A stretch of DNA of 64,000 nt. It comes from Methanomassiliicoccaceae archaeon (GTDB taxonomy: Archaea > Thermoplasmatota > Thermoplasmata > Methanomassiliicoccales > Methanomassiliicoccaceae). The stretch is from assembly GCA_040776945.1 (NCBI GenBank), contig JAXGZN010000002.1:448001-512000 (forward strand), written 5' to 3'. Positions 1-64,000 of this stretch are shown one piece after another. Position numbers and translations under genes: made by a program. Below the pieces are notes generated by a model. That model was given only the letters and a program-made list of their open reading frames with translations, was not told the DNA's origin and did not search any database. Numbering within the stretch: position 1 is the stretch's first letter; the number at the start of each line of letters is the position of its first letter.

Positions 1-167
1 TCCAGCAGCGGACGCATCTGGTCCAGATAGAACCGGTTGCCGATCACGATGTCCGATCCCTCGATGGTCTTGCGCGCCAAGGGCGTTAGATTATCAAGGT
101 CGCCCGGTCCGATGCTTACTACCGACAACCGGCCCTTGGGCTCATCTGGCGATGGCAACGGTGACAT
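1..167 (-). CDS. cbiH: cobalt-precorrin-3B C17-methyltransferase, N-terminal part (runs off window)
   Basis: Not in ORF track. Manual translation gives MSPLPSPDEPKGRLSVVSIGPGDLDNLTPLARKTIEGSDIVIG, a tetrapyrrole methylase N-terminus, directly downstream of cbiG. Confidence 0.8.
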   Translation of the reverse strand, partial: MSPLPSPDEPKGRLSVVSIGPGDLDNLTPLARKTIEGSDIVIGNRFYLDQMRPLL

Positions 168-1008
168 TTCCGTAGGTCCTCCTTTTCATGACTATCTCCT
201 TCCTTTTTGAGAGCGCGAGGGCGGATGGCTCGGCCACACCCACGAGTCCGATCATCGTCGCCTTCGAGGGCGAGGTCCCTTTTTGGGAATTGATGGTCTC
301 GTCATCGACCAGGAAGAGCGGCCCGTTCAGGTCCCGGACCGCCTCCAGCAGACCCCCCTCATCCCATTTCTTGACGGTCGAGGAGAACGCCAGCACCTCG
401 CGCGGTTCTATATCCGCCTCGCGCAGCGCATCTTTGACCGCTCGGGCGATCTCTTCCGCCGTAGTGCCCCTGTTGCAACCGATGCCCACGATGAACTCGC
501 CCTTCACCGCCAGAACGGACACGCCGGGCGACACCATCACCACCGCTGGACCATCCACGCGGTATACTGGCACATCGCCTTGCAGGAATGCCTTGTTGAC
601 CGTCACGGTCGAGCTCTTGTTGATGACCTCCATATCGTTCCGGGTGGCGATCCCCTCGACCGAATCCTTCCCCAGAACGTCCGTGGCGGTCGATATGACC
701 GGAATAATGCCCTTGTTCGACAGCCGGCGGGCCAGTTCGTTGGCCCCATGGTGCCCCCCGAGCAAGGGCACGCAGAACCTCAGATCCGGAGTGACAGCAA
801 TGACCGGGGGGTCCGTCCACTTGTCCCTGAGAAGTGGAGCGATCTTCCTTACCACGATCCCCAGGGCCATGACCGCCACGATGCCGTCCCGGTCACGGAA
901 GGCTTCCTCGAACGCCCGTTCGGAATAGCCGACGACCTCTCCCCCCAGCCAATCCGCCAGGGCGGCCGCCTGTTCCCCATGTCCGGAATGGATGATCGCG
1001 ATGTTCAT
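142..1008 (-). CDS. cbiG: cobalt-precorrin-5A hydrolase
   Basis: DPPVI, LLGGHHGAN, VGIGCNRG and GVAEPSAL motifs; position in cbi operon. Confidence 0.93.
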   Translation of the reverse strand: MNIAIIHSGHGEQAAALADWLGGEVVGYSERAFEEAFRDRDGIVAVMALGIVVRKIAPLLRDKWTDPPVIAVTPDLRFCVPLLGGHHGANELARRLSNKGIIPVISTATDVLGKDSVEGIATRNDMEVINKSSTVTVNKAFLQGDVPVYRVDGPAVVMVSPGVSVLAVKGEFIVGIGCNRGTTAEEIARAVKDALREADIEPREVLAFSSTVKKWDEGGLLEAVRDLNGPLFLVDDETINSQKGTSPSKATMIGLVGVAEPSALALSKRKEIVMKRRTYGNVTVAIAR

Positions 1009-1724
1009 GAGTACAGCACCGAACGATGATAGCGCTCCATCGGTTCCACGATATCGCCTATCACTATGAGGGCGGTCTTATGGATGCCGGCCTCGGAGGC
1101 CTTCCGGGCTATGTCACCGACGCATCCGCGCACGATCTTCTGGTCCGGCCATGAGGCGTGGTAGATGACCGCGGCCGGTGTTTCCCGAGGGCATCGCAGC
1201 TTGTCCACGATGGCCGGCAGCTTGTCCGTGCCCAGGAATATCACCATGGACGCGCCAGATTCGGACAGGCGAGCAATATCGTCCTCCTCAAGGGTATCCC
1301 CCGCCGGTCTGGTGACGATGAGGGTTTCCGACACTCCTTTCAGGGTATACTGGGTCTTCAGCGCTGCGGACGCCGCGAACAGAGAGCTCACTCCTGGAAC
1401 GATCTGCACTTCCACGCCATGCCGCTCTATCTCGACGATCTGCTCGACAATGGACCCATACAGCGAGGGATCGCCGCTGTGGAGCCGGACCACCTTCTTT
1501 CCGGCGAGGGCGGCATCGACCATGATCGAGACCATGCTCTCGATGTTCATTCCCCAGCTGTCCAGCTTCACCAGGGCCGAGGAACGCTCGACCAGCAAAG
1601 GGTTTACCAGTGAGCCGGCATAGATGAGGACGTCAGCGGTGGTTAGAAGCTCGTTCCCCTTCAAGGTGATGAGATCGGGATCTCCGGGACCAGCGCCCAC
1701 GAACCACACCGTCGGCAAGCCCAT
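1005..1724 (-). CDS. cbiF: cobalt-precorrin-4 C11-methyltransferase
   Basis: VGAGPGDPDLIT, YAGSLV, RLHSGDPSLYG and ASWPDQ motifs. Confidence 0.93.
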   Translation of the reverse strand: MGLPTVWFVGAGPGDPDLITLKGNELLTTADVLIYAGSLVNPLLVERSSALVKLDSWGMNIESMVSIMVDAALAGKKVVRLHSGDPSLYGSIVEQIVEIERHGVEVQIVPGVSSLFAASAALKTQYTLKGVSETLIVTRPAGDTLEEDDIARLSESGASMVIFLGTDKLPAIVDKLRCPRETPAAVIYHASWPDQKIVRGCVGDIARKASEAGIHKTALIVIGDIVEPMERYHRSVLYS

Positions 1725-1725
1725 C

Positions 1726-2334
1726 TCATTGCCTCCGGGCGAACATGACGCTCATATAATCGCTGCTTTCCGGCATACTCTCCTCGTCGTACACCTTCTC
1801 ATTGTCCAGGAACATCCTCTCCACCAGATGGAACCTTGTATATCCGGAGGAGCGGAGCTGGGCCATGGTCTTGCGGGGAGAGCGGACCTTCAGCAACACC
1901 AGGCACTCGTTGTCCGAACCGTCGGTGACCGTGAAGCCCGAGTTCACCGGCATCCGCAGGCGGGAAGCGAACGCGGTGATGGAGCTTATGCCCGGCTCTA
2001 CCGCCATCTCTACCTCCGGGTACCTTCTTTTAAGCACCTCGCACTGCCTGGAGAAGGTCGAGTAGAAGTTAGGGTCCCCTAGGATCGCCAGGACCGCCAT
2101 TCCCTGGATGGCGACCGGGGCGATGACCTCGGCGTTGCGCTCCAGGGCCTTCTCGATGACGTCCTCGTCGTTCACCATCGGGAACTCCAGCACCACGGGG
2201 TCGCAATAGTCCCTGACCAGTTCCCTGGCCATCTTTCCCGGGACGAACACCTTGTCCGCCGTTCGGAGCAGGCGGACGGCCTTCAAGGTCAGAAGCTCCT
2301 TGTCCCCCGGTCCGAGGCCAACGCCGATGAGCAT
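1726..2334 (-). CDS. cbiL: cobalt-factor II C20-methyltransferase
   Basis: GVGLGPGDKELLT, LGDPNFYSTF and PGISS motifs. Confidence 0.9.
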   Translation of the reverse strand: MLIGVGLGPGDKELLTLKAVRLLRTADKVFVPGKMARELVRDYCDPVVLEFPMVNDEDVIEKALERNAEVIAPVAIQGMAVLAILGDPNFYSTFSRQCEVLKRRYPEVEMAVEPGISSITAFASRLRMPVNSGFTVTDGSDNECLVLLKVRSPRKTMAQLRSSGYTRFHLVERMFLDNEKVYDEESMPESSDYMSVMFARRQ

Positions 2335-2858
2335 CAGCTCACCTCCCCGACGATGATGAACACCGGGTCGATTGGCTTGAACATGATGCTGCCAGCGAGG
2401 GGATGGGACCGGCCCACCTGCACCATGGTCGCCTCCTTGAAGATGCCCAGTTCGACCATTGCATCTACCGCCAGGGTCATCGACCTGAGGAGGACGGTGT
2501 TCACCACGATGCGCCCCCGGACCTTGTCCTTCAGGAGGAACAGCATCTCTCGTAGATGCTTCGTGCCTCCCACGAACGCGCCGTCCAGCTTATCGCACCC
2601 TTTGATAAATTCGACCCCGTCCGCCTGCTTGACCTCGATGTTGTTGCGTCCCCAGGCCTTTATGTTGACGCGGGTGGCCTCTATGGCCTCCTTCCTAATG
2701 TCCACAGCGTACACCTTCTGCGCGGTCTCGGCCATCGCGATCGCCACCTTGCCGGTCCCGCAGCCGATATCGGCGGCAATATCTCCGTTCCTAAGCTCCA
2801 GCTTGTGGAGGGAGATGGCCATGATCTCGTCCTGAGTAGGTCCACCTTTGAATCTCAT
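2334..2858 (-). CDS. cbiT: cobalt-precorrin-6B C15-methyltransferase (decarboxylating)
   Basis: GGPTQDE N-terminus, DIGCGTG SAM motif, FVGG; first gene of the operon. Confidence 0.9.
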   Translation of the reverse strand: MRFKGGPTQDEIMAISLHKLELRNGDIAADIGCGTGKVAIAMAETAQKVYAVDIRKEAIEATRVNIKAWGRNNIEVKQADGVEFIKGCDKLDGAFVGGTKHLREMLFLLKDKVRGRIVVNTVLLRSMTLAVDAMVELGIFKEATMVQVGRSHPLAGSIMFKPIDPVFIIVGEVS

Positions 2859-2862
2859 CTAT

Positions 2863-2877
2863 TGGATGTATCATCCA
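2863..2877. promoter_or_regulatory. palindromic operator TGGATG-TAT-CATCCA upstream of cbiT
   Basis: Perfect inverted repeat between a minus-strand TATA-like tract (~2881-2889) and the start codon; the motif recurs at four other promoters. Confidence 0.75.
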
Positions 2878-3010
2878 ACTTATATTTAAGATGAAAATAG
2901 CATCCAACTGCATCCCATAGAGGACAGAACGGTCCGGTGGTTGATGACGGCCAGGCATGATCCTGTTCGATGGCTCCGGCCGGTTCTTTAGGGCAATTAG
3001 GGGATCGCAG

Positions 3011-3841
3011 CTATCGGACCGGCCTAGTTCCTGCGGTCTCCCTTTCCAGAAGGTCCAGGGCCTCCTCCATGGTAGTGGGGACCTCGAAATCACGGCCGCT
3101 GCGGGCCTTCCATTCGGTCATAAGCCGAGGAATGGACGGAAGCTCCAGGTTGGCCTCCGCCAAGATGTCCGGACGGCCCATTAGGCCACGGAGGTCCCCA
3201 TCATAGAGGACGGTCCGCTTCAGCACTATGACCCGCCTCGTAAGCTCGAACGCCACAGTGAGGTCATGGGTGGCCAGGACGATGCTCTTGTCGAGCGAGC
3301 GCAGAACGTCCACCAGCGCCCTCCGGCTCACCGGGTCCAGATTAGCGGTCGGCTCGTCCAGGAGGTAGATCTCCGGGTCCATGGCCAGCAGGCCGGCGAT
3401 GGCTATGCGCTTCTTCTCCCCGAAGCTAAGGTGGTGAGGCACTCTCTCCGCGTACTCCGTCACCCCGGCCAGCGCCATGCTCCTTTCCACTCTCCTGCGC
3501 ACCTCCCGCTCCTCGAGCCTCATGTTGATCGGCCCGAAGGCAACATCGTCCCAAACCCGGGGCATGAAGATCTGGTCGTCAGGGTCCTGGAAGAGCAGGC
3601 CGGCCTTCATGGTGGCCTGTTGCGCGGTCCTCTTATCCACCTTTATCCCGGCAACCTCCAGCTCCCCCTCGGTAGGCAGATAGAGCGAGTCCAGCATGTG
3701 CAGCAGCGTGCTCTTTCCGGCCCCGTTGGGGCCGACCAGCGACACGCGCTCACCATAGCCGATGGTAATATTGACATCGTCCAGAGCGCGCGTGCCGTCC
3801 GAATATCGGTAGCCGACCTTCCTAAGCTTCAGAGCATCCAC
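3011..3841 (-). CDS. cbiO: ECF Co/Ni transporter ATPase (CbiO/NikO)
   Basis: Walker A GPNGAGKST, FQDPDDQ, LSFGEKKR, DEPT. Confidence 0.88.
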   Translation of the reverse strand: MDALKLRKVGYRYSDGTRALDDVNITIGYGERVSLVGPNGAGKSTLLHMLDSLYLPTEGELEVAGIKVDKRTAQQATMKAGLLFQDPDDQIFMPRVWDDVAFGPINMRLEEREVRRRVERSMALAGVTEYAERVPHHLSFGEKKRIAIAGLLAMDPEIYLLDEPTANLDPVSRRALVDVLRSLDKSIVLATHDLTVAFELTRRVIVLKRTVLYDGDLRGLMGRPDILAEANLELPSIPRLMTEWKARSGRDFEVPTTMEEALDLLERETAGTRPVR

Positions 3842-4563
3842 TGGACAACCCCCAATTGAATTGACAGGATGATAGTTATGACAGACGCGAACGCGGCCAC
3901 ATATGCCAGGTCCCTGGGCCTGGCCGATAGGCCTCGGAGAGTGTGGATCTCGCCTTGGAACCCTCTCGATAAAAGGCCGTTGTGAGTCCTCTTAGAGCGT
4001 TCGTATGAACGGACAAGTACCATCCCCCCGGTGAAGGAGATGGTCTGAAATACGTCCTTCGAGAGCAGGCTGCCCTTGAGAGAGAAGCCCCGCGACCTCC
4101 TGGCCTTGTTCATAAGCTCCAGCTCCTCCAGGATGACGAAGATGTACCGGTAGGTGAACAAAAGGAGCGCGCAGAAGACATATGGGACGCGGAACCATCT
4201 TAGTGCCTTCAGGACGTCGAAGAAAGGAGTGGTGGTGACGAGCAGGAGCAGAGAGATCACCGAAGCCGAGACCCTTAGTGCCATGGCCAGGGCGGGCTGG
4301 GGACCTGAGGTGAACAACATGGCCAATGACGTTACTGCTATGAACGGAAGGGCTAGAGAGAAGACCCTAAGGAAATGCAGGACCGGCAGCCGGGAGATGG
4401 CGAGCAGAGCCAGAACGAAGAACAAGGCCACCATAAGGGCTCTCAGGTCCTTCATGAACGAGAGGGCGGCCACCAGCGCGACGGTGGAGGCGAGCTTAAT
4501 GCGCGGATCGAAGCCATAGAGGGTGCATGACCGGCTATATCGATCTATCTCTATGGTCTCCAT
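3829..4563 (-). CDS. cbiQ: ECF Co/Ni transporter T component (CbiQ/NikQ)
   Basis: DPRIKL, FTYRYIF, ARRSRG and SRGF motifs; hydrophobic. Confidence 0.88.
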   Translation of the reverse strand: METIEIDRYSRSCTLYGFDPRIKLASTVALVAALSFMKDLRALMVALFFVLALLAISRLPVLHFLRVFSLALPFIAVTSLAMLFTSGPQPALAMALRVSASVISLLLLVTTTPFFDVLKALRWFRVPYVFCALLLFTYRYIFVILEELELMNKARRSRGFSLKGSLLSKDVFQTISFTGGMVLVRSYERSKRTHNGLLSRGFQGEIHTLRGLSARPRDLAYVAAFASVITIILSIQLGVVQWML

Positions 4564-4651
4564 GGTTCTCTCCCCAAGATCGTCCCGACCTGAACTCGGC
4601 AGTAAAATGGGAATGAAAAGGGTTTATTGAACTCTTCGCCCGACAGGCCCT

Positions 4652-4933
4652 TCAGGCCTTTATGGACTTCCTGAGCATGACCAGGCCATACACGACGAGC
4701 AGGGTGACGAAGAACCCGACGATCCCCATCAGAAGGGAGCTGAAGTAATTGGAGCCATAGTCCAAGGGAGCGGTCCAGACGGGCTCGCTCTCCTCGCCGG
4801 ACCCGTGCTCCTCCAGCGTCTTGTCCAGTCCGTCGGGCACACCGTCCGACACCAGGAAGAATCCGACAAGCCCGACGGCGAACAGCAGCAGGATCCCGAC
4901 AGAAGCGATGATGTATCGGCGGTCCACGTTCAC
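4652..4933 (-). CDS. PDGLE-domain membrane protein (NikN/CbiN-like)
   Basis: Two TM segments flanking PDGLD; GTG start overlaps the stop of cbiM (C-terminal part of track ORF 4652..5533). Confidence 0.8.
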   Translation of the reverse strand: MNVDRRYIIASVGILLLFAVGLVGFFLVSDGVPDGLDKTLEEHGSGEESEPVWTAPLDYGSNYFSSLLMGIVGFFVTLLVVYGLVMLRKSIKA

Positions 4934-5580
4934 GCCCCCGCAGGCTTGAGGTTCAGTTCCAGCATCTCCGGCGAGACCTTGGCCAGGAAGAGCACCACTC
5001 CGGTAGTGACGATGGCCTCGCCGACACCGATCAGGGCGTGGTATCCCATCATGGCCGGGAACGCAAGCGCGCCAGTGATCCCGTACGTCCCATCTGAGAT
5101 GGAATAGCTTAAGGCCAGCTGGGCCGCGCACACCGTGGCCGCAATGAACACCGCGGCCCACGCCGCTACCGGCGTGCCCAGGGTGCGGTTCTTTCCGAAG
5201 AGCATCATCACCCCATAGGTCACCAGGGGCGCGATGATCGCCATGTTCAGTATGTTGAGGCCCAGCGAGGTGATCCCGCCATCGCCGAAAACAAGGCATT
5301 GGATGGTCAGGATGGCGGTGATTATCAACATGGCCGCGTACGGCCCCAGCAGTATGGTCGCCAACGCGGCCCCGATAAGATGGCCGGTGGTCCCCCCGCC
5401 TATTGGAAAGTTCAACATCTGGGCCACGAAAATGCCGGCGGCCAATATGGCCATCATGGGCATCGTTCTTTCGTCCAACCGCTTGCCTAGCTTCCAGAAC
5501 ATCAGACCCAGCCCGATGAGGGCCAAGATCCAACCGGCGATCCAGAGCTCGGGCGCCATTATTCCGTCCGCAATATGCAT
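4930..5580 (-). CDS. cbiM: ECF Co/Ni substrate-binding S component (CbiM/NikM)
   Basis: N-terminal MHIADG, GTTGHLIG, FGDGGITSLG. Confidence 0.88.
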   Translation of the reverse strand: MHIADGIMAPELWIAGWILALIGLGLMFWKLGKRLDERTMPMMAILAAGIFVAQMLNFPIGGGTTGHLIGAALATILLGPYAAMLIITAILTIQCLVFGDGGITSLGLNILNMAIIAPLVTYGVMMLFGKNRTLGTPVAAWAAVFIAATVCAAQLALSYSISDGTYGITGALAFPAMMGYHALIGVGEAIVTTGVVLFLAKVSPEMLELNLKPAGA

Positions 5581-5596
5581 GAGCAACCCCTTACCC

Positions 5597-5623
5597 TTAT
5601 AACGAATAATTCTTTCGTGCTAC
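5597..5623. promoter_or_regulatory. possible NikR-like operator TTATAAC-N13-GTGCTAC
   Basis: Imperfect inverted repeat with a 13-bp spacer and inner ACGAA/TTCGT symmetry, overlapping the probable TATA of the Ni/Co transporter. Confidence 0.35.
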
Positions 5624-5737
5624 GCAATCAGTCCCATTGTATAAATCCCTTTAGCAACAAAACCCCCGCGAGCGGGGCTTTTCGAACACGGGGAGAACGC
5701 GATAGAGCTTTTACCGCCGCGCGCGCTCCTCATCCTC

Positions 5738-6316
5738 ATGAAGGTCATCGCGTTCAACGGAAGCCCGAGGAAGAACGGGAACACCAACCGGGCGCTGGAA
5801 GTGGTCCTCGAGGAACTGGCCGCGGAAGGGTTCGAAACCGAACTGGTGCAGATGGGAAGCGAGGAGGTCGCCCCGTGCCAGGCGTGCGGGGAATGCGGCA
5901 GGAAGAAGGACCGCAGGTGCAAGAGGGAGGAGGACAAGGTCAACGAGTGGATAGAGCGCATGGCCGAAGCGGACGGCATTATAATCGGCTCGCCCGTGTA
6001 CTTCGGCAGCATGAGCGCACAGACCAAGGCGTTCATCGACCGCGTCGGCTATGTCAGCCGCGCAAATGGCGACCTGTTCAAGCGCAAGGTCGGGGCCTCA
6101 GTGGCAGTGAACCGCAGGGCAGGGGCCTTGGCGGCCTTCCAGGAGATGAACAACTTCTTCCTCATCGGGCAGATGATCGTCATCGGCTCATCATATTGGA
6201 ACGTGGCCACCGCCCTCCGGCGCGGGGACATCGAGAACGATGATGAAGGCATCACCACCATGCGTGACCTCGGCAGGAACATGGCATGGGTGCTCAAGCG
6301 GCTCACCTCTCCCTGA
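5738..6316 (+). CDS. iron-sulfur flavoprotein / multimeric flavodoxin (Isf-like)
   Basis: NGSPRKNGNT, CxxCxxC-x7-C, GSPVYF. Confidence 0.88.
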   Translation: MKVIAFNGSPRKNGNTNRALEVVLEELAAEGFETELVQMGSEEVAPCQACGECGRKKDRRCKREEDKVNEWIERMAEADGIIIGSPVYFGSMSAQTKAFIDRVGYVSRANGDLFKRKVGASVAVNRRAGALAAFQEMNNFFLIGQMIVIGSSYWNVATALRRGDIENDDEGITTMRDLGRNMAWVLKRLTSP

Positions 6317-6317
6317 G

Positions 6318-7004
6318 CTATTTCCGGTCCAGGGCGGCCATCCGCAGCAGAGGCAGCATGTTCATGAGCACCTTTCCCTCGGCCTTGCGGAGATGCTCCA
6401 TGGCCGTCGACCTCGACAGCCCGGTGAGCTTGGCCATATCATCCGCGGAGATCCGGGCAGGCGTGTCGTAGTAGCCGCGCTCGATCGCCAGCGTCAGTAT
6501 ATCGGACTGCTTGGCGGTGAGGCCCTCCATCAAGCCCTCGATGGGCACGAGCATCCCCTCGGTCAGGGACGGCAGGCCGACCTGGCGCATGGATTCCAGG
6601 CTGATCGTCCCTCCGTTCTCCTGGACCAGGCTGACCAGCCTCAGTATGTTGCTCTTGCTCCAAGAGAACACACGATACCTCTCCCACCCGCCCTCGGCAA
6701 CTGTGGGCTGGGCGCACCAGCAATCCGACCGAGATATGAGCGAGGTGACCGATCCAGGGTCCACATCGCGGTCCCGTATGACGATCTCCAATCCGCCGCA
6801 TTGGCGGATGACAGTGGCATAAGGAATAAAGGTCGCCAGGTCCTCCTCGAACTTCTCAAGGTCCTCCGTGGACCTGCTGGTGACCACGGCAACATGGGTG
6901 CTCGCATTGTCCCAGGAGCTGATCCGGAGGCCTGGATATCTTTCAGTGAGCATGCAGTACGGGCAGTTGTGATGGATGTCCAATCTGGCCTCGTAGTTGG
7001 GCAT
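6318..7004 (-). CDS. HTH-10 (bacterio-opsin activator-like) transcription regulator
   Basis: C-terminal LTAKQ...GYYDTPAR...EHLRKAE; start codon uncertain. Confidence 0.85.
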   Translation of the reverse strand: MPNYEARLDIHHNCPYCMLTERYPGLRISSWDNASTHVAVVTSRSTEDLEKFEEDLATFIPYATVIRQCGGLEIVIRDRDVDPGSVTSLISRSDCWCAQPTVAEGGWERYRVFSWSKSNILRLVSLVQENGGTISLESMRQVGLPSLTEGMLVPIEGLMEGLTAKQSDILTLAIERGYYDTPARISADDMAKLTGLSRSTAMEHLRKAEGKVLMNMLPLLRMAALDRK

Positions 7005-7419
7005 CGGTGCTCGAACGCCGTGCCTGAAGATAATCATTCCTGCGCCCCTTCGTGTCAATCTATGCCATGCTAATGGCTCTCGAAGACTGCCGTCCTACGG
7101 CGGTGCAATTGATATCGCCACCTTGCGCGCTATGATCGTTCGATCGAAATGATATCCAACGCATCACTGCAAGAGACCAAAGTGCAGGTTCAAGATCAAG
7201 AACTGTCGCTCTATGTCCGGACCGAGCTCAGAGGCATTCCCTTAGCAATAATGGGAGGCCACGAGCCCGATAGGTCCATGATGTATCGTCATGGGCCTCG
7301 CCACGGACCCGTGCGCCAGGCGGGACGATGGCTTTACCACGGGCTGATCGTTCTACTTGGATAGAATACATAAGGACCTGACAAAACCCTTTAATGGCCC
7401 CTGTCCATTGACCGGGAGG

Positions 7420-8088
7420 ATGTCCGGAGAGAAAGGGGCCAGCAAACGCCTTCTCATATATTCGTCCTCTGCGGCATCGATGACCGTCGCCGCATGGTGC
7501 TACGGCCTGCTCTTTTCCAGCTATGAGCTGGCCTTTATCATCCTCATTCCCGCTTCCTTCTTGGGCCTGGGCATGATGATCAAGTATGGCGATCAGGCCT
7601 TCGACGCCAACGTCTATTCCAAGAGGAAGGCCCTCCTTCTCGCTCTTCCCGGAGGTGTTTGGATGGGTTCACTGATGGCCGTGGACCCCGGCTCGGCCAC
7701 GATCTTCATGGGCGTCCTGATAGCCCTCCTGCTGGCCGGAAAGCTCGACAATCTGCCGTTCAAGCTCGGCTTCACCGTGGCGCTCGTCCTCTTCGCCATC
7801 TCCTTTCTAGCGGACCTCGGAAGGTTAGAACCCTTCGCCGCCTTGGTGGTCCTGGCCTTCGCGTACCTCGACGAGAAGGCCAATGACCTCCCCCTTGTTG
7901 GCCGCGGAAGCGGATGGGCCGCCGCCTTATTGAGCAATCGGCCGTTCCTCAAGCTCGCCGTCCTCGCCCTATGCTTGGTCGGAGCGCTGCCCTCACTGCT
8001 GTACTTCTTTGCCTTCCTGGCCTTCGACCTGGGGTATTCAGCGGTGGAGGCCTTCAGCCTACGCGGGGAGGTGGCCTTTCTTGGATGA
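7420..8088 (+). CDS. uncharacterised polytopic membrane protein
   Basis: Multiple hydrophobic segments with acidic loop motifs (KYGDQAFD, GKLDN, LDEKAND); overlaps the next gene. Confidence 0.75.
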   Translation: MSGEKGASKRLLIYSSSAASMTVAAWCYGLLFSSYELAFIILIPASFLGLGMMIKYGDQAFDANVYSKRKALLLALPGGVWMGSLMAVDPGSATIFMGVLIALLLAGKLDNLPFKLGFTVALVLFAISFLADLGRLEPFAALVVLAFAYLDEKANDLPLVGRGSGWAAALLSNRPFLKLAVLALCLVGALPSLLYFFAFLAFDLGYSAVEAFSLRGEVAFLG

Positions 8089-9136
8089 CCGCGAGGTTGT
8101 GATAATCGGGGCGGGTCCGGCGGGAGCGTCAGCCGGGTTCTTCCTGAAGAGGGGCAAGGGGAACCTCGACGTTCTCATGATAGACCGCCTCGATGAGGCC
8201 AAGTACGCTAGATACCATCGAATGTGCGGCGAGGCGATCTCCCGTGCGGCGTTCCGAGATCTCCACCCCCTGGGGCCCTCCAACGTGGTCCATGAGATAT
8301 CCAAGGTCCGAGAGGTATGGCCGGGGGGAAGGCACATAGAGGCCAAGGCGTTGGGGTACATACTGGACCGGCCGGCCTTCCTGAAAGGCATACTCGATCG
8401 TTTCCGTTCGCTCGGGGGAGAGATGACCATCGACGCGGTGGAGAGGGTCGAAAGGGACAGCAGAGGAACTATCTTGACCTTCACCTCCGGCAGAACGGTC
8501 CTCGCCAGGAACCTGATCGCCGCCGACGGCGCCAATTCCCTGGTCCGCAGGACCTTGTTCGGAGAGGACCCCCCCATCATGCTGTGGACCGAGCAGCATC
8601 TCGTTAAGCGGAAGGTCCCTGAGGACACCATAACGTTCATCCAGGCGGAAAGGTACAAGGGTGCGTACCGGTGGGAGTTCCCCGCCGGGAACCTCAGCCG
8701 CATCGGCTTCCCACGGGGGACCGACAGCATGGAGGGCGAAGAGGTGGTGGAGACCCATCGTCGGGTCATTCCCGCCGGCGGCATGGGCCGCATAGTGTGT
8801 GGGACCGTCTACCTCGCAGGGGACTCGGCCGGAATGGCCAACCCTCTGACCGCCGGAGGCATCAGGGTGGCCATGGTGGCCGGCAGGAGGGCGGCGGAGG
8901 CGGTTATCGATGGCCGGCCATACTCGTACCAGGAATGGTGGTCATCGTCCCCCTACTCATCGAAGGGGTTCATGAGCGCCTATGCCAAACTTAGCACGAT
9001 GACGGACAGCGATTATGAGAGGGCGTCGAGGGGCTTTGGGAGCAATCCGATACGGTTAGCGTGGTGCTACCTGCGGCGACCGGAGTTCAGGGTGATCTAT
9101 GGCACTTACGCCGCATCAGGTCTATACGGGTGGTAA
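8081..9136 (+). CDS. geranylgeranyl reductase-family FAD oxidoreductase
   Basis: IIGAGPAG, CGEA, AADGANS, YRWEFP, GDSAG; TTG start inferred. Confidence 0.82.
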   Translation: MDDREVVIIGAGPAGASAGFFLKRGKGNLDVLMIDRLDEAKYARYHRMCGEAISRAAFRDLHPLGPSNVVHEISKVREVWPGGRHIEAKALGYILDRPAFLKGILDRFRSLGGEMTIDAVERVERDSRGTILTFTSGRTVLARNLIAADGANSLVRRTLFGEDPPIMLWTEQHLVKRKVPEDTITFIQAERYKGAYRWEFPAGNLSRIGFPRGTDSMEGEEVVETHRRVIPAGGMGRIVCGTVYLAGDSAGMANPLTAGGIRVAMVAGRRAAEAVIDGRPYSYQEWWSSSPYSSKGFMSAYAKLSTMTDSDYERASRGFGSNPIRLAWCYLRRPEFRVIYGTYAASGLYGW

Positions 9137-9137
9137 A

Positions 9138-10370
9138 TTGGAAAGGGACTATGAGGTATTGGTTGTGGGAGCCGGTCCGGCGGGAAGCGCGGCCGCCCTG
9201 GCCGCCGCGGAGGGCGGATGCAAGACGCTTTTGATCGACCGCAAGAACGAGATCGGCACCCCGGTGCAATGCGGCGAGGTGGTCGGGGAATCGCTGGTCC
9301 GTCATCTAGGGATCAAGATACCTCCACAGGCCATTGCCGCGGTCCAGGACCATACCAGATTCCTTCTCGACCGCCGCCTAATGGTGGTCTCCCACGAACC
9401 TTACTGGAGGAGCCTGACCCTCGAGAGGAAGATCTTCGACAAGCTCATGGCCGCCCGTGCCGCGGAGGCCGGGGCTAGTGTGCAGGCCGGCACCCGCCTC
9501 ATGGACGTCTCGCTCCGGGACGATAAGGTGGTCTCGGCGACGCTCATGCACCATGGGAAGGAAGTGGTGGTGAGGCCCAAGGTCGTCATAGCCGCGGACG
9601 GCGCGCACTCGACCGTGGCCAGGCTTCTCGGCCTGAAGCTGTATCCCGAGGACGCCATGGCCAAGGGGATCGAGTACGAGCTGGTGGCCAGGAAGAGGCT
9701 GCCAAGCGGGATGCACATCTTCCTGGAGCCCGAGGTCGGCCTAGGATATGGCTGGATCATACCCAAGGGACCCAGAAGGGCCAACGTGGGCCTGGGGGTC
9801 ATCGGCATGGAAGGTTCCAGGCGAGACGCCATCATCGATTGGGCCGCTGGGAACCCTGTCATATCGGAGCTCTTCGATCTGGACCAGGTGCTGGAGGTTA
9901 AGAGGGGCGACGCTCCCCTCCCTGGCTTCCTAGGCGGGCCCTGCCAGGGCAATGTGCTATTTGCTGGGGACGCTGCCGGGCAGACCTTGGCGTTCGTAGG
10001 CGAGGGCATACTCCCGTCATATGCGTGCGGCACGGGAGCCGGAGCGGTCGCCGCATCCGCCATACGCACAAGGTCCATGAAGAAACTGGACTGCTATGAC
10101 CGAGCGGTCAAGGACCTAATGGGCTCGGAGCTGGAGAAAGGAGCGGCCCTCAAGGATGCGATCCTTGGGGCATGGGCCGACGACTCCATCACCGAGGGCC
10201 AGCGCACCGTGCTGTGCGGCCTAATAATGTCCGAGTGCGTGTTCCCCGAGCACGTGGTGGACCTACTGCCCCTGCTGTCGCGCTCCACGACCCAGATCGC
10301 CAAGCGGGTCAGGCTCGACATGGAGAAGAGACGCATGAGGGCCAGGATATCGGTGATACGCCGCCGTTAG
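9138..10370 (+). CDS. geranylgeranyl reductase-family FAD oxidoreductase
   Basis: VVGAGPAG, PVQCGE, AADGAHS, GYGWIIP, GDAAG; TTG start inferred. Confidence 0.85.
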   Translation: MERDYEVLVVGAGPAGSAAALAAAEGGCKTLLIDRKNEIGTPVQCGEVVGESLVRHLGIKIPPQAIAAVQDHTRFLLDRRLMVVSHEPYWRSLTLERKIFDKLMAARAAEAGASVQAGTRLMDVSLRDDKVVSATLMHHGKEVVVRPKVVIAADGAHSTVARLLGLKLYPEDAMAKGIEYELVARKRLPSGMHIFLEPEVGLGYGWIIPKGPRRANVGLGVIGMEGSRRDAIIDWAAGNPVISELFDLDQVLEVKRGDAPLPGFLGGPCQGNVLFAGDAAGQTLAFVGEGILPSYACGTGAGAVAASAIRTRSMKKLDCYDRAVKDLMGSELEKGAALKDAILGAWADDSITEGQRTVLCGLIMSECVFPEHVVDLLPLLSRSTTQIAKRVRLDMEKRRMRARISVIRRR

Positions 10371-10386
10371 CTTTTTACCTCATAGT

Positions 10387-10401
10387 TGGATTATTCATCC
10401 A
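10387..10401. promoter_or_regulatory. palindromic operator TGGATT-ATT-CATCCA upstream of cobO
   Basis: GTTGGAT...ATCCAAC symmetry between a TATA-like TTTTTA (~10372) and the ATG. Confidence 0.7.
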
Positions 10402-10414
10402 ACAGTGAACTAAC

Positions 10415-10957
10415 ATGAGCGGAAGGAACATTCGCGAGGACCTCGGCCTGATCCACGTATATACCGGGAACGGCAAAGGCAAGACCACAGCGGCGCTGGG
10501 GTTGGCCTTGAGGGCCATGGGCAACGACCTCAATGTCGTCATGGTGCAGTTCATGAAGAGCGACCAGCACTATGGCGAATATCGGATCTCAAGATCATTG
10601 CCGCATTTCACCCTCCTCCCGATGGGGCGCGACTGCCTGGTGAACGAAAAAAAGATCGCCCAGGCCGACATCGACGCTGCCGAGGCCGCCCTCGCGAAAT
10701 GTGAGGAACTGCTCCGATCGGGAAAGTATGACATGCTGATCATGGACGAGATCAATGTCAGCATGCACTTCGGACTGGTCAAGGTCGCTGATGTAGTTGG
10801 ATTGCTCAGGTCCCGGCCGCCCCGCGTAGAGGTGGTCCTTACCGGACGCTACGCGCCGCCCGAGATAGTGGAGATCGCGGACCTGGTCACCGAGATGAGA
10901 TGCCTCAAGCACCCATATGAGAAAGGGGTGCAGGCCCGGGCGGGCATCGAGAGGTGA
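10415..10957 (+). CDS. cobO: cob(I)yrinic acid a,c-diamide adenosyltransferase
   Basis: YTGNGKGKTTAA, VQFMK, LTGR, KHPYEKG motifs. Confidence 0.93.
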   Translation: MSGRNIREDLGLIHVYTGNGKGKTTAALGLALRAMGNDLNVVMVQFMKSDQHYGEYRISRSLPHFTLLPMGRDCLVNEKKIAQADIDAAEAALAKCEELLRSGKYDMLIMDEINVSMHFGLVKVADVVGLLRSRPPRVEVVLTGRYAPPEIVEIADLVTEMRCLKHPYEKGVQARAGIER

Positions 10958-11516
10958 CCGCGGTACCGGCCAAGGCCTTGATCGCGAGGACATATGCATG
11001 ATCTCGGCACCGGGCCACTTTCCAGTTCGGTCCGTCCGATCCCATCGCCGCATCATCGAGGTGACTGTCGCCTCTGCGGGGACCGCGGCCGTCTTATGCC
11101 TTGGCGCGCGCTCGGCGTTCGAGAGGCTAGGCACGGCAGTGTCCCCGACCGTGATGGCATGTGCGGCGTTCTAAATGCTCCATGTGGAGAACGCCTTCAG
11201 GCCGGCGAAGGTCGGACGCAGGAAAGGGCGCGGCCCTATTTTGGCCGTTCGGCCCACCGCGACGGCTTTTCCATCATCAAGCGGATGTGATTCCTGAGGC
11301 AGCCGCGCCTCCGACCTTGGCCATCAGGACGTTCTTGACCCTCGCCATGCGCTACCTGCTGCGATAGTGCCCCATGAGAACAATGCCTATTCAATGCATT
11401 CGCCCTGCATGCAGAGAGAATATCCGGGAGATGCGCGCCCCGAATCTCATGATGAACGCATCCGGGATGCAGGGCCGCCGTCAAACGCTATTAACGGGCG
11501 GCGCCAATCAGGTAGC

Positions 11517-12653
11517 ATGAAGGCCTCGCTCCGGGTCGGTCGCTTGATGGGCATCCCGATCAAGATACACGTCTCCTTCCTGCTCATCCTCCCTTTGTTC
11601 GCGTTCTCCTTCGCCTTTGCGTACACTAGATTGCTGGGCTTCACCCTTGGTTATGGCGGACTGCCTCTCGATGACGTCGCGAAGCTTGTTCTAGGGCTCA
11701 TCGCCGCACTGTTGTTCTTCATCGCTGTCCTGCTGCATGAGCTGGCGCATTCCTACGTGGCTATCCGCAACGGATACAAGATATCGGGGATCACCCTCTT
11801 CCTATTTGGCGGGGTGTCGGAGATCGAGAGCCATCCGAAGGATGCTCCCGGTGAGGCACTGATGGCATTCGTCGGTCCAGCCACCAGCTTCGCCATCGGT
11901 CTCGTGTTCCTGCCGGCCTGGTACCTCCTTGAGGGCATGTCCGGTCTTGGATGGAACATCGCGGCCATTACCGCCGGGCTCATCAGCTTTTACAACATCC
12001 TTCTCGGCGCCTTCAATATCATACCCGCCTTTCCAATGGACGGAGGACGGGTGCTCCGTGCCGTCCTGGTAAAAAGGCTGGGGTTCATCCGGGCCACCAC
12101 AGTGGCCGTTCAAGTGGGCAAGATGATGGCCGTCGCCATGGCCGTCCTGGGCTTCATGATTTTCAACCCATGGCTGATGTTCATCGCCCTTTTCATTTAC
12201 ATCGGGGCCGGCGAGGAGGAACGGGGGACCAAGGTGGCACAGGCTCTGGAAGGGCTTACTGTCGGTCAGATCATGACCACGCCGGTCTCCGTCGTCACGC
12301 CGGGCTCAAGCATCAGGGAGCTGCTGGACCGAATGATCACGGAGAAGCACATGGGATATCCGGTCGTGGAAGGCGATAAGCTAGTGGGAATAGTCACACT
12401 GCAGGATGTGCAGAAGGTCCCCGCCAGCAGGCACGATGATGCCACCGTAGGGAGCATCATGACCGCCGATGTTCTCACCGTGACACCGGATACTCCGGCC
12501 ATGGAGGCTATACAGGCACTGTCAAGGAACCGCATCGGACGCCTGGTGGTGTTGGACCAGGGAAGGATCGGGGGCATAGTGAGCAGGTCGGACCTCATTC
12601 ACATACTGGAGGTCCGGGCCGCAGAGAGGCGGGCCATTGGCCCCAAGGAGTAA
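11517..12653 (+). CDS. site-2 (M50) protease with tandem CBS domains
   Basis: HELAH, NIIPAFPMDGGR and a C-terminal CBS pair. Confidence 0.92.
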   Translation: MKASLRVGRLMGIPIKIHVSFLLILPLFAFSFAFAYTRLLGFTLGYGGLPLDDVAKLVLGLIAALLFFIAVLLHELAHSYVAIRNGYKISGITLFLFGGVSEIESHPKDAPGEALMAFVGPATSFAIGLVFLPAWYLLEGMSGLGWNIAAITAGLISFYNILLGAFNIIPAFPMDGGRVLRAVLVKRLGFIRATTVAVQVGKMMAVAMAVLGFMIFNPWLMFIALFIYIGAGEEERGTKVAQALEGLTVGQIMTTPVSVVTPGSSIRELLDRMITEKHMGYPVVEGDKLVGIVTLQDVQKVPASRHDDATVGSIMTADVLTVTPDTPAMEAIQALSRNRIGRLVVLDQGRIGGIVSRSDLIHILEVRAAERRAIGPKE

Positions 12654-12672
12654 ATCTATTACTTGAAGGAAC

Positions 12673-13737
12673 ATGACCCGGGGCATGAAGATAGGGGTGA
12701 TCGTCCACGGGCCTGAGGTCATCGACTCGGGAATGGCGGTCAGGGTCATGGGCGTTCTGGAAAAAAGGGCCGAGGTCCATGCCACTCTCGGTGGGGCCAT
12801 GGGGGCGGCCGCCATCATCGATGCTGGCCTGGAGGGCCGCATATCCATCGTCCCCCGCCAGCTGGTATCCGATGCCATCCGTGCCATGGACGGCAGCTTC
12901 GACGCCGTGGCCGTGCTCAACTGGTCGAAATCCCGCGAATCCGGACTGGGGTTCGCGGCCATTGTCTTCTCCAGGGTCGCGAACACCACGGTTCCGATAA
13001 TCCATCTTGACAGGGACTTCTATGTGGAATGGCGCCCCTCAGTGCCAGAGCTGCTTCGGGCCGCGGCCGAGGACCTCGGACTTGAGGAAGTGCCCTTCCC
13101 GGCCCCAGAGAGAAGGGTGGACGGAGTAAGGTCGGTCCACGGGGTGATCCCCGGAGAGAACATCTGGATCAACGGGAACGTGGTGGGGAGGGCGACCTCC
13201 AGGGATGTCAGGGTCCGGCTGCGGGACGGTGAACTGACTCTCGACAACGTACGGATCAAAGAGCACGGCCTACAGAAGGTCAAGGTCGACGATCTGTCCA
13301 GAGCGGTGATCCGGACCGGGTCGGTCCGGCGGACAAGGTCCGAGCTCCGCCGGGTCCCTCCTGCCACAGGTGAGCGCCTGATACTGATAGATCATCGGGC
13401 AGAGGATGCCATCTTCCGTGCCAAAGGCGCGAGGGCCGCTATAACCGTGGGGGATGACACCACGCGCATCTCCCGCTCTCTCCTTGCAAGGCTGGGCGTC
13501 CCAGTGATCGGGATAATTGACGGGGACGAGGACGGCATATGCCTGGATGACGCATCGGCACCCGGCTCGGCGGCAATACTGCTCAAGCCGGGGAACGACG
13601 ATCAGCTGGGCGAAGAGGTCCGCAGGACCATATTCGGCGGAGGGCAGGAGATAACCTACTCAGGAAGCCTAGGCGAGTTGGTGGAGCGCATTACGGCCAT
13701 GGCGGGGAACGCTCTGGTCGATGTAAAAAGGAACTAG
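12673..13737 (+). CDS. DUF2117-family methanogen conserved protein
   Basis: IGVIVHGPEVIDSG, GENIWING, TVGDDTT, GIIDGDED. Confidence 0.8.
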   Translation: MTRGMKIGVIVHGPEVIDSGMAVRVMGVLEKRAEVHATLGGAMGAAAIIDAGLEGRISIVPRQLVSDAIRAMDGSFDAVAVLNWSKSRESGLGFAAIVFSRVANTTVPIIHLDRDFYVEWRPSVPELLRAAAEDLGLEEVPFPAPERRVDGVRSVHGVIPGENIWINGNVVGRATSRDVRVRLRDGELTLDNVRIKEHGLQKVKVDDLSRAVIRTGSVRRTRSELRRVPPATGERLILIDHRAEDAIFRAKGARAAITVGDDTTRISRSLLARLGVPVIGIIDGDEDGICLDDASAPGSAAILLKPGNDDQLGEEVRRTIFGGGQEITYSGSLGELVERITAMAGNALVDVKRN

Positions 13738-13754
13738 CCGGTCCGACATCCAGA

Positions 13755-14078
13755 TCAGATCGGCCCTGCCAGGATCGTGCTCAGGCCGGCCATGTCGATC
13801 TTGAGCTGCACCACGTCGGCTACCTGCTTGACGATCGAGGTCGCCACGCTGACCTTGGCCGTTCGCAGCAGCGGCTTCTTGACGTTCAGCTCGGACACGA
13901 CCTCCTTCCCCAGCTCTATCACGAGAGAGGATATGGTCCAATCACTGGTGTTCACATAAGCTCCGCTCAGGACACCGACGACCCTGCCATCGGTGGTAAT
14001 GACGTTCTTGCTCTCCAGGCACCCCATTTCAAGGGGCTTCGACTGAACCGCGGGCGTGCTTCCCTGCATCATGCTCAC
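13755..14078 (-). CDS. PRC-barrel domain protein
   Basis: KNVITTDGRVVG...W.I..L pattern. Confidence 0.75.
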   Translation of the reverse strand: MSMMQGSTPAVQSKPLEMGCLESKNVITTDGRVVGVLSGAYVNTSDWTISSLVIELGKEVVSELNVKKPLLRTAKVSVATSIVKQVADVVQLKIDMAGLSTILAGPI

Positions 14079-14180
14079 ATCTCCCCGAAGGGCATTCCTT
14101 CCATTGATATATGTCGCTTAGGACGGCGCGCCGTCCCCACCATCCGACGTCGGGGCGTTAAGGGGTGCCGATAGTTCGCT

Positions 14181-14417
14181 CTACCGGCGGTAGGTGATCA
14201 TCATCAAGGTGACCACGATAAAGGCCAAGCCGGAATAGAGCGGACTGGAGGTAAGCAGCCAGATCACCAGGGCGATCGCCGCTCCGGGGATAAGCACGGC
14301 CAGGGCCTTGATGATGGCGATGATGGCCGCCAACGCGAAGATGAGCAGGACGATGCTCATCAAGGATGAGAAGCCTAGCAACTGGGAACCTCCGTCCAGA
14401 TTGATGGTGTAGCTCAT
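14181..14417 (-). CDS. small membrane protein
   Basis: 78 aa, almost entirely hydrophobic; start codon inferred. Confidence 0.6.
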   Translation of the reverse strand: MSYTINLDGGSQLLGFSSLMSIVLLIFALAAIIAIIKALAVLIPGAAIALVIWLLTSSPLYSGLAFIVVTLMMITYRR

Positions 14418-14480
14418 ATTCAATGTTGCCATCGCCGGGAAGGTGCATGATTTAAGAACGGAACACGGCATCTCGGTTCC

Positions 14481-15380
14481 GTGAAAGTGCTGGTCACGGG
14501 AGGGTCCGGACAACTGTCATCCTATTTGTTCGAGGAGCTCGAGAAGGAACATGAGGCACGAGGGGTGGACCTTCGCGAGCCGGTCTTCGATAGTGCCAAG
14601 GGTAAGGTCGACATCGCCGACATCAGGGATGCCGAGGCCATGCTGGATATCTGCAAGGGGGCCGATGCCATCGTCCATACGGCCGCCCAGGTCTCTGTGC
14701 AGAGGTCCACGGAGGACCCCGCCTTCGATGTGGAGACCAATGTTCTGGGCACGGTGAGGACGCTCAAGGCGGCCAGGGATGCAGGCGTTGCTAAGTTCAT
14801 CTTCATCTCCAGCGCGGCCGTCTATGGCGACCCTCATTATGTGCCGGTGGACGAAGAACATCCTGCCGCCCCTCTGTCCATATACGGCTCGAGCAAGCTC
14901 TCGGCAGAATATTTCGTTCGTGCCTTCGGCTCATCGTTCGGGATGAAATGGGCCATAGTGCGGCCGTTCAACTTCTATTCTCCCCGCGCCGATCCGAAGA
15001 GCCCTTATTCAGGGGTGATAACGAAGTTCACCCAGAACGCCGCGTCGGGGTTGCCTTTAAGGATAGAGGGGGACGGTTCGCAGACCCGGGATTTCCTTCA
15101 CGCGGCGGATGTTGCCAGATTGGTCCGCCTGACCCTGGAGTCCAAGCGTGATGGCCTCACGCTCAATGGCGGCTCCGGCCAAGCTACCAGTATTCTGGAC
15201 CTTGCCAAAACTGTGAAGAAGGTCTGCCCTCGGCCGGTAAACATCGAGCATGTGGCGCCCCGGACCGCGGACATAAAGCATTCCGTGGCCAAGGTAGAGC
15301 GCGCCAGGGAGATGGTAGGTTTCTCAACCCGCATCTCCCTGGAGGAGGGTCTCAAGGCGTTCTTCAGTCGAACGGTCTAA
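14481..15380 (+). CDS. NAD-dependent epimerase/dehydratase (GalE-like)
   Basis: VLVTGGSG, SSAAVYG, YGSSK, QTRDF. Confidence 0.9.
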   Translation: MKVLVTGGSGQLSSYLFEELEKEHEARGVDLREPVFDSAKGKVDIADIRDAEAMLDICKGADAIVHTAAQVSVQRSTEDPAFDVETNVLGTVRTLKAARDAGVAKFIFISSAAVYGDPHYVPVDEEHPAAPLSIYGSSKLSAEYFVRAFGSSFGMKWAIVRPFNFYSPRADPKSPYSGVITKFTQNAASGLPLRIEGDGSQTRDFLHAADVARLVRLTLESKRDGLTLNGGSGQATSILDLAKTVKKVCPRPVNIEHVAPRTADIKHSVAKVERAREMVGFSTRISLEEGLKAFFSRTV

Positions 15381-15745
15381 AATTCCAACAGTCTTTCCCC
15401 TTCCTTGACGAAGACGGTCATGTCAACATTGTAGTTGTAGTCCTCAGTGGTGCCGTCTATCATCTCGATCTTGGCCTTGATCTTGTTCTTTTCGAACGTG
15501 ATCTGAGCGTTCTTCACCCTGGCCTTGTAAAGGTTGATCCTCTTGCCTGCCTGAGTGAGCTTGCGCTCATCACAGTAGATCAGACCGGCGGACTCGAGCA
15601 GATTGATCTTGCGGTAGCATGCGGCGATGGGGATGCCTAGCTTTTCGGAAAGCTCGAAGGCGCTCTTTGCCTTTCCCATTGTAGCGAGCAGGATCTTCGC
15701 AGAGTATTCCTCGGTCAACAGCCTTGATGTCTCCAAAGCGTGCAT
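15377..15745 (-). CDS. winged-helix transcription regulator
   Basis: KSAFELSEKLGIPIAACYRKINLLESAGL helix-turn-helix. Confidence 0.8.
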   Translation of the reverse strand: MHALETSRLLTEEYSAKILLATMGKAKSAFELSEKLGIPIAACYRKINLLESAGLIYCDERKLTQAGKRINLYKARVKNAQITFEKNKIKAKIEMIDGTTEDYNYNVDMTVFVKEGERLLEF

Positions 15746-16115
15746 TTTCTCTACACCTTGTCCGTTGAACCGGCTAGCGGAATATTTAAAATATCTTGGT
15801 TGATTATCAATATTGAAGCTGAGATATTTTTCTAAGCCAGATGTTGATTTTTTCTGAAAAATCGGTCAAAAATAGCGATATCAATAGTCGGAATATAAAT
15901 TCATAATACTTAATATGGCGGCGATAAAGGTCATCGGCGTCCGGCCCGAAAGGAGAGGCAGGTACCGGAGAACGGGTCGACGAGACGGCCGCCAAACCAG
16001 GACCAATGGCCGACAAGGGACCTCTGCCCCGTCGCCCGCCATCATGCTTTTACACATCGATCTTCACGGCGAAATGATTATGAATCCCTTCTCAGTCCCA
16101 TTCTTCAGGTATAAC

Positions 16116-16214
16116 ATGGCCTGCGGTAAGTGCGGAACCAAGAAGGATGTGAAGAAGGACGACAAGAAGGGAGCCAAGAAAGGATCCAAGCCTGAAGCGC
16201 CTAAGAAGAAGTAG
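16116..16214 (+). CDS. putative 32-aa Lys-rich small protein with CxxC
   Basis: MACGKCGTKKDVKKDDKKGAKKGSKPEAPKKK; host-like AAG usage; followed by a terminator-like tract. Confidence 0.6.
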   Translation: MACGKCGTKKDVKKDDKKGAKKGSKPEAPKKK

Positions 16215-16244
16215 GCCCCTTTCAGCGTCGAAGCATTAAACCCT

Positions 16245-17174
16245 TTATTTTTCAACCCTCCGCTCTTTTGCTCCTGTTCTGACCACCATGAAGATGGCCA
16301 CGAACATCAGCCCCGCGCCAAGAAGGGTCAGAGGTCCCAGCGGCTCGTTCCTGACCACAGCGCCGAGCAGAACGGCAAAGGCCGATTCGGACAGCAGCAC
16401 GGTCGCCGAGGTGGTGAGGGAGAGCGAGCCAAGGCCGATGGCCCACAGTATCGTGGGGACCGAGGTGCAAAGAAGCCCCACATAGATGATGGAAGGCAAG
16501 GACATCGAGGACGTCTCCCCCGGCCCGCCGGTGAGTAGCATGAGCGCGGCGAGGGCGACAGCGCTTAGCAGATGGAAGGACATCACCCATTCATAGTTGT
16601 CCATGTGCCTTACTGCCAGTTTCGTGATCGGATAGCTCGCTGCGATGGATAGGGAGGCGCCTAGGAGCAGGATATAGCCAAAGAACTCGCTCGAGTTCAG
16701 GGTAGAGAGGTCCCATTGGGTGGTCAGCGTGAACAATCCGAAAAGACCGACCATCACCCCGATCGCTCGGCGGCGGCCGATCACCTCCCTGAAGATGAGC
16801 GCGGACAGAGGGGCCACGAATATCACGTTCCCTCCCACTATGAGGCCTCCGACAGAGGCCGGGGCCAAGGTCAGGCCGACGTACTGAAATGCGATTAGGC
16901 AGGTCGCCGATGCCGTTCCCGCCCAGACCTCCCAGCGCCGGAAGATATTAAGGTCCAGTCCCCCGCGGCGAAAGGCCAGGAGAAGGGCGAAGGTTCCTCC
17001 GATGCCCATGGTGAGGGCGCCGAACAAGAAGGGACTAGCGCCGCCCAGGCCATCTTTGATCACTACGTATTGGGACCCGAACAGGAGGCTGGCGGCCAGC
17101 GACATCAGGAGGGCCGACCGCTCACCCGAAGCCTTCCATTCGACATCAACGCCTCCGCCTCTCACATGGTTCAC
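16245..17174 (-). CDS. DMT/EamA family transporter
   Basis: About 10 TM segments in two EamA-like halves. Confidence 0.88.
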   Translation of the reverse strand: MNHVRGGGVDVEWKASGERSALLMSLAASLLFGSQYVVIKDGLGGASPFLFGALTMGIGGTFALLLAFRRGGLDLNIFRRWEVWAGTASATCLIAFQYVGLTLAPASVGGLIVGGNVIFVAPLSALIFREVIGRRRAIGVMVGLFGLFTLTTQWDLSTLNSSEFFGYILLLGASLSIAASYPITKLAVRHMDNYEWVMSFHLLSAVALAALMLLTGGPGETSSMSLPSIIYVGLLCTSVPTILWAIGLGSLSLTTSATVLLSESAFAVLLGAVVRNEPLGPLTLLGAGLMFVAIFMVVRTGAKERRVEK

Positions 17175-17320
17175 CGGTCAGGGGCGGTAAACAGCTGCCT
17201 GCAAATATCCTTTGCCGCCACCATCGGCCGTTCAAAGCAGCTCGATCGGGAAGGCCGGAAGGATTTAGATATCTGGGAACTGAATAGTAGTTGTGCGGAT
17301 ACCCCGCAGACGCGAGCGCC

Positions 17321-18172
17321 ATGTTCGAAAGGATACTGTTCCCAACGGACTTCTCCGAGCAATCACTTAGGATGTTCGACTGCCTGCTGGAGCTTCACCA
17401 CATGGGGACCAAGGAGGTGATCATCTGCCATGTCGCTCAGGCCGGGACCGCCCTCACCCCTGAGCAGATCTTCACCCTTGACAGGCTGGAGATGAGCTTG
17501 GAGGACATAGGGGTCAAGGCCGTCGAGATGATCGAGGAGGGCGATCCCGTGGACAAGGTGCTTGAGGCGGCCATCAGGGAAAAGGTCAGCCTGATCGCGA
17601 TGGCCTCCAGCGGCAAGGGGCGCGCAAGGGAGTTCCTCCTGGGCTCGACATCCTTCGGCGTGTTGCGCTCTGCCCCCATACCGGTGCTCATCAATAAGTT
17701 CGAGGTCACCGAGAAGGGGGGACGCACCATCGTGACGCCCGCCTGCAGTTCCATATTCCGCAAGGCACTGGTCCCCATCGATTTCTCATCTTGCACTGAG
17801 ATGTGCGCGGAGCTCTTGCCTCAGCTGGCCAGATTGGGGCTTCGGGAGGCCGTGCTCTTCCATGTGGTGGAGGGGGCCCGGGCCAATCTGGACGATGACG
17901 ACAAGTTCAAGCAGGCCATGGACGAGGTCATGTCTAAGATGGACAATCTGAAGCAGAGGCTTACCGAACAGGGTTGTCAGACCACCACCCACGTTCACTT
18001 CGGAACGGTATCTTACAACATCCTGGAGGCCTCCCGCGAGCTCAGCGTTTCCCTGATAATATTGGGCGCGCACCGTAAAAGCCTGCTTCGCGAGATTGCC
18101 TTGGGGGGCAACTCGGAGACCGTGGTGAGGAGGTCCAAGGTCCCGCTTTTGATCATTCCGTGCGAGAGGTAG
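17321..18172 (+). CDS. universal stress protein (two Usp domains)
   Basis: ILFPTDFS and ALVPIDFS repeats; LLGS and ALGG motifs. Confidence 0.9.
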   Translation: MFERILFPTDFSEQSLRMFDCLLELHHMGTKEVIICHVAQAGTALTPEQIFTLDRLEMSLEDIGVKAVEMIEEGDPVDKVLEAAIREKVSLIAMASSGKGRAREFLLGSTSFGVLRSAPIPVLINKFEVTEKGGRTIVTPACSSIFRKALVPIDFSSCTEMCAELLPQLARLGLREAVLFHVVEGARANLDDDDKFKQAMDEVMSKMDNLKQRLTEQGCQTTTHVHFGTVSYNILEASRELSVSLIILGAHRKSLLREIALGGNSETVVRRSKVPLLIIPCER

Positions 18173-18403
18173 GGCTCGCGCACCGGCCGGCCGCCCGCGG
18201 CCACTGACGGCCGGGTCCACATGGCTCGTGAGCGCTCGAAACGAGGGACCAAGGCATGGCAGTTGCGCTCGCGGTCCCCCTTTCTCAATCGGACGCCGAT
18301 GACCAGGGGGCCGGTCATGCAGCGGCGATGCTGGCAAGCTGCCCTCGTGTCCGCCAGGGCTAGGGAAATATTAAGAACAGGTCAGTTGTTGGCTAGGCCG
18401 ACG

Positions 18404-19708
18404 ATGTTCGAGAGGTTGGCCCGATTCATCAACGCCGAGGGAATGGCAGGTCCCGCGTTCGTCATGCTCGTGGCCACCGTTGCCGGCGGAGGATGCAATT
18501 TCCTCTACCAGGTTCTGATGAACAACTACATCCCTGACGACGTTGCCGAGCTGAACACGCTTCTATCCATACTTTACATTGTCACCGTGCCGTCAAGCGC
18601 GGTGCAAAACGTCATCATCCGTTACGTTTCAAAATACAATGCCCTGGGAGAGGCGAGCGTGGTGTCCTGGTTGCTGAAGCGCATCCTGTTCTTCACCACA
18701 GGCGCAGGGGTGGCCATGGCCGTCCTGCTCATTATCATCCTGAGCATCCCGGGGGTCAGCTCGACCCTGAAGCTCACGTCCGCCCTGCCAGTCCTGCTGC
18801 TGGCGATCGGGGTCGTGGTCTCTCTGATATCCCCGGTCGGCCAGGGAACGATGCAGGCCCTCCAGCGTTTCACCGCGTTCGGCGCTATGAACACCGTCAA
18901 CTTCACTCTGAAGCTGACCTTGGGTGTGGGCATGGTCCTGCTCGGATATGGGGTCTCTGGAGCTCTGGGAGGGGTCATAATCGGGCTTGCGTTCGGCTGC
19001 GGAGCCTCGATCCTGTTCGTAAGGAAATTTTTCTTCATGAGGTCCACCGCCATAGAGGCCAAGGAGATCTGGAGGTTCACCGTTCCCGCGACCGTGGCGA
19101 TGCTCGGCTATACCATCATAACCCAGGTGGACATAATCCTCGCCACCAGCCTGCTGGTGAAGGAGCAGGCCAACTACTATGCGGCGGCCTCGTCCCTGGC
19201 CAAGATAATTCTGTTCCTTCCGGGAGCGGTCTCCACGGTCATGTTCCCCAAGCTGTCCAAGGCCCATGCGATAAGGTCCAGGGGTGGTGACGAGAGCAGC
19301 CGCATACTGAAGACGGCGTTCGTTATGACCCTGGCCCTGTCGGTGACCGTTGTCGTAGCATATTTCCTCCTTCCTGACCTGGTGCTCAGCATCCTTCTCC
19401 CGGCCAACCCATACAAGATGCAGATCGCCCCCATCCTGCAATGGCTCGGGGTCGCGATGATGCTACTCGGCCTTGCCAACCTGTTCATGCTCTACGGTCT
19501 GGCTACCGACGGTCATGCTTACACCGTCATCATCAGCCTGTCGGTGATAACTCTGTTCTCTCTAGTGGGGATGGTCATCGGCCTCGGGGTAACGTTCACT
19601 CCCATGTTGGTCGTCATGGTCATGTTCATCACCGGCCTGTTCATCGTCATAATGAGCGGCCTATATCTCTTCGTGGTGGAACGGGAATGGCGGCCTCAAC
19701 GCGCATGA
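18404..19708 (+). CDS. oligosaccharide flippase (MOP superfamily)
   Basis: About 12 TM segments; VDIILA, YYAAASSLAK, MFPK. Confidence 0.8.
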   Translation: MFERLARFINAEGMAGPAFVMLVATVAGGGCNFLYQVLMNNYIPDDVAELNTLLSILYIVTVPSSAVQNVIIRYVSKYNALGEASVVSWLLKRILFFTTGAGVAMAVLLIIILSIPGVSSTLKLTSALPVLLLAIGVVVSLISPVGQGTMQALQRFTAFGAMNTVNFTLKLTLGVGMVLLGYGVSGALGGVIIGLAFGCGASILFVRKFFFMRSTAIEAKEIWRFTVPATVAMLGYTIITQVDIILATSLLVKEQANYYAAASSLAKIILFLPGAVSTVMFPKLSKAHAIRSRGGDESSRILKTAFVMTLALSVTVVVAYFLLPDLVLSILLPANPYKMQIAPILQWLGVAMMLLGLANLFMLYGLATDGHAYTVIISLSVITLFSLVGMVIGLGVTFTPMLVVMVMFITGLFIVIMSGLYLFVVEREWRPQRA

Positions 19709-19783
19709 GCTAATAGGCCCGCGGAGGGGAGCGCCACCGCCGGGCTGAAATAGCCGGCGATGGAATGTTCTTGAGCGAGGACG

Positions 19784-21361
19784 ATGACCTTCAAGAACGA
19801 GGACACCTACCATCGTTTATCGGTCCAGGGCAACGGCGAGAGCTTCCACGCAGCCTATGAGCTGGCCGCCGGACGGTTGCTCGAGCAGATAGCCGAGGCG
19901 GAGATCGATTATCCGAACCATATCGACGGCAAGCCACGCTTATCAGAGGCACAATATCATGATCTCAGCCCTGGAGACGAGGACCTTGTGGTCGGCCTCT
20001 TCCAAAAGGGCACCGCTGACGAGGTGGGAGAGGCGGTGAGATCGTCCCGTGAGGCCTTCCGTTGGTGGTCCCGTGAGGACTGGGAGGAGAGGGTGCGCAT
20101 CTTCGAGAGGGCGGCGGACATAATGCGCCGCAAGAAGTACGAACTTGCAGCGGCGATCACTCTGGACAACGGCAAGAACCGCTTCGAGGCCATGGCGGAT
20201 GTGGACGAAGCGCTGGACTTCATAGGGTACTACTGCTCGGAGATGCGCCGCAACAACGGCTTCGAGAGGATGAGCGACCCCCCGTATCCAGAAGAGGACA
20301 TCACCGTCTCACTGCGGCCTTATGGGACATGGGCGATCATCTGTCCGTTCAACTTCCCCCTGGCGATTACCGTGGGCATGACCGCGGGAGCCCTGCTCAC
20401 CGGCAATACGGCGGTGCTCAAGCCCAGCTCCACAGCCCCTCTCCCGGTGCAGCAGTTCTATGAGATCATGTTCCAAGCGGGCATTCCGGACGGAGCGCTG
20501 AACATGATCGCCGGCCCAGGGGATGAGGTCGGAAGCGCCCTGGTCCATCACCCAGGGGTCGACGGAGTGGCGTTCACCGGGTCCCTCAGGGTGGGCCGGG
20601 AGATCATGGCCGCCGCTGCGGGCAGGCAGCGGCCGGTCATCGCCGAGATGGGCAGCAAGAACCCCATCATCGTCACCGCGGAGGCGGACCTTGAGCGGGC
20701 AGCCCGCGGGGTCCTGTCCTCAGCGTTCGGCTATGCGGGACAGAAATGCTCGGCCTGCTCCCGCCTTTATGCCCAGGACCTGATATTCGAAGACCTCATG
20801 GCCCGCCTGGCGGAAGAGGCCGAGGGCCTCAGGGTCGGCGATCCGTTCGAAAGGGACACCTTCATTGGGCCGGTGATAACCAGGAGAGCACTGGATAACT
20901 ATTTGGGATGGGTGAGGAAGGCGGCCGAGGGCGGGAAGGTGCTCACAGGAGGCAAGAGGATAGGAAGCGGCAAGCTGGCAAGGGGGCACTACGCGGCCCC
21001 GACCATCGTGACCGGTCTGCCGGAGGACCACGAGCTGATGAGAACCGAGCTCTTCGTCCCTATCCTATGCGCTCAGAGCTTCTCCTCCCTCCCAGAGGCG
21101 CTGAGGAAGGCCAATGATACCGAGTTCGGCCTGACCGCCGGGATCTTCTCGACCAACGAGGCCGAGCTGAAGTACTTCTTCGACAACATCGAGTTCGGCG
21201 TGGTGTATGCCAACCGGGAGCGAGGGGGGTCGACCGGCGCCATGGTCGGAGGCCAGGCCTTCGCCGGATGGAGAGCGTCGGGATCTACTGGCAAGGGGAC
21301 CGGATCGATGCACTACCTCCAACAGTTCATGCGGGAGCAGAGCCGCACGGTGTGCCGCTGA
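19784..21361 (+). CDS. aldehyde dehydrogenase, P5C dehydrogenase-like
   Basis: PFNFPLAI, FTGS, EMGSKN, AGQKCSAC. Confidence 0.88.
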   Translation: MTFKNEDTYHRLSVQGNGESFHAAYELAAGRLLEQIAEAEIDYPNHIDGKPRLSEAQYHDLSPGDEDLVVGLFQKGTADEVGEAVRSSREAFRWWSREDWEERVRIFERAADIMRRKKYELAAAITLDNGKNRFEAMADVDEALDFIGYYCSEMRRNNGFERMSDPPYPEEDITVSLRPYGTWAIICPFNFPLAITVGMTAGALLTGNTAVLKPSSTAPLPVQQFYEIMFQAGIPDGALNMIAGPGDEVGSALVHHPGVDGVAFTGSLRVGREIMAAAAGRQRPVIAEMGSKNPIIVTAEADLERAARGVLSSAFGYAGQKCSACSRLYAQDLIFEDLMARLAEEAEGLRVGDPFERDTFIGPVITRRALDNYLGWVRKAAEGGKVLTGGKRIGSGKLARGHYAAPTIVTGLPEDHELMRTELFVPILCAQSFSSLPEALRKANDTEFGLTAGIFSTNEAELKYFFDNIEFGVVYANRERGGSTGAMVGGQAFAGWRASGSTGKGTGSMHYLQQFMREQSRTVCR

Positions 21362-21408
21362 GCTGACTTGAACAAATCATTTAAAGGTGGGGGACGGTAT
21401 CGGCCACG

Positions 21409-21996
21409 ATGCTCGGTCTTGAGGAGATCATTGGCCTGGAGCTAATAAGCTCCGACGCCAGGGTTATCGGCACCATAGAGGGCGTGGGTATGGACCTCGT
21501 CGGCTGGAAGGTCAGGGCCCTGAAGGTCGGCCTCCGCCGAGGCATGGAGGACGCTGCCGGGGCCAGGAAGCGTGTCTTCGGTGTCAGCAAGATATATGTC
21601 AAGACCGGGGAGATGCAATCGGTATCGGACGCCGTCATCATGCGCCGGCCATTATCGGCGCTTGGCGAGATCATTGAACCGGACGGTGACAACCTAACTC
21701 CGGCAGGGGCTTTCATGGGGATGAGAGTGATCTGTGCCAATGCCGCCTTCGTCGGCAATGTTGACAATGTGTTCATAGATACCGACCGCGAGTGGTCCAT
21801 ACCATACGTCCAGGTCAAGCTCGACCGCGACGCCATGGACCAGCTCGCTCTGCAGAGAACGTTCATGGCCTCCTCTCTGATACCCATCCGCACCAGCGAT
21901 GTGGAGGCGATAGGCGAGATGGTCATACTCAGGATCAACATGGACGAGCTAAGAGCCTCCCTCGGCCGCCAGGAGCCTCAGGCGGTCCAGGCCTGA
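21409..21996 (+). CDS. tandem PRC-barrel protein
   Basis: Two repeats of G..VI...A..(I/V)G.(I/V)....D...W. Confidence 0.75.
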   Translation: MLGLEEIIGLELISSDARVIGTIEGVGMDLVGWKVRALKVGLRRGMEDAAGARKRVFGVSKIYVKTGEMQSVSDAVIMRRPLSALGEIIEPDGDNLTPAGAFMGMRVICANAAFVGNVDNVFIDTDREWSIPYVQVKLDRDAMDQLALQRTFMASSLIPIRTSDVEAIGEMVILRINMDELRASLGRQEPQAVQA

Positions 21997-22305
21997 GACC
22001 CGGTTCGTTCCCCCCGAGCGGTCCTCGCAAGCCAGGGAGGCGCTCGAGCACTGGCATGGCAATGTTCTTTTACACCCTCTCCCTATGTGGCCGCACGCTA
22101 GGGGCAGGGGCCGGTCTGCGGAAGACCCAATCCGCAAGGGCGATGCCGCAGATGCAAGGCAGGCCGCCGGCGGTCATGCGGACGCGATCGCCCGCTGAGG
22201 CGCTTCCAGACACTGGGCGGAGCGGAGAGCGCCGTCGCCCGCAGGTACCGCTCGAGCCACCGACGGCACGCGTCGGAAGGCACGGAAGAGAACGGAGGGA
22301 CACTA

Positions 22306-23229
22306 ATGATCGAGACCCGGGACCTGACCCGGAAGTTCAATGGAGTGACCGCGGTCGAGAACCTCAACCTGAAGGTCCGGGATGGGGAAGTGTTCGGGTT
22401 CATAGGCCCCAATGGTGCCGGAAAGACGACCACGATAAGGATGATATGCACCCTCATCGCGCCGACCAGCGGCTCCGTGCTGGTGAACGGGCTGGACATC
22501 AACGATCCGAAGGACGCGATCCGGATACGCTCCATGACAGGCTTCCTGCCAGAGGTGCCAGGCCTTTACGAGACGCTGTCGGCCGCCAGGAACCTTGAGT
22601 TCTACGCTTCCCTGTACGATGTGCCGGCGGGCAAGAGGAAAGAGCGCATCAAAGAGCTGCTGGAACTTCTGGGCATCTGGGACCGGAGGGATGACATGGT
22701 CGGCAAGTTCTCCAAGGGAATGAAACAGAAGATCGCCATCGCCCGGGCGCTGGTCCACGATCCCGAGTTCCTGTTCCTTGACGAGCCAACCTCCGGCCTT
22801 GATCCCGTGGCCTCCCTCACCGTCCGCAACTTCCTTCTTGAACTGAAGAAGGGGGGCCGGACCATATTCATCAACACGCACAACCTCGATGACGCGGAGC
22901 GGCTTTGCGATACCATCGGGGTCATGAGGACCCGCCTCCTGGCCTATGGCTCCCCGGAAGAACTGTCGCGGGAGTTCTGGGGCCGGACCACGATCGTCCA
23001 TCTTCGAGCAGTGACCCCGCAGCTGATCGATGCCGCCCGCTCCGTGGAAGGCGTTATGGGCGTCAAGCAGATAGACAACAAGCTCGTGATAGATGTCGTG
23101 GACCCTGAGGCAGCAAACCCTAGGATCGTCAATGCCCTGGTCCGCTCTGGCGGAGAGGTGGAGTTCGTTAACGAGCTGAAGCGCACTCTGGAGGACGTAT
23201 ACGTCCGCCTCCTGGGGGACCGGCAATGA
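22306..23229 (+). CDS. ABC exporter ATP-binding protein
   Basis: GPNGAGKTT, FSKGMKQK, DEPTSGLD. Confidence 0.92.
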   Translation: MIETRDLTRKFNGVTAVENLNLKVRDGEVFGFIGPNGAGKTTTIRMICTLIAPTSGSVLVNGLDINDPKDAIRIRSMTGFLPEVPGLYETLSAARNLEFYASLYDVPAGKRKERIKELLELLGIWDRRDDMVGKFSKGMKQKIAIARALVHDPEFLFLDEPTSGLDPVASLTVRNFLLELKKGGRTIFINTHNLDDAERLCDTIGVMRTRLLAYGSPEELSREFWGRTTIVHLRAVTPQLIDAARSVEGVMGVKQIDNKLVIDVVDPEAANPRIVNALVRSGGEVEFVNELKRTLEDVYVRLLGDRQ

Positions 23230-24251
23230 GGCCTGACAAGCTATGGGTGGTGGCCAAGAAGGACCTCGCTGAGTTCCGCACCAACAAGTACGTGATGTAC
23301 TCGATCCTGCTGATGCCTCTCATGTTGGCAGTGGTGCTTCCGGTGATATACCTCATGCCGTTCACCATGACCGGCGGGAGCAGCGAGCCTCTAGATGTAG
23401 GGAATCCGGGGGGCCAGATGGTCCTCGTCGGCGAGACGGTAACCGACGGGACCTATAACGACACGATATTCGACCGGTGCGAACTGGTCAATGTGGTCGC
23501 GGACAACTGCCGCTTCGAGAGCTCCAACCTCAGCAACTGTCTGGTGAGAGGCTCGTTCGTTGGCAATACCACTCTGAACGGTTCGGCGATGTTCCATTCC
23601 AACTACCTGAACATAACGACCATAAACAGCATGTACTCCGACTCGGTGGACATAGGGGACACGTCGCAGGACGAGGCGTTCCTGCTTCAGTTCATCGATT
23701 TCCTGCTGATATTCTTCATCATGATCCCGGTCATCCTCCCGACCGTGATGGCCTCTTACTCTTTTGTCGGAGAGAAACTGAACAAGAGCCTGGAGCCTCT
23801 GCTGGCAACGCCGACCACGGACAGTGAACTGCTTCTAGGCAAGGCCACCTCGATCTTCTTGCCCTGCATGGCGGCCACTTGGGTGGCGTTCGTTCCGTTC
23901 ACGATGGTCGTCGATTACCTGACCGCGGGCACCTTGGGCTACGCTCCCCTGCCTAACGTTGTGTGGATCATAGGGGTGTTCATCCTCGCGCCGCTGTTCT
24001 GCATCATGAGCATCGCGCTCAACGTGGTCGTCTCGTCCAGGGTGAGCGACGTGCGGGCGTCCCAGCAGATAGGCTCGCTGGTCGTCCTTCCGGTGGTGGC
24101 GTTCTTCATCATCTCCCTGGCAGGGTTCTTCGCCCTGGGGCCTGAGATCATGCTGGTGCTCTGCGGGATCGTGCTCATCGCCGACGCAGGGATAATGTCA
24201 TTGAGCCTCAAGACCTTCCAGAGGGAGAACATCCTGGTGCGGTGGAAGTGA
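23226..24251 (+). CDS. ABC-2 permease with pentapeptide-repeat-like loop
   Basis: SFVGEK...SLEPLLATP motif; loop with 5-residue periodicity. Confidence 0.85.
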   Translation: MRPDKLWVVAKKDLAEFRTNKYVMYSILLMPLMLAVVLPVIYLMPFTMTGGSSEPLDVGNPGGQMVLVGETVTDGTYNDTIFDRCELVNVVADNCRFESSNLSNCLVRGSFVGNTTLNGSAMFHSNYLNITTINSMYSDSVDIGDTSQDEAFLLQFIDFLLIFFIMIPVILPTVMASYSFVGEKLNKSLEPLLATPTTDSELLLGKATSIFLPCMAATWVAFVPFTMVVDYLTAGTLGYAPLPNVVWIIGVFILAPLFCIMSIALNVVVSSRVSDVRASQQIGSLVVLPVVAFFIISLAGFFALGPEIMLVLCGIVLIADAGIMSLSLKTFQRENILVRWK

Positions 24252-24299
24252 GGGACGCTCCCGCCGCGGAGCGCCCCCGGCGTCCCTTCCGCTCTGACC

Positions 24300-25409
24300 T
24301 CAATCCTGCTTCCAGGTGCTTATCGCCACCCCGGCGATCATCAGCACCACGGTAAGGACGACCACGATCAGCAGGTTGTACATCGCTCCTGAACTGTTGC
24401 CGAATATCATCGCGTCCCTCAATCCGTTGTTGACGTACGTGAGGGGCATGACCTTGGCGATGATCTGCAGATAGTCGGGCATGGACTCCAGAGGGAAGAA
24501 GCTCCCTGCGAGGAACATCATGGGGAAGGTGATGGCTCCCGCCGCCACGCCTCCCGTTTCCTCCTCCTTCACGAACCTGGCTATGATCAGGCCCAGCGCT
24601 GAGAACAACGCGCTGGAAAAGACAATGATCATGACCGAGATCATGTCCAGCCGGAGGTGGACATCGAACATCACGATGCCCACGATCATGATGATGGCCA
24701 CCGACAGGAACACCGTTATGATCTGCCAAAGGATGAGAGAGGTCAACCACTCCATCTGAGTGATGGGCGTGGTGGCTAGTTTCTTGAAGATCCCGTTCTG
24801 CCGATATCTGGTCTGCAGCCCCACCATCCAGTTGACGGTGGTGGTCATCGCCGTGAGGCCTATGACCCCGGGTAGGAAGAAGTCGATGAAATTATACCTG
24901 CTGCTGTCCTCGGACACGCCTTGTATGCTGGTGCCGACAACCATGGTCCCATTGGCCAGATGCAGGTTAATGCTCTGTACCACCGAGTTCACTATCGCGG
25001 CCACGGACAGCGCGGTAGCGCTCGAGTTATCGATCCGCAGCTCCAGCACGGTGCTCTGGCGGTAGGGTTCAGGGGCGAACGCTTTCTCGAAGCCCTCCGG
25101 GATGATCAGGAAAGAAGATATGGAACCATCCTTGATGAAGGCGCTGGCGTCGGTTTCGTTATCGACCATGACGATGTTGAGCACGCGGGTCTGGTTGAAG
25201 CTCTCGATCAGGCCTTGTGAGGCCTCGGAACCGTCCATGTCCTGGACGTACAAAGTGTATGTGGTCGACCCGCTGTTGCTGAAGATCGCTCCGAACAGCA
25301 ATATGAGCAGCACCGGGAACGCAACGGTCCAGAACACCGAACCGGGGCTGCGGAAGAACATCTTGGCCTGGGCGATGAAATTGATCCTGATCCTACGTCC
25401 GGTGGCCAT
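24300..25409 (-). CDS. ABC-2 type permease
   Basis: FWTVAFP, LPGVIG, MFLAGSFFP, PLTY. Confidence 0.9.
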   Translation of the reverse strand: MATGRRIRINFIAQAKMFFRSPGSVFWTVAFPVLLILLFGAIFSNSGSTTYTLYVQDMDGSEASQGLIESFNQTRVLNIVMVDNETDASAFIKDGSISSFLIIPEGFEKAFAPEPYRQSTVLELRIDNSSATALSVAAIVNSVVQSINLHLANGTMVVGTSIQGVSEDSSRYNFIDFFLPGVIGLTAMTTTVNWMVGLQTRYRQNGIFKKLATTPITQMEWLTSLILWQIITVFLSVAIIMIVGIVMFDVHLRLDMISVMIIVFSSALFSALGLIIARFVKEEETGGVAAGAITFPMMFLAGSFFPLESMPDYLQIIAKVMPLTYVNNGLRDAMIFGNSSGAMYNLLIVVVLTVVLMIAGVAISTWKQD

Positions 25410-25410
25410 G

Positions 25411-26337
25411 TCACTTCGCCTCCCCGTTCTCCTCGAGCCTGCGGCCGGTCAAGGAAAGGAAGACGTCCTCCAGGGTCGACCTGCGTATCTGCACGTCATC
25501 ATAGAACGTGCCGTTGCGCTCCAGGCTCATGATCACATCCGCAAGCACCTGCTTGTTGTCGGCCCGGACGATAACGTCGTTCCCCTTCAGATCCACTCGC
25601 GGTGAGACCTGCTTGAGCTCGGCATAGGCGGCGGCGCCCCCTCCTTGGACCAGGATGACGTTGCCCGACCCGTGCTCCCTAATGATCTCCCGGGGAGTGC
25701 CCAAGGCAATGAACCTCCCGTTATCTATTATGGCCACTCGGTCCGAGAGCACCTCTGCCTCCTCCATGTAGTGAGTGGTGAGGATGATGGTCTTCCCTTT
25801 GGCCTTCAGGCCCTTGATGACCTCCCAGACCTCCCTTCTGGCCTTTGGGTCGAGACCCGTCGTCGGCTCGTCCAGGAAGACTATGTCCGGATCGTTAACC
25901 ATTGATATGGCCACCCCGACCCTCTGCTTCAGTCCCCCTGACAGGTTCTTGAAGTACTCGTCCCGCTTGCTTCCCAGGTCGACCAATGAGATGAGCTCGT
26001 CCGCCGGAAGATGCTCTTGGAACATCCCTCCGAAGTACTCTATGTTCTCCTTTACTGTCAGGAGGTCGAAGGCGTTGAAATCCTGAGGCAGCACCCCGAT
26101 CCGCTTCTTGATCTCCCTGACCTTCTGGTCGATGTCATGTCCGAGCACTCTAACCTCGCCTGAGGTCTTCGTCTTCAGGCACTCGATAATCTCCACCGAG
26201 GTGGTCTTTCCAGCGCCGTTGGGGCCCAGCATGGAGAAGACCTCTCCGCCATGGACATCGAAATCGATACCGTCGACGGCCACGAGATCCCCATAGATCT
26301 TGACCAGACCCCTAACGCTTATGACGCTCTCGGCCAT
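25411..26337 (-). CDS. ABC exporter ATP-binding protein
   Basis: [33 protein letters not shown]. Confidence 0.92.
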   Translation of the reverse strand: MAESVISVRGLVKIYGDLVAVDGIDFDVHGGEVFSMLGPNGAGKTTSVEIIECLKTKTSGEVRVLGHDIDQKVREIKKRIGVLPQDFNAFDLLTVKENIEYFGGMFQEHLPADELISLVDLGSKRDEYFKNLSGGLKQRVGVAISMVNDPDIVFLDEPTTGLDPKARREVWEVIKGLKAKGKTIILTTHYMEEAEVLSDRVAIIDNGRFIALGTPREIIREHGSGNVILVQGGGAAAYAELKQVSPRVDLKGNDVIVRADNKQVLADVIMSLERNGTFYDDVQIRRSTLEDVFLSLTGRRLEENGEAK

Positions 26338-26429
26338 ATCCAGTCACCACTAGATGACTCTCGACTTATAATAATGATATGAGGCATATATGGTGTAAGG
26401 GACTACAGGGTCGAAGGCTTGAGGCGGAC

Positions 26430-27158
26430 ATGAACGGTGAAGGCAGGTACGCAAGGCAAGAGATGCTTCCCGGCATGGGGAGCGAAGGGCAGCGCAAGCT
26501 CGCCCAGAGCTGCGTCGGCATCATGGGGATCGGAGGACTGGGCAGCCCGGCCGCCTATTATCTTGCGGGAGCAGGGGTCGGGAAGCTTGTCCTAGCGGAC
26601 CCCCAGGTCCCGGAGATCACCAACCTAAACCGCCAGATACTGCATTGGGAGGAGGACGTGGGCATCGTACCCAAGGCTGCGTCGGCGGCCTGGAAGCTAA
26701 GGCGCTTCAATCCCGGGACCGAGATCGAGGCTCACTGCGTTGAGGTAACGAAGGAAAACATAGCTTGGATGTTCAGGGAGGCGGACATCATCCTCGATTG
26801 CCTGGACAGCCTTCCGCCGAGGTTCGTGCTCAACGAACATGCGATGAGAACCTCCACACCCTTCGTTCATGCAGCGGTGGAAGGGCTGCATGGCCAGGTC
26901 ACGGTCATAGAGCCCGGCCGCACTCCCTGCCTGCGCTGCCTGTTCCCGCGAGTTCCGGAACATGACCGGTCGTTCCCCATCCTCGGCCCGGCAGCCGGGG
27001 TGTTCGGATGCCTGCAGGCGGCGGAGGCCATCAAGATGATCGCCGGCCTAGGCGAGCCTCTGCGCTCAAAGCTGCTCGTCGGAGATCTGGAACATAATCT
27101 CTGGGAAACGATAGAGGTCCGCCCTGCGGAGGGCTGCCCAGCCTGCCGAAGGGATTGA
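26430..27158 (+). CDS. ThiF/MoeB/UbaA E1-like adenylyltransferase
   Basis: RYARQ, GIGGLG, NLNRQ and two CxxC motifs. Confidence 0.9.
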   Translation: MNGEGRYARQEMLPGMGSEGQRKLAQSCVGIMGIGGLGSPAAYYLAGAGVGKLVLADPQVPEITNLNRQILHWEEDVGIVPKAASAAWKLRRFNPGTEIEAHCVEVTKENIAWMFREADIILDCLDSLPPRFVLNEHAMRTSTPFVHAAVEGLHGQVTVIEPGRTPCLRCLFPRVPEHDRSFPILGPAAGVFGCLQAAEAIKMIAGLGEPLRSKLLVGDLEHNLWETIEVRPAEGCPACRRD

Positions 27159-27160
27159 TC

Positions 27161-27529
27161 TCAATCCACCGGGCCCCGGTGCTCCAAGAGGTTCTCCAGG
27201 TGCATTATGCTGACCTTCAGGTGATCGAGGGCGAACCTCAGCACCTGGTCCCCCTTGGGAGTGATCCTGTATATCCTCCTTCTCCCCATCTGCTCCTGCT
27301 CTATGTAATCGGAACGTTGCAGCTCTTGAAGGGCTGGATAGATGGAGCCAGGGCTGGGCCTCCAGGTCCCTTCGCTCATACGCCCTATCTCCTTCATAAG
27401 AGCGTAGCCGTGGAGAGGGTGACAGGATATCAGCTTGAGGATCGCCAGCTTTAGGAGCCCGGAGTGGAAGCTGGAGAGGTTGAAGGCCTCGCAAGCTTCC
27501 TTGTAGTCCAAGCCCTTCTCGGCCTGCAA
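27161..27529 (-). CDS. PadR family regulator
   Basis: HGYAL, PSPGSIYPAL, YRITPKG. Confidence 0.9.
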   Translation of the reverse strand: MQAEKGLDYKEACEAFNLSSFHSGLLKLAILKLISCHPLHGYALMKEIGRMSEGTWRPSPGSIYPALQELQRSDYIEQEQMGRRRIYRITPKGDQVLRFALDHLKVSIMHLENLLEHRGPVD

Positions 27530-27538
27530 ACCAGCACC

Positions 27539-28264
27539 TCAGAGGAAGTAGAACCTCATGCCGTTCCTGGCACAAAGGTCGGCCATCAGCTCCATCCTTT
27601 CGACGACCCCGCCATAGCGCCTGGCCGGCCCCTTTCCTTCTACCTGGAGCTTTTCCTTGAGCACCTGACACTCCTGCACAAGCCTCTTGGCGTCCTCAGC
27701 CGAGAGCTTCTCCCTGCTCGCTGCCAGAGCTGGAACGCGGGCCACGATGGAGAGGCCATATTTCTTGGCTATCTCCGGGAGCTGGGAGGTCTCCGGCCCG
27801 AAAGAACCAATGCATCCGCGGCCCTTGTCCCAGGACATGGGGCACTTGCCGCATATCACATTGGTCTCCTCCAGCGGGACCGTGTCCCACCTGGTCAGCA
27901 GGTTGTCCGGACCAGCGGTCTTGATGGCTTCCTGAGCCTGAGCGGGGGGCATCTTCTCCAGCACCACCCATCCTGAGTAGGTCCTCTTGGCCACCGGCCT
28001 GAGCTTCGCCGCGTCCTCCTCCTTCTTCACCTTTTCCAAAAGGAACGAGTCCCGCTCGCCGTCCAGGCGGTTCCTCTTGAGGAAGCCTTCCCAGTCCTCT
28101 CCCAAGACCTTCTTGGCATCCTCGGTCAGGACGGTCTCATCGTAATCGGCGCAGACCTCCAGGCCTTGGACGGAAGGCAGTCGTGCCTTGATGATGGTCT
28201 CCTTATCCTTCTTGCAAAGCGAGTTCACGCTGTCAAGTTCGCAAATGGCCATGCTGATTCCCAT
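27539..28264 (-). CDS. hypothetical protein with Cys motifs
   Basis: Host-like codon usage; CGKCPMSWDKGRGC. Confidence 0.75.
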   Translation of the reverse strand: MGISMAICELDSVNSLCKKDKETIIKARLPSVQGLEVCADYDETVLTEDAKKVLGEDWEGFLKRNRLDGERDSFLLEKVKKEEDAAKLRPVAKRTYSGWVVLEKMPPAQAQEAIKTAGPDNLLTRWDTVPLEETNVICGKCPMSWDKGRGCIGSFGPETSQLPEIAKKYGLSIVARVPALAASREKLSAEDAKRLVQECQVLKEKLQVEGKGPARRYGGVVERMELMADLCARNGMRFYFL

Positions 28265-28345
28265 ATGGCTCCACCGTAGTGGGCCGACTAGTTATAGTAA
28301 GCTATTAAAGTCTTCTTGCACAGCTATTGAGAAAGAATGAAAGGC

Positions 28346-28852
28346 TCAGGCGGTCTCGCTCCCCGCAGGGACCGCCTGAGGCTCCAATGAGGCCAGCCAC
28401 TCCTTGCGATAGGACAGCATCTCCGCCGCGAAGAACGCTCCCCGCAGGGCCGCCGCCAGGATGAAAAGGAGAACGAAACCGAGGTACGATATGGAAAAGC
28501 TCGCCTCCTCCATGGTCAAGGTCATGTTCCCGCCCATGGCGATCACCCAGATCCATATGCAGACCAGGAGGCTCACGGCCACCCCGAACACGCACCGGGA
28601 GAGGGAACCCCGCGGATAGAAGCCTCGGAAGAACGCGAGGAGCGCAATAAGGGTCCCCAGGACCAGGACATTGTCCTTGAGCCGGGCCAGGTCGATCTGT
28701 CCGGTGATCATTGAAGCCCCCTCCATCTGGGAAAGAAATGTGGCGAGAGCGGTGAGCACGAAGATAGGGGCCAGTATGTACTTGGAAGCGGCAAGCACCG
28801 AGGACACGATCCCCTTTCCCGCATTGCCTAGATAGATGGAAAACTCGTTCAT
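28346..28852 (-). CDS. hypothetical membrane protein
   Basis: C-terminal part of track ORF starting MNEFSIY; ATG overlaps the upstream stop; about 4 TM. Confidence 0.72.
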   Translation of the reverse strand: MNEFSIYLGNAGKGIVSSVLAASKYILAPIFVLTALATFLSQMEGASMITGQIDLARLKDNVLVLGTLIALLAFFRGFYPRGSLSRCVFGVAVSLLVCIWIWVIAMGGNMTLTMEEASFSISYLGFVLLFILAAALRGAFFAAEMLSYRKEWLASLEPQAVPAGSETA

Positions 28853-29670
28853 GTCACGCCCCCTGTCTCCAGCGGCCTCTCCAAGTGCATTGTCGCCCCC
28901 ATCACCGAAATGTCCGCTACCAGGGTGAGCTTCTCTGGATGCTCTTGCAGCCAAAGGTACCGGTCCTGCGGTACCACGAAACGCAGCTCCCCATCGTTCA
29001 CATCTCCAATGATGATGCCGGCGGATGCGGAGCCCAATGCTGAGGTCGAGTTGACGATCTCCGCATCGATGGCCACCCTTTCCCCCCTGAGGATCCCCGA
29101 AGCTTCGAAGTGGTAGGGCACCAGCATGTCCATGTTGGACCCGTTGTTCTCCCACCAGACTTTGCTTGTATCGATTTCCACGCCCTTGACCATCGGCTCC
29201 CAATCCATATGCTCACGGATGCTGATGGACGCTCGTACCAGGCCCAGAGAGTATCCTCCCTCCACGGTCACATCCAGGTCTAGGATGCCGGAGCCGAACA
29301 CCAGTCGCTCGAGGTGCTCCTCGTCGATCTCATCAAGGTCCATCATTATGGAGATGTTCAGATGGTTGATGCGGCCGGCCTTGGCATCAACCGGCTCAGA
29401 GGACCGCTCGCTAAGCACTCGGCCCCCATCGGTTATCTTGAAACGGACCGTGAGACCCTCTATGTCGAAATAACCGTCGTTCGTGATGTCGACCGGGACG
29501 CTCATGGTCACCTTGCGGCCGTCCATGACCGGTCCAGCTCCCTCATCCTCCGGAACGGCGACCTGGACCTTTCCAGTGGCCAGAGGAAGAACGCTCATGA
29601 GGATGATGGCAATGATGATCAGATTCACCGCTACGATGGACAATCGGACGGCGAGCAATCCCCAGCGCAT
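28849..29670 (-). CDS. membrane-anchored hypothetical protein (LEA-2-like beta domains possible)
   Basis: N-terminal TM followed by beta-rich sequence (ITNDGYFDI). Confidence 0.72.
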   Translation of the reverse strand: MRWGLLAVRLSIVAVNLIIIAIILMSVLPLATGKVQVAVPEDEGAGPVMDGRKVTMSVPVDITNDGYFDIEGLTVRFKITDGGRVLSERSSEPVDAKAGRINHLNISIMMDLDEIDEEHLERLVFGSGILDLDVTVEGGYSLGLVRASISIREHMDWEPMVKGVEIDTSKVWWENNGSNMDMLVPYHFEASGILRGERVAIDAEIVNSTSALGSASAGIIIGDVNDGELRFVVPQDRYLWLQEHPEKLTLVADISVMGATMHLERPLETGGVT

Positions 29671-29812
29671 GGCCCTTCATCAAACCGATACCCTTAAGAC
29701 CTTTACCTCATCAAGCTCATCATTTGAGACTGAGCCGAGGCTCCGTGGAGGGCCTGAAGGTTTCCAGTTATCATTATATCCTCATCTGTGAATTGCGGAG
29801 GCCGGGGCAGAT

Positions 29813-30091
29813 ATGGACACTGAGAACGTGGAGATCGAATGCCCGGTTTGCGACCAAAGGATCAAGGCGGACGCACCGCGCTGCCCGCATTGTGGAGCGG
29901 AGTTCACCTTGTCCGGTGTCGATGAGCTTGAAATGGTAGCCCGGGAGATCAACGGCCGGCCCGCGCCTGAGAACCTCAAGGCCAAAGCGGGACCGATAGA
30001 GGCACAACCGGCAGTGGCCGCCAGTGCCGAGAAGGAAGAGGATAAGAACAGCAAAGGGTTCCTCGGCAAGCTGTTCAGGAAGCGCCGATAG
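29813..30091 (+). CDS. zinc-ribbon protein
   Basis: CPVC...CPHCG. Confidence 0.75.
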   Translation: MDTENVEIECPVCDQRIKADAPRCPHCGAEFTLSGVDELEMVAREINGRPAPENLKAKAGPIEAQPAVAASAEKEEDKNSKGFLGKLFRKRR

Positions 30092-30129
30092 CCGAAAATG
30101 TATTTACGGCGCGTGCGGATGGGAGCACG

Positions 30130-30627
30130 ATGAGCGAGATCAGGATCAGGAAGCGCCGGCGCCTCAGGGAGAAGGAGATCAGGGCCCTGGGCGAAGAGAT
30201 CCGCTCTCGATTGGGGGTCGAAGCGTTCACTCCCGGCGAGGCCGTGGACCGGGGGGAGAGCACCGAATACGACGTTCTTTTCATCGGGAACAAGGTGCTC
30301 GGCATAGTCTACAAAGGAAAGGCCTTCCTTACCGTCCGAGGGTTGCTGAAATATCCAGCCGCCAAGGCCCATGTCACAGTGGACATGGGCGCGGTACCGT
30401 TCGTGACCAAGGGAGCGGACGTTATGGGGCCCGGGATCGTGGACGCTGACATCACCATAGCGCCCGGGGACCTCGTATGGGTCAAGGACGTCAAGCACGG
30501 CCGCCCTCTGATGATCGGAGAGGCCTTGGTGTCCGGAGACCACATGATGACCAAATCGCCGGGAAAGGCCATCAAGAGCATCCACCACGTGGCAGACAAG
30601 CTTTGGAAGGTCGACGAGGACAGCTGA
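30130..30627 (+). CDS. PUA-domain RNA-binding protein (Tma20/MCT-1-like)
   Basis: VDMGAVPFVTKGADVMGPGI; KLW terminus. Confidence 0.88.
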   Translation: MSEIRIRKRRRLREKEIRALGEEIRSRLGVEAFTPGEAVDRGESTEYDVLFIGNKVLGIVYKGKAFLTVRGLLKYPAAKAHVTVDMGAVPFVTKGADVMGPGIVDADITIAPGDLVWVKDVKHGRPLMIGEALVSGDHMMTKSPGKAIKSIHHVADKLWKVDEDS

Positions 30628-30949
30628 AGGCCGCCCTGCCCGGACGAGGCTTGCCGGACATCGGACCTATTCATATCACAATATTGCACATCTATCGCCG
30701 GCCAATATGCTTAAGGGGCGCTGATAGGTCCCCCCGTTCCTCCATTGGGCCGAGGACATATCACACGTTCCGCACCGAGGGAGAACGACGCGGGCGGGGG
30801 CACCGAGCCCCCATCCTCTCCCGGAACGTTCTAGGGCCATTCGGTCGGTCCAAGGGACAACATCGCCTATCTGGGACGGCTCAAATATTTGCGTCTTACT
30901 ATGTAAAAGCTAAATATCCCGGACCGCATAACCTCGGAACAGGGATGCC

Positions 30950-31333
30950 ATGGCACTACTCAGCAGAAAGCCTTTTAGCAAGAACAGGGAAGATGTTCCA
31001 GCCGTGGAGACGGACCAGTACATTGACCTAGGGGCCATGTACTTCGAGGAAGAGGGCTCTACGGGTGGGAAGGGAATGATCAAGCTAGCGGAAATATATC
31101 GCTACGAGGACCTTTCCGATCTCACCCAGCCGGTCTACGACGGCAACGTGCTGATCCTTGACTACTCCAACATAGCCAACGACACCGATACCCTGAAGAG
31201 GATCACCAGCGAGCTCAAGGCGGTGGCGAGGGACAACAGCGGTGATGTAGCGGCCATCGGGCATGATCTCATTGTGGTCACCCCCCGGGGCTTGAAGATC
31301 GACCGCAACAAGATACGGGGCGGCTTCCGCTAA
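30950..31333 (+). CDS. sepF: cell division protein SepF
   Basis: YIDL, GNVLILD, GDVAAIG, IVVTP motifs. Confidence 0.85.
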   Translation: MALLSRKPFSKNREDVPAVETDQYIDLGAMYFEEEGSTGGKGMIKLAEIYRYEDLSDLTQPVYDGNVLILDYSNIANDTDTLKRITSELKAVARDNSGDVAAIGHDLIVVTPRGLKIDRNKIRGGFR

Positions 31334-31405
31334 ACCCCCTTTTTCTTCAACCTCGGTCCTGCCAGCAGGGCCAAATATTATTATCTTGCCGACCGATAGA
31401 TCGCC

Positions 31406-32716
31406 GTGCCCGGTTCCAAGGTCATACATGACTGCGTGCATGGCAGCGTGAAGGTCGAAGGTGCCTTCCTAGAACTGCTGGAACGTCCCGAGCTGCAGCG
31501 GATGCACGGGATCCGCCAGCTCGGCCTGGCCAGCCTGGTCTTTCCCGGAGCGAACCATACCAGGTTCGAGCATTCGCTGGGGACCTATCATATGGCCGGG
31601 CTCATGGGCCGCTCTCTCGATCTCTCGGAGAGCGAGCGGGAAACGCTCCTCGCGGCGGCGATGCTCCACGATGTCGGGCATACCCCTTTCTCGCACACGC
31701 TGGAAGAGATAGTGCATGACCGCACGGGGGAGGACCACATGGGCATCACCATCGCGCTCGTCCGCGGCGATATACCTTCGCTCAGCGCGGAGGGGGAGAG
31801 GACCTTGGGGGCCATTTGCCCGATCGCCGATGTCCTGGAAAGGAACGGCATATCGACCTCCGAGGTGTGCAGGCTCATCGTGTCGTCCAGGTCAGAGCTG
31901 CGTCCGGGGCAGACATTGCTGGTCGAAGGCGGACAGGCGCATTTCGGCAGCCACAGATATCTGAGCCAGATGATCTCCGGACCGCTGGACGTGGACCAGA
32001 TGGACTACCTGAAGCGGGACGCCTACTACACCGGAGTAGCGCACGGCACGATAGATATAGATCGGCTGCTGCAAACCGTGGGAATATTCCATGGTGACCT
32101 GGTGATAAATAAAGGAGGCCTTGCCGCGGCCGAGGGGCTAATGGTGGCGAGGGCGCTGATGTACACCTCCGTATACTTCCACAAGACGGCCCGCATCGCC
32201 GAGCTAATGCTGTGCAAGGCGGTGGAGCACGCGCCGCCCGAGGTGCTCGGCGATGCGCATCTTATGAACGATTGCCAGCTTGTGTCAAGGCTCATGGCCT
32301 GCGGCGGAGCGACCTCAAGGATAATGACCATGCTCGAATACAGGAAACTGTACAAGAGGGCGGTGATGCTTCCGGTGTCCGGGCTGGAGGACGATAAACT
32401 GGGTCGGCTGGTGGAGCTTTCGGAGTACCGACGGAGGAAGGAGAAGGAACAGGAGATCGCCGACCGTGCCGGGATCGAGGAGCACGAGGTTCTCCTGGAC
32501 ATCCCGAACAGGTCCCTTCTGCTGTCCGAGCCTCGGATAGGAAAGACCGACATTCCCATACTCGACGGCGACAGGCTGAAGCCCCTTTCGCGGTACAGTC
32601 CGTTGGCCAAGGCCATCCAGACCCGCGGGGTCCACGACTGGGCGGTGATGGTGTCCGCCCCCCGCGAGCACCTCGGAGAGGTGGAGCGCGCGGCCCTCCG
32701 GGCATTGTTCGATTAG
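31406..32716 (+). CDS. HD-domain phosphohydrolase (SAMHD1/YdhJ-like)
   Basis: HTRFEHSLG, LHDVGH, DVDQMDYL, VYFHK. Confidence 0.9.
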   Translation: MPGSKVIHDCVHGSVKVEGAFLELLERPELQRMHGIRQLGLASLVFPGANHTRFEHSLGTYHMAGLMGRSLDLSESERETLLAAAMLHDVGHTPFSHTLEEIVHDRTGEDHMGITIALVRGDIPSLSAEGERTLGAICPIADVLERNGISTSEVCRLIVSSRSELRPGQTLLVEGGQAHFGSHRYLSQMISGPLDVDQMDYLKRDAYYTGVAHGTIDIDRLLQTVGIFHGDLVINKGGLAAAEGLMVARALMYTSVYFHKTARIAELMLCKAVEHAPPEVLGDAHLMNDCQLVSRLMACGGATSRIMTMLEYRKLYKRAVMLPVSGLEDDKLGRLVELSEYRRRKEKEQEIADRAGIEEHEVLLDIPNRSLLLSEPRIGKTDIPILDGDRLKPLSRYSPLAKAIQTRGVHDWAVMVSAPREHLGEVERAALRALFD

Positions 32717-34173
32717 CCCTTCATCACGCCGATCGGGGTCAAGCGCGCGACCTTGCGGGACAGCCCGGCGCCGACCACGACGTCGATCACCGATTCGATG
32801 TTCTTGTAGGCCTCCGGGGCCTCCTCCAGGATGCCGTCCTTGGTCGCAGATTTCAGGAAGATGCCTTTGGACGACAGAGAGTCCTGAATGCCCTTCACCG
32901 TGAACGAACGGATGGCCTCGTTCCTGGACATGACCCGGCCGGCCCCGTGGCAGGTGGAACCGAAAGCCTCCTCCATGGCGCGCTCGGTACCCACCAGGAC
33001 GTAGCTGCCGCTTCGCATGTCTCCCGGGATGAGCACCGGCTGGCCGATCGCGCGGTATCTATCGGGCACCTCGGGCCGATCGCGGGGGAAGGCCCTGGTG
33101 GCACCCTTGCGATGGACCACGGTCCTCCGCGGCCTGCCATCGACGGTGTGCTCCTCCATCTTGGCGATGTTGTGCGCCACGTCGTACACCTGATGCATCC
33201 CCATGCTCTCGGCGTCACGCTTAAAGTGCTCCTCGAACGACTGCCTGATCCAATGAAGTATCATCTGGCGGTTGGCCCATGCGAAGTTGGCCCCGCAGGA
33301 CATGGCCTTGAAATAGTCCTCCCCTTCCTTGGAGCGAAGAGGTGCGCAGGCCAGCTGTCTGTCCGGAAGCTGCAGCCCGCTCTTCTTGATGTAACGCTCC
33401 ATGACCTGCAGATAATCGGTGGCGATCTGGTGACCGCAGCCCCGTGAACCACAGTGCACCGAAACGGTGACCTGCCCCTCCCTTAGACCAAAGGCCTTGG
33501 CCGCCATCTCATCGAAGACCTTGTCCACGACATCGATCTCGAGGAAGTGATTCCCCGAGCCGAGGGAACCGACCTGAGGTATGCCTCTCTGCTTGGCCTT
33601 GGTGCTGACCTTGCCGGGGTCGGCGGATCTCATCCGGCCCCCTTCCTCTGTTGCCTCAAGGTCCTCAGGCCAGCCATAGCCGCTCTCCACCGCCCATTCC
33701 GCGCCCAGGAGCAAAATGTCATCTATCTTGGCGGCCGCGACATCCACGACCCCCTGCGAGCCGACCCCCGCAGGAACGTTATTGAACAGCGTCCCTATGA
33801 GGTCCTTGATGCCAGGGCGGACGTCCGCTGTCTCGAGATCGGTCGCTATCAGCCTCACTCCACAATTGATGTCGAACCCGATCCCACCGGGCGATATCAC
33901 GCCCTCTTCGGCGTCCATAGCCGCCACCCCGCCGATGGGGAACCCGTACCCCCAGTGGATATCAGGCATGGCCAGGGAGTTGCCCACGATACCTGGAAGG
34001 AACGCCACGTTGGCCGCCTGCTCTGGAGCGTTGTCCTCTCTCAGGCTGGGGACCATGCGTTCGCTCGCATAGATCACGGCGTCCGTGCGCATCCCGCTCT
34101 TATAGCTCCTCGGTATCTTCCAGCGAAATTCATCGATCTTCTCCAGCGGTCCAGCATATCTCACGGCGCTCAC
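32713..34173 (-). CDS. rtcB: RNA-splicing ligase RtcB
   Basis: MPDIHWGYG, DINCG, GSGNHF, HRKGAT, HGAGR; no intein visible. Confidence 0.96.
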   Translation of the reverse strand: MSAVRYAGPLEKIDEFRWKIPRSYKSGMRTDAVIYASERMVPSLREDNAPEQAANVAFLPGIVGNSLAMPDIHWGYGFPIGGVAAMDAEEGVISPGGIGFDINCGVRLIATDLETADVRPGIKDLIGTLFNNVPAGVGSQGVVDVAAAKIDDILLLGAEWAVESGYGWPEDLEATEEGGRMRSADPGKVSTKAKQRGIPQVGSLGSGNHFLEIDVVDKVFDEMAAKAFGLREGQVTVSVHCGSRGCGHQIATDYLQVMERYIKKSGLQLPDRQLACAPLRSKEGEDYFKAMSCGANFAWANRQMILHWIRQSFEEHFKRDAESMGMHQVYDVAHNIAKMEEHTVDGRPRRTVVHRKGATRAFPRDRPEVPDRYRAIGQPVLIPGDMRSGSYVLVGTERAMEEAFGSTCHGAGRVMSRNEAIRSFTVKGIQDSLSSKGIFLKSATKDGILEEAPEAYKNIESVIDVVVGAGLSRKVARLTPIGVMKG

Positions 34174-34303
34174 CGGGGCGGACTATGGGAGGCCAACGAT
34201 TTAATCTCTTTCGGAAACCGAAGATGTGTTCGCCGCCGTCTCCGGGCAGGGGAGAAGGTTTTTATCGGCCGAACACATCGTATGTAGGGGTGTTAAATCG
34301 GCA

Positions 34304-35428
34304 GTGTCGGATAGGCCTGACCCGTCGAACCAGTCGACGGAGGTTGAGGTCCGGGTCTGCAGGGACGGTGACGAGGCAGCCATAGTTCCGTTCCTCGAGG
34401 CCAACATGGGCTGGCCGGCCACCAGCACTGCCGTGGACCATATTGAGCATTGGAGATGGAAGTTCCTATCGAACCCCCTGGGCTTTCACTTGGTCTGCGT
34501 GGCCCTTCACGATGGAAAGGTCGTCTCCCATTCAGCCTCCATGCCCGTCAGGATGAAGATAGGGGACCATACGGTGATCGCGTCCCAGGGGGTGGACCTA
34601 TGCACGCACCCGGACTTCAGGGGCGCCGGCCTCATAGGCCGGACCATGGCCTGCCGCAACCAAATGAAGGACGTTCACAAGGTGGACCTTGATTTTGGTT
34701 TCCCAAACTCCGCATCGTACAAACTTAGCGTGACCAAGCAGGGCTTCCGCGACCTGGGCATCGTGATGCTCCAGCATCGCTACATCATCGACGGGGCGCA
34801 GTTCTTCCGAAAGGTCCGCTACGGCTCCATAAAAAGGTTTGGCCATTCCAGCTATCAGGTCCTCAGGCGCTCCCTCGGCCCTAGGATCGATGTAGGGGGA
34901 GGCATCACCATGGGCAGCGAGGCCGACCTGGGGAACGAGTTCGACGAGCTCTTCGAGAGGGCCAGCGGCTCTTTCGATATGATCATCGTTCGCGACAGCG
35001 GATATCTGAGGTGGAGATACTGCGACCCTCGGGCAGGCGACTTCGTCGTCCGCACAGTCAGGAACAAGGGCCGGCTGGCCGGCTACATGGTAATGCGCGA
35101 GGAGATCAAGGACGGATCCCGATTCCTAAACATCGTCGACTGCCTGGCCGACCCCCGCTCGCCCAACGCGGTCACGCTGCTGCTAAAGGACTGCATCTCC
35201 ATGGCCAAGAGCATGGACATCGAGACCGTGCTGTGCTGCCTGCCCGAGGGACACCCCTACGGCAAGAGGATGACCGAGATCGGCTTCTTGTCGCAGGTGA
35301 GGTTCACGGGGGAGCTGGAGATGAAGGTCATAGCTCTGGAGAGGGACAAGGGAGGTCCCCTGATGGCCGCTCTTACCAAGAAAGGCCTGCGCCCCCATAT
35401 CATGCTGGGGGACACGGACTGGGTATGA
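34304..35428 (+). CDS. GNAT family N-acetyltransferase (tandem domains)
   Basis: THPDFRGAG, FGFPN, YLRWRY; start codon inferred. Confidence 0.82.
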   Translation: MSDRPDPSNQSTEVEVRVCRDGDEAAIVPFLEANMGWPATSTAVDHIEHWRWKFLSNPLGFHLVCVALHDGKVVSHSASMPVRMKIGDHTVIASQGVDLCTHPDFRGAGLIGRTMACRNQMKDVHKVDLDFGFPNSASYKLSVTKQGFRDLGIVMLQHRYIIDGAQFFRKVRYGSIKRFGHSSYQVLRRSLGPRIDVGGGITMGSEADLGNEFDELFERASGSFDMIIVRDSGYLRWRYCDPRAGDFVVRTVRNKGRLAGYMVMREEIKDGSRFLNIVDCLADPRSPNAVTLLLKDCISMAKSMDIETVLCCLPEGHPYGKRMTEIGFLSQVRFTGELEMKVIALERDKGGPLMAALTKKGLRPHIMLGDTDWV

Positions 35429-35575
35429 GCTCGGACCAAGCGGTCCATCCGGCCGCAGCCCGTATAGGCGACCTGCCCCTCGGTTCGCATTTTGCGACCA
35501 AGGTCGCTCATTATTAGTAGTCAAGGATGTTTCGTTCGACCAGTAACTGGAGGCGCGTCCATCCATTCCGCAGAG

Positions 35576-36739
35576 ATGCTGGTGACCGGGATAGTCTGCC
35601 TTGGCATGAGCCTATTGATCATCAAGAGGAACCCCTATCTCAAGATATCTCAGCTGTTCCTTATCACCATGAGCATGGTGGCCATATATACATCCAGCAT
35701 GTTCATGCTGCGCAACGCGGGGAGCTATGAAATGGCGATCCTATTCGCTCACCTCTCGCTCACCACCGGCGTTCTGACGACCTCATCCATGCTATACTTC
35801 TCTGTTTACCCACCGTTCGATGTCCAGGGCTCATGGCCGGTGAAAAGGAAGTATAGTTTCATACTATCGGCCACGGCCGCCGCCATCATTATAGGGGCCC
35901 TGCCGGTCAAGGTCACGACCGGAAACATGGGATATTGGTGGGTCCCTACTGAATGGACCTTCTTGTGGATCGGCGCGCTGGCGGCGCTCACATTGCCGGC
36001 GGTGCTGTTCCTTAACCGTGCTTGGGACAGGGCTGAGGATGAGAGGCTCCGGCGCCGATACACCCTTCTGTCCGTAGCATTGCTCTTCCCCTTCACCATA
36101 ACCATGCTGGATGTTTTCCTGGCATGGTCGGTAGTGGACCTATACTCCCTGCTGCCGTGGGGTTTGCTGGCCACTGGTTCGATATTCGCGTTCATCATCA
36201 TCGACTATCGGCCGTTCAATCTGCCCGCTTCCGCTCCCCGGGACGAGGGGGGGACCGTCGCCATGCCCGATGTCGTCCTCCTAAGCGGTCATTGTGACCT
36301 GGTCAAGAGCAAGAAGACCGACGCGGCCTACCGCATGTTCCTGGGCGAGATGGAGAGTGGAAGCAGAGGCTTGATAATCACAAACCTCCACCCTGGGCAA
36401 GTGAAAGAGAGATACGGCCCCATCAAGGCCCAGATCTTGTGGCTTTCAAGCCAGCCGGGCAGCGATCGGCTCGACCCCACCGCCCTGACCATCATCCAAC
36501 ATACCATGGTGGACTTCCTCCAGAAGGGGGACAAGTCCGTAATCCTGCTGGACGGCTTGGACCATCTCATATCGGAGAACCAGCTGGAAAAGGTGCTGAA
36601 GCTCATCTACGCCGTGCACGATGCGGTGGTCGTCTCTGGAGCAAAGCTCATAGTGCCGGTGGACCCCCTGACCATCAACACCAAGGACCTGGCGTTCATA
36701 GAGAAGGAGTTCGTGGTCATAGAAGAGGTCCCGGCCTGA
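35576..36739 (+). CDS. multi-TM protein with C-terminal DUF835 domain
   Basis: N-terminal TMs; C-terminal LWLS, LDGLDHLISEN, LIVPVDP. Confidence 0.8.
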   Translation: MLVTGIVCLGMSLLIIKRNPYLKISQLFLITMSMVAIYTSSMFMLRNAGSYEMAILFAHLSLTTGVLTTSSMLYFSVYPPFDVQGSWPVKRKYSFILSATAAAIIIGALPVKVTTGNMGYWWVPTEWTFLWIGALAALTLPAVLFLNRAWDRAEDERLRRRYTLLSVALLFPFTITMLDVFLAWSVVDLYSLLPWGLLATGSIFAFIIIDYRPFNLPASAPRDEGGTVAMPDVVLLSGHCDLVKSKKTDAAYRMFLGEMESGSRGLIITNLHPGQVKERYGPIKAQILWLSSQPGSDRLDPTALTIIQHTMVDFLQKGDKSVILLDGLDHLISENQLEKVLKLIYAVHDAVVVSGAKLIVPVDPLTINTKDLAFIEKEFVVIEEVPA

Positions 36740-36804
36740 ACCAGCGTTGGCCCGTCTGGTCGCCGGCGCTTCCGGCCATAAGAAGATGGATGAGCTGAAA
36801 AGGG

Positions 36805-36878
36805 GGCCGGGTCCGAGATTTGAACTCGAGTCTAGGGATCCACAGTCCCACAGGATGCCAGGCTACCCCAACCCGGCC
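36805..36878 (-). tRNA. tRNA-His (GTG) with encoded G-1
   Basis: GCCGGGT/ACCCGGC acceptor stem, anticodon loop CTGTGGA, T-loop TTCAAAT, C73; CCA not encoded; no intron. Confidence 0.93.
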
Positions 36879-37104
36879 GTAGCGGCAAGCCCTCAATGCC
36901 TTAATCTAATTAAATCTTTCTTCGCTTCCAGGCCACGCTAAGGCCTACTGCAGGTAAAGGAGCACCTGAAGGAACGCATGCCCCATCGACCTGGAGCAGT
37001 GCTGTCCAAGTTCCGCAAGACCTTTGAGCGACAATATGGGGCCAATAGTGTACATATCTCTACATAACGGTTAAGTGGGGCACCCATCTTCTGAGAGCGA
37101 AAAC

Positions 37105-38028
37105 ATGAAGAAGGACGTCATTTCAGTGCTTGACCTACGTGCGGATATCTCAGATATCCTCGGCTCGGCCTTGGAGCTGAAGAAGAGGAACGACAAGAGC
37201 GGTCAGCAGCTGAAGGGCAGGACCCTAGGCATGATATTCGAGAAATCGAGCACCCGCACCCGCGTATCCTTCGAGGCAGGCATGCTGCAGCTGGGCGGCC
37301 ATACAATATATCTCAGTCAAAGGGATTCGCAGCTGGGGAGGGGAGAGACCATCGGGGACACCGCCAAGGTCCTTAGCCGGTACGTCGATGGGATCGTGTA
37401 CCGGGCGTTCAGCCACGCCAATATGCTGGAGCTCGCCCGTGCGGCAACAGTGCCGGTGATAAACGCTCTTGACGACCTCGAGCACCCTTGCCAGATCGCC
37501 GCCGACCTCATGACCATCATGGAGCGGAAGGGATCTTTCCAGGGTCTCAAGCTGGCTTACATCGGTGATGGGAACAACGTCTGCAATTCACTGTCCCTAG
37601 GGGCCGCGATCGTAGGTATGGACTTTATGGCCGCCACACCTCCGGAGCATAGGCCGGACCCAGGAGCGATCGCTTCCGCCAGATCGATCGCCGAAAAGAA
37701 CGGGGCGGTCAGCGAGGTGGTGACCTCTCCGCAGGAGGCCGCAAGGGGAGCGGACGTGATCTATACCGACACGTGGATATCCATGGGCCAGGAGGACGAG
37801 GGACGGGAGAAGATGCGTGCCCTCGCCCCATATCATGTGAGCCAAGAGCTGATGTCAATGGCCAACAAGGGAAGCATTTTCATGCACTGTCTGCCGGCCC
37901 ATCGAGGGTCGGAGGTCGCCGCAGAGGTGATCGACGGGCCGCAGAGCGTCGTATTTGACCAGGCGGAGAACAGGATGCATGCTCAGAAGGCTATCCTGAT
38001 CAAACTGATGGCCCCATCTGCGCGCTGA
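37105..38028 (+). CDS. argF: ornithine carbamoyltransferase
   Basis: SSTRTR, HPCQ, SMG, HCLP. Confidence 0.95.
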   Translation: MKKDVISVLDLRADISDILGSALELKKRNDKSGQQLKGRTLGMIFEKSSTRTRVSFEAGMLQLGGHTIYLSQRDSQLGRGETIGDTAKVLSRYVDGIVYRAFSHANMLELARAATVPVINALDDLEHPCQIAADLMTIMERKGSFQGLKLAYIGDGNNVCNSLSLGAAIVGMDFMAATPPEHRPDPGAIASARSIAEKNGAVSEVVTSPQEAARGADVIYTDTWISMGQEDEGREKMRALAPYHVSQELMSMANKGSIFMHCLPAHRGSEVAAEVIDGPQSVVFDQAENRMHAQKAILIKLMAPSAR

Positions 38029-39589
38029 TGATGTCATCGATCGCCAGGAGGAACTCTTCCTCCCTCCCCTCCGGAACGGTGGCCCCGGCGGCGATGTTGT
38101 GACCTCCGCCATTGCCTCCCGCGATCTCCGCAGCGGATCTCATGGCCTGTGCGAGGTCCATGCCCCTTCGGACCAGGTCCTTGGTCCCCCGTCCCGATAC
38201 TTTGACGGTACAGGTACCATCCCCTGACTGGGCGAAGGCGATGAGAGGCCGGTCTGTCGGGAAGTTCCTGCTGCTAAGGAGCATGCCTGCGACTATGCCT
38301 ACGATGGTATCCCCTATCTCCGAGCCTCCATGGAAGTACCTGACGGCCTTAAGCTCGACCCCTTCCTTTGTCACCGTCCGAGCCATATGTGATGGGGAGA
38401 TCCTCACAAGGTCCAACGCCTCTCTGAGCCTGCGTCGATGATCGTCCTGCTGCTCGAGCGCGATGCATAGCGCTCCCTCCCGGTTCCCCAGGCATATCTG
38501 GAGCCCAACATCGGCACGCTCATGGCGGCCGCACGCGTTGAGCAGGGTGGAGAACTCCTTGGCGTCCAAGAGGGCTCTGGCGCTCGGCCTCCAAGCGAAG
38601 CCGTTGGAATCCTTGGGCGCTCCTTCCTCCAGTCCGGTCAACCATCCTAAGGGAGCGCCGGGAAGGTTCGGGGTCAACGTATACGCTTCGCCTATGAGAC
38701 GACGGACAAGAGGCAATCCCTTGCCTGAGTCCAAGATCCGTTCGACCAGAGCGCTCACTATGGTCCGCTTTTCATCCAGGCCCAACTGGCACCATGTTCT
38801 GAAGGAACCATCTTTTACGAGGACGATGCCCAGTTCTTCAAGGAAATCGATCACCGCCATCTTCTCCCCTTCCTCATCAACGGGGTCGACAAAGGCGGCA
38901 TCGGTCTTCACGCGCTCTCCAGTGATGAAGGGCATGAGCGACGGCTCCGATGAATATTGAAGAAGCGCGTGGACCGGGCGGGTCTGCCGGCCGAAGAGGC
39001 GGACATCCTTCTCCGCTGTGATCTGCCCCGAGGCAATGGCATCCCCCAGTATCGTCCGGTTGTAGCCTGCAAGCCGACCCTCGGCGGATTCCTGATAATC
39101 ACCTACTGCGCCTACCACGGCGAGCGCCGCCAGATCATCGTTATTGGGGCCCATGCGCTTCGCGACAGCATAGGTCACGCCGGCCCCTGAGACCTCCGAA
39201 GAACCATCGATGCCGAACATATGGGGGTTCACGTGACCTTTCCGTTCCGATCTCCCCCCAAGGTCCACCTGGTGGTGGTCGGTGATGATGAACCTCTCAC
39301 TGTCCAGAGAAGAGAGCGCTCCGCTGCCGAGATCGACGAACCAAACCTTCTCTGCCGGGTGGGCTGCGGCCCTATTGACCTCCAAAGCATCCAGTTTCTT
39401 GACGAACATAATCTCTCTGGGTATCTTCGCCCTGTCCAGAGCGAAGTCTGCAATGGACGCTGCGGTTATCCCGTCGGCATCGATGTGTCCGATCACCAGG
39501 ACTGACGCTGAGGACAAGAGCATTTCAGCGGCGACGGCAGCCGACGCCTCGAAGCCGTGGACGTCCCTCCCAGGCGTCATGCGCGGCAA
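38000..39589 (-). CDS. DHH-family RecJ-like nuclease (GAN/Cdc45-like)
   Basis: HIDADG, DHH, AVGD, GGGHNIAAG. Confidence 0.88.
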   Translation of the reverse strand: MPRMTPGRDVHGFEASAAVAAEMLLSSASVLVIGHIDADGITAASIADFALDRAKIPREIMFVKKLDALEVNRAAAHPAEKVWFVDLGSGALSSLDSERFIITDHHQVDLGGRSERKGHVNPHMFGIDGSSEVSGAGVTYAVAKRMGPNNDDLAALAVVGAVGDYQESAEGRLAGYNRTILGDAIASGQITAEKDVRLFGRQTRPVHALLQYSSEPSLMPFITGERVKTDAAFVDPVDEEGEKMAVIDFLEELGIVLVKDGSFRTWCQLGLDEKRTIVSALVERILDSGKGLPLVRRLIGEAYTLTPNLPGAPLGWLTGLEEGAPKDSNGFAWRPSARALLDAKEFSTLLNACGRHERADVGLQICLGNREGALCIALEQQDDHRRRLREALDLVRISPSHMARTVTKEGVELKAVRYFHGGSEIGDTIVGIVAGMLLSSRNFPTDRPLIAFAQSGDGTCTVKVSGRGTKDLVRRGMDLAQAMRSAAEIAGGNGGGHNIAAGATVPEGREEEFLLAIDDIISAQMGPSV

Positions 39590-40350
39590 TCCTCGCAGAA
39601 GCTGGCTATGCGGCCCCTGAGCACACCGTAGACATGATCGGCGATGGGGCGCAGGTTCACGGTGTCCTCCTCGTTATATCTCTTGAGGAGCTTCAAGGCG
39701 TTCTTGCTTCCCGACCGCTCCCACGCCCTCCATAGATATACGGCCTCTTCCCCGGTGACGTACTCCACCTCCCTTGCCCGGCACATGCCGAGCTGCTTCT
39801 CGACGGACTTCAGTCCCCCTGCGAGCCCGATCCGGCGGCAGGCATGCCGCAGGTCGAAGTGGGGGACCCGGGGTACCATCAAAGGATAATGGAATCCCAG
39901 GATGGGAAGGTCGAAAGAACTGCCGTTGAAGGTGACAAGAAGCTTCACTCCGTCAAGGGCCTTGGCGAGAGAGGCGGAGGTAAGGTCCTGGCCCCTGACC
40001 AGGGTGGTCGAACATCCGTCGCGGTAGATCCCTACGACGGTGACGTTCGCGTACGCCGCGCGCCCGTCCGTCTCGATATCAAGGTAGGCCGCGTCCCTTT
40101 TAAACCGTTCATAAAGCCTCCAGTGCTCGGCAGTTGGCAATATCTTGGAGAAATAGTCGGTCAATCCTCGTTCGAGAAAACCATCGGCCCGATCGAGGTG
40201 TCGGTCCATGGCCTCCTTCCTCTGGGCCGATATCCCTTTGACCTTCATCTCTCCGCGGAACTCATCCCAGTCCCGGACCCCGCTCTTCCATAGGTTCCTC
40301 TCCTTACCGTTCCCCACTGAGGGCAGGATCTGAAATGTGTTCCGGATCAC
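39577..40350 (-). CDS. RNase H-like DEDD exonuclease (YprB/MrfB-like)
   Basis: LDIETDG, TFNGSSFDLP, YNEED. Confidence 0.85.
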   Translation of the reverse strand: MIRNTFQILPSVGNGKERNLWKSGVRDWDEFRGEMKVKGISAQRKEAMDRHLDRADGFLERGLTDYFSKILPTAEHWRLYERFKRDAAYLDIETDGRAAYANVTVVGIYRDGCSTTLVRGQDLTSASLAKALDGVKLLVTFNGSSFDLPILGFHYPLMVPRVPHFDLRHACRRIGLAGGLKSVEKQLGMCRAREVEYVTGEEAVYLWRAWERSGSKNALKLLKRYNEEDTVNLRPIADHVYGVLRGRIASFCEDCRA

Positions 40351-40472
40351 AAAGCCTCATGCCCCGCCTCGGTTGATACATCTTTCGGAGGGCCTGTCGA
40401 AAGTGCGGAGATAAAGTACAAATAGTGTTCCTTGTTTGAAACATTGCCTGAAAGGGCTGGACCGTTAAATGC

Positions 40473-41198
40473 ATGGATGAAATGGAGGTATTCGAGAACG
40501 TGTTCATCTCCTCTGACCTATGCCTGCATCTTCCTGAGGAGAGGACGGTCGTCATCGCCGACCTCCATATCGGATATGAATCTGCCCTGGAGGCCGATGG
40601 GGTCCATATACCAAGGATCCAGACTAACGCGGTCATAAGTTCCCTGAACAGGCTAGTGGACAAGCACGAGCCCGATCGCTTGGTCGTCCTGGGTGACCTG
40701 AAGCACGAGTTCAGCCGTAACCTTGGACAGGAGATGAAAGATGTCCGCGCAGTGCTGGACAGTGTCTCAGATCGGACCGAGATAGTTCTGGTCAAAGGCA
40801 ATCACGATAATTATATCGAGAACATAGTCTCCCGCATACAGGTCCCTGTGGTGCCTCGATATAGGGCGGCAGGGGTTACGTTCGTCCACGGCCACACGCC
40901 ATGCTCGGATCGACCCCTGGTGATGGCGCATGAGCATCCTTCCATAAAGATCGTGGACCGGGTAGGAGCATACCTCAAGTTGCCTTGTCATGTCTGGCTC
41001 AAGAACGAGCGCGTCCTCGTTCTCCCGGCATACAGCCCTCTCGCATCGGGAACGGACCTTACCGGCATACATTCGAACGACTGCCTGTCGCCTGTCCTTA
41101 GGGACTGTGATGTTCGCAACGCCGAAATTTTCGCATGCAGCGACATAGGCCTGTTGCCGCTTGGTAGATTATCTTCATTAGATGGTTTCAGGCTTTAG
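40473..41198 (+). CDS. calcineurin-like metallophosphoesterase
   Basis: ADLHIG, GDLKH, GNHD, HGH, HEHP. Confidence 0.88.
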   Translation: MDEMEVFENVFISSDLCLHLPEERTVVIADLHIGYESALEADGVHIPRIQTNAVISSLNRLVDKHEPDRLVVLGDLKHEFSRNLGQEMKDVRAVLDSVSDRTEIVLVKGNHDNYIENIVSRIQVPVVPRYRAAGVTFVHGHTPCSDRPLVMAHEHPSIKIVDRVGAYLKLPCHVWLKNERVLVLPAYSPLASGTDLTGIHSNDCLSPVLRDCDVRNAEIFACSDIGLLPLGRLSSLDGFRL

Positions 41199-41341
41199 CG
41201 GATACGAGGTTCGTAGGCACGAGCAAAGGGGCCTAAACCCCGTTAACTGGCATCTAGGGCCGGCCCTTTTCGATGCAACATTGTAACAATCGTTTTAGAA
41301 AAAACTTTTGTCAGGCTTGAAATTTTAACCGGCGTTAAACA

Positions 41342-41356
41342 TGGATGGTCCATCCA
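41342..41356. promoter_or_regulatory. palindromic operator TGGATG-GTC-CATCCA upstream of the corrinoid protein gene
   Basis: Perfect 8-bp arms (ATGGATGG/CCATCCAT) just upstream of BRE/TATA-like AAAAGATTTTAATA. Confidence 0.75.
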
Positions 41357-41430
41357 TCCATAAAAGATTTTAATACGAGGCAACCATATCCAAATTCAAA
41401 CTCTTTGTCATTTGAGGAGGGAATCAAAGT

Positions 41431-42069
41431 ATGAGCAACGAGATACTTGACAAGTTAGCTGATGTCGTAGTGAAGGGGAAGATCAAGGAAGCCAAGCCCC
41501 TTGCAGAGCAGGCCTTGGCCGCTGGGATCGACCCCAAGGTAATCATCTTCGACAGCTTGAGCAAGGCTATGGGAGTTGTAGGCCAGAAGTACGAGAGCAA
41601 GCAGTACTTCCTGCCCCAGGTCCTTCTGTCCGCTCAGACCATGTACCAGGCCCTGGATGTCACCCTGCCCAAGCTGAAGGTTGACGCCAACGCTATTCCT
41701 GGAAAGGTCGTCATCGCTGTTGTTGAGGGCGATGTGCATGATATCGGAAAGAACATCGTGAAGGCCATGCTGACCGGTGCCGGCCTGACATTGTTCGACA
41801 TGGGCCGTGACGTCCCCGTCAAGAACCTGGTCGAGAAGGCCAAGTCCGAGGGCGCCCAGATCCTTGCCACCTCCACCCTGATGACCCCCACCCTGGCGGG
41901 CATGAAGGAGATCGAGAGGATCCTGAAGGAAGAGAACCTCAAGGGCAAGGTCAAGACCGTCATCGGCGGTGGTGCGACCTCCAAGGAGTTCTCCAACCAG
42001 ATCGGGGCCAACGGCTGGGCTTACGACGCTGTCGAGGCCGTGGCTGTTGTTCAGGGCCTGCTGAAGTAA
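41431..42069 (+). CDS. methyltransferase cognate corrinoid protein (MtaC/MtmC-like)
   Basis: EGDVHDIGKN B12 motif, STLMT, IGGG, FLPQVL cap domain; strong RBS. Confidence 0.92.
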   Translation: MSNEILDKLADVVVKGKIKEAKPLAEQALAAGIDPKVIIFDSLSKAMGVVGQKYESKQYFLPQVLLSAQTMYQALDVTLPKLKVDANAIPGKVVIAVVEGDVHDIGKNIVKAMLTGAGLTLFDMGRDVPVKNLVEKAKSEGAQILATSTLMTPTLAGMKEIERILKEENLKGKVKTVIGGGATSKEFSNQIGANGWAYDAVEAVAVVQGLLK

Positions 42070-42175
42070 ACCCATCACTTAACTGAGGGGCTCCATCCCC
42101 TCTACCTTCATGTTTTTATTCATCGTATCCTAGAATATTACATCTGCCGCCTCCGCATGGGCGGGAGGGAGCGCG

Positions 42176-43063
42176 ATGTCAGATTATGGCGGTTTCCAAG
42201 TGAAAGTTACCAACAGCTCCAAGATGATGTATCCTCGAGATGGAATAACCAAGGGAGATATGGTGAGCTATTACTCAATGATATCCTCGGTAATGTTGCC
42301 CCATGTCCGGGACCGCCCGGTGTCCATGCTCCGCTATCCGAACGGGATCGATGGAGAGAGCTTCTTCCAGAAGCAGGTCCCGGACCATTTTCCCGAATGG
42401 TTCGCGACCGTCAAGGTCAGGAAGAAGGGTGGGCAGGTCATCCATGCGATGGTCCAGAAGGAGGCGGACCTAGCGTACCTTGCCAACTACGCTTGCATAA
42501 CGCCACACGTTTGGTTGAGCCGTGCAGGCTCTCTCGAGCGGCCGGACAGGTTGACGCTGGATATGGACCCCTTTGATGATGACTTCATCACAGTGAAGGA
42601 TGCCGCCCTTGCAGCAGCCTCCGAGCTGAGGCCGCTGGGCCTTAAACCCTTCGTTATGACCACTGGTTCTCGAGGTCTTCACGTGACCGTTCCTTTGGAC
42701 CGGACAGCTCCGTTCGGAGAGGCCCTATCCCTGGCCAAGGAGGTGGCGGACAGGATGGTCGAGGGGGACGATCGCTTCACGACCGAGCGATCGAAGGCGG
42801 ACCGCAATGGCAGGCTGTTGGTAGACGTTTTCCGAAATGCCTACGGGCAGACGGCGGTCCCGCCCTACGCGCTCCGGGCCCGAGACGGGGCTCCCGTAGC
42901 GACCCCTCTCCATTGGGAAGAACTGGAGGATCCCGGGCTAACCTCCAGACGGTTCAATATGCGTACGGTCTTTGAACGCCTTAGGGCCAGAGGGGACCCA
43001 TGGTCAGAGATAGAGCGCCACGCCAGCTCGATAAAGGATGCGGCGGACAGGATGAGAAAGTGA
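42176..43063 (+). CDS. stand-alone LigD polymerase (PolDom) domain protein
   Basis: RYPNGI..FFQK, LDMDP, TTGSRGLH, RNAYGQT, PYALRAR. Confidence 0.88.
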   Translation: MSDYGGFQVKVTNSSKMMYPRDGITKGDMVSYYSMISSVMLPHVRDRPVSMLRYPNGIDGESFFQKQVPDHFPEWFATVKVRKKGGQVIHAMVQKEADLAYLANYACITPHVWLSRAGSLERPDRLTLDMDPFDDDFITVKDAALAAASELRPLGLKPFVMTTGSRGLHVTVPLDRTAPFGEALSLAKEVADRMVEGDDRFTTERSKADRNGRLLVDVFRNAYGQTAVPPYALRARDGAPVATPLHWEELEDPGLTSRRFNMRTVFERLRARGDPWSEIERHASSIKDAADRMRK

Positions 43064-43308
43064 AAGGCCTGGCCCAGAAAGGGCCGACCATCGACCATGC
43101 TGTATCGAGACCATATTTAAGGCAGAACGGAACCCCCCCCGCAACGCCATCCATGAAAGGACATCACCGAAATTCCGCGCATGGACCGAGCGACCAAAAA
43201 TTTGGATATATCTATTTATAGTGCCATGATGGAAACATAGAGCGATTTCCCATCATGAGGGCGCTTCAAATACGGCAGAGGCCATGATGGGTATGGAACG
43301 AAAGGAGC

Positions 43309-44538
43309 GTGAATGTGATGAAAAAGCTTGTTAAGAACAATGTTTACTGGGTTGGAAAGGTTGATTGGGAACTCCAAAAGTTCCACGGAAATGAGTATTC
43401 CACTCATGAGGGATCTACATACAACTCCTACTTGGTCCAAGAAGAAAAGAACGTCCTGATCGACACGGTCTGGTCTCCTTTCGCGGATGAGTTCGTGGAG
43501 AACCTGGCCAAGGAGATCGACCTCCAAAAGATAGACATCGTAATAGCCAACCACGGCGAGGTGGACCATAGCGGGGCCTTGCCTGCTCTAATGAAGCACA
43601 TACCGGACAAGCCCATCTATTGCACGGCCAATGCGGTAAGGTCCCTTAAGGGACAATATCACCAGGATTGGAACTTTAAGGTCGTGAAGACCGGTGATAA
43701 GATCGATATTGGAAATGGAAAGGAACTCATTTTCCTTGAGATGACGATGCTGCATTGGCCTGACAGCATGGCGACCTATTTGACCAAGGACAACATCCTG
43801 TTCAGCAACGATGCGTTCGGCCAGCATCTGGCGACAGAGAAACTATTCAATGATCAGGTCGACCAGTGCAGCCTATATAATGAGTCCATAAAATACTACG
43901 CGAACATATTGACCCCGTTCAGCCCTATCTTGAAGAAAAAGATCGAGGAGGTCGTTGCCCTTAACCTCCCGATCGAAATGATCGCGACGAGCCACGGAGT
44001 TATCTGGAGGGACGATCCCTCTCAGATTATCCAAAGATATGCTCAGTGGTCGAACGATTATCAAGAGGACCAGATTACCGTCATTTACGACACCATGTGG
44101 AATGGTACCAAAAAGCTCGCTGAGAAGATATCGGAAGGCATCGCCCTGGAGGACCCTGGTTCGGTCGTAAAGATGTTCAACCTTACAAAATATGATGAGA
44201 ACGACCTTATCACCGAGGTATTCAGGTCCAAGGCGGTCGTCATCGGATCACCGACGATATCCAAGAGCATACTCCACTCGGTCGCAGGCTTCATCCATCT
44301 TATGAAGGAGCTTAGGTTCAAGGGGAAAAAGGCCGCCGCCTTTGGCTGCTATGGCTGGAGCGGAGAATCGGTAAAGGAGATCAATGCGCTGTTGGCAGGC
44401 GCCGGCTTCGAGGTGGTCAGCGAGGGGTACAAGAACCAGTGGAACCCCGACCTCGACGCACAAAAGGCAGCGATAGAATATGGTAGAACGTTGGCAAGGT
44501 CGTTTGCCAAGCAGGCCGTCGAGGGTAAGGATCGATAA
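43309..44538 (+). CDS. fprA: flavodiiron protein (FprA-type O2/NO reductase)
   Basis: HGEVDHSG, HWPDSM, NDAFGQH, SHG and a flavodoxin domain (YDTMWNGT). Confidence 0.92.
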   Translation: MNVMKKLVKNNVYWVGKVDWELQKFHGNEYSTHEGSTYNSYLVQEEKNVLIDTVWSPFADEFVENLAKEIDLQKIDIVIANHGEVDHSGALPALMKHIPDKPIYCTANAVRSLKGQYHQDWNFKVVKTGDKIDIGNGKELIFLEMTMLHWPDSMATYLTKDNILFSNDAFGQHLATEKLFNDQVDQCSLYNESIKYYANILTPFSPILKKKIEEVVALNLPIEMIATSHGVIWRDDPSQIIQRYAQWSNDYQEDQITVIYDTMWNGTKKLAEKISEGIALEDPGSVVKMFNLTKYDENDLITEVFRSKAVVIGSPTISKSILHSVAGFIHLMKELRFKGKKAAAFGCYGWSGESVKEINALLAGAGFEVVSEGYKNQWNPDLDAQKAAIEYGRTLARSFAKQAVEGKDR

Positions 44539-45075
44539 AAAAATGATACGCCCGGTCGATCTCTGATAATATCCTATCGCCCCCTGATAGGTTGAGGGGA
44601 TGCCCTCGCCCAAACCTTTTATTTTCGGTTTTTATCGACCTCGGCTCTATTCCTGAGGTATTGCGCATATTGAGGTCCAGTCAGACCCTTTTTGGATGCT
44701 GGGATCCGGAGCGATCAGGGGATTGGCATATGGAAGCGTGCTATCGTAAAAGGCCGTCTCCAAAGGATCATAAGGGTCCTTTCCACCACAATCAACAACG
44801 CAAAAAGCCCGGGAGGATCAAGGTCCAGCATTCGCTTCAACATCTGCATTTGAAGACATGGGTCAGAGCGCAACAGATAATGCTAATTTCTCAAATCCCT
44901 TACATGGGCCTCTTGCTTCTGACCGGCCGCTTCGATACAGTATATATTGCCTTCCCAGTGCATAGCTGGCTCGGGACCTACGGAACGACGATTGTTAATC
45001 CAGATTGACGAAAACTAATTATATGGTTACTTTAATTGCGAACCAAGCTATAAGGATGTAATAGGAGGACCAATC

Positions 45076-46074
45076 GTGACACCAAAAGAGAGGTTTCTAG
45101 CAGCCCTATCCCGAAAGAAGTTGGACAGGCCCCCAGTAGGATGCGTTACCCAGTCGGTGACCGTTGACCAGATGGACGCGGTGGGAGTTCACTGGCCAGA
45201 TGCTCACACCGATCCCAGGAAGATGGCGACCCTCGGAGCTGCAGGCGCCAAGGTGTTAGGCTTCGAGAACGCAAGGATACCCTTCTGTCTGACCGTCGAG
45301 GCCGAGGCCTTCGGAGCCACTGTGGACCTGGGAAAGGTCGACAGGACCCCCATGGTCAAGAAGCATGTCTTCGAGGCCGATGCCATGCCCACCTTCCCTA
45401 AGGACTTCGCCACCAAGGGAAGGGCCAAGACAGTCATCGAAGCCACCAAGATATTGAAGAAGGAGGTCGGTGACAAGTTGCCTATCGTCGTCGGCACCAC
45501 TGGCCCCGTTACCATCGCCGGCCACTTGGTTGGGACCGAGGGACTGCTTCTGATGATGATCACCGACCCTGACGCCGTCCACAAGTTCTGCAAGGTCGCT
45601 GCCCAGATGGAGAAGGAGTACCTGAAGGAGCTCGTTAAGGCCGGCGCCGACGCCATCGCCATGAGCGACCCCTCCGCCTCCACCGACATGCTGTCCGGGG
45701 AGATGTTCGACGAGTTCGCGAAGCCCTACATCAAGGAATGCTGGACCGGCGTTGAGGGTGCCAAGAAGATCCTGCACATCTGCGGGGACACCACGATACT
45801 GCTCGACCACATGATCGACACCGGCGCCGACGCGCTCTCCATCGAGGAGAAGGTCAACCCGGCCGAGGCCGTGCGGCTAGTGAACAACCGCGCTGCCCTC
45901 ATCGGCAACATAGGTGTCGTCCGCCCGCTGCTCCAGGGGACTCCGGAGGACTGCCGCCAGAACGCCATCGAGGTCAGGGACGCCGGCTTCAACGTCGTTG
46001 CTCCTGGCTGCGGCCTCGCCGCCCGTGTGCCCAAGGCCAACCTTGACGCCATGATTAAGGCGATCAAGGGCTGA
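45076..46074 (+). CDS. mtaA: methylcobamide:CoM methyltransferase
   Basis: URO-D fold with PFCLTVEAE and zinc ligands HICG and PGCG; RBS GGAGG plus GTG start. Confidence 0.9.
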   Translation: MTPKERFLAALSRKKLDRPPVGCVTQSVTVDQMDAVGVHWPDAHTDPRKMATLGAAGAKVLGFENARIPFCLTVEAEAFGATVDLGKVDRTPMVKKHVFEADAMPTFPKDFATKGRAKTVIEATKILKKEVGDKLPIVVGTTGPVTIAGHLVGTEGLLLMMITDPDAVHKFCKVAAQMEKEYLKELVKAGADAIAMSDPSASTDMLSGEMFDEFAKPYIKECWTGVEGAKKILHICGDTTILLDHMIDTGADALSIEEKVNPAEAVRLVNNRAALIGNIGVVRPLLQGTPEDCRQNAIEVRDAGFNVVAPGCGLAARVPKANLDAMIKAIKG

Positions 46075-46155
46075 TCAGCCACTGGTGAGCCGATCAGAGG
46101 TTGGAAACACCTTCCCCCTTCCCATTTTTTATAAATCCCCTAGGTTATGTTCAAT

Positions 46156-47193
46156 TCAATACCTGCCGTGCTTCTCGCACGCCTCTCTGACCCTGAGTAT
46201 GTTCTCCAACGGGCTCTTGAACGGTATCTCGCTCCCAGGGGCCATGATGAGCCCCGGAACGTCCCCGAAAAGCTCGATGACCTCTCGAACCTTGCCCTCG
46301 ACCTCTTCAGGGGTCTTTCTGAAGATAAGGACCCCGTGATCGATGCCGGACGCCAGACATACCTTGCCCCCATGTTCCCGGAACACTTTGACGGGGTCCA
46401 CAAGATCATTGTTGTAGTGCACCGCCGCCGCTCCCGCTTCGATCTGCTGGTTGAGATATGGAAGCTCGGCATCATTATGAACGAGGGTCTTGATTCCCAG
46501 GGACCTGAACCTTTCCAGCAGTTGGCGTAGATAGGTTATGTCGTATTCGCCGCACATTTCCGGCGAGATCAGCTGACCGGAGGCAACGCTGCCATCCATG
46601 AACGAGGCCTCCAGGCCGAGCGCCGATATCCTCTCCCCATACATCTTCAAAGATTCCAGGGCCACCTTGACGATCCGGTGGACGGTCGCTGGATCGGACA
46701 CGGTGTCCAACATGATGTTCTCATAACCCCTGAGCTGGGAAGCAAGGAAGAAAGGGGAGATAGTGCTTCCCAACACCGCCACTTCCCTGCCGATCCGCTC
46801 CTGCAGAAGCGCGCCGGCCTTCAACGGCACGGACCAGAACCGATCTTCCACGGGGTCCACCGGAACAAGCTTGTCCACATCCTCCGGCCCTTGAACAGCG
46901 TAATTTTCAGCCCTGGGATAGTAGTCCTTTTCCGGGAACTTCCAAGCGCTGCCCATCGCCTGGGCCTCGGTCAGGAGGTCTCCCCAGCCGATCATGACAT
47001 TGTCATATCTGAAAAGCTCATGTGCCTTCATCATGATCCTGGCGAAGACCTCAGGGTCGTGAAATCCCTCTTTGATGGTCAGCCCTGAGGCCTGCAGCAC
47101 GTGCCTTGCCCCGCCAAGTTGTTGATAGAAGACCGGCACTCTGTCAGGCGTTTCCAGCCTGAGAGCGGAAAGGAACCTTTCTCTGCAGTTCAT
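46156..47193 (-). CDS. URO-D/MtaA-superfamily protein lacking the Zn-binding cysteines
   Basis: MNCRERFL...PDRVPV, LRGYEN; HND and PGSE where MtaA has HIC and PGCG. Confidence 0.82.
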   Translation of the reverse strand: MNCRERFLSALRLETPDRVPVFYQQLGGARHVLQASGLTIKEGFHDPEVFARIMMKAHELFRYDNVMIGWGDLLTEAQAMGSAWKFPEKDYYPRAENYAVQGPEDVDKLVPVDPVEDRFWSVPLKAGALLQERIGREVAVLGSTISPFFLASQLRGYENIMLDTVSDPATVHRIVKVALESLKMYGERISALGLEASFMDGSVASGQLISPEMCGEYDITYLRQLLERFRSLGIKTLVHNDAELPYLNQQIEAGAAAVHYNNDLVDPVKVFREHGGKVCLASGIDHGVLIFRKTPEEVEGKVREVIELFGDVPGLIMAPGSEIPFKSPLENILRVREACEKHGRY

Positions 47194-47326
47194 GACGCCC
47201 TATATGTGATGGCCGACTATTCTACGTTTCCAGGAACCGCCATATCTATGGAGGGGCGAGCGGCCCCTAAGCGATAAAAATCTTAGGCAGGAAGTGATTG
47301 AAGGAACGATGGAGGTTCTGTGAACG

Positions 47327-47776
47327 ATGCTAGAATGGGAGATGGACGAGTTCGAAAAGCATAACGCCGTTCAGAAGGCCCGTAGGCTGTCCGAAAGGTC
47401 CTTTGACAAGATAGACCAACTCCTCACAGACTCATTGGCCCTGAGGATCCTGGCCATGAGCATAGGCCGTGAACTTACCGTTCAGGACATCAAGGACAAC
47501 CTGGACGTTTCCATCGTCACCTGCTATGGCATCGTGAAGCAGCTACGCGAGGTCGGACTATTGATCGAGGCGGGCAAATCCAGGACATCGGCGCACGGGC
47601 TCTCCACATTATACACCTCCACTCTAAGGACAAGCATGATCCGCTTGACCGGTGGCCACCTCGAGATATTCTACGTGTTCAACGACGGCACCGTTCGCTC
47701 CCGCATAGAACAGGTGTTCGATGAGGACAAGCTGGGAAGGTTCGGGAAGAGGCATTCGGTCAAGAGACCGGAATGA
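47327..47776 (+). CDS. winged-helix transcription regulator
   Basis: HTH similar to 15377..15745 (LLT..S..IL, CY, GLL). Confidence 0.75.
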   Translation: MLEWEMDEFEKHNAVQKARRLSERSFDKIDQLLTDSLALRILAMSIGRELTVQDIKDNLDVSIVTCYGIVKQLREVGLLIEAGKSRTSAHGLSTLYTSTLRTSMIRLTGGHLEIFYVFNDGTVRSRIEQVFDEDKLGRFGKRHSVKRPE

Positions 47777-47857
47777 TCGGGCCATTATGACCAATTAAAT
47801 AGATTTTAATGCCAGCCCATGGGCTAAATATCTCCTAGGAGTTCTTCCCCTGATATT

Positions 47858-49498
47858 ATGGGTCTTGGAATCGCTCTGGACGTGGGCACCAGCGGATATC
47901 GCTGCCACCTTGTGGACCTATCGAAGAACGGTAAGATAATCTCGACCGCCATCACCATGCGGCATCCTTTGCCGGGCGCCAACATCATGGACCATCTCCA
48001 TTTCTGGCTCGAGAACGGCGCCGAGGTCGGTCATAAGATCGTCATGGACACCGTCAGCCGGCTCATAGAGATGCACGATGTCGACCCCAAGAGCATCGAA
48101 AGATTGGCAGTGTGCGGCAATCCTGCTCAAGTGTCCATGTTCGAAGGGATAGAGATCCGTGACCTTGCCTACGCTGGGCAGTCCCTGCTTAAGAGGCTGA
48201 ACGTAAAGGTGCCCGATCGTCGGGCTAAGGTCATCACCGCGGGGGACATCGGACTGACCGCTCTCAGGTCCGAGGTGGACATCGTCATCCCGCCGACCAT
48301 CCGCCATGAGATAGGTGCCGACGCCCTTGCCATGATCATCAAGTCAAAGCTCCTGGAGAAAAAGGAGACCTGCATGGTGACCGACTACGGGACCAACGCC
48401 GAGATGGGACTGTTCCATGATGGGGAATTATATACTGGCTCAGCCGCCGCCGGGCCGGCCATGGAAGGGCAGGCCATCAACTACGGCATGCTGGCCGCCC
48501 CTTATGCCATCTCAGATTTCAGCTTTGCCGAGGACGGGACATGGAACAACATCGTTCTCAACGAAACCCTGAAGCCAGTGGTAGGTATGAAGGTGAATCC
48601 TTCGAACGGTACCTTCTCTTCGGTCAGCGATATGAACGCCAGAGGGATAACGGGGACAGGGGTGGTCGCCGCGGTCGCTCTGGGGCTCGAGTCCGGTCTC
48701 ATCGAACCGCCCTACATTCGCACACCTGACAAGAAGCTGCATTTCCAGAACGGCATCGACTTTGGAGAGGACGATCTAGGTGAGGCAGGGAAGGCCATGG
48801 GAGCTATACGCGCCGGCCACCGCACGTTGATCGAAGAGGTCGGCATCGACGACACCGACGTCAAGACAATGTATCTCGCCGGAGCCTCGGGCACCTACGT
48901 GGACGCAATAAAGGCTCAGACGGTGGGAATGGTCCCCCGCATCATAGAGAAGACGGTCCAGGTAGGCAACACCTCTCTTATGATGGCCTATGATCTTCTG
49001 GTCAAGGATGAGGCCATGGATGAGATGCAGAGGATCGCCGATTCGATCGCCTCCAAGCACATCATGTTCGCGACCAGCAAGGTCTTCGAGGACATGTACG
49101 TCAATGAGATCGGGTATTGGATGGAGGGCATGCCTTTCGACATCTATAACGAGTCGCTGCGAACGGCCGGTCTTAGGCCCCTTCCGCCCATAGTCCGCCC
49201 GAAGTCCACCCAACGCATCGTCAGTTCGGACATCCCCATCATAGGCGATAAGGGACTGAGGATCCTTGACAATGTTGGTGTTTACCTGATGGGCAGCTTC
49301 GAGGGCTGCATAGGGTGCAAGAAGTGCGCCAAGGAATGCCCGGAAAGGGCGCTGGAGGTCATCGAGGGCGGACCTCACGGATACACAATAAGGATCGCCA
49401 CCGAGCACTGCCTCGGCACTGCTTGCAAGAACTGTGAGGCGGTGTGTCCAAAGAAGGTATACCGCTTCAGCGACCTGAAGATCAGCGAACGGGCCTAA
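47858..49498 (+). CDS. ramA: corrinoid protein reductive activase (RamA family)
   Basis: ALDVGTSG, TDYGTNAEM, AAAGPAMEG and two C-terminal 4Fe-4S motifs. Confidence 0.93.
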   Translation: MGLGIALDVGTSGYRCHLVDLSKNGKIISTAITMRHPLPGANIMDHLHFWLENGAEVGHKIVMDTVSRLIEMHDVDPKSIERLAVCGNPAQVSMFEGIEIRDLAYAGQSLLKRLNVKVPDRRAKVITAGDIGLTALRSEVDIVIPPTIRHEIGADALAMIIKSKLLEKKETCMVTDYGTNAEMGLFHDGELYTGSAAAGPAMEGQAINYGMLAAPYAISDFSFAEDGTWNNIVLNETLKPVVGMKVNPSNGTFSSVSDMNARGITGTGVVAAVALGLESGLIEPPYIRTPDKKLHFQNGIDFGEDDLGEAGKAMGAIRAGHRTLIEEVGIDDTDVKTMYLAGASGTYVDAIKAQTVGMVPRIIEKTVQVGNTSLMMAYDLLVKDEAMDEMQRIADSIASKHIMFATSKVFEDMYVNEIGYWMEGMPFDIYNESLRTAGLRPLPPIVRPKSTQRIVSSDIPIIGDKGLRILDNVGVYLMGSFEGCIGCKKCAKECPERALEVIEGGPHGYTIRIATEHCLGTACKNCEAVCPKKVYRFSDLKISERA

Positions 49499-49656
49499 GT
49501 AGGGGCAAGAGCAGAACGGCGCTCCCGAAAGGGGGTGTCCGCAAACATTTCTTCTTTTTCGACAACGATTAATACATATTGAGGCATTATCTGCAACGAA
49601 CCTCACAAACAACCCGCTATATGGATAGTATTTGGAACAATGTTGCAGGTTTGCTC

Positions 49657-50124
49657 ATGGACGATACCGACCTGAAGATCCTAAAGATGCTCCGAGACAA
49701 CTCCAGAGAGAGCCTAGGCAAGATATCCGAGGTCCTGGGGATATCGAAGGCCACGGTCTCTCGCCGGCTGGCGAGGATCGAGCAGGAAGGATATATCACG
49801 GGCTACACAACAATAACCAACCCTGGAAAATTGGGGGTGATGAAAGGGATAATATCCCTCGAGATAATGGGAACGGCGGTCAATGCTGTCATCGAGCAAC
49901 TTCGGTCGTTCAAAGAGATCGAGTCTGTGATGAGGGTGTTCGGTGATCATGGGCTTATATGCATTGCCTATTCCAGAAGCGTGGACTCACTCTATGAGCT
50001 CATCCAAAACCAAATCCTAAACATCCCAAATGTCCACAACGTGGAGGTGGACATCGTCATTGACCGGATGATAATCAATCCTAACGCCGAGCTTGATATG
50101 TCCAAGGCCCCTGGGATAAGATGA
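49657..50124 (+). CDS. Lrp/AsnC family regulator
   Basis: MDDTDLKIL...SKATVSRR...GYI. Confidence 0.88.
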   Translation: MDDTDLKILKMLRDNSRESLGKISEVLGISKATVSRRLARIEQEGYITGYTTITNPGKLGVMKGIISLEIMGTAVNAVIEQLRSFKEIESVMRVFGDHGLICIAYSRSVDSLYELIQNQILNIPNVHNVEVDIVIDRMIINPNAELDMSKAPGIR

Positions 50125-50958
50125 TCACTCAGTGATGATGCAGACCCATCGATCATAGAACCTATCGTTCTCGTTCTCGAACATCTCGACCCTCCTCGCT
50201 TCCTCCAGCGCCCACTTCTTGATCATCTCTGCCTCCCTCTCGTTCTCCACGGTGACCATGGTCTCGGCGGCAAGGTCCATGAGCTCACAAAGGATGGCCC
50301 TCCATATGTGGGCGGTGAAGTCATTTATGGTGCCGGCCATAAGCGCAAGCCCCAGGTCGGTGGGCCGCACATAATGGCCGGCCAGGGTCGCATCTATGAG
50401 CATCGTCTCATCCGGCCGAAGCCTGCCCTTGGACAGCCCTAAGGACAGCAGGGTGGGGTCGTTGTCATACGCCAGGGAGCCGATCCCAAGGTCTCTGAGA
50501 ACTGCAGCCCCCATACCTGAACCGCAGCCACAATCCAAGCAATTATTTCCTTTCCGGTCTCCCCATATTTCTGTGATGAGCGACCGGAGGAGCCTCGCTC
50601 TTTCTGGGGAGTGGTCCTCCATGGCCGGAGGATTGTTACGGAGGAGATCGAAGGAATAGTACTCTCGGGTCGCTCTGATCCATTCCTCCTGGGTAGTCCT
50701 TAGGATCTCGCCGTCGAGGTTCTCGAACCTCTCGACCGCTTCCACGGATGGCCCCCGCAGTATGAAATTGGTGGCCTTCCATCCCCTGTCTGTTAAAAGG
50801 ACGAGCGATAGTGGCCAATCCTCCTCATCGACCACCAGGCGTGCACCCTCCGCCTCCTCTCCCAGGAGCATTGCCGTAAAAGCTACGTCCGGCAACAGGT
50901 TGAAAGCAGGTTCATTGAACCTGAATTCCGCAAGACCGAGAATATCATTGACCTTCAT
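50125..50958 (-). CDS. class I SAM-dependent methyltransferase, candidate MCR-modifying enzyme
   Basis: LDCGCGSG motif; divergent from ycaO and beside the mcr operon. Confidence 0.8.
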   Translation of the reverse strand: MKVNDILGLAEFRFNEPAFNLLPDVAFTAMLLGEEAEGARLVVDEEDWPLSLVLLTDRGWKATNFILRGPSVEAVERFENLDGEILRTTQEEWIRATREYYSFDLLRNNPPAMEDHSPERARLLRSLITEIWGDRKGNNCLDCGCGSGMGAAVLRDLGIGSLAYDNDPTLLSLGLSKGRLRPDETMLIDATLAGHYVRPTDLGLALMAGTINDFTAHIWRAILCELMDLAAETMVTVENEREAEMIKKWALEEARRVEMFENENDRFYDRWVCIITE

Positions 50959-51068
50959 GATAGGACCGGACCGGCCTAGACAGGTGACCTTGATATATTA
51001 TTATTATTGTGGCCATGGGCGGAGGATGGTTCGAGAGATTTATTATCGGAGGAGGTCATGGACATCTC

Positions 51069-52271
51069 ATGATTTTGGGATCCCGGCCCAAGCATTTGAC
51101 CTCCGACGGGGAGCGGGCGGTCGACCCTAAGGAGACCCTGGAAAGGATAGAGCCTTTGATGAAGAAGGCAGGCATTACCAGACTAGCTGACATCACAGAC
51201 CTGGATCGTATAGGGATACCTGTTTTCTCTGCGATCCGCCCTTCCGCCGAGAGCGGTGCGATCTCGGTCTACAACGGGAAAGGCATGACCAAGGAAGAGG
51301 CCATGGTCTCCGCCCTGATGGAAGGGTTCGAGAGATATTGCGCCGAGGTAAGAGGGTTCAATATCGTACGCAAGGGCGTAGTGGAGTTCATGGAGACCCA
51401 TAATGCCATCGATCCTTTGGACCTCATACTCACGCCGGCGTCAGCATTCCACCTGACGAAGCAGCCGATAGGCTGGGTCAAGGGCTTTGACCTTAACAGC
51501 ATGGAGGAGACCTGGGTCCCTGCAAGCGCGGTATTCCATCCCTACGTGTCAAGGCTCGACCTTGCCCTGTTCCGAACCTCCACAAACGGTCTCGCCTCTG
51601 GTAACAATTACGAGGAAGCGATCCTCCATGGCCTATGCGAGGTCATCGAGAGGGACGCATGGTCCTTGGCCGAAGGCCACCGAAAGATACGAGGTGATGT
51701 CGTCGCCCCGGATGGCGGAAATGTCAGTAAGATCATGGAGATGTTCACGTCCAAGGGGATCGAGATACACCTCAAGTACCTGACCACTGACATAGGGGTT
51801 CCCACCATTGCTGCGGCCGCTGATGATGTAGTTATGCAGGACCCTGCCCTGCTGACCCTTGGGATAGGCACGCATCTCGATCCTGAGGTGGCGGCAATCA
51901 AAGCGCTCCTTGAGGTCGCTCAAAGCAGGCTCACTCAGATCCATGGAGCAAGGGAGGACACTGTCCACGGGGAACATTCGAGGAAGCTCGGATACGAGCG
52001 AATGAAGCGGATCAACAAGATGTGGCTTAGCGATACGGGCCCAAAGGTGAAGCTCGATGAGATGCCGGTTCTGGACACCGATGACGTCTTCGATGACCTT
52101 CAGGTGGTCCGAAAGCAGCTGAACTCCCGTGGTTTCAAGAGCACAGTGATCGTCGACCTTACAAGAAAGGATCTTGGCATCCCGGTCGTAAGGGTTATCG
52201 TGCCTGGGCTGGAGGTCTTTGCCATAGATGAGGACCGGGTAGGGCCGAGAATGATGGGAGGTAGGGTCTGA
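51069..52271 (+). CDS. ycaO: YcaO McrA-glycine thioamidation protein (methanogenesis marker 1)
   Basis: SVYNGKG, STNGLASGN, EVIERDA, EVAQSR. Confidence 0.93.
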   Translation: MILGSRPKHLTSDGERAVDPKETLERIEPLMKKAGITRLADITDLDRIGIPVFSAIRPSAESGAISVYNGKGMTKEEAMVSALMEGFERYCAEVRGFNIVRKGVVEFMETHNAIDPLDLILTPASAFHLTKQPIGWVKGFDLNSMEETWVPASAVFHPYVSRLDLALFRTSTNGLASGNNYEEAILHGLCEVIERDAWSLAEGHRKIRGDVVAPDGGNVSKIMEMFTSKGIEIHLKYLTTDIGVPTIAAAADDVVMQDPALLTLGIGTHLDPEVAAIKALLEVAQSRLTQIHGAREDTVHGEHSRKLGYERMKRINKMWLSDTGPKVKLDEMPVLDTDDVFDDLQVVRKQLNSRGFKSTVIVDLTRKDLGIPVVRVIVPGLEVFAIDEDRVGPRMMGGRV

Positions 52272-52912
52272 GGCCTGTAATCTATGTCGGCCCAAGCTTG
52301 GAGCATGAGGCCGCCATCGAGCTGCTCGACGCTGACTATCGGCCTCCGGTAAAGAGAGGGGACCTTGCCGCTTTGCCGGCCGATATCAGGACAGTTGGCA
52401 TAATCGACGGCGTGCTCCTGACCGATGCCGCCGTCGGCCACAGAGAGATACTAACGCTCCTGAGGAGAGGGGTCAAGGTACTGGGCGGCGGCAGCATGGG
52501 GGCCCTCAGGGCGGCCGAGCTCTCTGACATGGGGATGATCGGCGTAGGAAGGATATTCAAAGAATATTCTTCCGGCCGGATCAATGGCGATGACGAGGTC
52601 GTCCTGGCGTATGATCCTTTCAGTCTGAGGCCCCTGTCGGAACCGCTCATCAATCTCAGATTGAACATAGAGGCGGCCGCCGGTAGGGGCATTATCAGCG
52701 CGGAAGCCTCGTCAAGGCTCATAGATGCTCTAAAAAGGACGTATTATCCAAAAAGGACCTTTGAACGTCTCGATAAAATCGCGAGGGAATTATTGGAAAA
52801 AACCGAGTTCGAGGCATTTTCGTTTTTCTTGAAAAACGAGAGAATGGACCATAAGCGAAATGACGCGATTTTGCTAATAAAGGCCGTTAAGGATGAACCT
52901 CGTTTTTTTTGA
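52268..52912 (+). CDS. tfuA: TfuA thioamidation partner (probable CTG start)
   Basis: PVKRGDL, IIDG, SMGALRAAEL, DDEV; the conserved N-terminus RPVIYVGPSL extends to a CTG at 52268. Confidence 0.9.
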   Translation: MRPVIYVGPSLEHEAAIELLDADYRPPVKRGDLAALPADIRTVGIIDGVLLTDAAVGHREILTLLRRGVKVLGGGSMGALRAAELSDMGMIGVGRIFKEYSSGRINGDDEVVLAYDPFSLRPLSEPLINLRLNIEAAAGRGIISAEASSRLIDALKRTYYPKRTFERLDKIARELLEKTEFEAFSFFLKNERMDHKRNDAILLIKAVKDEPRFF

Positions 52913-52984
52913 AAAATTAACTCATGTTAAGAAAATTGCAGGAGGTCTGGCCGAACCTCAAAAATCACGATTGTTTACGTTGGT

Positions 52985-52999
52985 TGGATTATCCATCCA
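52985..52999. promoter_or_regulatory. palindromic operator TGGATT-ATC-CATCCA upstream of the mcr promoter
   Basis: Ends 8 nt before TATA box TTTATAT (53008-53014). Confidence 0.72.
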
Positions 53000-53157
53000 G
53001 CACCATGTTTATATCTCTCTCTCTACTTACAGGGCAATGACAGGGGATTTGGTTTTCATCAGAAGGGAGGCACTCTCGGACGATGAAGGCCGTTCAACTT
53101 CTTACCCCGGCCGGGGGGACTCTGCCGGGCGAGGAAAAAATGATTGGAGGTAGAAAT

Positions 53158-54477
53158 TTGGCGAAATACAAGGACAAAATAGACTTGTATGACGACAGGG
53201 GTAAGCTTATTGAGAAGGATGTGCCCCTTGAAGCGATCAGCCCTCTGAACAACAACGCAATTAAGCGGATCGCATCCTTGGCCAAGAGGACCATCGCCGT
53301 GGACATGTCTGGACTTGAGAGGAGCCTCAAGACCGGGCGCGTCGGCGGCGGGTACATCAAGGGCAAGGAGATAGACGCTGCCGTTGTGGCCAATGCGGAT
53401 AAGTTGGCAAAGAGGGTCAAGGACATCCTGAAGGTCGACAAGGACGATGACACTGATGTCAAGGTCATCATGGACGGGAAGAGAATGATCGTCATGGTCC
53501 CGACCAACCGCGTCGACGCTGGTGTAGAGTACACCACTGGATTCACCGCAGCTGCCGCTGCGCTTACCCAGGCCGTCATCGATGAGTTCAACGTCGACAT
53601 GTTCCATGCGAACATGGTAAAGGGTGCTGTTTGGGGCAGATATCCCCAAAGCTTGAACTTCCTTGGATCCAACCTGAAGTCCATCCTGGAGGTTCCGCAG
53701 GTCAACGAGGGAGCCGGATATGCTCTCAGAAACATCATGGCAAACCATCTGGTCGCCTTGTCTGGTAAGAACTCGGTCAACGCTGCCGCGCTGTCCTCTA
53801 TCTTTGAGCAGACGGCGATGTTCGAGATGGGCGACGCCATCGGACCCTTCGAGAGGTACCACCTGCTGGGCCTGGCCTACCAAGGACTGAACGCGAACAA
53901 CATCGTCCTTGACCTGGTCAAGGAGAACGGCAAGACCGGAACCGTCGGTACCGTTGTCGAGTCCATCGTGGGCCGCGCCATTGAGGACAAGGTCATCAAG
54001 GTCAAGGAGAAGCTGCCCTCTGGATACAAGGTGTACACCACCAACGACTTCCCGCTGTGGAACGCCTACGCCGCCGCTGGTATGCTTGCGGCCAACATGG
54101 TGAACATCGGTGCTGCCAGGGCTTCCCAGGCCGTGCCTGCGACGACCCTGTACTACAACGACCTTATCGAGCACGAGACCGGCCTGCCTGGAGTCGACTT
54201 CGGCCGCGCCATGGGTGTCTGCGTCGGTATGTCCTTCTTCAGCCACTCTATCTACGGCGGTGGCGGACCTGGACTGTTCCACGGCAACCACGTCGTGACC
54301 AAGCACTCCAAGGGATTCGTCATCCCGTGCATCGCTGCGGCCTGTTCCCTGGATGCAGGGACTCAGTACTTCTCACCCGAGAGCACCTCTTCCCTTGTGA
54401 GGGATGTGTTCGGTGAAATACCTGAGTTCAAGGCTCCGTTGAAGGCGATTGGCAAGGAGGCCAAGAAACTGAAGTAA
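53158..54477 (+). CDS. mcrB: methyl-coenzyme M reductase beta subunit
   Basis: [31 protein letters not shown]; RBS GGAGG plus TTG. Confidence 0.98.
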
Positions 54478-54497
54478 GAGGTGTGTGGTTAAGCTTG

Positions 54498-54920
54498 ATG
54501 ACAAGTACTAATGCCCCTGAGGCTGTCCCGCTGCCTGAGATCCTGATCTTTCCAAACAGGCTCCTCAAGGCCGAGACCACCGAGAAGCTCCTTAACAGGA
54601 TCTACGAGGTTCCCCATGTGAGGCAGGTCAACATCGCTGGCGAAGCTCTACCGGCGGTGCTGAGCTCCGGCCCCAACAAGGGACTGCCCAACGAACACCC
54701 TGAACGCAGGGTGATAACAGTGAAAGGCGAGCAGGTCGAACTTCGCCTGCTGGTAGGAAGAGTGTTCGTCGAGATCGATGACATCGACCATGTCCAGCGA
54801 GCGCTCGAGGAAATCGATGAGATATGCATCGAGATCCTCCCGTTCGGGTTCAACCTGGAAGTGGGCAGGTACTCGAAATACAAGCCGACCGTCACCGATT
54901 ACAAGAAATGCAAGAGGTAA
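54498..54920 (+). CDS. mcrD: MCR operon protein D
   Basis: [17 protein letters not shown]; lies between mcrB and mcrG. Confidence 0.95.
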
Positions 54921-54925
54921 TAATT

Positions 54926-55699
54926 ATGGCATACCAAGCTCAGTACTATCCTGGCAACAGCCAGATCGCCAAGAACAGGCGCCGGTACATGGACCCCTCC
55001 GAAAAGCTGAAGAAGCTCAGGGACGTGGCCATGGACGACGTCGTAAGGATTCTGGGCCACAGGGCTCCCGGAGAAGACTACAAGAGCATCCACCCCCCAC
55101 TGGAGGAGGGCAACGAGCCGGATGACTACGTCCGCAAGTTGGTCACCCCCATCGAGGGCGCCAAGAAGGGCGACAGGATCAGGTACGTTCAGTTTACCGA
55201 TTCGATCTACTTCGCCCCCATGGTCCCCTATCTGAGGGCCTGGATGTACATGACCAGGATGAGAGGCTTCGACACCGGAACCCTTTCTGGAAGACAGATC
55301 ATTGAGATGAGGGAGAGGGACCTTGAGAAGGCATCCAAGGAACTCATCGACAATGAGACCTTCGACCCTGCCAAGACCGGTATCAGGGGTGCGACCGTGC
55401 ACGGGCACGCTTGCAGGCTGGACGAGAACGGGCTGATGTTCGACGCCTGGCAGAGATACCGCTGGAACGCTAAGAAGGGCGAGGTCGAGTATGTTAAGGA
55501 CCAGGTCGCTCTTCCGCTGGACAAGCCCATCTCCGTGGGCAAGCCCCTGCCGGACGCTGAACTCAAAAAGATGACCACCATCTTCAGGGTAGATGGAGTT
55601 GACATGATTGACGACCCCGAGGTCATGGCCATGAACCTGAGGATACACAGGCTGAGGACCCTTTGCGGATTCCAGGCCTTCGCCCTTAAGGGGGAGTAA
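54926..55699 (+). CDS. mcrG: methyl-coenzyme M reductase gamma subunit
   Basis: [23 protein letters not shown]. Confidence 0.98.
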
Positions 55700-55703
55700 A
55701 ACT

Positions 55704-57368
55704 ATGGCAAAAGAAAAGGACAAGTTGTTCCTGGATGCGATGAAGAAGAAGTTCAAGGAGGCCCCTACCGCGGTCAACACCAACTACTATACCTTTGGTG
55801 GCTGGAAGCAGTCCAAGAGGAAGAGGGAGTGGGTTGAGCAGGCCAACAAGATCGCCAAGGCGCGCGGCATACCGATGATGAACCAGGACATCGGTGTACC
55901 TCTGGGCCAGCGTGTGCTTATGCCTTATCAGCTTTCGCACACCGACATATACGCTGAGGCGGACGACCTGCACTTCATGAACAACGCTGCCATGCAGCAG
56001 TGCTGGGACGATATACGCAGGACCGTCATCTCCGGTATGGACACCGCGCACGCCGTCATCGAGAAGAGGCTGGGCAAGGAGGTCACTCCCGAGACCATCA
56101 ACTTCTATCTCGAGACCGTGAACCACGCGATGCCCGGCGGAGCCGTCGTGCAGGAGCACATGGCCGAGGTCAGCCCGGGTCTTACCGCGGACTGCTACGT
56201 GAAGGTCTTCTCCGGTGACGACGAGCTCCTCGACCAGATCGACAAGAGGTTCGTCATCGACATCAACAAGGAGTTCCCCAAGGACCAGGCGAAGCAGCTT
56301 AAGGAGGCCATCGGAAAGTCCCTTTGGCAGAAGGTCGCTTGCCCGACCCTCGTCGGCCGCGTTTGCGACGGCGGTACCATGTCCCGGTGGAGCGCCATGC
56401 AGATCTCGATGTCCTTCATCAGCGCCTACAGACTGGCCGCTGGTGAGGCCGCCATCGCTGACTTCGCGTTCGCCGCCAAGCACGCTTCCGTCGTAGAGAT
56501 GGGAACCATGATGCCCGCTAGGCGCGCAAGGGGCCCCAACGAGCCCGGTGGAATTCCCTTCGGGTTCCTGGCCGACATGTCCCAGTCTTTCCGTGTAAAG
56601 CCTGACGACCCCGCCAGGGCTGCTCTGGAGGTCGTTGCACTGGGCGCTGTCGTGAACGACCAGATCTATCTGGGCTCGTACATGTCCGGCGGAGTCGGCT
56701 TCACCCAGTACGCCACCGCGGCCTACACCGACGACATCCTGGAGGACTACACCTACTGGGCCGTCGACCACATCAAGTCCAAGTATGGCGGGCTGGTCAA
56801 GAGCAAGCCGTCCATGGACCTGATGGAGAAGCTCGGCACGGAGGTCAACACCTACGCTCTCGAGATGTATGAGAAGTACCCGGCCGCTATGGAGGCCCAC
56901 TTCGGTGGCTCCCAGCGTGCGACCGTCGCAGCCGCCGCCACTGGTATCGCTTGCGCGATGGCCACCGGCAACGCCGACTTCGGTGTCAACGGCTGGTACC
57001 TCTCCATGCTCCAGCACAAGGAAAGATGGGGACGCCTCGGGTTCTACGGGTTCGACCTGCAGGACCAGTGCGGTGCCGCCAACTCTCTGTCCTACAGGAG
57101 CGACGAGGGTCTGCCCTTCGAGCTAAGGGGTCCGAACTACCCGAACTACGCCATGAACGTCGGTCACCTGTCCGGCTATGGCGGCATCGCTTGCGCCGCT
57201 CACGTGGCCCGCGGCGACGCCTTCGCCTGCAGCCCGCTGATCAAGGTCGCGTTCGCCGACAAGAACCTGCCGTTCGACTTCGCCAACATCACGAAGGAGT
57301 TCGGCCGTGGCGCTCTCAGGGAGTTCATGCCCGCTGGCGAAAGGTCCCTGATCATCCCCGCCCAGTGA
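55704..57368 (+). CDS. mcrA: methyl-coenzyme M reductase alpha subunit
   Basis: [51 protein letters not shown]. Confidence 0.99.
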
Positions 57369-57372
57369 TCTC

Positions 57373-57651
57373 ATGATCGTAGGTGACATCGTCAAGTACC
57401 GCAACACCGGAACTGTGGGCAAAGTAGAGGACATCATGGAGGAGGGAAAGGTGACCTGGGTTCTCCTGGACACCTCCAAGCTCTACTATGACTCCTCTAC
57501 CCTTGACCCAGCATCGGCCGATGAGTACGGCGGTGCCGCCGATCGAGAGAAGGACCAGAGGGAGCAGATCGAGGACATCGAACGGCTCCGCCAACAAATG
57601 GCGGAGATAGCCGAAGAGATGTCCAAGATATCTCCTTCCGGTGCGGGTTAG
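57373..57651 (+). CDS. DUF2098-like small methanogen protein
   Basis: GDIVKYRNTGTVGKV...W..LD...LYY. Confidence 0.8.
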   Translation: MIVGDIVKYRNTGTVGKVEDIMEEGKVTWVLLDTSKLYYDSSTLDPASADEYGGAADREKDQREQIEDIERLRQQMAEIAEEMSKISPSGAG

Positions 57652-57692
57652 GACCTTCGGTCAACGACCAAACCCCTTCCTTTCACCTTTTT
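57652..57692 (+). terminator. putative mcr operon terminator
   Basis: Small hairpin followed by AAACCCC and a pyrimidine/T tract. Confidence 0.55.
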
Positions 57693-58043
57693 ATGTCCTT
57701 TGGATGGGCGCAGCCATCGACGCAAACGCCCTAGTAATAGGAAAAAATCGAAAATCTGCAAATCCAAGCGATCGGACCTATCTCCTATAGATCGGACCGC
57801 TCCTTGTTCAGGTAGTTAGATCGTTTCTTCCAAACCATCCTGGCTTGGTCACATGTTCCAGGCACCAGCCCGATCCTGAGCATAACCGCGGGTCAGAACC
57901 CTACGGGATCGTATATGCGGTCTAAGGGCGGCTAAAAAATATCGGGCAATCCAGGGCCATTTGGGATGCCCTCCTTCGTTCGAAAATCCTCCGTTCAGGA
58001 ACATATATTCGACCGAACGGCCTGGTGGGGACCTGCCTTTAGA

Positions 58044-58601
58044 TCAAAGGAGATCCTCATCGCAGTCGAACCCTATAAGGATGGAAGCGAGCTTAGGGTC
58101 GTCCTGATAGCCGTGCATCTCCCTTAGCATCATATCCGCTGGCGCGGATGGAGAGCAAGAGACGACGTTCTTGAACCCTAGGTTCTCGACCTCAGGGAAG
58201 GATACTGGTGGCATAATGAAGAACTCCCTGCTGCCTCCTTTCCGCTCAGGATAGACCACGAACTCCTCCGAGAGCCACATGATCTCCTCCTTTACTGTCT
58301 CTAGGAACTTTTTCTTGGACGACGGCAGGACCTCCTCCCCCAGAACGATCCCTGTGTTGGTAAGGAGCATGACCGTAGGCTCCGGCGGCGGCCGAAAGCT
58401 TGATTTCTTGATTATGCACACTACATATTTTCGGCTGAGACATTCCTCGACCCCTTTGTTGATGACCGGTATCCCCAGGACCGCCTTGATCTCCTTCTCG
58501 ATATCCCAGATCCTGCTCCTGCAACCGTTGTTCAGGACGAAGGCATAGACCGTGCCCCTCAATCCTTTAAGCAGTTCCAAGATCTCGTTCATATCCGCCA
58601 T
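58044..58601 (-). CDS. hypothetical protein, paralog of 62837..63406
   Basis: Shared motifs N.GV.E.L.R, G.VLGE.V.P, LSE.F, GFD. Confidence 0.78.
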   Translation of the reverse strand: MADMNEILELLKGLRGTVYAFVLNNGCRSRIWDIEKEIKAVLGIPVINKGVEECLSRKYVVCIIKKSSFRPPPEPTVMLLTNTGIVLGEEVLPSSKKKFLETVKEEIMWLSEEFVVYPERKGGSREFFIMPPVSFPEVENLGFKNVVSCSPSAPADMMLREMHGYQDDPKLASILIGFDCDEDLL

Positions 58602-58715
58602 GCTCAGCGAAATCAGGTGAGAATTGATAAACCTATGCCAGTTCCCATTTGCTCAGCCTCTAAGGTACAGATTTCCTGGACAAGTATTATTACTCGCTCT
58701 GTCGGTCATATCGGC

Positions 58716-59015
58716 ATGACCCTCGCGCTTATCGCCAAGCAGCAGCCGTCAGCGATCAACAAGCTGTTCGCCCTGAAGAACGAGATCTTTAAGGAAGGGG
58801 CCTTGTCCGTCAAGGACAAGGAACTGATCGCAATATCATTATCTCTCGTCATGAAGTGCGAAACCTGCTTGGAAACCCATGCCCAGGCCGCGAAGCAACT
58901 GGGGGCGACCATAGACGAGATCAGGGAGGCGATGCTGGTGGCTATGTATCTAGTAGGCCCCTCGGCGATGATCTGGACCCCGGTCATCGATGAGATCCTC
59001 GGAGGTAAGCTCTAG
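58716..59015 (+). CDS. carboxymuconolactone decarboxylase/AhpD family protein
   Basis: GALSVKDKELIA, CETCLETH, GATIDEI. Confidence 0.85.
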   Translation: MTLALIAKQQPSAINKLFALKNEIFKEGALSVKDKELIAISLSLVMKCETCLETHAQAAKQLGATIDEIREAMLVAMYLVGPSAMIWTPVIDEILGGKL

Positions 59016-59016
59016 C

Positions 59017-59358
59017 TCAGCATTCGAACTCGAACCGGACCGATCTCTTCAATCCAAGACCTGAGGCAGCCTCGGCCGACTTGATGATCGCCGAAGGGAT
59101 AGGGCATGCAGAATGGGCAAGCACCTTTCCGCAGGCCTCGTACACAGGATTGGCAGAGAACGGCATCCTCAAGGCATCGAAAGGGCTCATCTCTTCGGAC
59201 AGCTGTTCCTTGACCTTCTTGACATAGGGGCAATCGGTCTCGAAGTCGAACCGGATGCTGCCATCCTCGTACATCGCGATGATCTTGGTCTTGAACCTAC
59301 AGACCCCAGGGTCCACCGAGAGGCAGACCTTGTCGGGCTCTCCGTTCTCCACGGTCAT
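59017..59358 (-). CDS. small Cys-containing hypothetical protein (DUF6951-like)
   Basis: PGVCRFKT, TDCP, HSACPIPSAIIK. Confidence 0.75.
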   Translation of the reverse strand: MTVENGEPDKVCLSVDPGVCRFKTKIIAMYEDGSIRFDFETDCPYVKKVKEQLSEEMSPFDALRMPFSANPVYEACGKVLAHSACPIPSAIIKSAEAASGLGLKRSVRFEFEC

Positions 59359-59410
59359 ATAGGGACGGAGCAAAGCGTGGAAGATAACACTTTCTCAATA
59401 TCGTTCCGCT

Positions 59411-60385
59411 TCAGATGTTCTGCTCCTTTCGGGCACGTGCGACGACCTCGAACATGCCCCCCTTCGTGATATCGACTATGCCGAACACCGCCACCGCCTC
59501 GTTATTCCTGATGATGGGGACCACGACCACCGGGACCCCTCGATAAGGGCCGTAAGGAGAAATCTTCCTTACCGCCGCGCTCCGCTTGAGCGCTTCCTCA
59601 AGCACTGGCCCTGTGAAATCGGTATCGACGATCTCACCATCCTCGCATCGGACCCCGCGATGGTTCTTGCTCCGCATAGTGACCGGCAGACGGCCCACTA
59701 GCTCATGCACCGCTAGAGCAAGGCACCGGAGGTCCTGTGCTTCGGTGTCCGCGCTTATAAGGCTGTTAGGGGTACAATCCCTCCAGCAAGGCCGAGGAGA
59801 ATCTCCCAGCGCCAAGGCGGCGGTGACCGCTCCCTTTTCTGCTATATCGTAAGAACTTGCGGTGCCGATGATGACCACATCGTTCTCTTCCAGTGTGAAC
59901 GCCGACCTAATGGGCGCCAACAACGATTGGTCAGGGTCCGAATAGTCCCCTGGGAACAGAAGCTTACCGCCGTTGACCACCAAGGTCGTGGCTCCCATGG
60001 CGCCCACCCGAACGGCCTCGTCCCTCTGCTCGTAACCTGTCCCGATGCGGTCGGCCATGCCCTTAACGTGGACCGCACAGTCCTGATCGGAGATCGTGAG
60101 GCCATCGATCCTCACGGGGCTTACCATTATCCCTGAGCTTCTGAAGTTCTTGACCCCTCTTTCGGTGAGCACCGCGCCTAGATTCGTGTTCTCAACAGAG
60201 CCTTCGCGTATCATCTTGTCAAGTATTGTCCTGGTGCTGCCTTCTCCGATCCCTAAAAGATGGGAAAGGGTCTTTCGTCCGATAGGTCCTCTACTATTAA
60301 TGACAGAGTAGGTCTTCCAAACATGGAACAGTGTGAACTTGGGATTCGGCCCATCACCTGAGTAAGCTTGGAACTTCAAGACCAT
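59411..60385 (-). CDS. putative transcription regulator: wHTH + DUF4443-like + DUF2111 domains
   Basis: N-terminal GPIGRKTLSHLLGIGEGSTRTIL HTH; middle EQRDEAVRVGAMGATT; C-terminal LPVTMRS...FTGPVLEE...GVPVVVVPI. Confidence 0.8.
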   Translation of the reverse strand: MVLKFQAYSGDGPNPKFTLFHVWKTYSVINSRGPIGRKTLSHLLGIGEGSTRTILDKMIREGSVENTNLGAVLTERGVKNFRSSGIMVSPVRIDGLTISDQDCAVHVKGMADRIGTGYEQRDEAVRVGAMGATTLVVNGGKLLFPGDYSDPDQSLLAPIRSAFTLEENDVVIIGTASSYDIAEKGAVTAALALGDSPRPCWRDCTPNSLISADTEAQDLRCLALAVHELVGRLPVTMRSKNHRGVRCEDGEIVDTDFTGPVLEEALKRSAAVRKISPYGPYRGVPVVVVPIIRNNEAVAVFGIVDITKGGMFEVVARARKEQNI

Positions 60386-60391
60386 GCTTGC

Positions 60392-60406
60392 TGGATGGAG
60401 CATCCA
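60392..60406. promoter_or_regulatory. palindromic operator TGGATG-GAG-CATCCA in the regulator's own promoter
   Basis: Perfect match between a minus-strand TATA-like ATATTTA (60410-60416) and the ATG at 60385. Confidence 0.75.
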
Positions 60407-60600
60407 TCCTAAATATGTTTCTAGGTCGGGCAGAGAGCACTACCCAGATGAAATGAACGTCGAAATGTGGGATCGGCAGACCTGCGGCCTGCCAATCTAG
60501 GAAATGGGGCATAAGGGCGAAAACTAATAAAGGATAGTTACGCTAGACCGTAAACACCATCATCGGCCGAGGAAGGCTTTATAGTGTTAAGAGGGGTTGC

Positions 60601-62235
60601 TTGTTCAATATGGCGCCGGAATCAGGAGACTTCATACTCATCAAGAACGTCAGCAAGAAGTTTGGCGGCAACTATGCTCTCCGCGATGTGAGCGCGACAA
60701 TCGGTTCCGGTGAGATCCTAGGGCTCATCGGGAGGAGCGGAGCCGGAAAGTCGGTCCTCATTAACATGTTGAGGGGCTCTGCCGACTATCGGCCAGACGC
60801 TGGAAAGGTCATATACCGCTTCAATTCTTGCAAAGCATGCGGCTGGACGGAGCTGCCGTTCGATGGCATCAGATGCGGAAAGTGCGGTAGCGAGATGGAG
60901 ATAAAGGAAGTGGATTTTTGGGCCCTTGATGAAGAAGACCCATTGAGGGCTCAGATAAGAAGACGCATCGCCATCATGCTGCAGAGAACCTTCGCTCTGT
61001 TCGGGGAGATGACGGTCATCGAGAACATCTTCGAGGCTCTTGGAGAGTCGATGTCAGAAAGGGAAAGGATCGATCGGGCGCTGGAGCTTCTGAAAATGGT
61101 GAAGCTGGACCATCGCGTGACGCATATCGCCAGGGACCTTTCCGGAGGAGAGAAGCAGCGCTGCGTTTTGGCCCGCCAGCTCGCCAAGGACCCCATCCTG
61201 TTCCTCGCCGATGAGCCGACCGGTACGCTCGATCCCCAGACCGCGGAGATCGTTCACAACGTATTGGTCGATGCTGTTCATAACAAGGGTATGGCCATGG
61301 TGGTAACCTCCCACTGGCCCAAGGCCATCAACTCAATGGCGGACCGTGCGGTCTGGCTAGAATCGGGCGAGATGATGAAGATCGGGAGGCCAGAGGATGT
61401 CACCACTGAGTTCACCGTGGGCTTCGATCTGAGGACCGAGGACAAGGTGGAAATAGGCCAGCCCCTTATCAAGATCGACAACGCCCGGCGTTATTACTAT
61501 TCCTATACTCGCGGAGTGGTCAAAGCTGTCGATGACGTCAGCTTGGAGGTCGGTGAGAAGGAGATCGTCGGATTGGTTGGCCTTTCGGGGGCCGGTAAAA
61601 CGACGTTGTCCCGCATGATCGCCGGCATATGTGAGCCCTCTGGAGGCTCCATCACCGTAAGGGTCGGTGACGATTGGGTCGACATGGGGGAGCCAGGACC
61701 CGAGGGGAAGGGAAGAGCGACACAGTACATCGGACTTCTTCATCAAGAGTTCTCACTATATCCTTTTGACACCATTCTTCAGAACCTCACTGTCTGCATC
61801 GGCATGAACCTTCCCGCCGAGCTCGCGAAGATGAAGGTCATCCAAGTGTTGTTGGGGGTCGGGTTCACCCGGTTCGAGGTGGAACGGATCCTTTATGCAT
61901 ATCCGGACAACCTATCCGTAGGTGAGAAACAGAGGGTGGCGCTGGCCCAGGTGCTCATAAAGGAGCCCAGGTTGGTCATCTTGGACGAGCCGACCGGCAC
62001 CATGGATCCCATCACCAAGCTCGCAGTGGCGAAGTCGGTCCTTCATGCCCGCAAGGAGCTTGGGGAAACATTCCTTATAGTCTCCCACGATATGGACTTC
62101 GTCATCAATTGCTGCGACCGCGCTGTGCTCATGAAGGACGGCAAGGTCGTGGTGGCCGGCGATCCAAAAAAGATCGTCGAGCATCTCACACCTAGTGAGA
62201 CGGAGATCATGTTCGGGGGCGGTGCGGAAGAGTGA
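60601..62235 (+). CDS. atwA: MCR system component A2 (ABC-type ATPase)
   Basis: Two ABC cassettes, zinc motifs CxxC..Cxx[13 protein letters not shown]. Confidence 0.95.
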
Positions 62236-62834
62236 AGAATAGGATCGGAAGGCATCTCAGCTTCGTTGAGTGCCGAGAGTCCAGGGGACTAGGCGTAGGC
62301 GGAGGGCTAGCGCAGAGGGCCACAATATCTGAGAGCGGACGGGACGTTGTGGCGGTGGCCATGGGTCCCGGCAAGAGACACATCACCAAACCGGTATGCG
62401 AGATCACATATGCCCTCCGTGAAGAGGGCATAGATACCAGTGTCATCGTGGTTAACGCCGGCTCAGGTGTTCCCAGCGACGCACCGGACGTGAGCACCGG
62501 CTCCATCTTCGGGCTAGACCAGATCGAGGTCGATCGGATCCAACAGTTCAAATTAGCATTGATCCACCTGGGTAACGTCAGGAACCACATCATCTACAAG
62601 GCCAGGCTCATCCTGAGGAACGTGGACCTGCCGGCGGTCATAGTGTGCCAGGCGCCAGTGGACTTCGAGGACTTTGCCCGCATAGGGGTCAAGACCAGGC
62701 TCGTCATGCCCAGGAAGGAGGACATCGGCACCAAAGGCTCCATAGTGGACATAGTGACCGGCGTGGTCAGAGGAACCACATCTCCGCAGCACAAGCTGGA
62801 CGAGATAGTGTCTAAGGTCCGCAGGAACCTCTGA
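62232..62834 (+). CDS. mcrC: MCR operon protein C
   Basis: [33 protein letters not shown]. Confidence 0.95.
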
Positions 62835-62836
62835 AC

Positions 62837-63406
62837 TTACTTTACTAGGTCGAAGCCCACAAGGTGCGTCCAGCGCTTGGGTCCGGGGAAGCCCATGACC
62901 TCCCGTATGAAGCTGTCGGCCATGGTGGAAACGCTTCCCGCGGTCACTCTGGTGACGCCTTCGATCCCATCGAGATATTCGAAGCCGACCTCGTCGATCA
63001 AGAAGTAGGGTTCGCCGGAGATCTCTATGTCAGGATGAAGGATGAAATCCTCGGACAGGAACTTCGTGTCCGGGTTCTCCTCCAAGATCCTCGCCCTCTG
63101 TTCCGGAGTGACATATTCACCAAGCACCTGCCCCTTCTGGTCCATCATGTAGAGCAATCCGCTATTGTTGACCAGCAGGTGAACATCGCCGACGATCACC
63201 AACGAGACCTCTCGCCCCAGGGCCTCCCAGACGCCTCTGTTCACGAACGGCATCAATCCTCCGCAGGCCCCGTTCTTCTCGGCCTGGATCTCCAATTTGG
63301 TGACCTCCTCTTTAAGGGCAGGTCCCAGGAATCTCATATCAAGGACGCCTGGTATTTCCCTTATCCGGCCCTCTACCGCAGCCAGTACGGCCTCCCGATC
63401 CATCAT
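62837..63406 (-). CDS. hypothetical protein, paralog of 58044..58601
   Basis: Shared motifs with 58044..58601. Confidence 0.78.
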   Translation of the reverse strand: MMDREAVLAAVEGRIREIPGVLDMRFLGPALKEEVTKLEIQAEKNGACGGLMPFVNRGVWEALGREVSLVIVGDVHLLVNNSGLLYMMDQKGQVLGEYVTPEQRARILEENPDTKFLSEDFILHPDIEISGEPYFLIDEVGFEYLDGIEGVTRVTAGSVSTMADSFIREVMGFPGPKRWTHLVGFDLVK

Positions 63407-63524
63407 AGCTCCCCTTGGGCAGGATTAGGTCATCCGGGCCTTAATGATTTTCATTATTGGATATAACATCCTGCCAGTCGGGGATAAGGATATCTACCCC
63501 AATTTGCTTTATCAATGGGACCAG

Positions 63525-64000
63525 ATGCTTCTGAACGTTAACGGGAAGGAAAAAATGGTCAGCGAAAACGCTACGCTGGCCGAGGCTATCGCCGGGGAGC
63601 CGTACGAGGCCGGAGCCACAGTGGCGGTCACCCGTTCAACCAGCTCGATACAGAAGGAAACCAACGAGTTCGAGATCGTCACCTCAAAGGGGTCCATGTA
63701 TCTGCGGCTCAACGGGTCGACCTTCGCCGATGCATGGCGGTCCCTGGTGTCAGGGATCAAAGGGAGCAGCGTAAGGTGGCAGAGCACCAAGGTGCTCGCC
63801 ATGGGCTCGTTCCCCACGGACCTGGAGGTGGACAGGGGCCGCTATCACTACTCCAAGTATGATTGCTATTTCTCCCTTGGCGGGTTCGACAACCGATCCT
63901 CCTACATAATGATCGCGAAGGTGGACCACGACGGCATCTATGGCGCCGGGGAAGGCAAGATCGGAAGGATCACCCGGGGACGCCATCTCTTGAGGATGAT
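63525..64000 (+). CDS. methanogenesis marker protein 3 (partial, runs off window)
   Basis: Not in ORF track. Manual translation MLLNVNGKEK...EIVTSKG...VRWQS...FSLGGFD...HDGIYG...IGRITRGRH; adjacent to atwA-mcrC. Confidence 0.82.
   Translation, partial: MLLNVNGKEKMVSENATLAEAIAGEPYEAGATVAVTRSTSSIQKETNEFEIVTSKGSMYLRLNGSTFADAWRSLVSGIKGSSVRWQSTKVLAMGSFPTDLEVDRGRYHYSKYDCYFSLGGFDNRSSYIMIAKVDHDGIYGAGEGKIGRITRGRHLLRM

Follow-up and report, generated by a model that had tools for sequence, protein, structure and literature searches.

We propose that a 15-bp palindrome, TGGAT-N5-ATCCA, is the common core of two related operators for PH0730-type winged-helix regulators across Methanomassiliicoccales. 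Operators of class B would be bound by a dimer of a protein that combines wHTH, DUF4443 and DUF2111 domains. Operators of class A would be bound by a protein other than the DUF2111 regulator, and its ~195-aa wHTH-DUF4443 paralogue is the most likely candidate. This short paralogue may exert feedback control of cobamide supply and thus replace the bacterial B12 riboswitch. We assign the whole statement, with two operators and two regulators, a probability of roughly 0.6. The features concerned are collected in Table 1; the window is the whole analysed stretch of 64 kb, from a genome of 2.17 Mb.

Table 1. Operators and associated genes in the window (the 15-mer of each site in brackets)
Feature	Position	Strand	Sequence or family	Location or role
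Class A operator, site 1	2861..2879 (2863-2877)		ATTGGATGTATCATCCAAC	between TATA 2880-2889 (minus strand) and cbiT start codon 2858
cbiT-cbiL-cbiF-cbiG operon, cobamide ring synthesis	142..2858	-		site 1 target; runs past window start
Class A operator, site 2	10385..10403 (10387-10401)		GTTGGATTATTCATCCAAC, perfect 7-5-7 palindrome	between TATA-like 10371-10378 and cobO start codon 10415
cobO, ATP:corrinoid adenosyltransferase	10415..10957	+	PF02572, 216.5 bits	site 2 target
Class B operator, site 3	41342..41360 (41342-41356)		TGGATGGT-CCA-TCCATCCA	7 nt upstream of TATA 41368-41375
Methyltransferase-cognate corrinoid protein (corrinoid B)	41431..42069	+		site 3 target
Class B operator, site 4	52981..52999 (52985-52999)		TGGTTGGA-TTA-TCCATCCA	8 nt upstream of mcrB TATA 53008-53015
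mcrBDGA operon, methyl-coenzyme M reductase	53083..57368	+		site 4 target
Class B operator, site 5	60392..60410 (60392-60406)		TGGATGGA-GCA-TCCATCCT	between TATA 60410-60417 (read on minus strand) and start codon 60385
Regulator gene, 324 aa	59411..60385	-	PH0730_N wHTH + DUF4443 + DUF2111 (Pfam)	candidate class B-binding autoregulated factor
atwA (MCR component A2) + mcrC	60601..62834	+		divergent from regulator gene; genomic neighbours

The first-pass annotation had described five 15-bp inverted repeats, and a sequence check of the window confirmed all five, both in position and in sequence. TGGAT-N5-ATCCA occurs five times in the window, against 0.12 expected. In dinucleotide-preserving shuffles of the window (n=100), TGGATKNNNCATCCA had on average 0.00 and TGGATNNNNNATCCA 0.12 matches per shuffled window, and the observed number was reached in none of them. 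Because a search allowing one mismatch adds just two sites, the set of palindromes is sharply bounded. Over the genome the motif is found 14 times, whereas base composition predicts 1.16 copies (Poisson P 3e-11). Twelve copies are intergenic, although only 12.6% of the DNA is (binomial P 1e-9), so the preference for promoters over coding DNA holds genome-wide. Of the 14 copies, one is inside an ORF and one in a gene-poor stretch. In a genome-wide comparison of every 5-mer inverted repeat with a spacer of 3-7, the motif was the top intergenic dyad, a CRISPR repeat aside. Each of the 41 searched genomes of the order is likewise enriched in it, with 4-26 copies per genome against 0-2 for the reversed control.

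All five window sites are non-coding, as had been proposed; site 5 touches an ORF only in its longest version, which begins at an in-frame ATG further upstream (60403), and an alignment of 28 orthologous promoters places the conserved start codon of the regulator at 60385. A TATA-like box, noted within about 15 nt, is present 2-12 nt from each site. The distance between operator and TATA is fixed, and the sites are kept at orthologous promoters across families in which the surrounding sequence has diverged. We therefore consider it nearly certain that the palindrome represents a real, conserved operator family. One could imagine that it is no regulator site at all, being a product of chance, a dispersed repeat or a restriction/modification target in intergenic DNA, whose higher AT content favours A/T-containing words; the copies in the ORF and in the gene-poor stretch would fit such an origin. 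Against this extremely improbable idea, which the shuffles, the reversed control and the genome-wide and orthologue conservation effectively refute, stand also the fixed TATA distance and the fact that similarity between copies stops beyond about 21 bp. Neither the window nor six further regulon loci gave an above-threshold match to any Rfam family, cobalamin riboswitch included.

The first-pass annotation had further suggested that one transcription factor co-regulates all targets. The palindrome indeed behaves as a cis-regulatory element; the single factor was not supported, since the sites differ in flanks, geometry and evolution. We are fairly confident that they fall into two distinct classes. 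Class A reads (G)T-TGGAT-N5-ATCCA-A(C) and class B TGGATGGA-N3-TCCATCCA, which adds TCC(A) to the end of TGGAT-N5-ATCCA; both classes have the same core half-site. Sites at cbiT and cobO belong to class A, those at the corrinoid protein, mcrB and the regulator gene to class B. In genome G000, GTTGGAT-N5-ATCCAAC with at most one mismatch finds 10 sites and the class B 19-mer, equally relaxed, finds four, all of them intergenic. The mcrB site is the only one common to both searches, in registers 2 nt apart; because it has one mismatch to each 19-mer, the classes overlap at this promoter. Of 15 class A sites (symmetrised), 87% are flanked by T at -1 and A at +1, and 67% by G at -2 and C at +2. 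Class B carries the opposite, A/T at -1/+1, in 67-100% of sites: the base at -1 is A in 95% of 21 regulator promoters, and the base at +1 is T in 100% of 19 corrinoid promoters, 71% of 21 mcrB promoters and 67% of the regulator promoters. Owing to the 4-nt periodicity of TGGA, class B can be centred in more than one way, and 8-3-8 and 8-5-8 readings each fit some sites. Geometry differs as well. Class A overlaps the TATA box/BRE or the transcription start of cobamide genes, whereas class B is situated about 7-9 nt upstream of TATA at mcrBDGA and at two methyltransferase corrinoid-protein genes. At the wHTH-DUF4443-DUF2111 gene, the class B site instead separates the TATA box from the start codon.

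Family profiles uphold the names given to the genes and the functional coherence of the targets, which comprise cobamide synthesis and uptake, corrinoid proteins and MCR. The cbi operon encodes a methyltransferase (NCBIfam CbiT 78.0 bits, cut-off 78.3, hence CbiT-like), two TP_methylases and CbiG_N/C. Class A targets are cbiT, cobO, cobT (TIGR00303), cbiM, btuF-like and sirC-like genes and a Zn-ADH/trpD-like pair, and they are conserved in G009 and G030; in G009 orthologous class A sites precede cbiT and, by 13 nt, cobO. Sites placed over TATA/BRE or the start site of genes for cobamide synthesis, salvage and uptake would have a geometry of repression.

Among class B targets, corrinoid B contains B12-binding and B12-binding_2 domains (TIGR02370 191.8 bits, under the cut-off of 215.3). 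The mcrBDGA operon matches MCR_beta, and TIGR03260, TIGR03259 and TIGR03256 all exceed their cut-off. Metatranscriptome contigs from four studies start at 53032 or 53049-53051 and leave 52887-53031 uncovered; these starts, downstream of the mcrB TATA, are a weak hint in favour of the proposed promoter geometry. Archaeal factors usually assist TBP/TFB recruitment from one BRE-length (8-9 nt) upstream of TATA. Because class B occupies this very position at mcrBDGA and the two corrinoid-protein genes, activation is suggested there. It is from position alone that we infer activation at mcrB, and a BRE-abutting site could repress instead. At the regulator gene the layout is fixed as TATA-GGA-operator-about 9 nt-ATG, and since site 5 fills the gap between TATA and transcription start, autorepression is suggested. 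The divergent atwA (TIGR03269, 769 bits), followed by mcrC (TIGR03264, 298 bits), has a proximal TATA of its own (60577-60584), which is present also in genomes without the operator.

Conservation of class B sites in orthologous promoters is seen across the order at mcrB, corrinoid and regulator genes, and it is linked to the DUF2111 gene. A motif with at most one mismatch is found at the 5' end of the regulator gene in 26 of 30 orthologous loci, and two of the remaining four are without upstream sequence. Site 3 is kept in 20 of 30 orthologous promoters, i.e. 20/26 in genomes with DUF2111 and 0/4 in those without a DUF2111 match. The mcrB operator is present in 25 of 33 DUF2111-bearing genomes versus none of three lacking it. 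Six-frame search found no DUF2111 in G004, G005 and G009 (99% complete), which are congeners of the source genome, or in G006 (67% complete). Genomes without DUF2111 have lost class B at mcrB and the corrinoid gene and have no operator before atwA, while the rest of the mcrB, corrinoid B and atwA promoters is conserved and class A sites are kept. Motif copies remaining in G004, G005 and G009 number 16, 14 and 11, and seven of the 11 in G009 are at orthologues of class A targets. Class B sites were thus lost together with the DUF2111 gene; as this co-loss happened a single time, in one clade within one genus, it counts once. Because these congeners lost class B and kept class A, we assign class B to the DUF2111 protein, which probably binds it. 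The sequences themselves show the sites with their classes, positions and conservation, and the co-loss; from these we infer the pairing of proteins and sites, as well as the sign of regulation and the effectors. Regulon content varies among genomes of the order: family f7 (G029, G033, G037) has the DUF2111 protein and no mcrB operator, and in genus g3 the mcrB promoter keeps only a half-site.

It might be argued that the wHTH-DUF4443-DUF2111 factor binds all TGGAT-N5-ATCCA sites and that flanks merely tune its affinity. The 10 core bases and their spacing are after all common to all sites, the DUF2111 gene is predicted to be autoregulated across the order by the motif at its own promoter, G067 combines class A-like sites with the fused protein only, and the G000 mcrB site matches both 19-mers. 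Yet three congeners retain their sites without any DUF2111, largely at cobamide targets in G009, the -1/+1 flanks are opposite between the classes and promoter geometry is unlike, which makes a single factor improbable.

The regulator itself resembles PH0730 (PDB 2p8t) over its wHTH and DUF4443 domains, in sequence (E 9.3e-12) and in fold (TMt 0.77 over 188 columns; model pLDDT 82.9). No enzyme family matches it among Pfam and further family profiles. The DUF2111 domain is modelled with pLDDT 90.4 and has GAF/Cache/PAS sensor domains as nearest folds; with no match at E <= 0.001 and TMq of 0.43-0.58, the resemblance to a GAF/PAS-like fold is weak. The homodimer model scores 0.54, against 0.00 for the best of three controls. 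Among proteins of solved structure, that mark was attained by 20 of the 30 paired ones and by 1 of the 23 single-chain ones. The runs of the homodimer model show at least 50% contact agreement and partner pLDDT of at least 75, with the interface within DUF2111. Within the phylum, 64 of 301 genomes carry DUF2111, every one a member of Methanomassiliicoccales; of 14 control genomes only two, both methanogens, have it. In Methanothermococcus DUF2111 forms a gene of its own immediately beside methanogenesis marker 5, and Mmp5 is, according to the accessible part of the source, a member of the "MCR activation operon" (bioRxiv 10.64898/2026.03.18.712670). A methanogen-only, GAF/PAS-like C-terminal domain beside MCR-activation genes is likely to be a sensor and dimerisation module.

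The short paralogue has the same architecture as PH0730 and is found in 64 of 64 sampled genomes of the order and in 40 of 41 in a second set. It shares wHTH and DUF4443 with the fused protein at about 39% identity, and the recognition regions of the two are similar. In five genomes of three families (G024, G026, G028, G035, G039) its gene precedes a class A site by 75-280 nt. That the short paralogue binds class A is a tentative assignment, a little short of even odds. Alternatively, it might bind DNA at both classes, with the DUF2111 protein as heterodimer partner or co-regulator at class B only. Shared domains, near universality of the short form and the identical core half-site would agree with such an arrangement. 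We regard it as rather unlikely, as the modelled fused-protein homodimer pairs via DUF2111, missing from the short form, and in G067, which has the fused protein alone, an autoregulatory class B-like site persists.

In G067 (99% complete, 7 contigs) family and protein searches found no short paralogue, despite four or five class A-like sites. Either the fused protein also uses class A there, or another factor does, or the paralogue gene is unassembled. This genome also lends some weight to an unrelated regulator of class A, with a convergent core or one derived from site turnover and another role for the short paralogue. Further support comes from G000, in which no class A site precedes the short paralogue gene. 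Beyond Methanomassiliicoccales, the presence of DUF4443 is no guide to how enriched the motif is, nor is there a clear tie between the two: five genomes with the domain have 1-12 copies, and five lacking it have 0-7. We still find an unrelated regulator unlikely, since the same core and spacing in one organism are most simply explained by paralogous DNA-binding domains, and the short paralogue immediately precedes a class A-regulated gene in the five genomes named above.

The proposed two-regulator system can be compared with several known ones. The archaeal dual-mode regulators SurR and TrmBL1 activate just upstream of BRE/TATA and repress over or downstream of TATA, as the DUF2111 protein would. 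Like them and bacterial IclR-type proteins, the regulator carries, behind its wHTH, a probable alpha/beta ligand-binding domain and is predicted to act as dimer on a palindrome; it has no sequence-family relation to them, and its matches to the IclR-type wHTH + GAF-like fold reach an overall TM of only 0.18-0.24. In Methanosarcina, Msr proteins and MreA are lineage-specific regulators of methyltransferase/corrinoid operons in methylotrophic methanogenesis. No Pfam domain beyond generic wHTH is shared with them, and here mcrBDGA itself bears a site. As in the bacterial cobalamin riboswitch regulon (RF00174), cbi/cob synthesis and cobalt/B12 uptake fall under one signal, presumably with end-product feedback, but the signal here is promoter DNA and there leader RNA. 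For some archaea a B12 "CBL-box", possibly a counterpart of class A, was reportedly predicted by Rodionov and colleagues (J Biol Chem, 2003); to our knowledge, no genome of Methanomassiliicoccales existed in that year. The searchable literature yielded no description of the motif, the DUF2111 protein or the short paralogue.

The archaeal riboflavin regulator RbkR (Rodionova et al. 2017, NAR, PMC5397151) is, as far as the accessible part of that paper goes, another winged-helix protein controlling a vitamin/cofactor regulon at promoter palindromes, a task that in bacteria falls to a riboswitch. RbkR regulates its own gene and was predicted by comparative genomics that included Methanomassiliicoccus loci. 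Its wHTH is fused to riboflavin kinase instead of DUF4443 and DUF2111, and its cofactor and motif are other than here (cobamide); the accessible part of the paper has 0 occurrences of B12 or cobalamin. PH0730 of Pyrococcus horikoshii, a structural-genomics "hypothetical protein", has the same wHTH and DUF4443, to which the window protein adds DUF2111. Its accessible records hold no function, operator or ligand, and its literature mention is a transcription-factor census. Taken together, two related regulator proteins, so far unstudied, would use two related sites in a gut/digester methanogen.

All five 15-mers that the first-pass annotation had proposed as one operator were found exactly in place. 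They share the core TGGAT-N5-ATCCA and precede cbiT, cobO, a corrinoid-protein gene, mcrBDGA and a regulator gene. In dinucleotide-preserving shuffles of the window the pattern TGGATNNNNNATCCA gave a mean of 0.12 matches and none of 100 shuffles reached five; when one mismatch was allowed, just two further sites appeared in the window. The window is C2:448001-512000 of the source genome G000 (2.17 Mb, 59.6% G+C, two contigs, C1 and C2). Genome-wide, the palindrome has 14 exact matches, where base composition would predict 1.16. By a crude purpose-made gene caller, 12 of the 14 are intergenic, against an intergenic share of DNA of 12.6%; the motif is thus not equally frequent in coding DNA and the proposed promoter specificity is upheld. 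The thirteenth copy touches no more of an ORF than its first bases, and the start of that ORF was probably called too far upstream; one copy is located inside an ORF. In a survey of every inverted repeat with 5-mer arms and a spacer of 3-7, solely one dyad had more intergenic copies in G000 than the palindrome. This dyad, ACGTTC-N4-GAACGT, tops the genome-wide count and is contained in the repeat of a CRISPR array outside the window (108 repeats, spacing about 60-73 nt). Of the exact copies of the palindrome, one falls within some 1.3 kb in which no gene was called.

The assumption of a single type of site serving a single factor was not borne out. There are two classes, which differ in flanks, geometry and pattern of loss. 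Sites of class A, which precede cobamide genes, have the form (A)GT-TGGAT-N5-ATCCA-AC. Those of class B, in mcrB, corrinoid and regulator promoters, read TGGAT-N5-ATCCA-TCC(A) or, on the other side, GGA-TGGAT, and in most promoters they form the 19-mer TGGATGGA-N3-TCCATCCA. Among 15 symmetrised class A sites, positions -1/+1 are T/A in 87% and positions -2/+2 are G/C in 67%. The class B flank is A at -1 in 95% of 21 regulator promoters and T at +1 in 100% of 19 corrinoid, 71% of 21 mcrB and 67% of regulator promoters. With at most one mismatch, GTTGGAT-N5-ATCCAAC has 10 sites in G000 and the class B 19-mer has 4, all of them intergenic; the mcrB site alone is common to both lists, in registers 2 nt apart.

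Class A sites are situated between TATA box and start codon at cbiT (4 nt before the ATG), cobO, cobT, cbiM and, for the proximal of its two sites, the Zn-dehydrogenase gene; at the btuF-like and sirC-like genes they abut a TATA box on their downstream side. From each of these places an archaeal repressor obstructs TBP/TFB or polymerase. In class B, a spacing of 7-9 nt separates the site from the TATA box downstream of it at mcrB and both corrinoid genes, which puts it just beyond the BRE; in the promoter of the regulator itself, the interval from TATA box to start is taken up by the site. Contigs of the mcr region from four metatranscriptome studies begin at 53032 (one study) or at 53049-53051 (three) and continue through the operon; counted from the 5' edge of the TATA box (53008), position 53032 is 24 nt away. 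These starts agree with the mcrB promoter assignment and hint weakly at the transcription start; the stretch 52887-53031, which no metatranscriptome contig covers, is by itself no evidence.

Two further elements of these promoters came to our attention. Firstly, the mcrB leader contains CAAGGGGAt/aC-GATTTTCATC ... GATGA, strongly conserved in nearly all 30 genomes of a by-eye alignment (orthologous loci L087-L116); it looks like a 5'-UTR hairpin, and the three metatranscriptome contigs mentioned start at its edge. Secondly, most genomes have a conserved CGATTGTT(T)A element ahead of the mcrB operator, at a distance of about 4-10 nt, and the element recurs upstream of corrinoid-protein and several regulator promoters. 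As an 8-mer it has 19 occurrences on both strands of G000, 11 of them intergenic, and it may be the site of another factor.

Genes adjoining the palindromes were assigned by Pfam and NCBIfam scans. They form the coherent target set that had been claimed, consisting of cobamide supply and methanogenesis genes (see table). In an archaeon, the class A signal stands upstream of genes for cobalamin synthesis and transport: cbiT, cobO, cobT, cbiM and the btuF-like and sirC-like genes. The Zn-dehydrogenase and TrpD-like pair, an unexpected member of the cobamide regulon, is kept with its sites in two other genomes of the order, G009 and G030, and may have a role in lower-ligand or linker chemistry.

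Coordinates and annotation of targets, regulator domains and associated features (positions without contig prefix are window coordinates; L, extracted locus)
Feature	Position	Annotation	Group or remark
cbiT-cbiL-cbiF-cbiG	window site 1		cobamide supply
cobO	window site 2		cobamide supply
archaeal cobT		TIGR00303, 405.8 bits	cobamide supply
cbiM		TIGR00123	cobamide supply
btuF-like ABC-transporter protein		Peripla_BP_2	cobamide supply
CysG-N/SirC-like precorrin-2 dehydrogenase			cobamide supply
Zn-dependent dehydrogenase, then TrpD-like phosphoribosyltransferase	L001:3461-5645 (G000 C1:346461-348645)	TIGR01245, 261 bits	listed under cobamide supply; two class A sites ahead, 74 bp apart
mcrBDGA	window site 4		methanogenesis
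corrinoid protein	gene at 41431, window site 3		methanogenesis
second corrinoid protein, then URO-D/MtaA-like methyltransferase	C1:405260		methanogenesis
regulator gene	59411-60385 (-), window site 5	PH0730_N + DUF4443 + DUF2111	divergent from atwA and mcrC
regulator, wHTH	residues 19-83	AlphaFold model
regulator, DUF4443	residues 86-195	AlphaFold model	followed by disordered linker
regulator, DUF2111	residues 216-322	AlphaFold model
regulator, symmetric interface	residues 208-231, 271, 287-291, 301-307	two-copy model	wholly in DUF2111
short paralogue	G000 C2:571477-572061	wHTH + DUF4443	194 aa
ycaO and tfuA-related gene	51009-52912	ycaO: methanogenesis marker 1, TIGR03266	directly upstream of mcrB promoter
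conserved mcrB leader	53032-53082
CGATTGTTTA	52968-52977		CGATTGTT(T)A element
AACAATCG	41285-41292		CGATTGTT(T)A element
thirteenth palindrome copy	C1:346458		overlaps ORF start
palindrome copy inside ORF	C2:747793
palindrome without called gene	C1:453845 (L003)
CRISPR array	C1:19744-27622		108 copies of dyad
641-aa protein of G024	L052 (G024:C1:111950-116000), gene 2028-3950		class A site 4 nt upstream
440-495-aa family, G012	L072, L077, L082, L083, L086		class A-like sites
440-495-aa family, G067	L162, L165		class A-like sites
440-495-aa family, G000	L174:1751-3235		without class A-like site

Several neighboring genes deserve mention in their own right. The ycaO and tfuA-related genes serve McrA thioglycine formation and, together with atwA-mcrC and the regulator gene, they make up a 12-kb methanogenesis island. 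The atwA gene encodes MCR component A2 (TIGR03269, 769 bits). As atwA and mcrC diverge from the regulator gene, we considered them as class B targets and then set them aside, because atwA has its own proximal TATA box, conserved in genomes without the operator. In genome G024 the 641-aa protein is encoded just after the short paralogue of the regulator; its best match in G000 is a PQQ-like beta-propeller and PKD protein (32% identity), and one can speculate that it is a surface cobamide-binding protein. In G012 and G067, class A-like sites accompany a family of proteins of about 440-495 aa that have no Pfam match and are often encoded beside an ABC ATPase.

Within the order Methanomassiliicoccales the palindrome has 4-26 copies per genome in all 41 genomes searched, and the control pattern, the palindrome read backwards, has 0-2 in the same genomes. 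We examined its conservation in orthologous promoters directly. The regulator gene carries the motif with at most one mismatch at its 5' end in 26 of 30 loci, and two of the remaining four begin at a contig end, with no upstream DNA. The arrangement of this promoter hardly varies: the TATA box is followed by GGA, TGGAT-N5-ATCCA, some nine bases and ATG-GTN-CTN-AAR. The true start of the regulator, a protein of 324 aa, is therefore 60385 and not the ATG at 60403 inside the palindrome. Of 36 genomes compared at mcrB, 25 have the 19-mer, set 8-9 nt ahead of a conserved TATA box; in G010 it is degenerate, in the four genomes of one genus (g3) only the left half is present, and there is no site in the three genomes of family f7. 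The gene at 41431 has the site in 20 of 30 orthologous promoters. As for class A, 7 of 11 sites in G009 precede orthologues of cbiM, cobO, cbiT and the sirC-like, btuF-like and Zn-dehydrogenase genes, the last with two sites, and in G030 class A sites precede the btuF-like gene (two) and the Zn-dehydrogenase. The regulator promoters of family f7, which lacks the mcrB site, read TGGATAC-N5-GTATCCA, that is TGGAT-N9-ATCCA, with identical half-sites 4 nt further apart (L179 in G029, L183 in G033).

The regulator begins with a PH0730-like winged helix (wHTH; PF22167, 33.0 bits in the 330-aa ORF and 32.7 in the short paralogue, cut-off 30.2), continues with DUF4443 (PF14544, 94.3 and 109.3 bits, respectively, cut-off 27) and ends with DUF2111 (PF09884, 112.1 bits, model positions 1-83 of 83, cut-off 27). 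Its first two domains have a counterpart in PH0730, whose solved structure (PDB 2p8t) has no assigned function. The match has a Foldseek E of 9.1e-11 (TMt 0.77, rmsd of 3.0 over 188 columns) and a phmmer E of 9.3e-12. Beyond PH0730, a fold search with the whole model returned only low-TM IclR and BirA matches. The AlphaFold model, based on a 32-row alignment, has a mean pLDDT of 82.9. DUF2111 modelled alone reaches 90.4 with the order alpha-3beta-alpha-3beta-alpha, which agrees with GAF/PAS/Cache sensor folds; the nearest solved structures are GAF, dCache and PAS-like ligand-binding domains, as weak matches (E 2e-3 or worse, TMq 0.43-0.58). The two-copy model scored 0.54 against 0.00 for the best control. 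Among proteins solved as pairs 20 of 30 reach this mark, among those solved as single chains 1 of 23. Contact agreement between runs was at least 50% and partner pLDDT at least 75, and the modelling supports a dimer.

DUF2111 is a small family. Among 1.84 billion proteins, 85 representatives (50% identity level) were found, fused ones of about 320 aa and stand-alone ones of 110-140 aa. Within the phylum, 64 of the 301 genomes sampled have the domain, and all 64 belong to the order; of 14 named control genomes, Methanocaldococcus jannaschii and Methanosarcina acetivorans alone carry it. Proteins at least 80% identical to the regulator are labelled Methanomassiliicoccus sp. or Methanomassiliicoccales. 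Cysteines as a redox or metal site were rejected: C247 is invariant in fused proteins and not conserved in stand-alone ones, so it is no family feature. We tie DUF2111 to MCR activation because of its gene context. The fused gene of the window adjoins atwA-mcrC, 2 kb from mcrA. In Methanothermococcus a stand-alone DUF2111 gene is directly upstream of methanogenesis marker 5, which the accessible part of a recent preprint counts among the genes of an 'MCR activation operon' (bioRxiv 10.64898/2026.03.18.712670).

The two classes can be assigned to proteins mainly because of natural co-loss. Six-frame family searches found no DUF2111 in G004, G005 and G009, three genomes of one genus, each 99% complete, nor in G006 (67% complete), and protein searches in these four found the shorter paralogue only. 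The mcrB promoters there keep TATA box and leader and have the operator in none of three genomes, the corrinoid promoters in none of four, and nothing resembling the site stands upstream of atwA. The same genomes still hold 11-16 copies of the 15-mer, in G009 as class A sites at cobamide genes. This loss, a single event in one clade and hence one observation, suggests that class B is bound by the DUF2111 protein and class A by something else. The obvious candidate for class A is the short paralogue, whose recognition region is very similar to that of the regulator. It is found in 64 of 64 sampled genomes of the order, and in five (G024, G026, G028, G035, G039) it is encoded 75-280 nt upstream of a class A site preceding the next gene. 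Two results count against this link: its own gene in G000 has no class A site before it, and G067 (99% complete) has class A-like sites and no detected short paralogue. Outside the order, five DUF4443-bearing genomes have 1, 4, 7, 12 and 11 copies of the palindrome and five without DUF4443 have 1, 7, 0, 4 and 4; in these ten genomes DUF4443 does not predict enrichment, so the counts speak neither for nor against the paralogue.

The sites, their classes, the geometry and the co-loss are observed; as to binding partners, sign of regulation and effectors, we infer the following scheme. A dimer of the DUF2111 protein would bind class B sites. From sites lying immediately ahead of the BRE at mcrBDGA and the methyl-transfer corrinoid genes, it would most likely assist assembly of the pre-initiation complex, and at its own promoter it would block polymerase. 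A second PH0730-type dimer would bind class A sites over the core promoters of genes for cobamide synthesis and uptake and repress them, most plausibly when cobamide is sufficient. A bolder version, which we regard as improbable, makes the DUF2111 protein the master switch of methyl-reducing methanogenesis. Its DUF2111 domain would have been borrowed from the MCR-activation machinery and would respond to a cue such as free F430, a CoM/CoB species or the state of activation (redox or ATP-dependent). Transcription of mcrBDGA and the methyl-transfer corrinoid genes would then be coupled to the state of MCR or its cofactors, and the paralogous repressor would separately match cobamide supply to demand. 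If true, this would be a two-tier, protein-based control circuit for tetrapyrrole cofactors with no described archaeal counterpart.

Reportedly, a 'CBL-box' was predicted by Rodionov et al. (2003) for a hypothetical B12 regulator in some archaea. Class A resembles such a box in standing upstream of archaeal genes for cobalamin synthesis and transport; the term itself is absent from the searchable literature. Our literature search turned up no work on DUF2111 or DUF4443, nor any on an mcr operator in the order; on B12-responsive or cobalamin regulation in archaea and on factor motifs in Methanomassiliicoccus it found nothing relevant beyond a factor census and the paper on RbkR. According to the accessible part of that paper, RbkR is an archaeal wHTH regulator in place of the bacterial FMN riboswitch (PMC5397151). 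It is the closest worked example: here an archaeal wHTH protein would likewise control cobamide genes, but the protein family differs. Bifunctional regulators of the RbkR type are wHTH domains fused to a pathway enzyme, whereas no enzyme family was found in our regulator by Pfam or NCBIfam. Unlike B12-binding transcription factors of the CarH/AerR type, neither regulator has a hit to a B12-binding domain (PF02310/PF02607); such domains are present only in the target corrinoid proteins. A cobalamin riboswitch (RF00174) is not matched either: in Rfam scans of the window and six loci (L001, L002, L004, L005, L006, L008) only a tRNA reached the gathering score. Circuits of regulator plus operator are ordinary; the apparent novelty lies in the protein families and operators involved, in the connection to MCR and in the division into two paralogous regulons.

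Methanomassiliicoccales are H2-dependent methyl reducers of animal guts, digesters and wetlands, and MCR is the enzyme that makes methane. We know of no account of how its level is set in methanogens of this order, and the searchable literature describes no cis-element or factor for these organisms. Two short operators with single-base discriminators and two small candidate proteins from the uncharacterised families DUF4443 and DUF2111 are directly testable, and the clade without DUF2111 is a natural knock-out. Taken together, the proposed circuit would be the archaeal counterpart, so far missing, of the bacterial B12 riboswitch. It would also offer a first way into the function of DUF2111, a domain confined to methanogens and encoded beside MCR-activation genes. 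With these sites, regulons can be predicted in uncultured relatives, and the factor offers a candidate means of influencing methane output.
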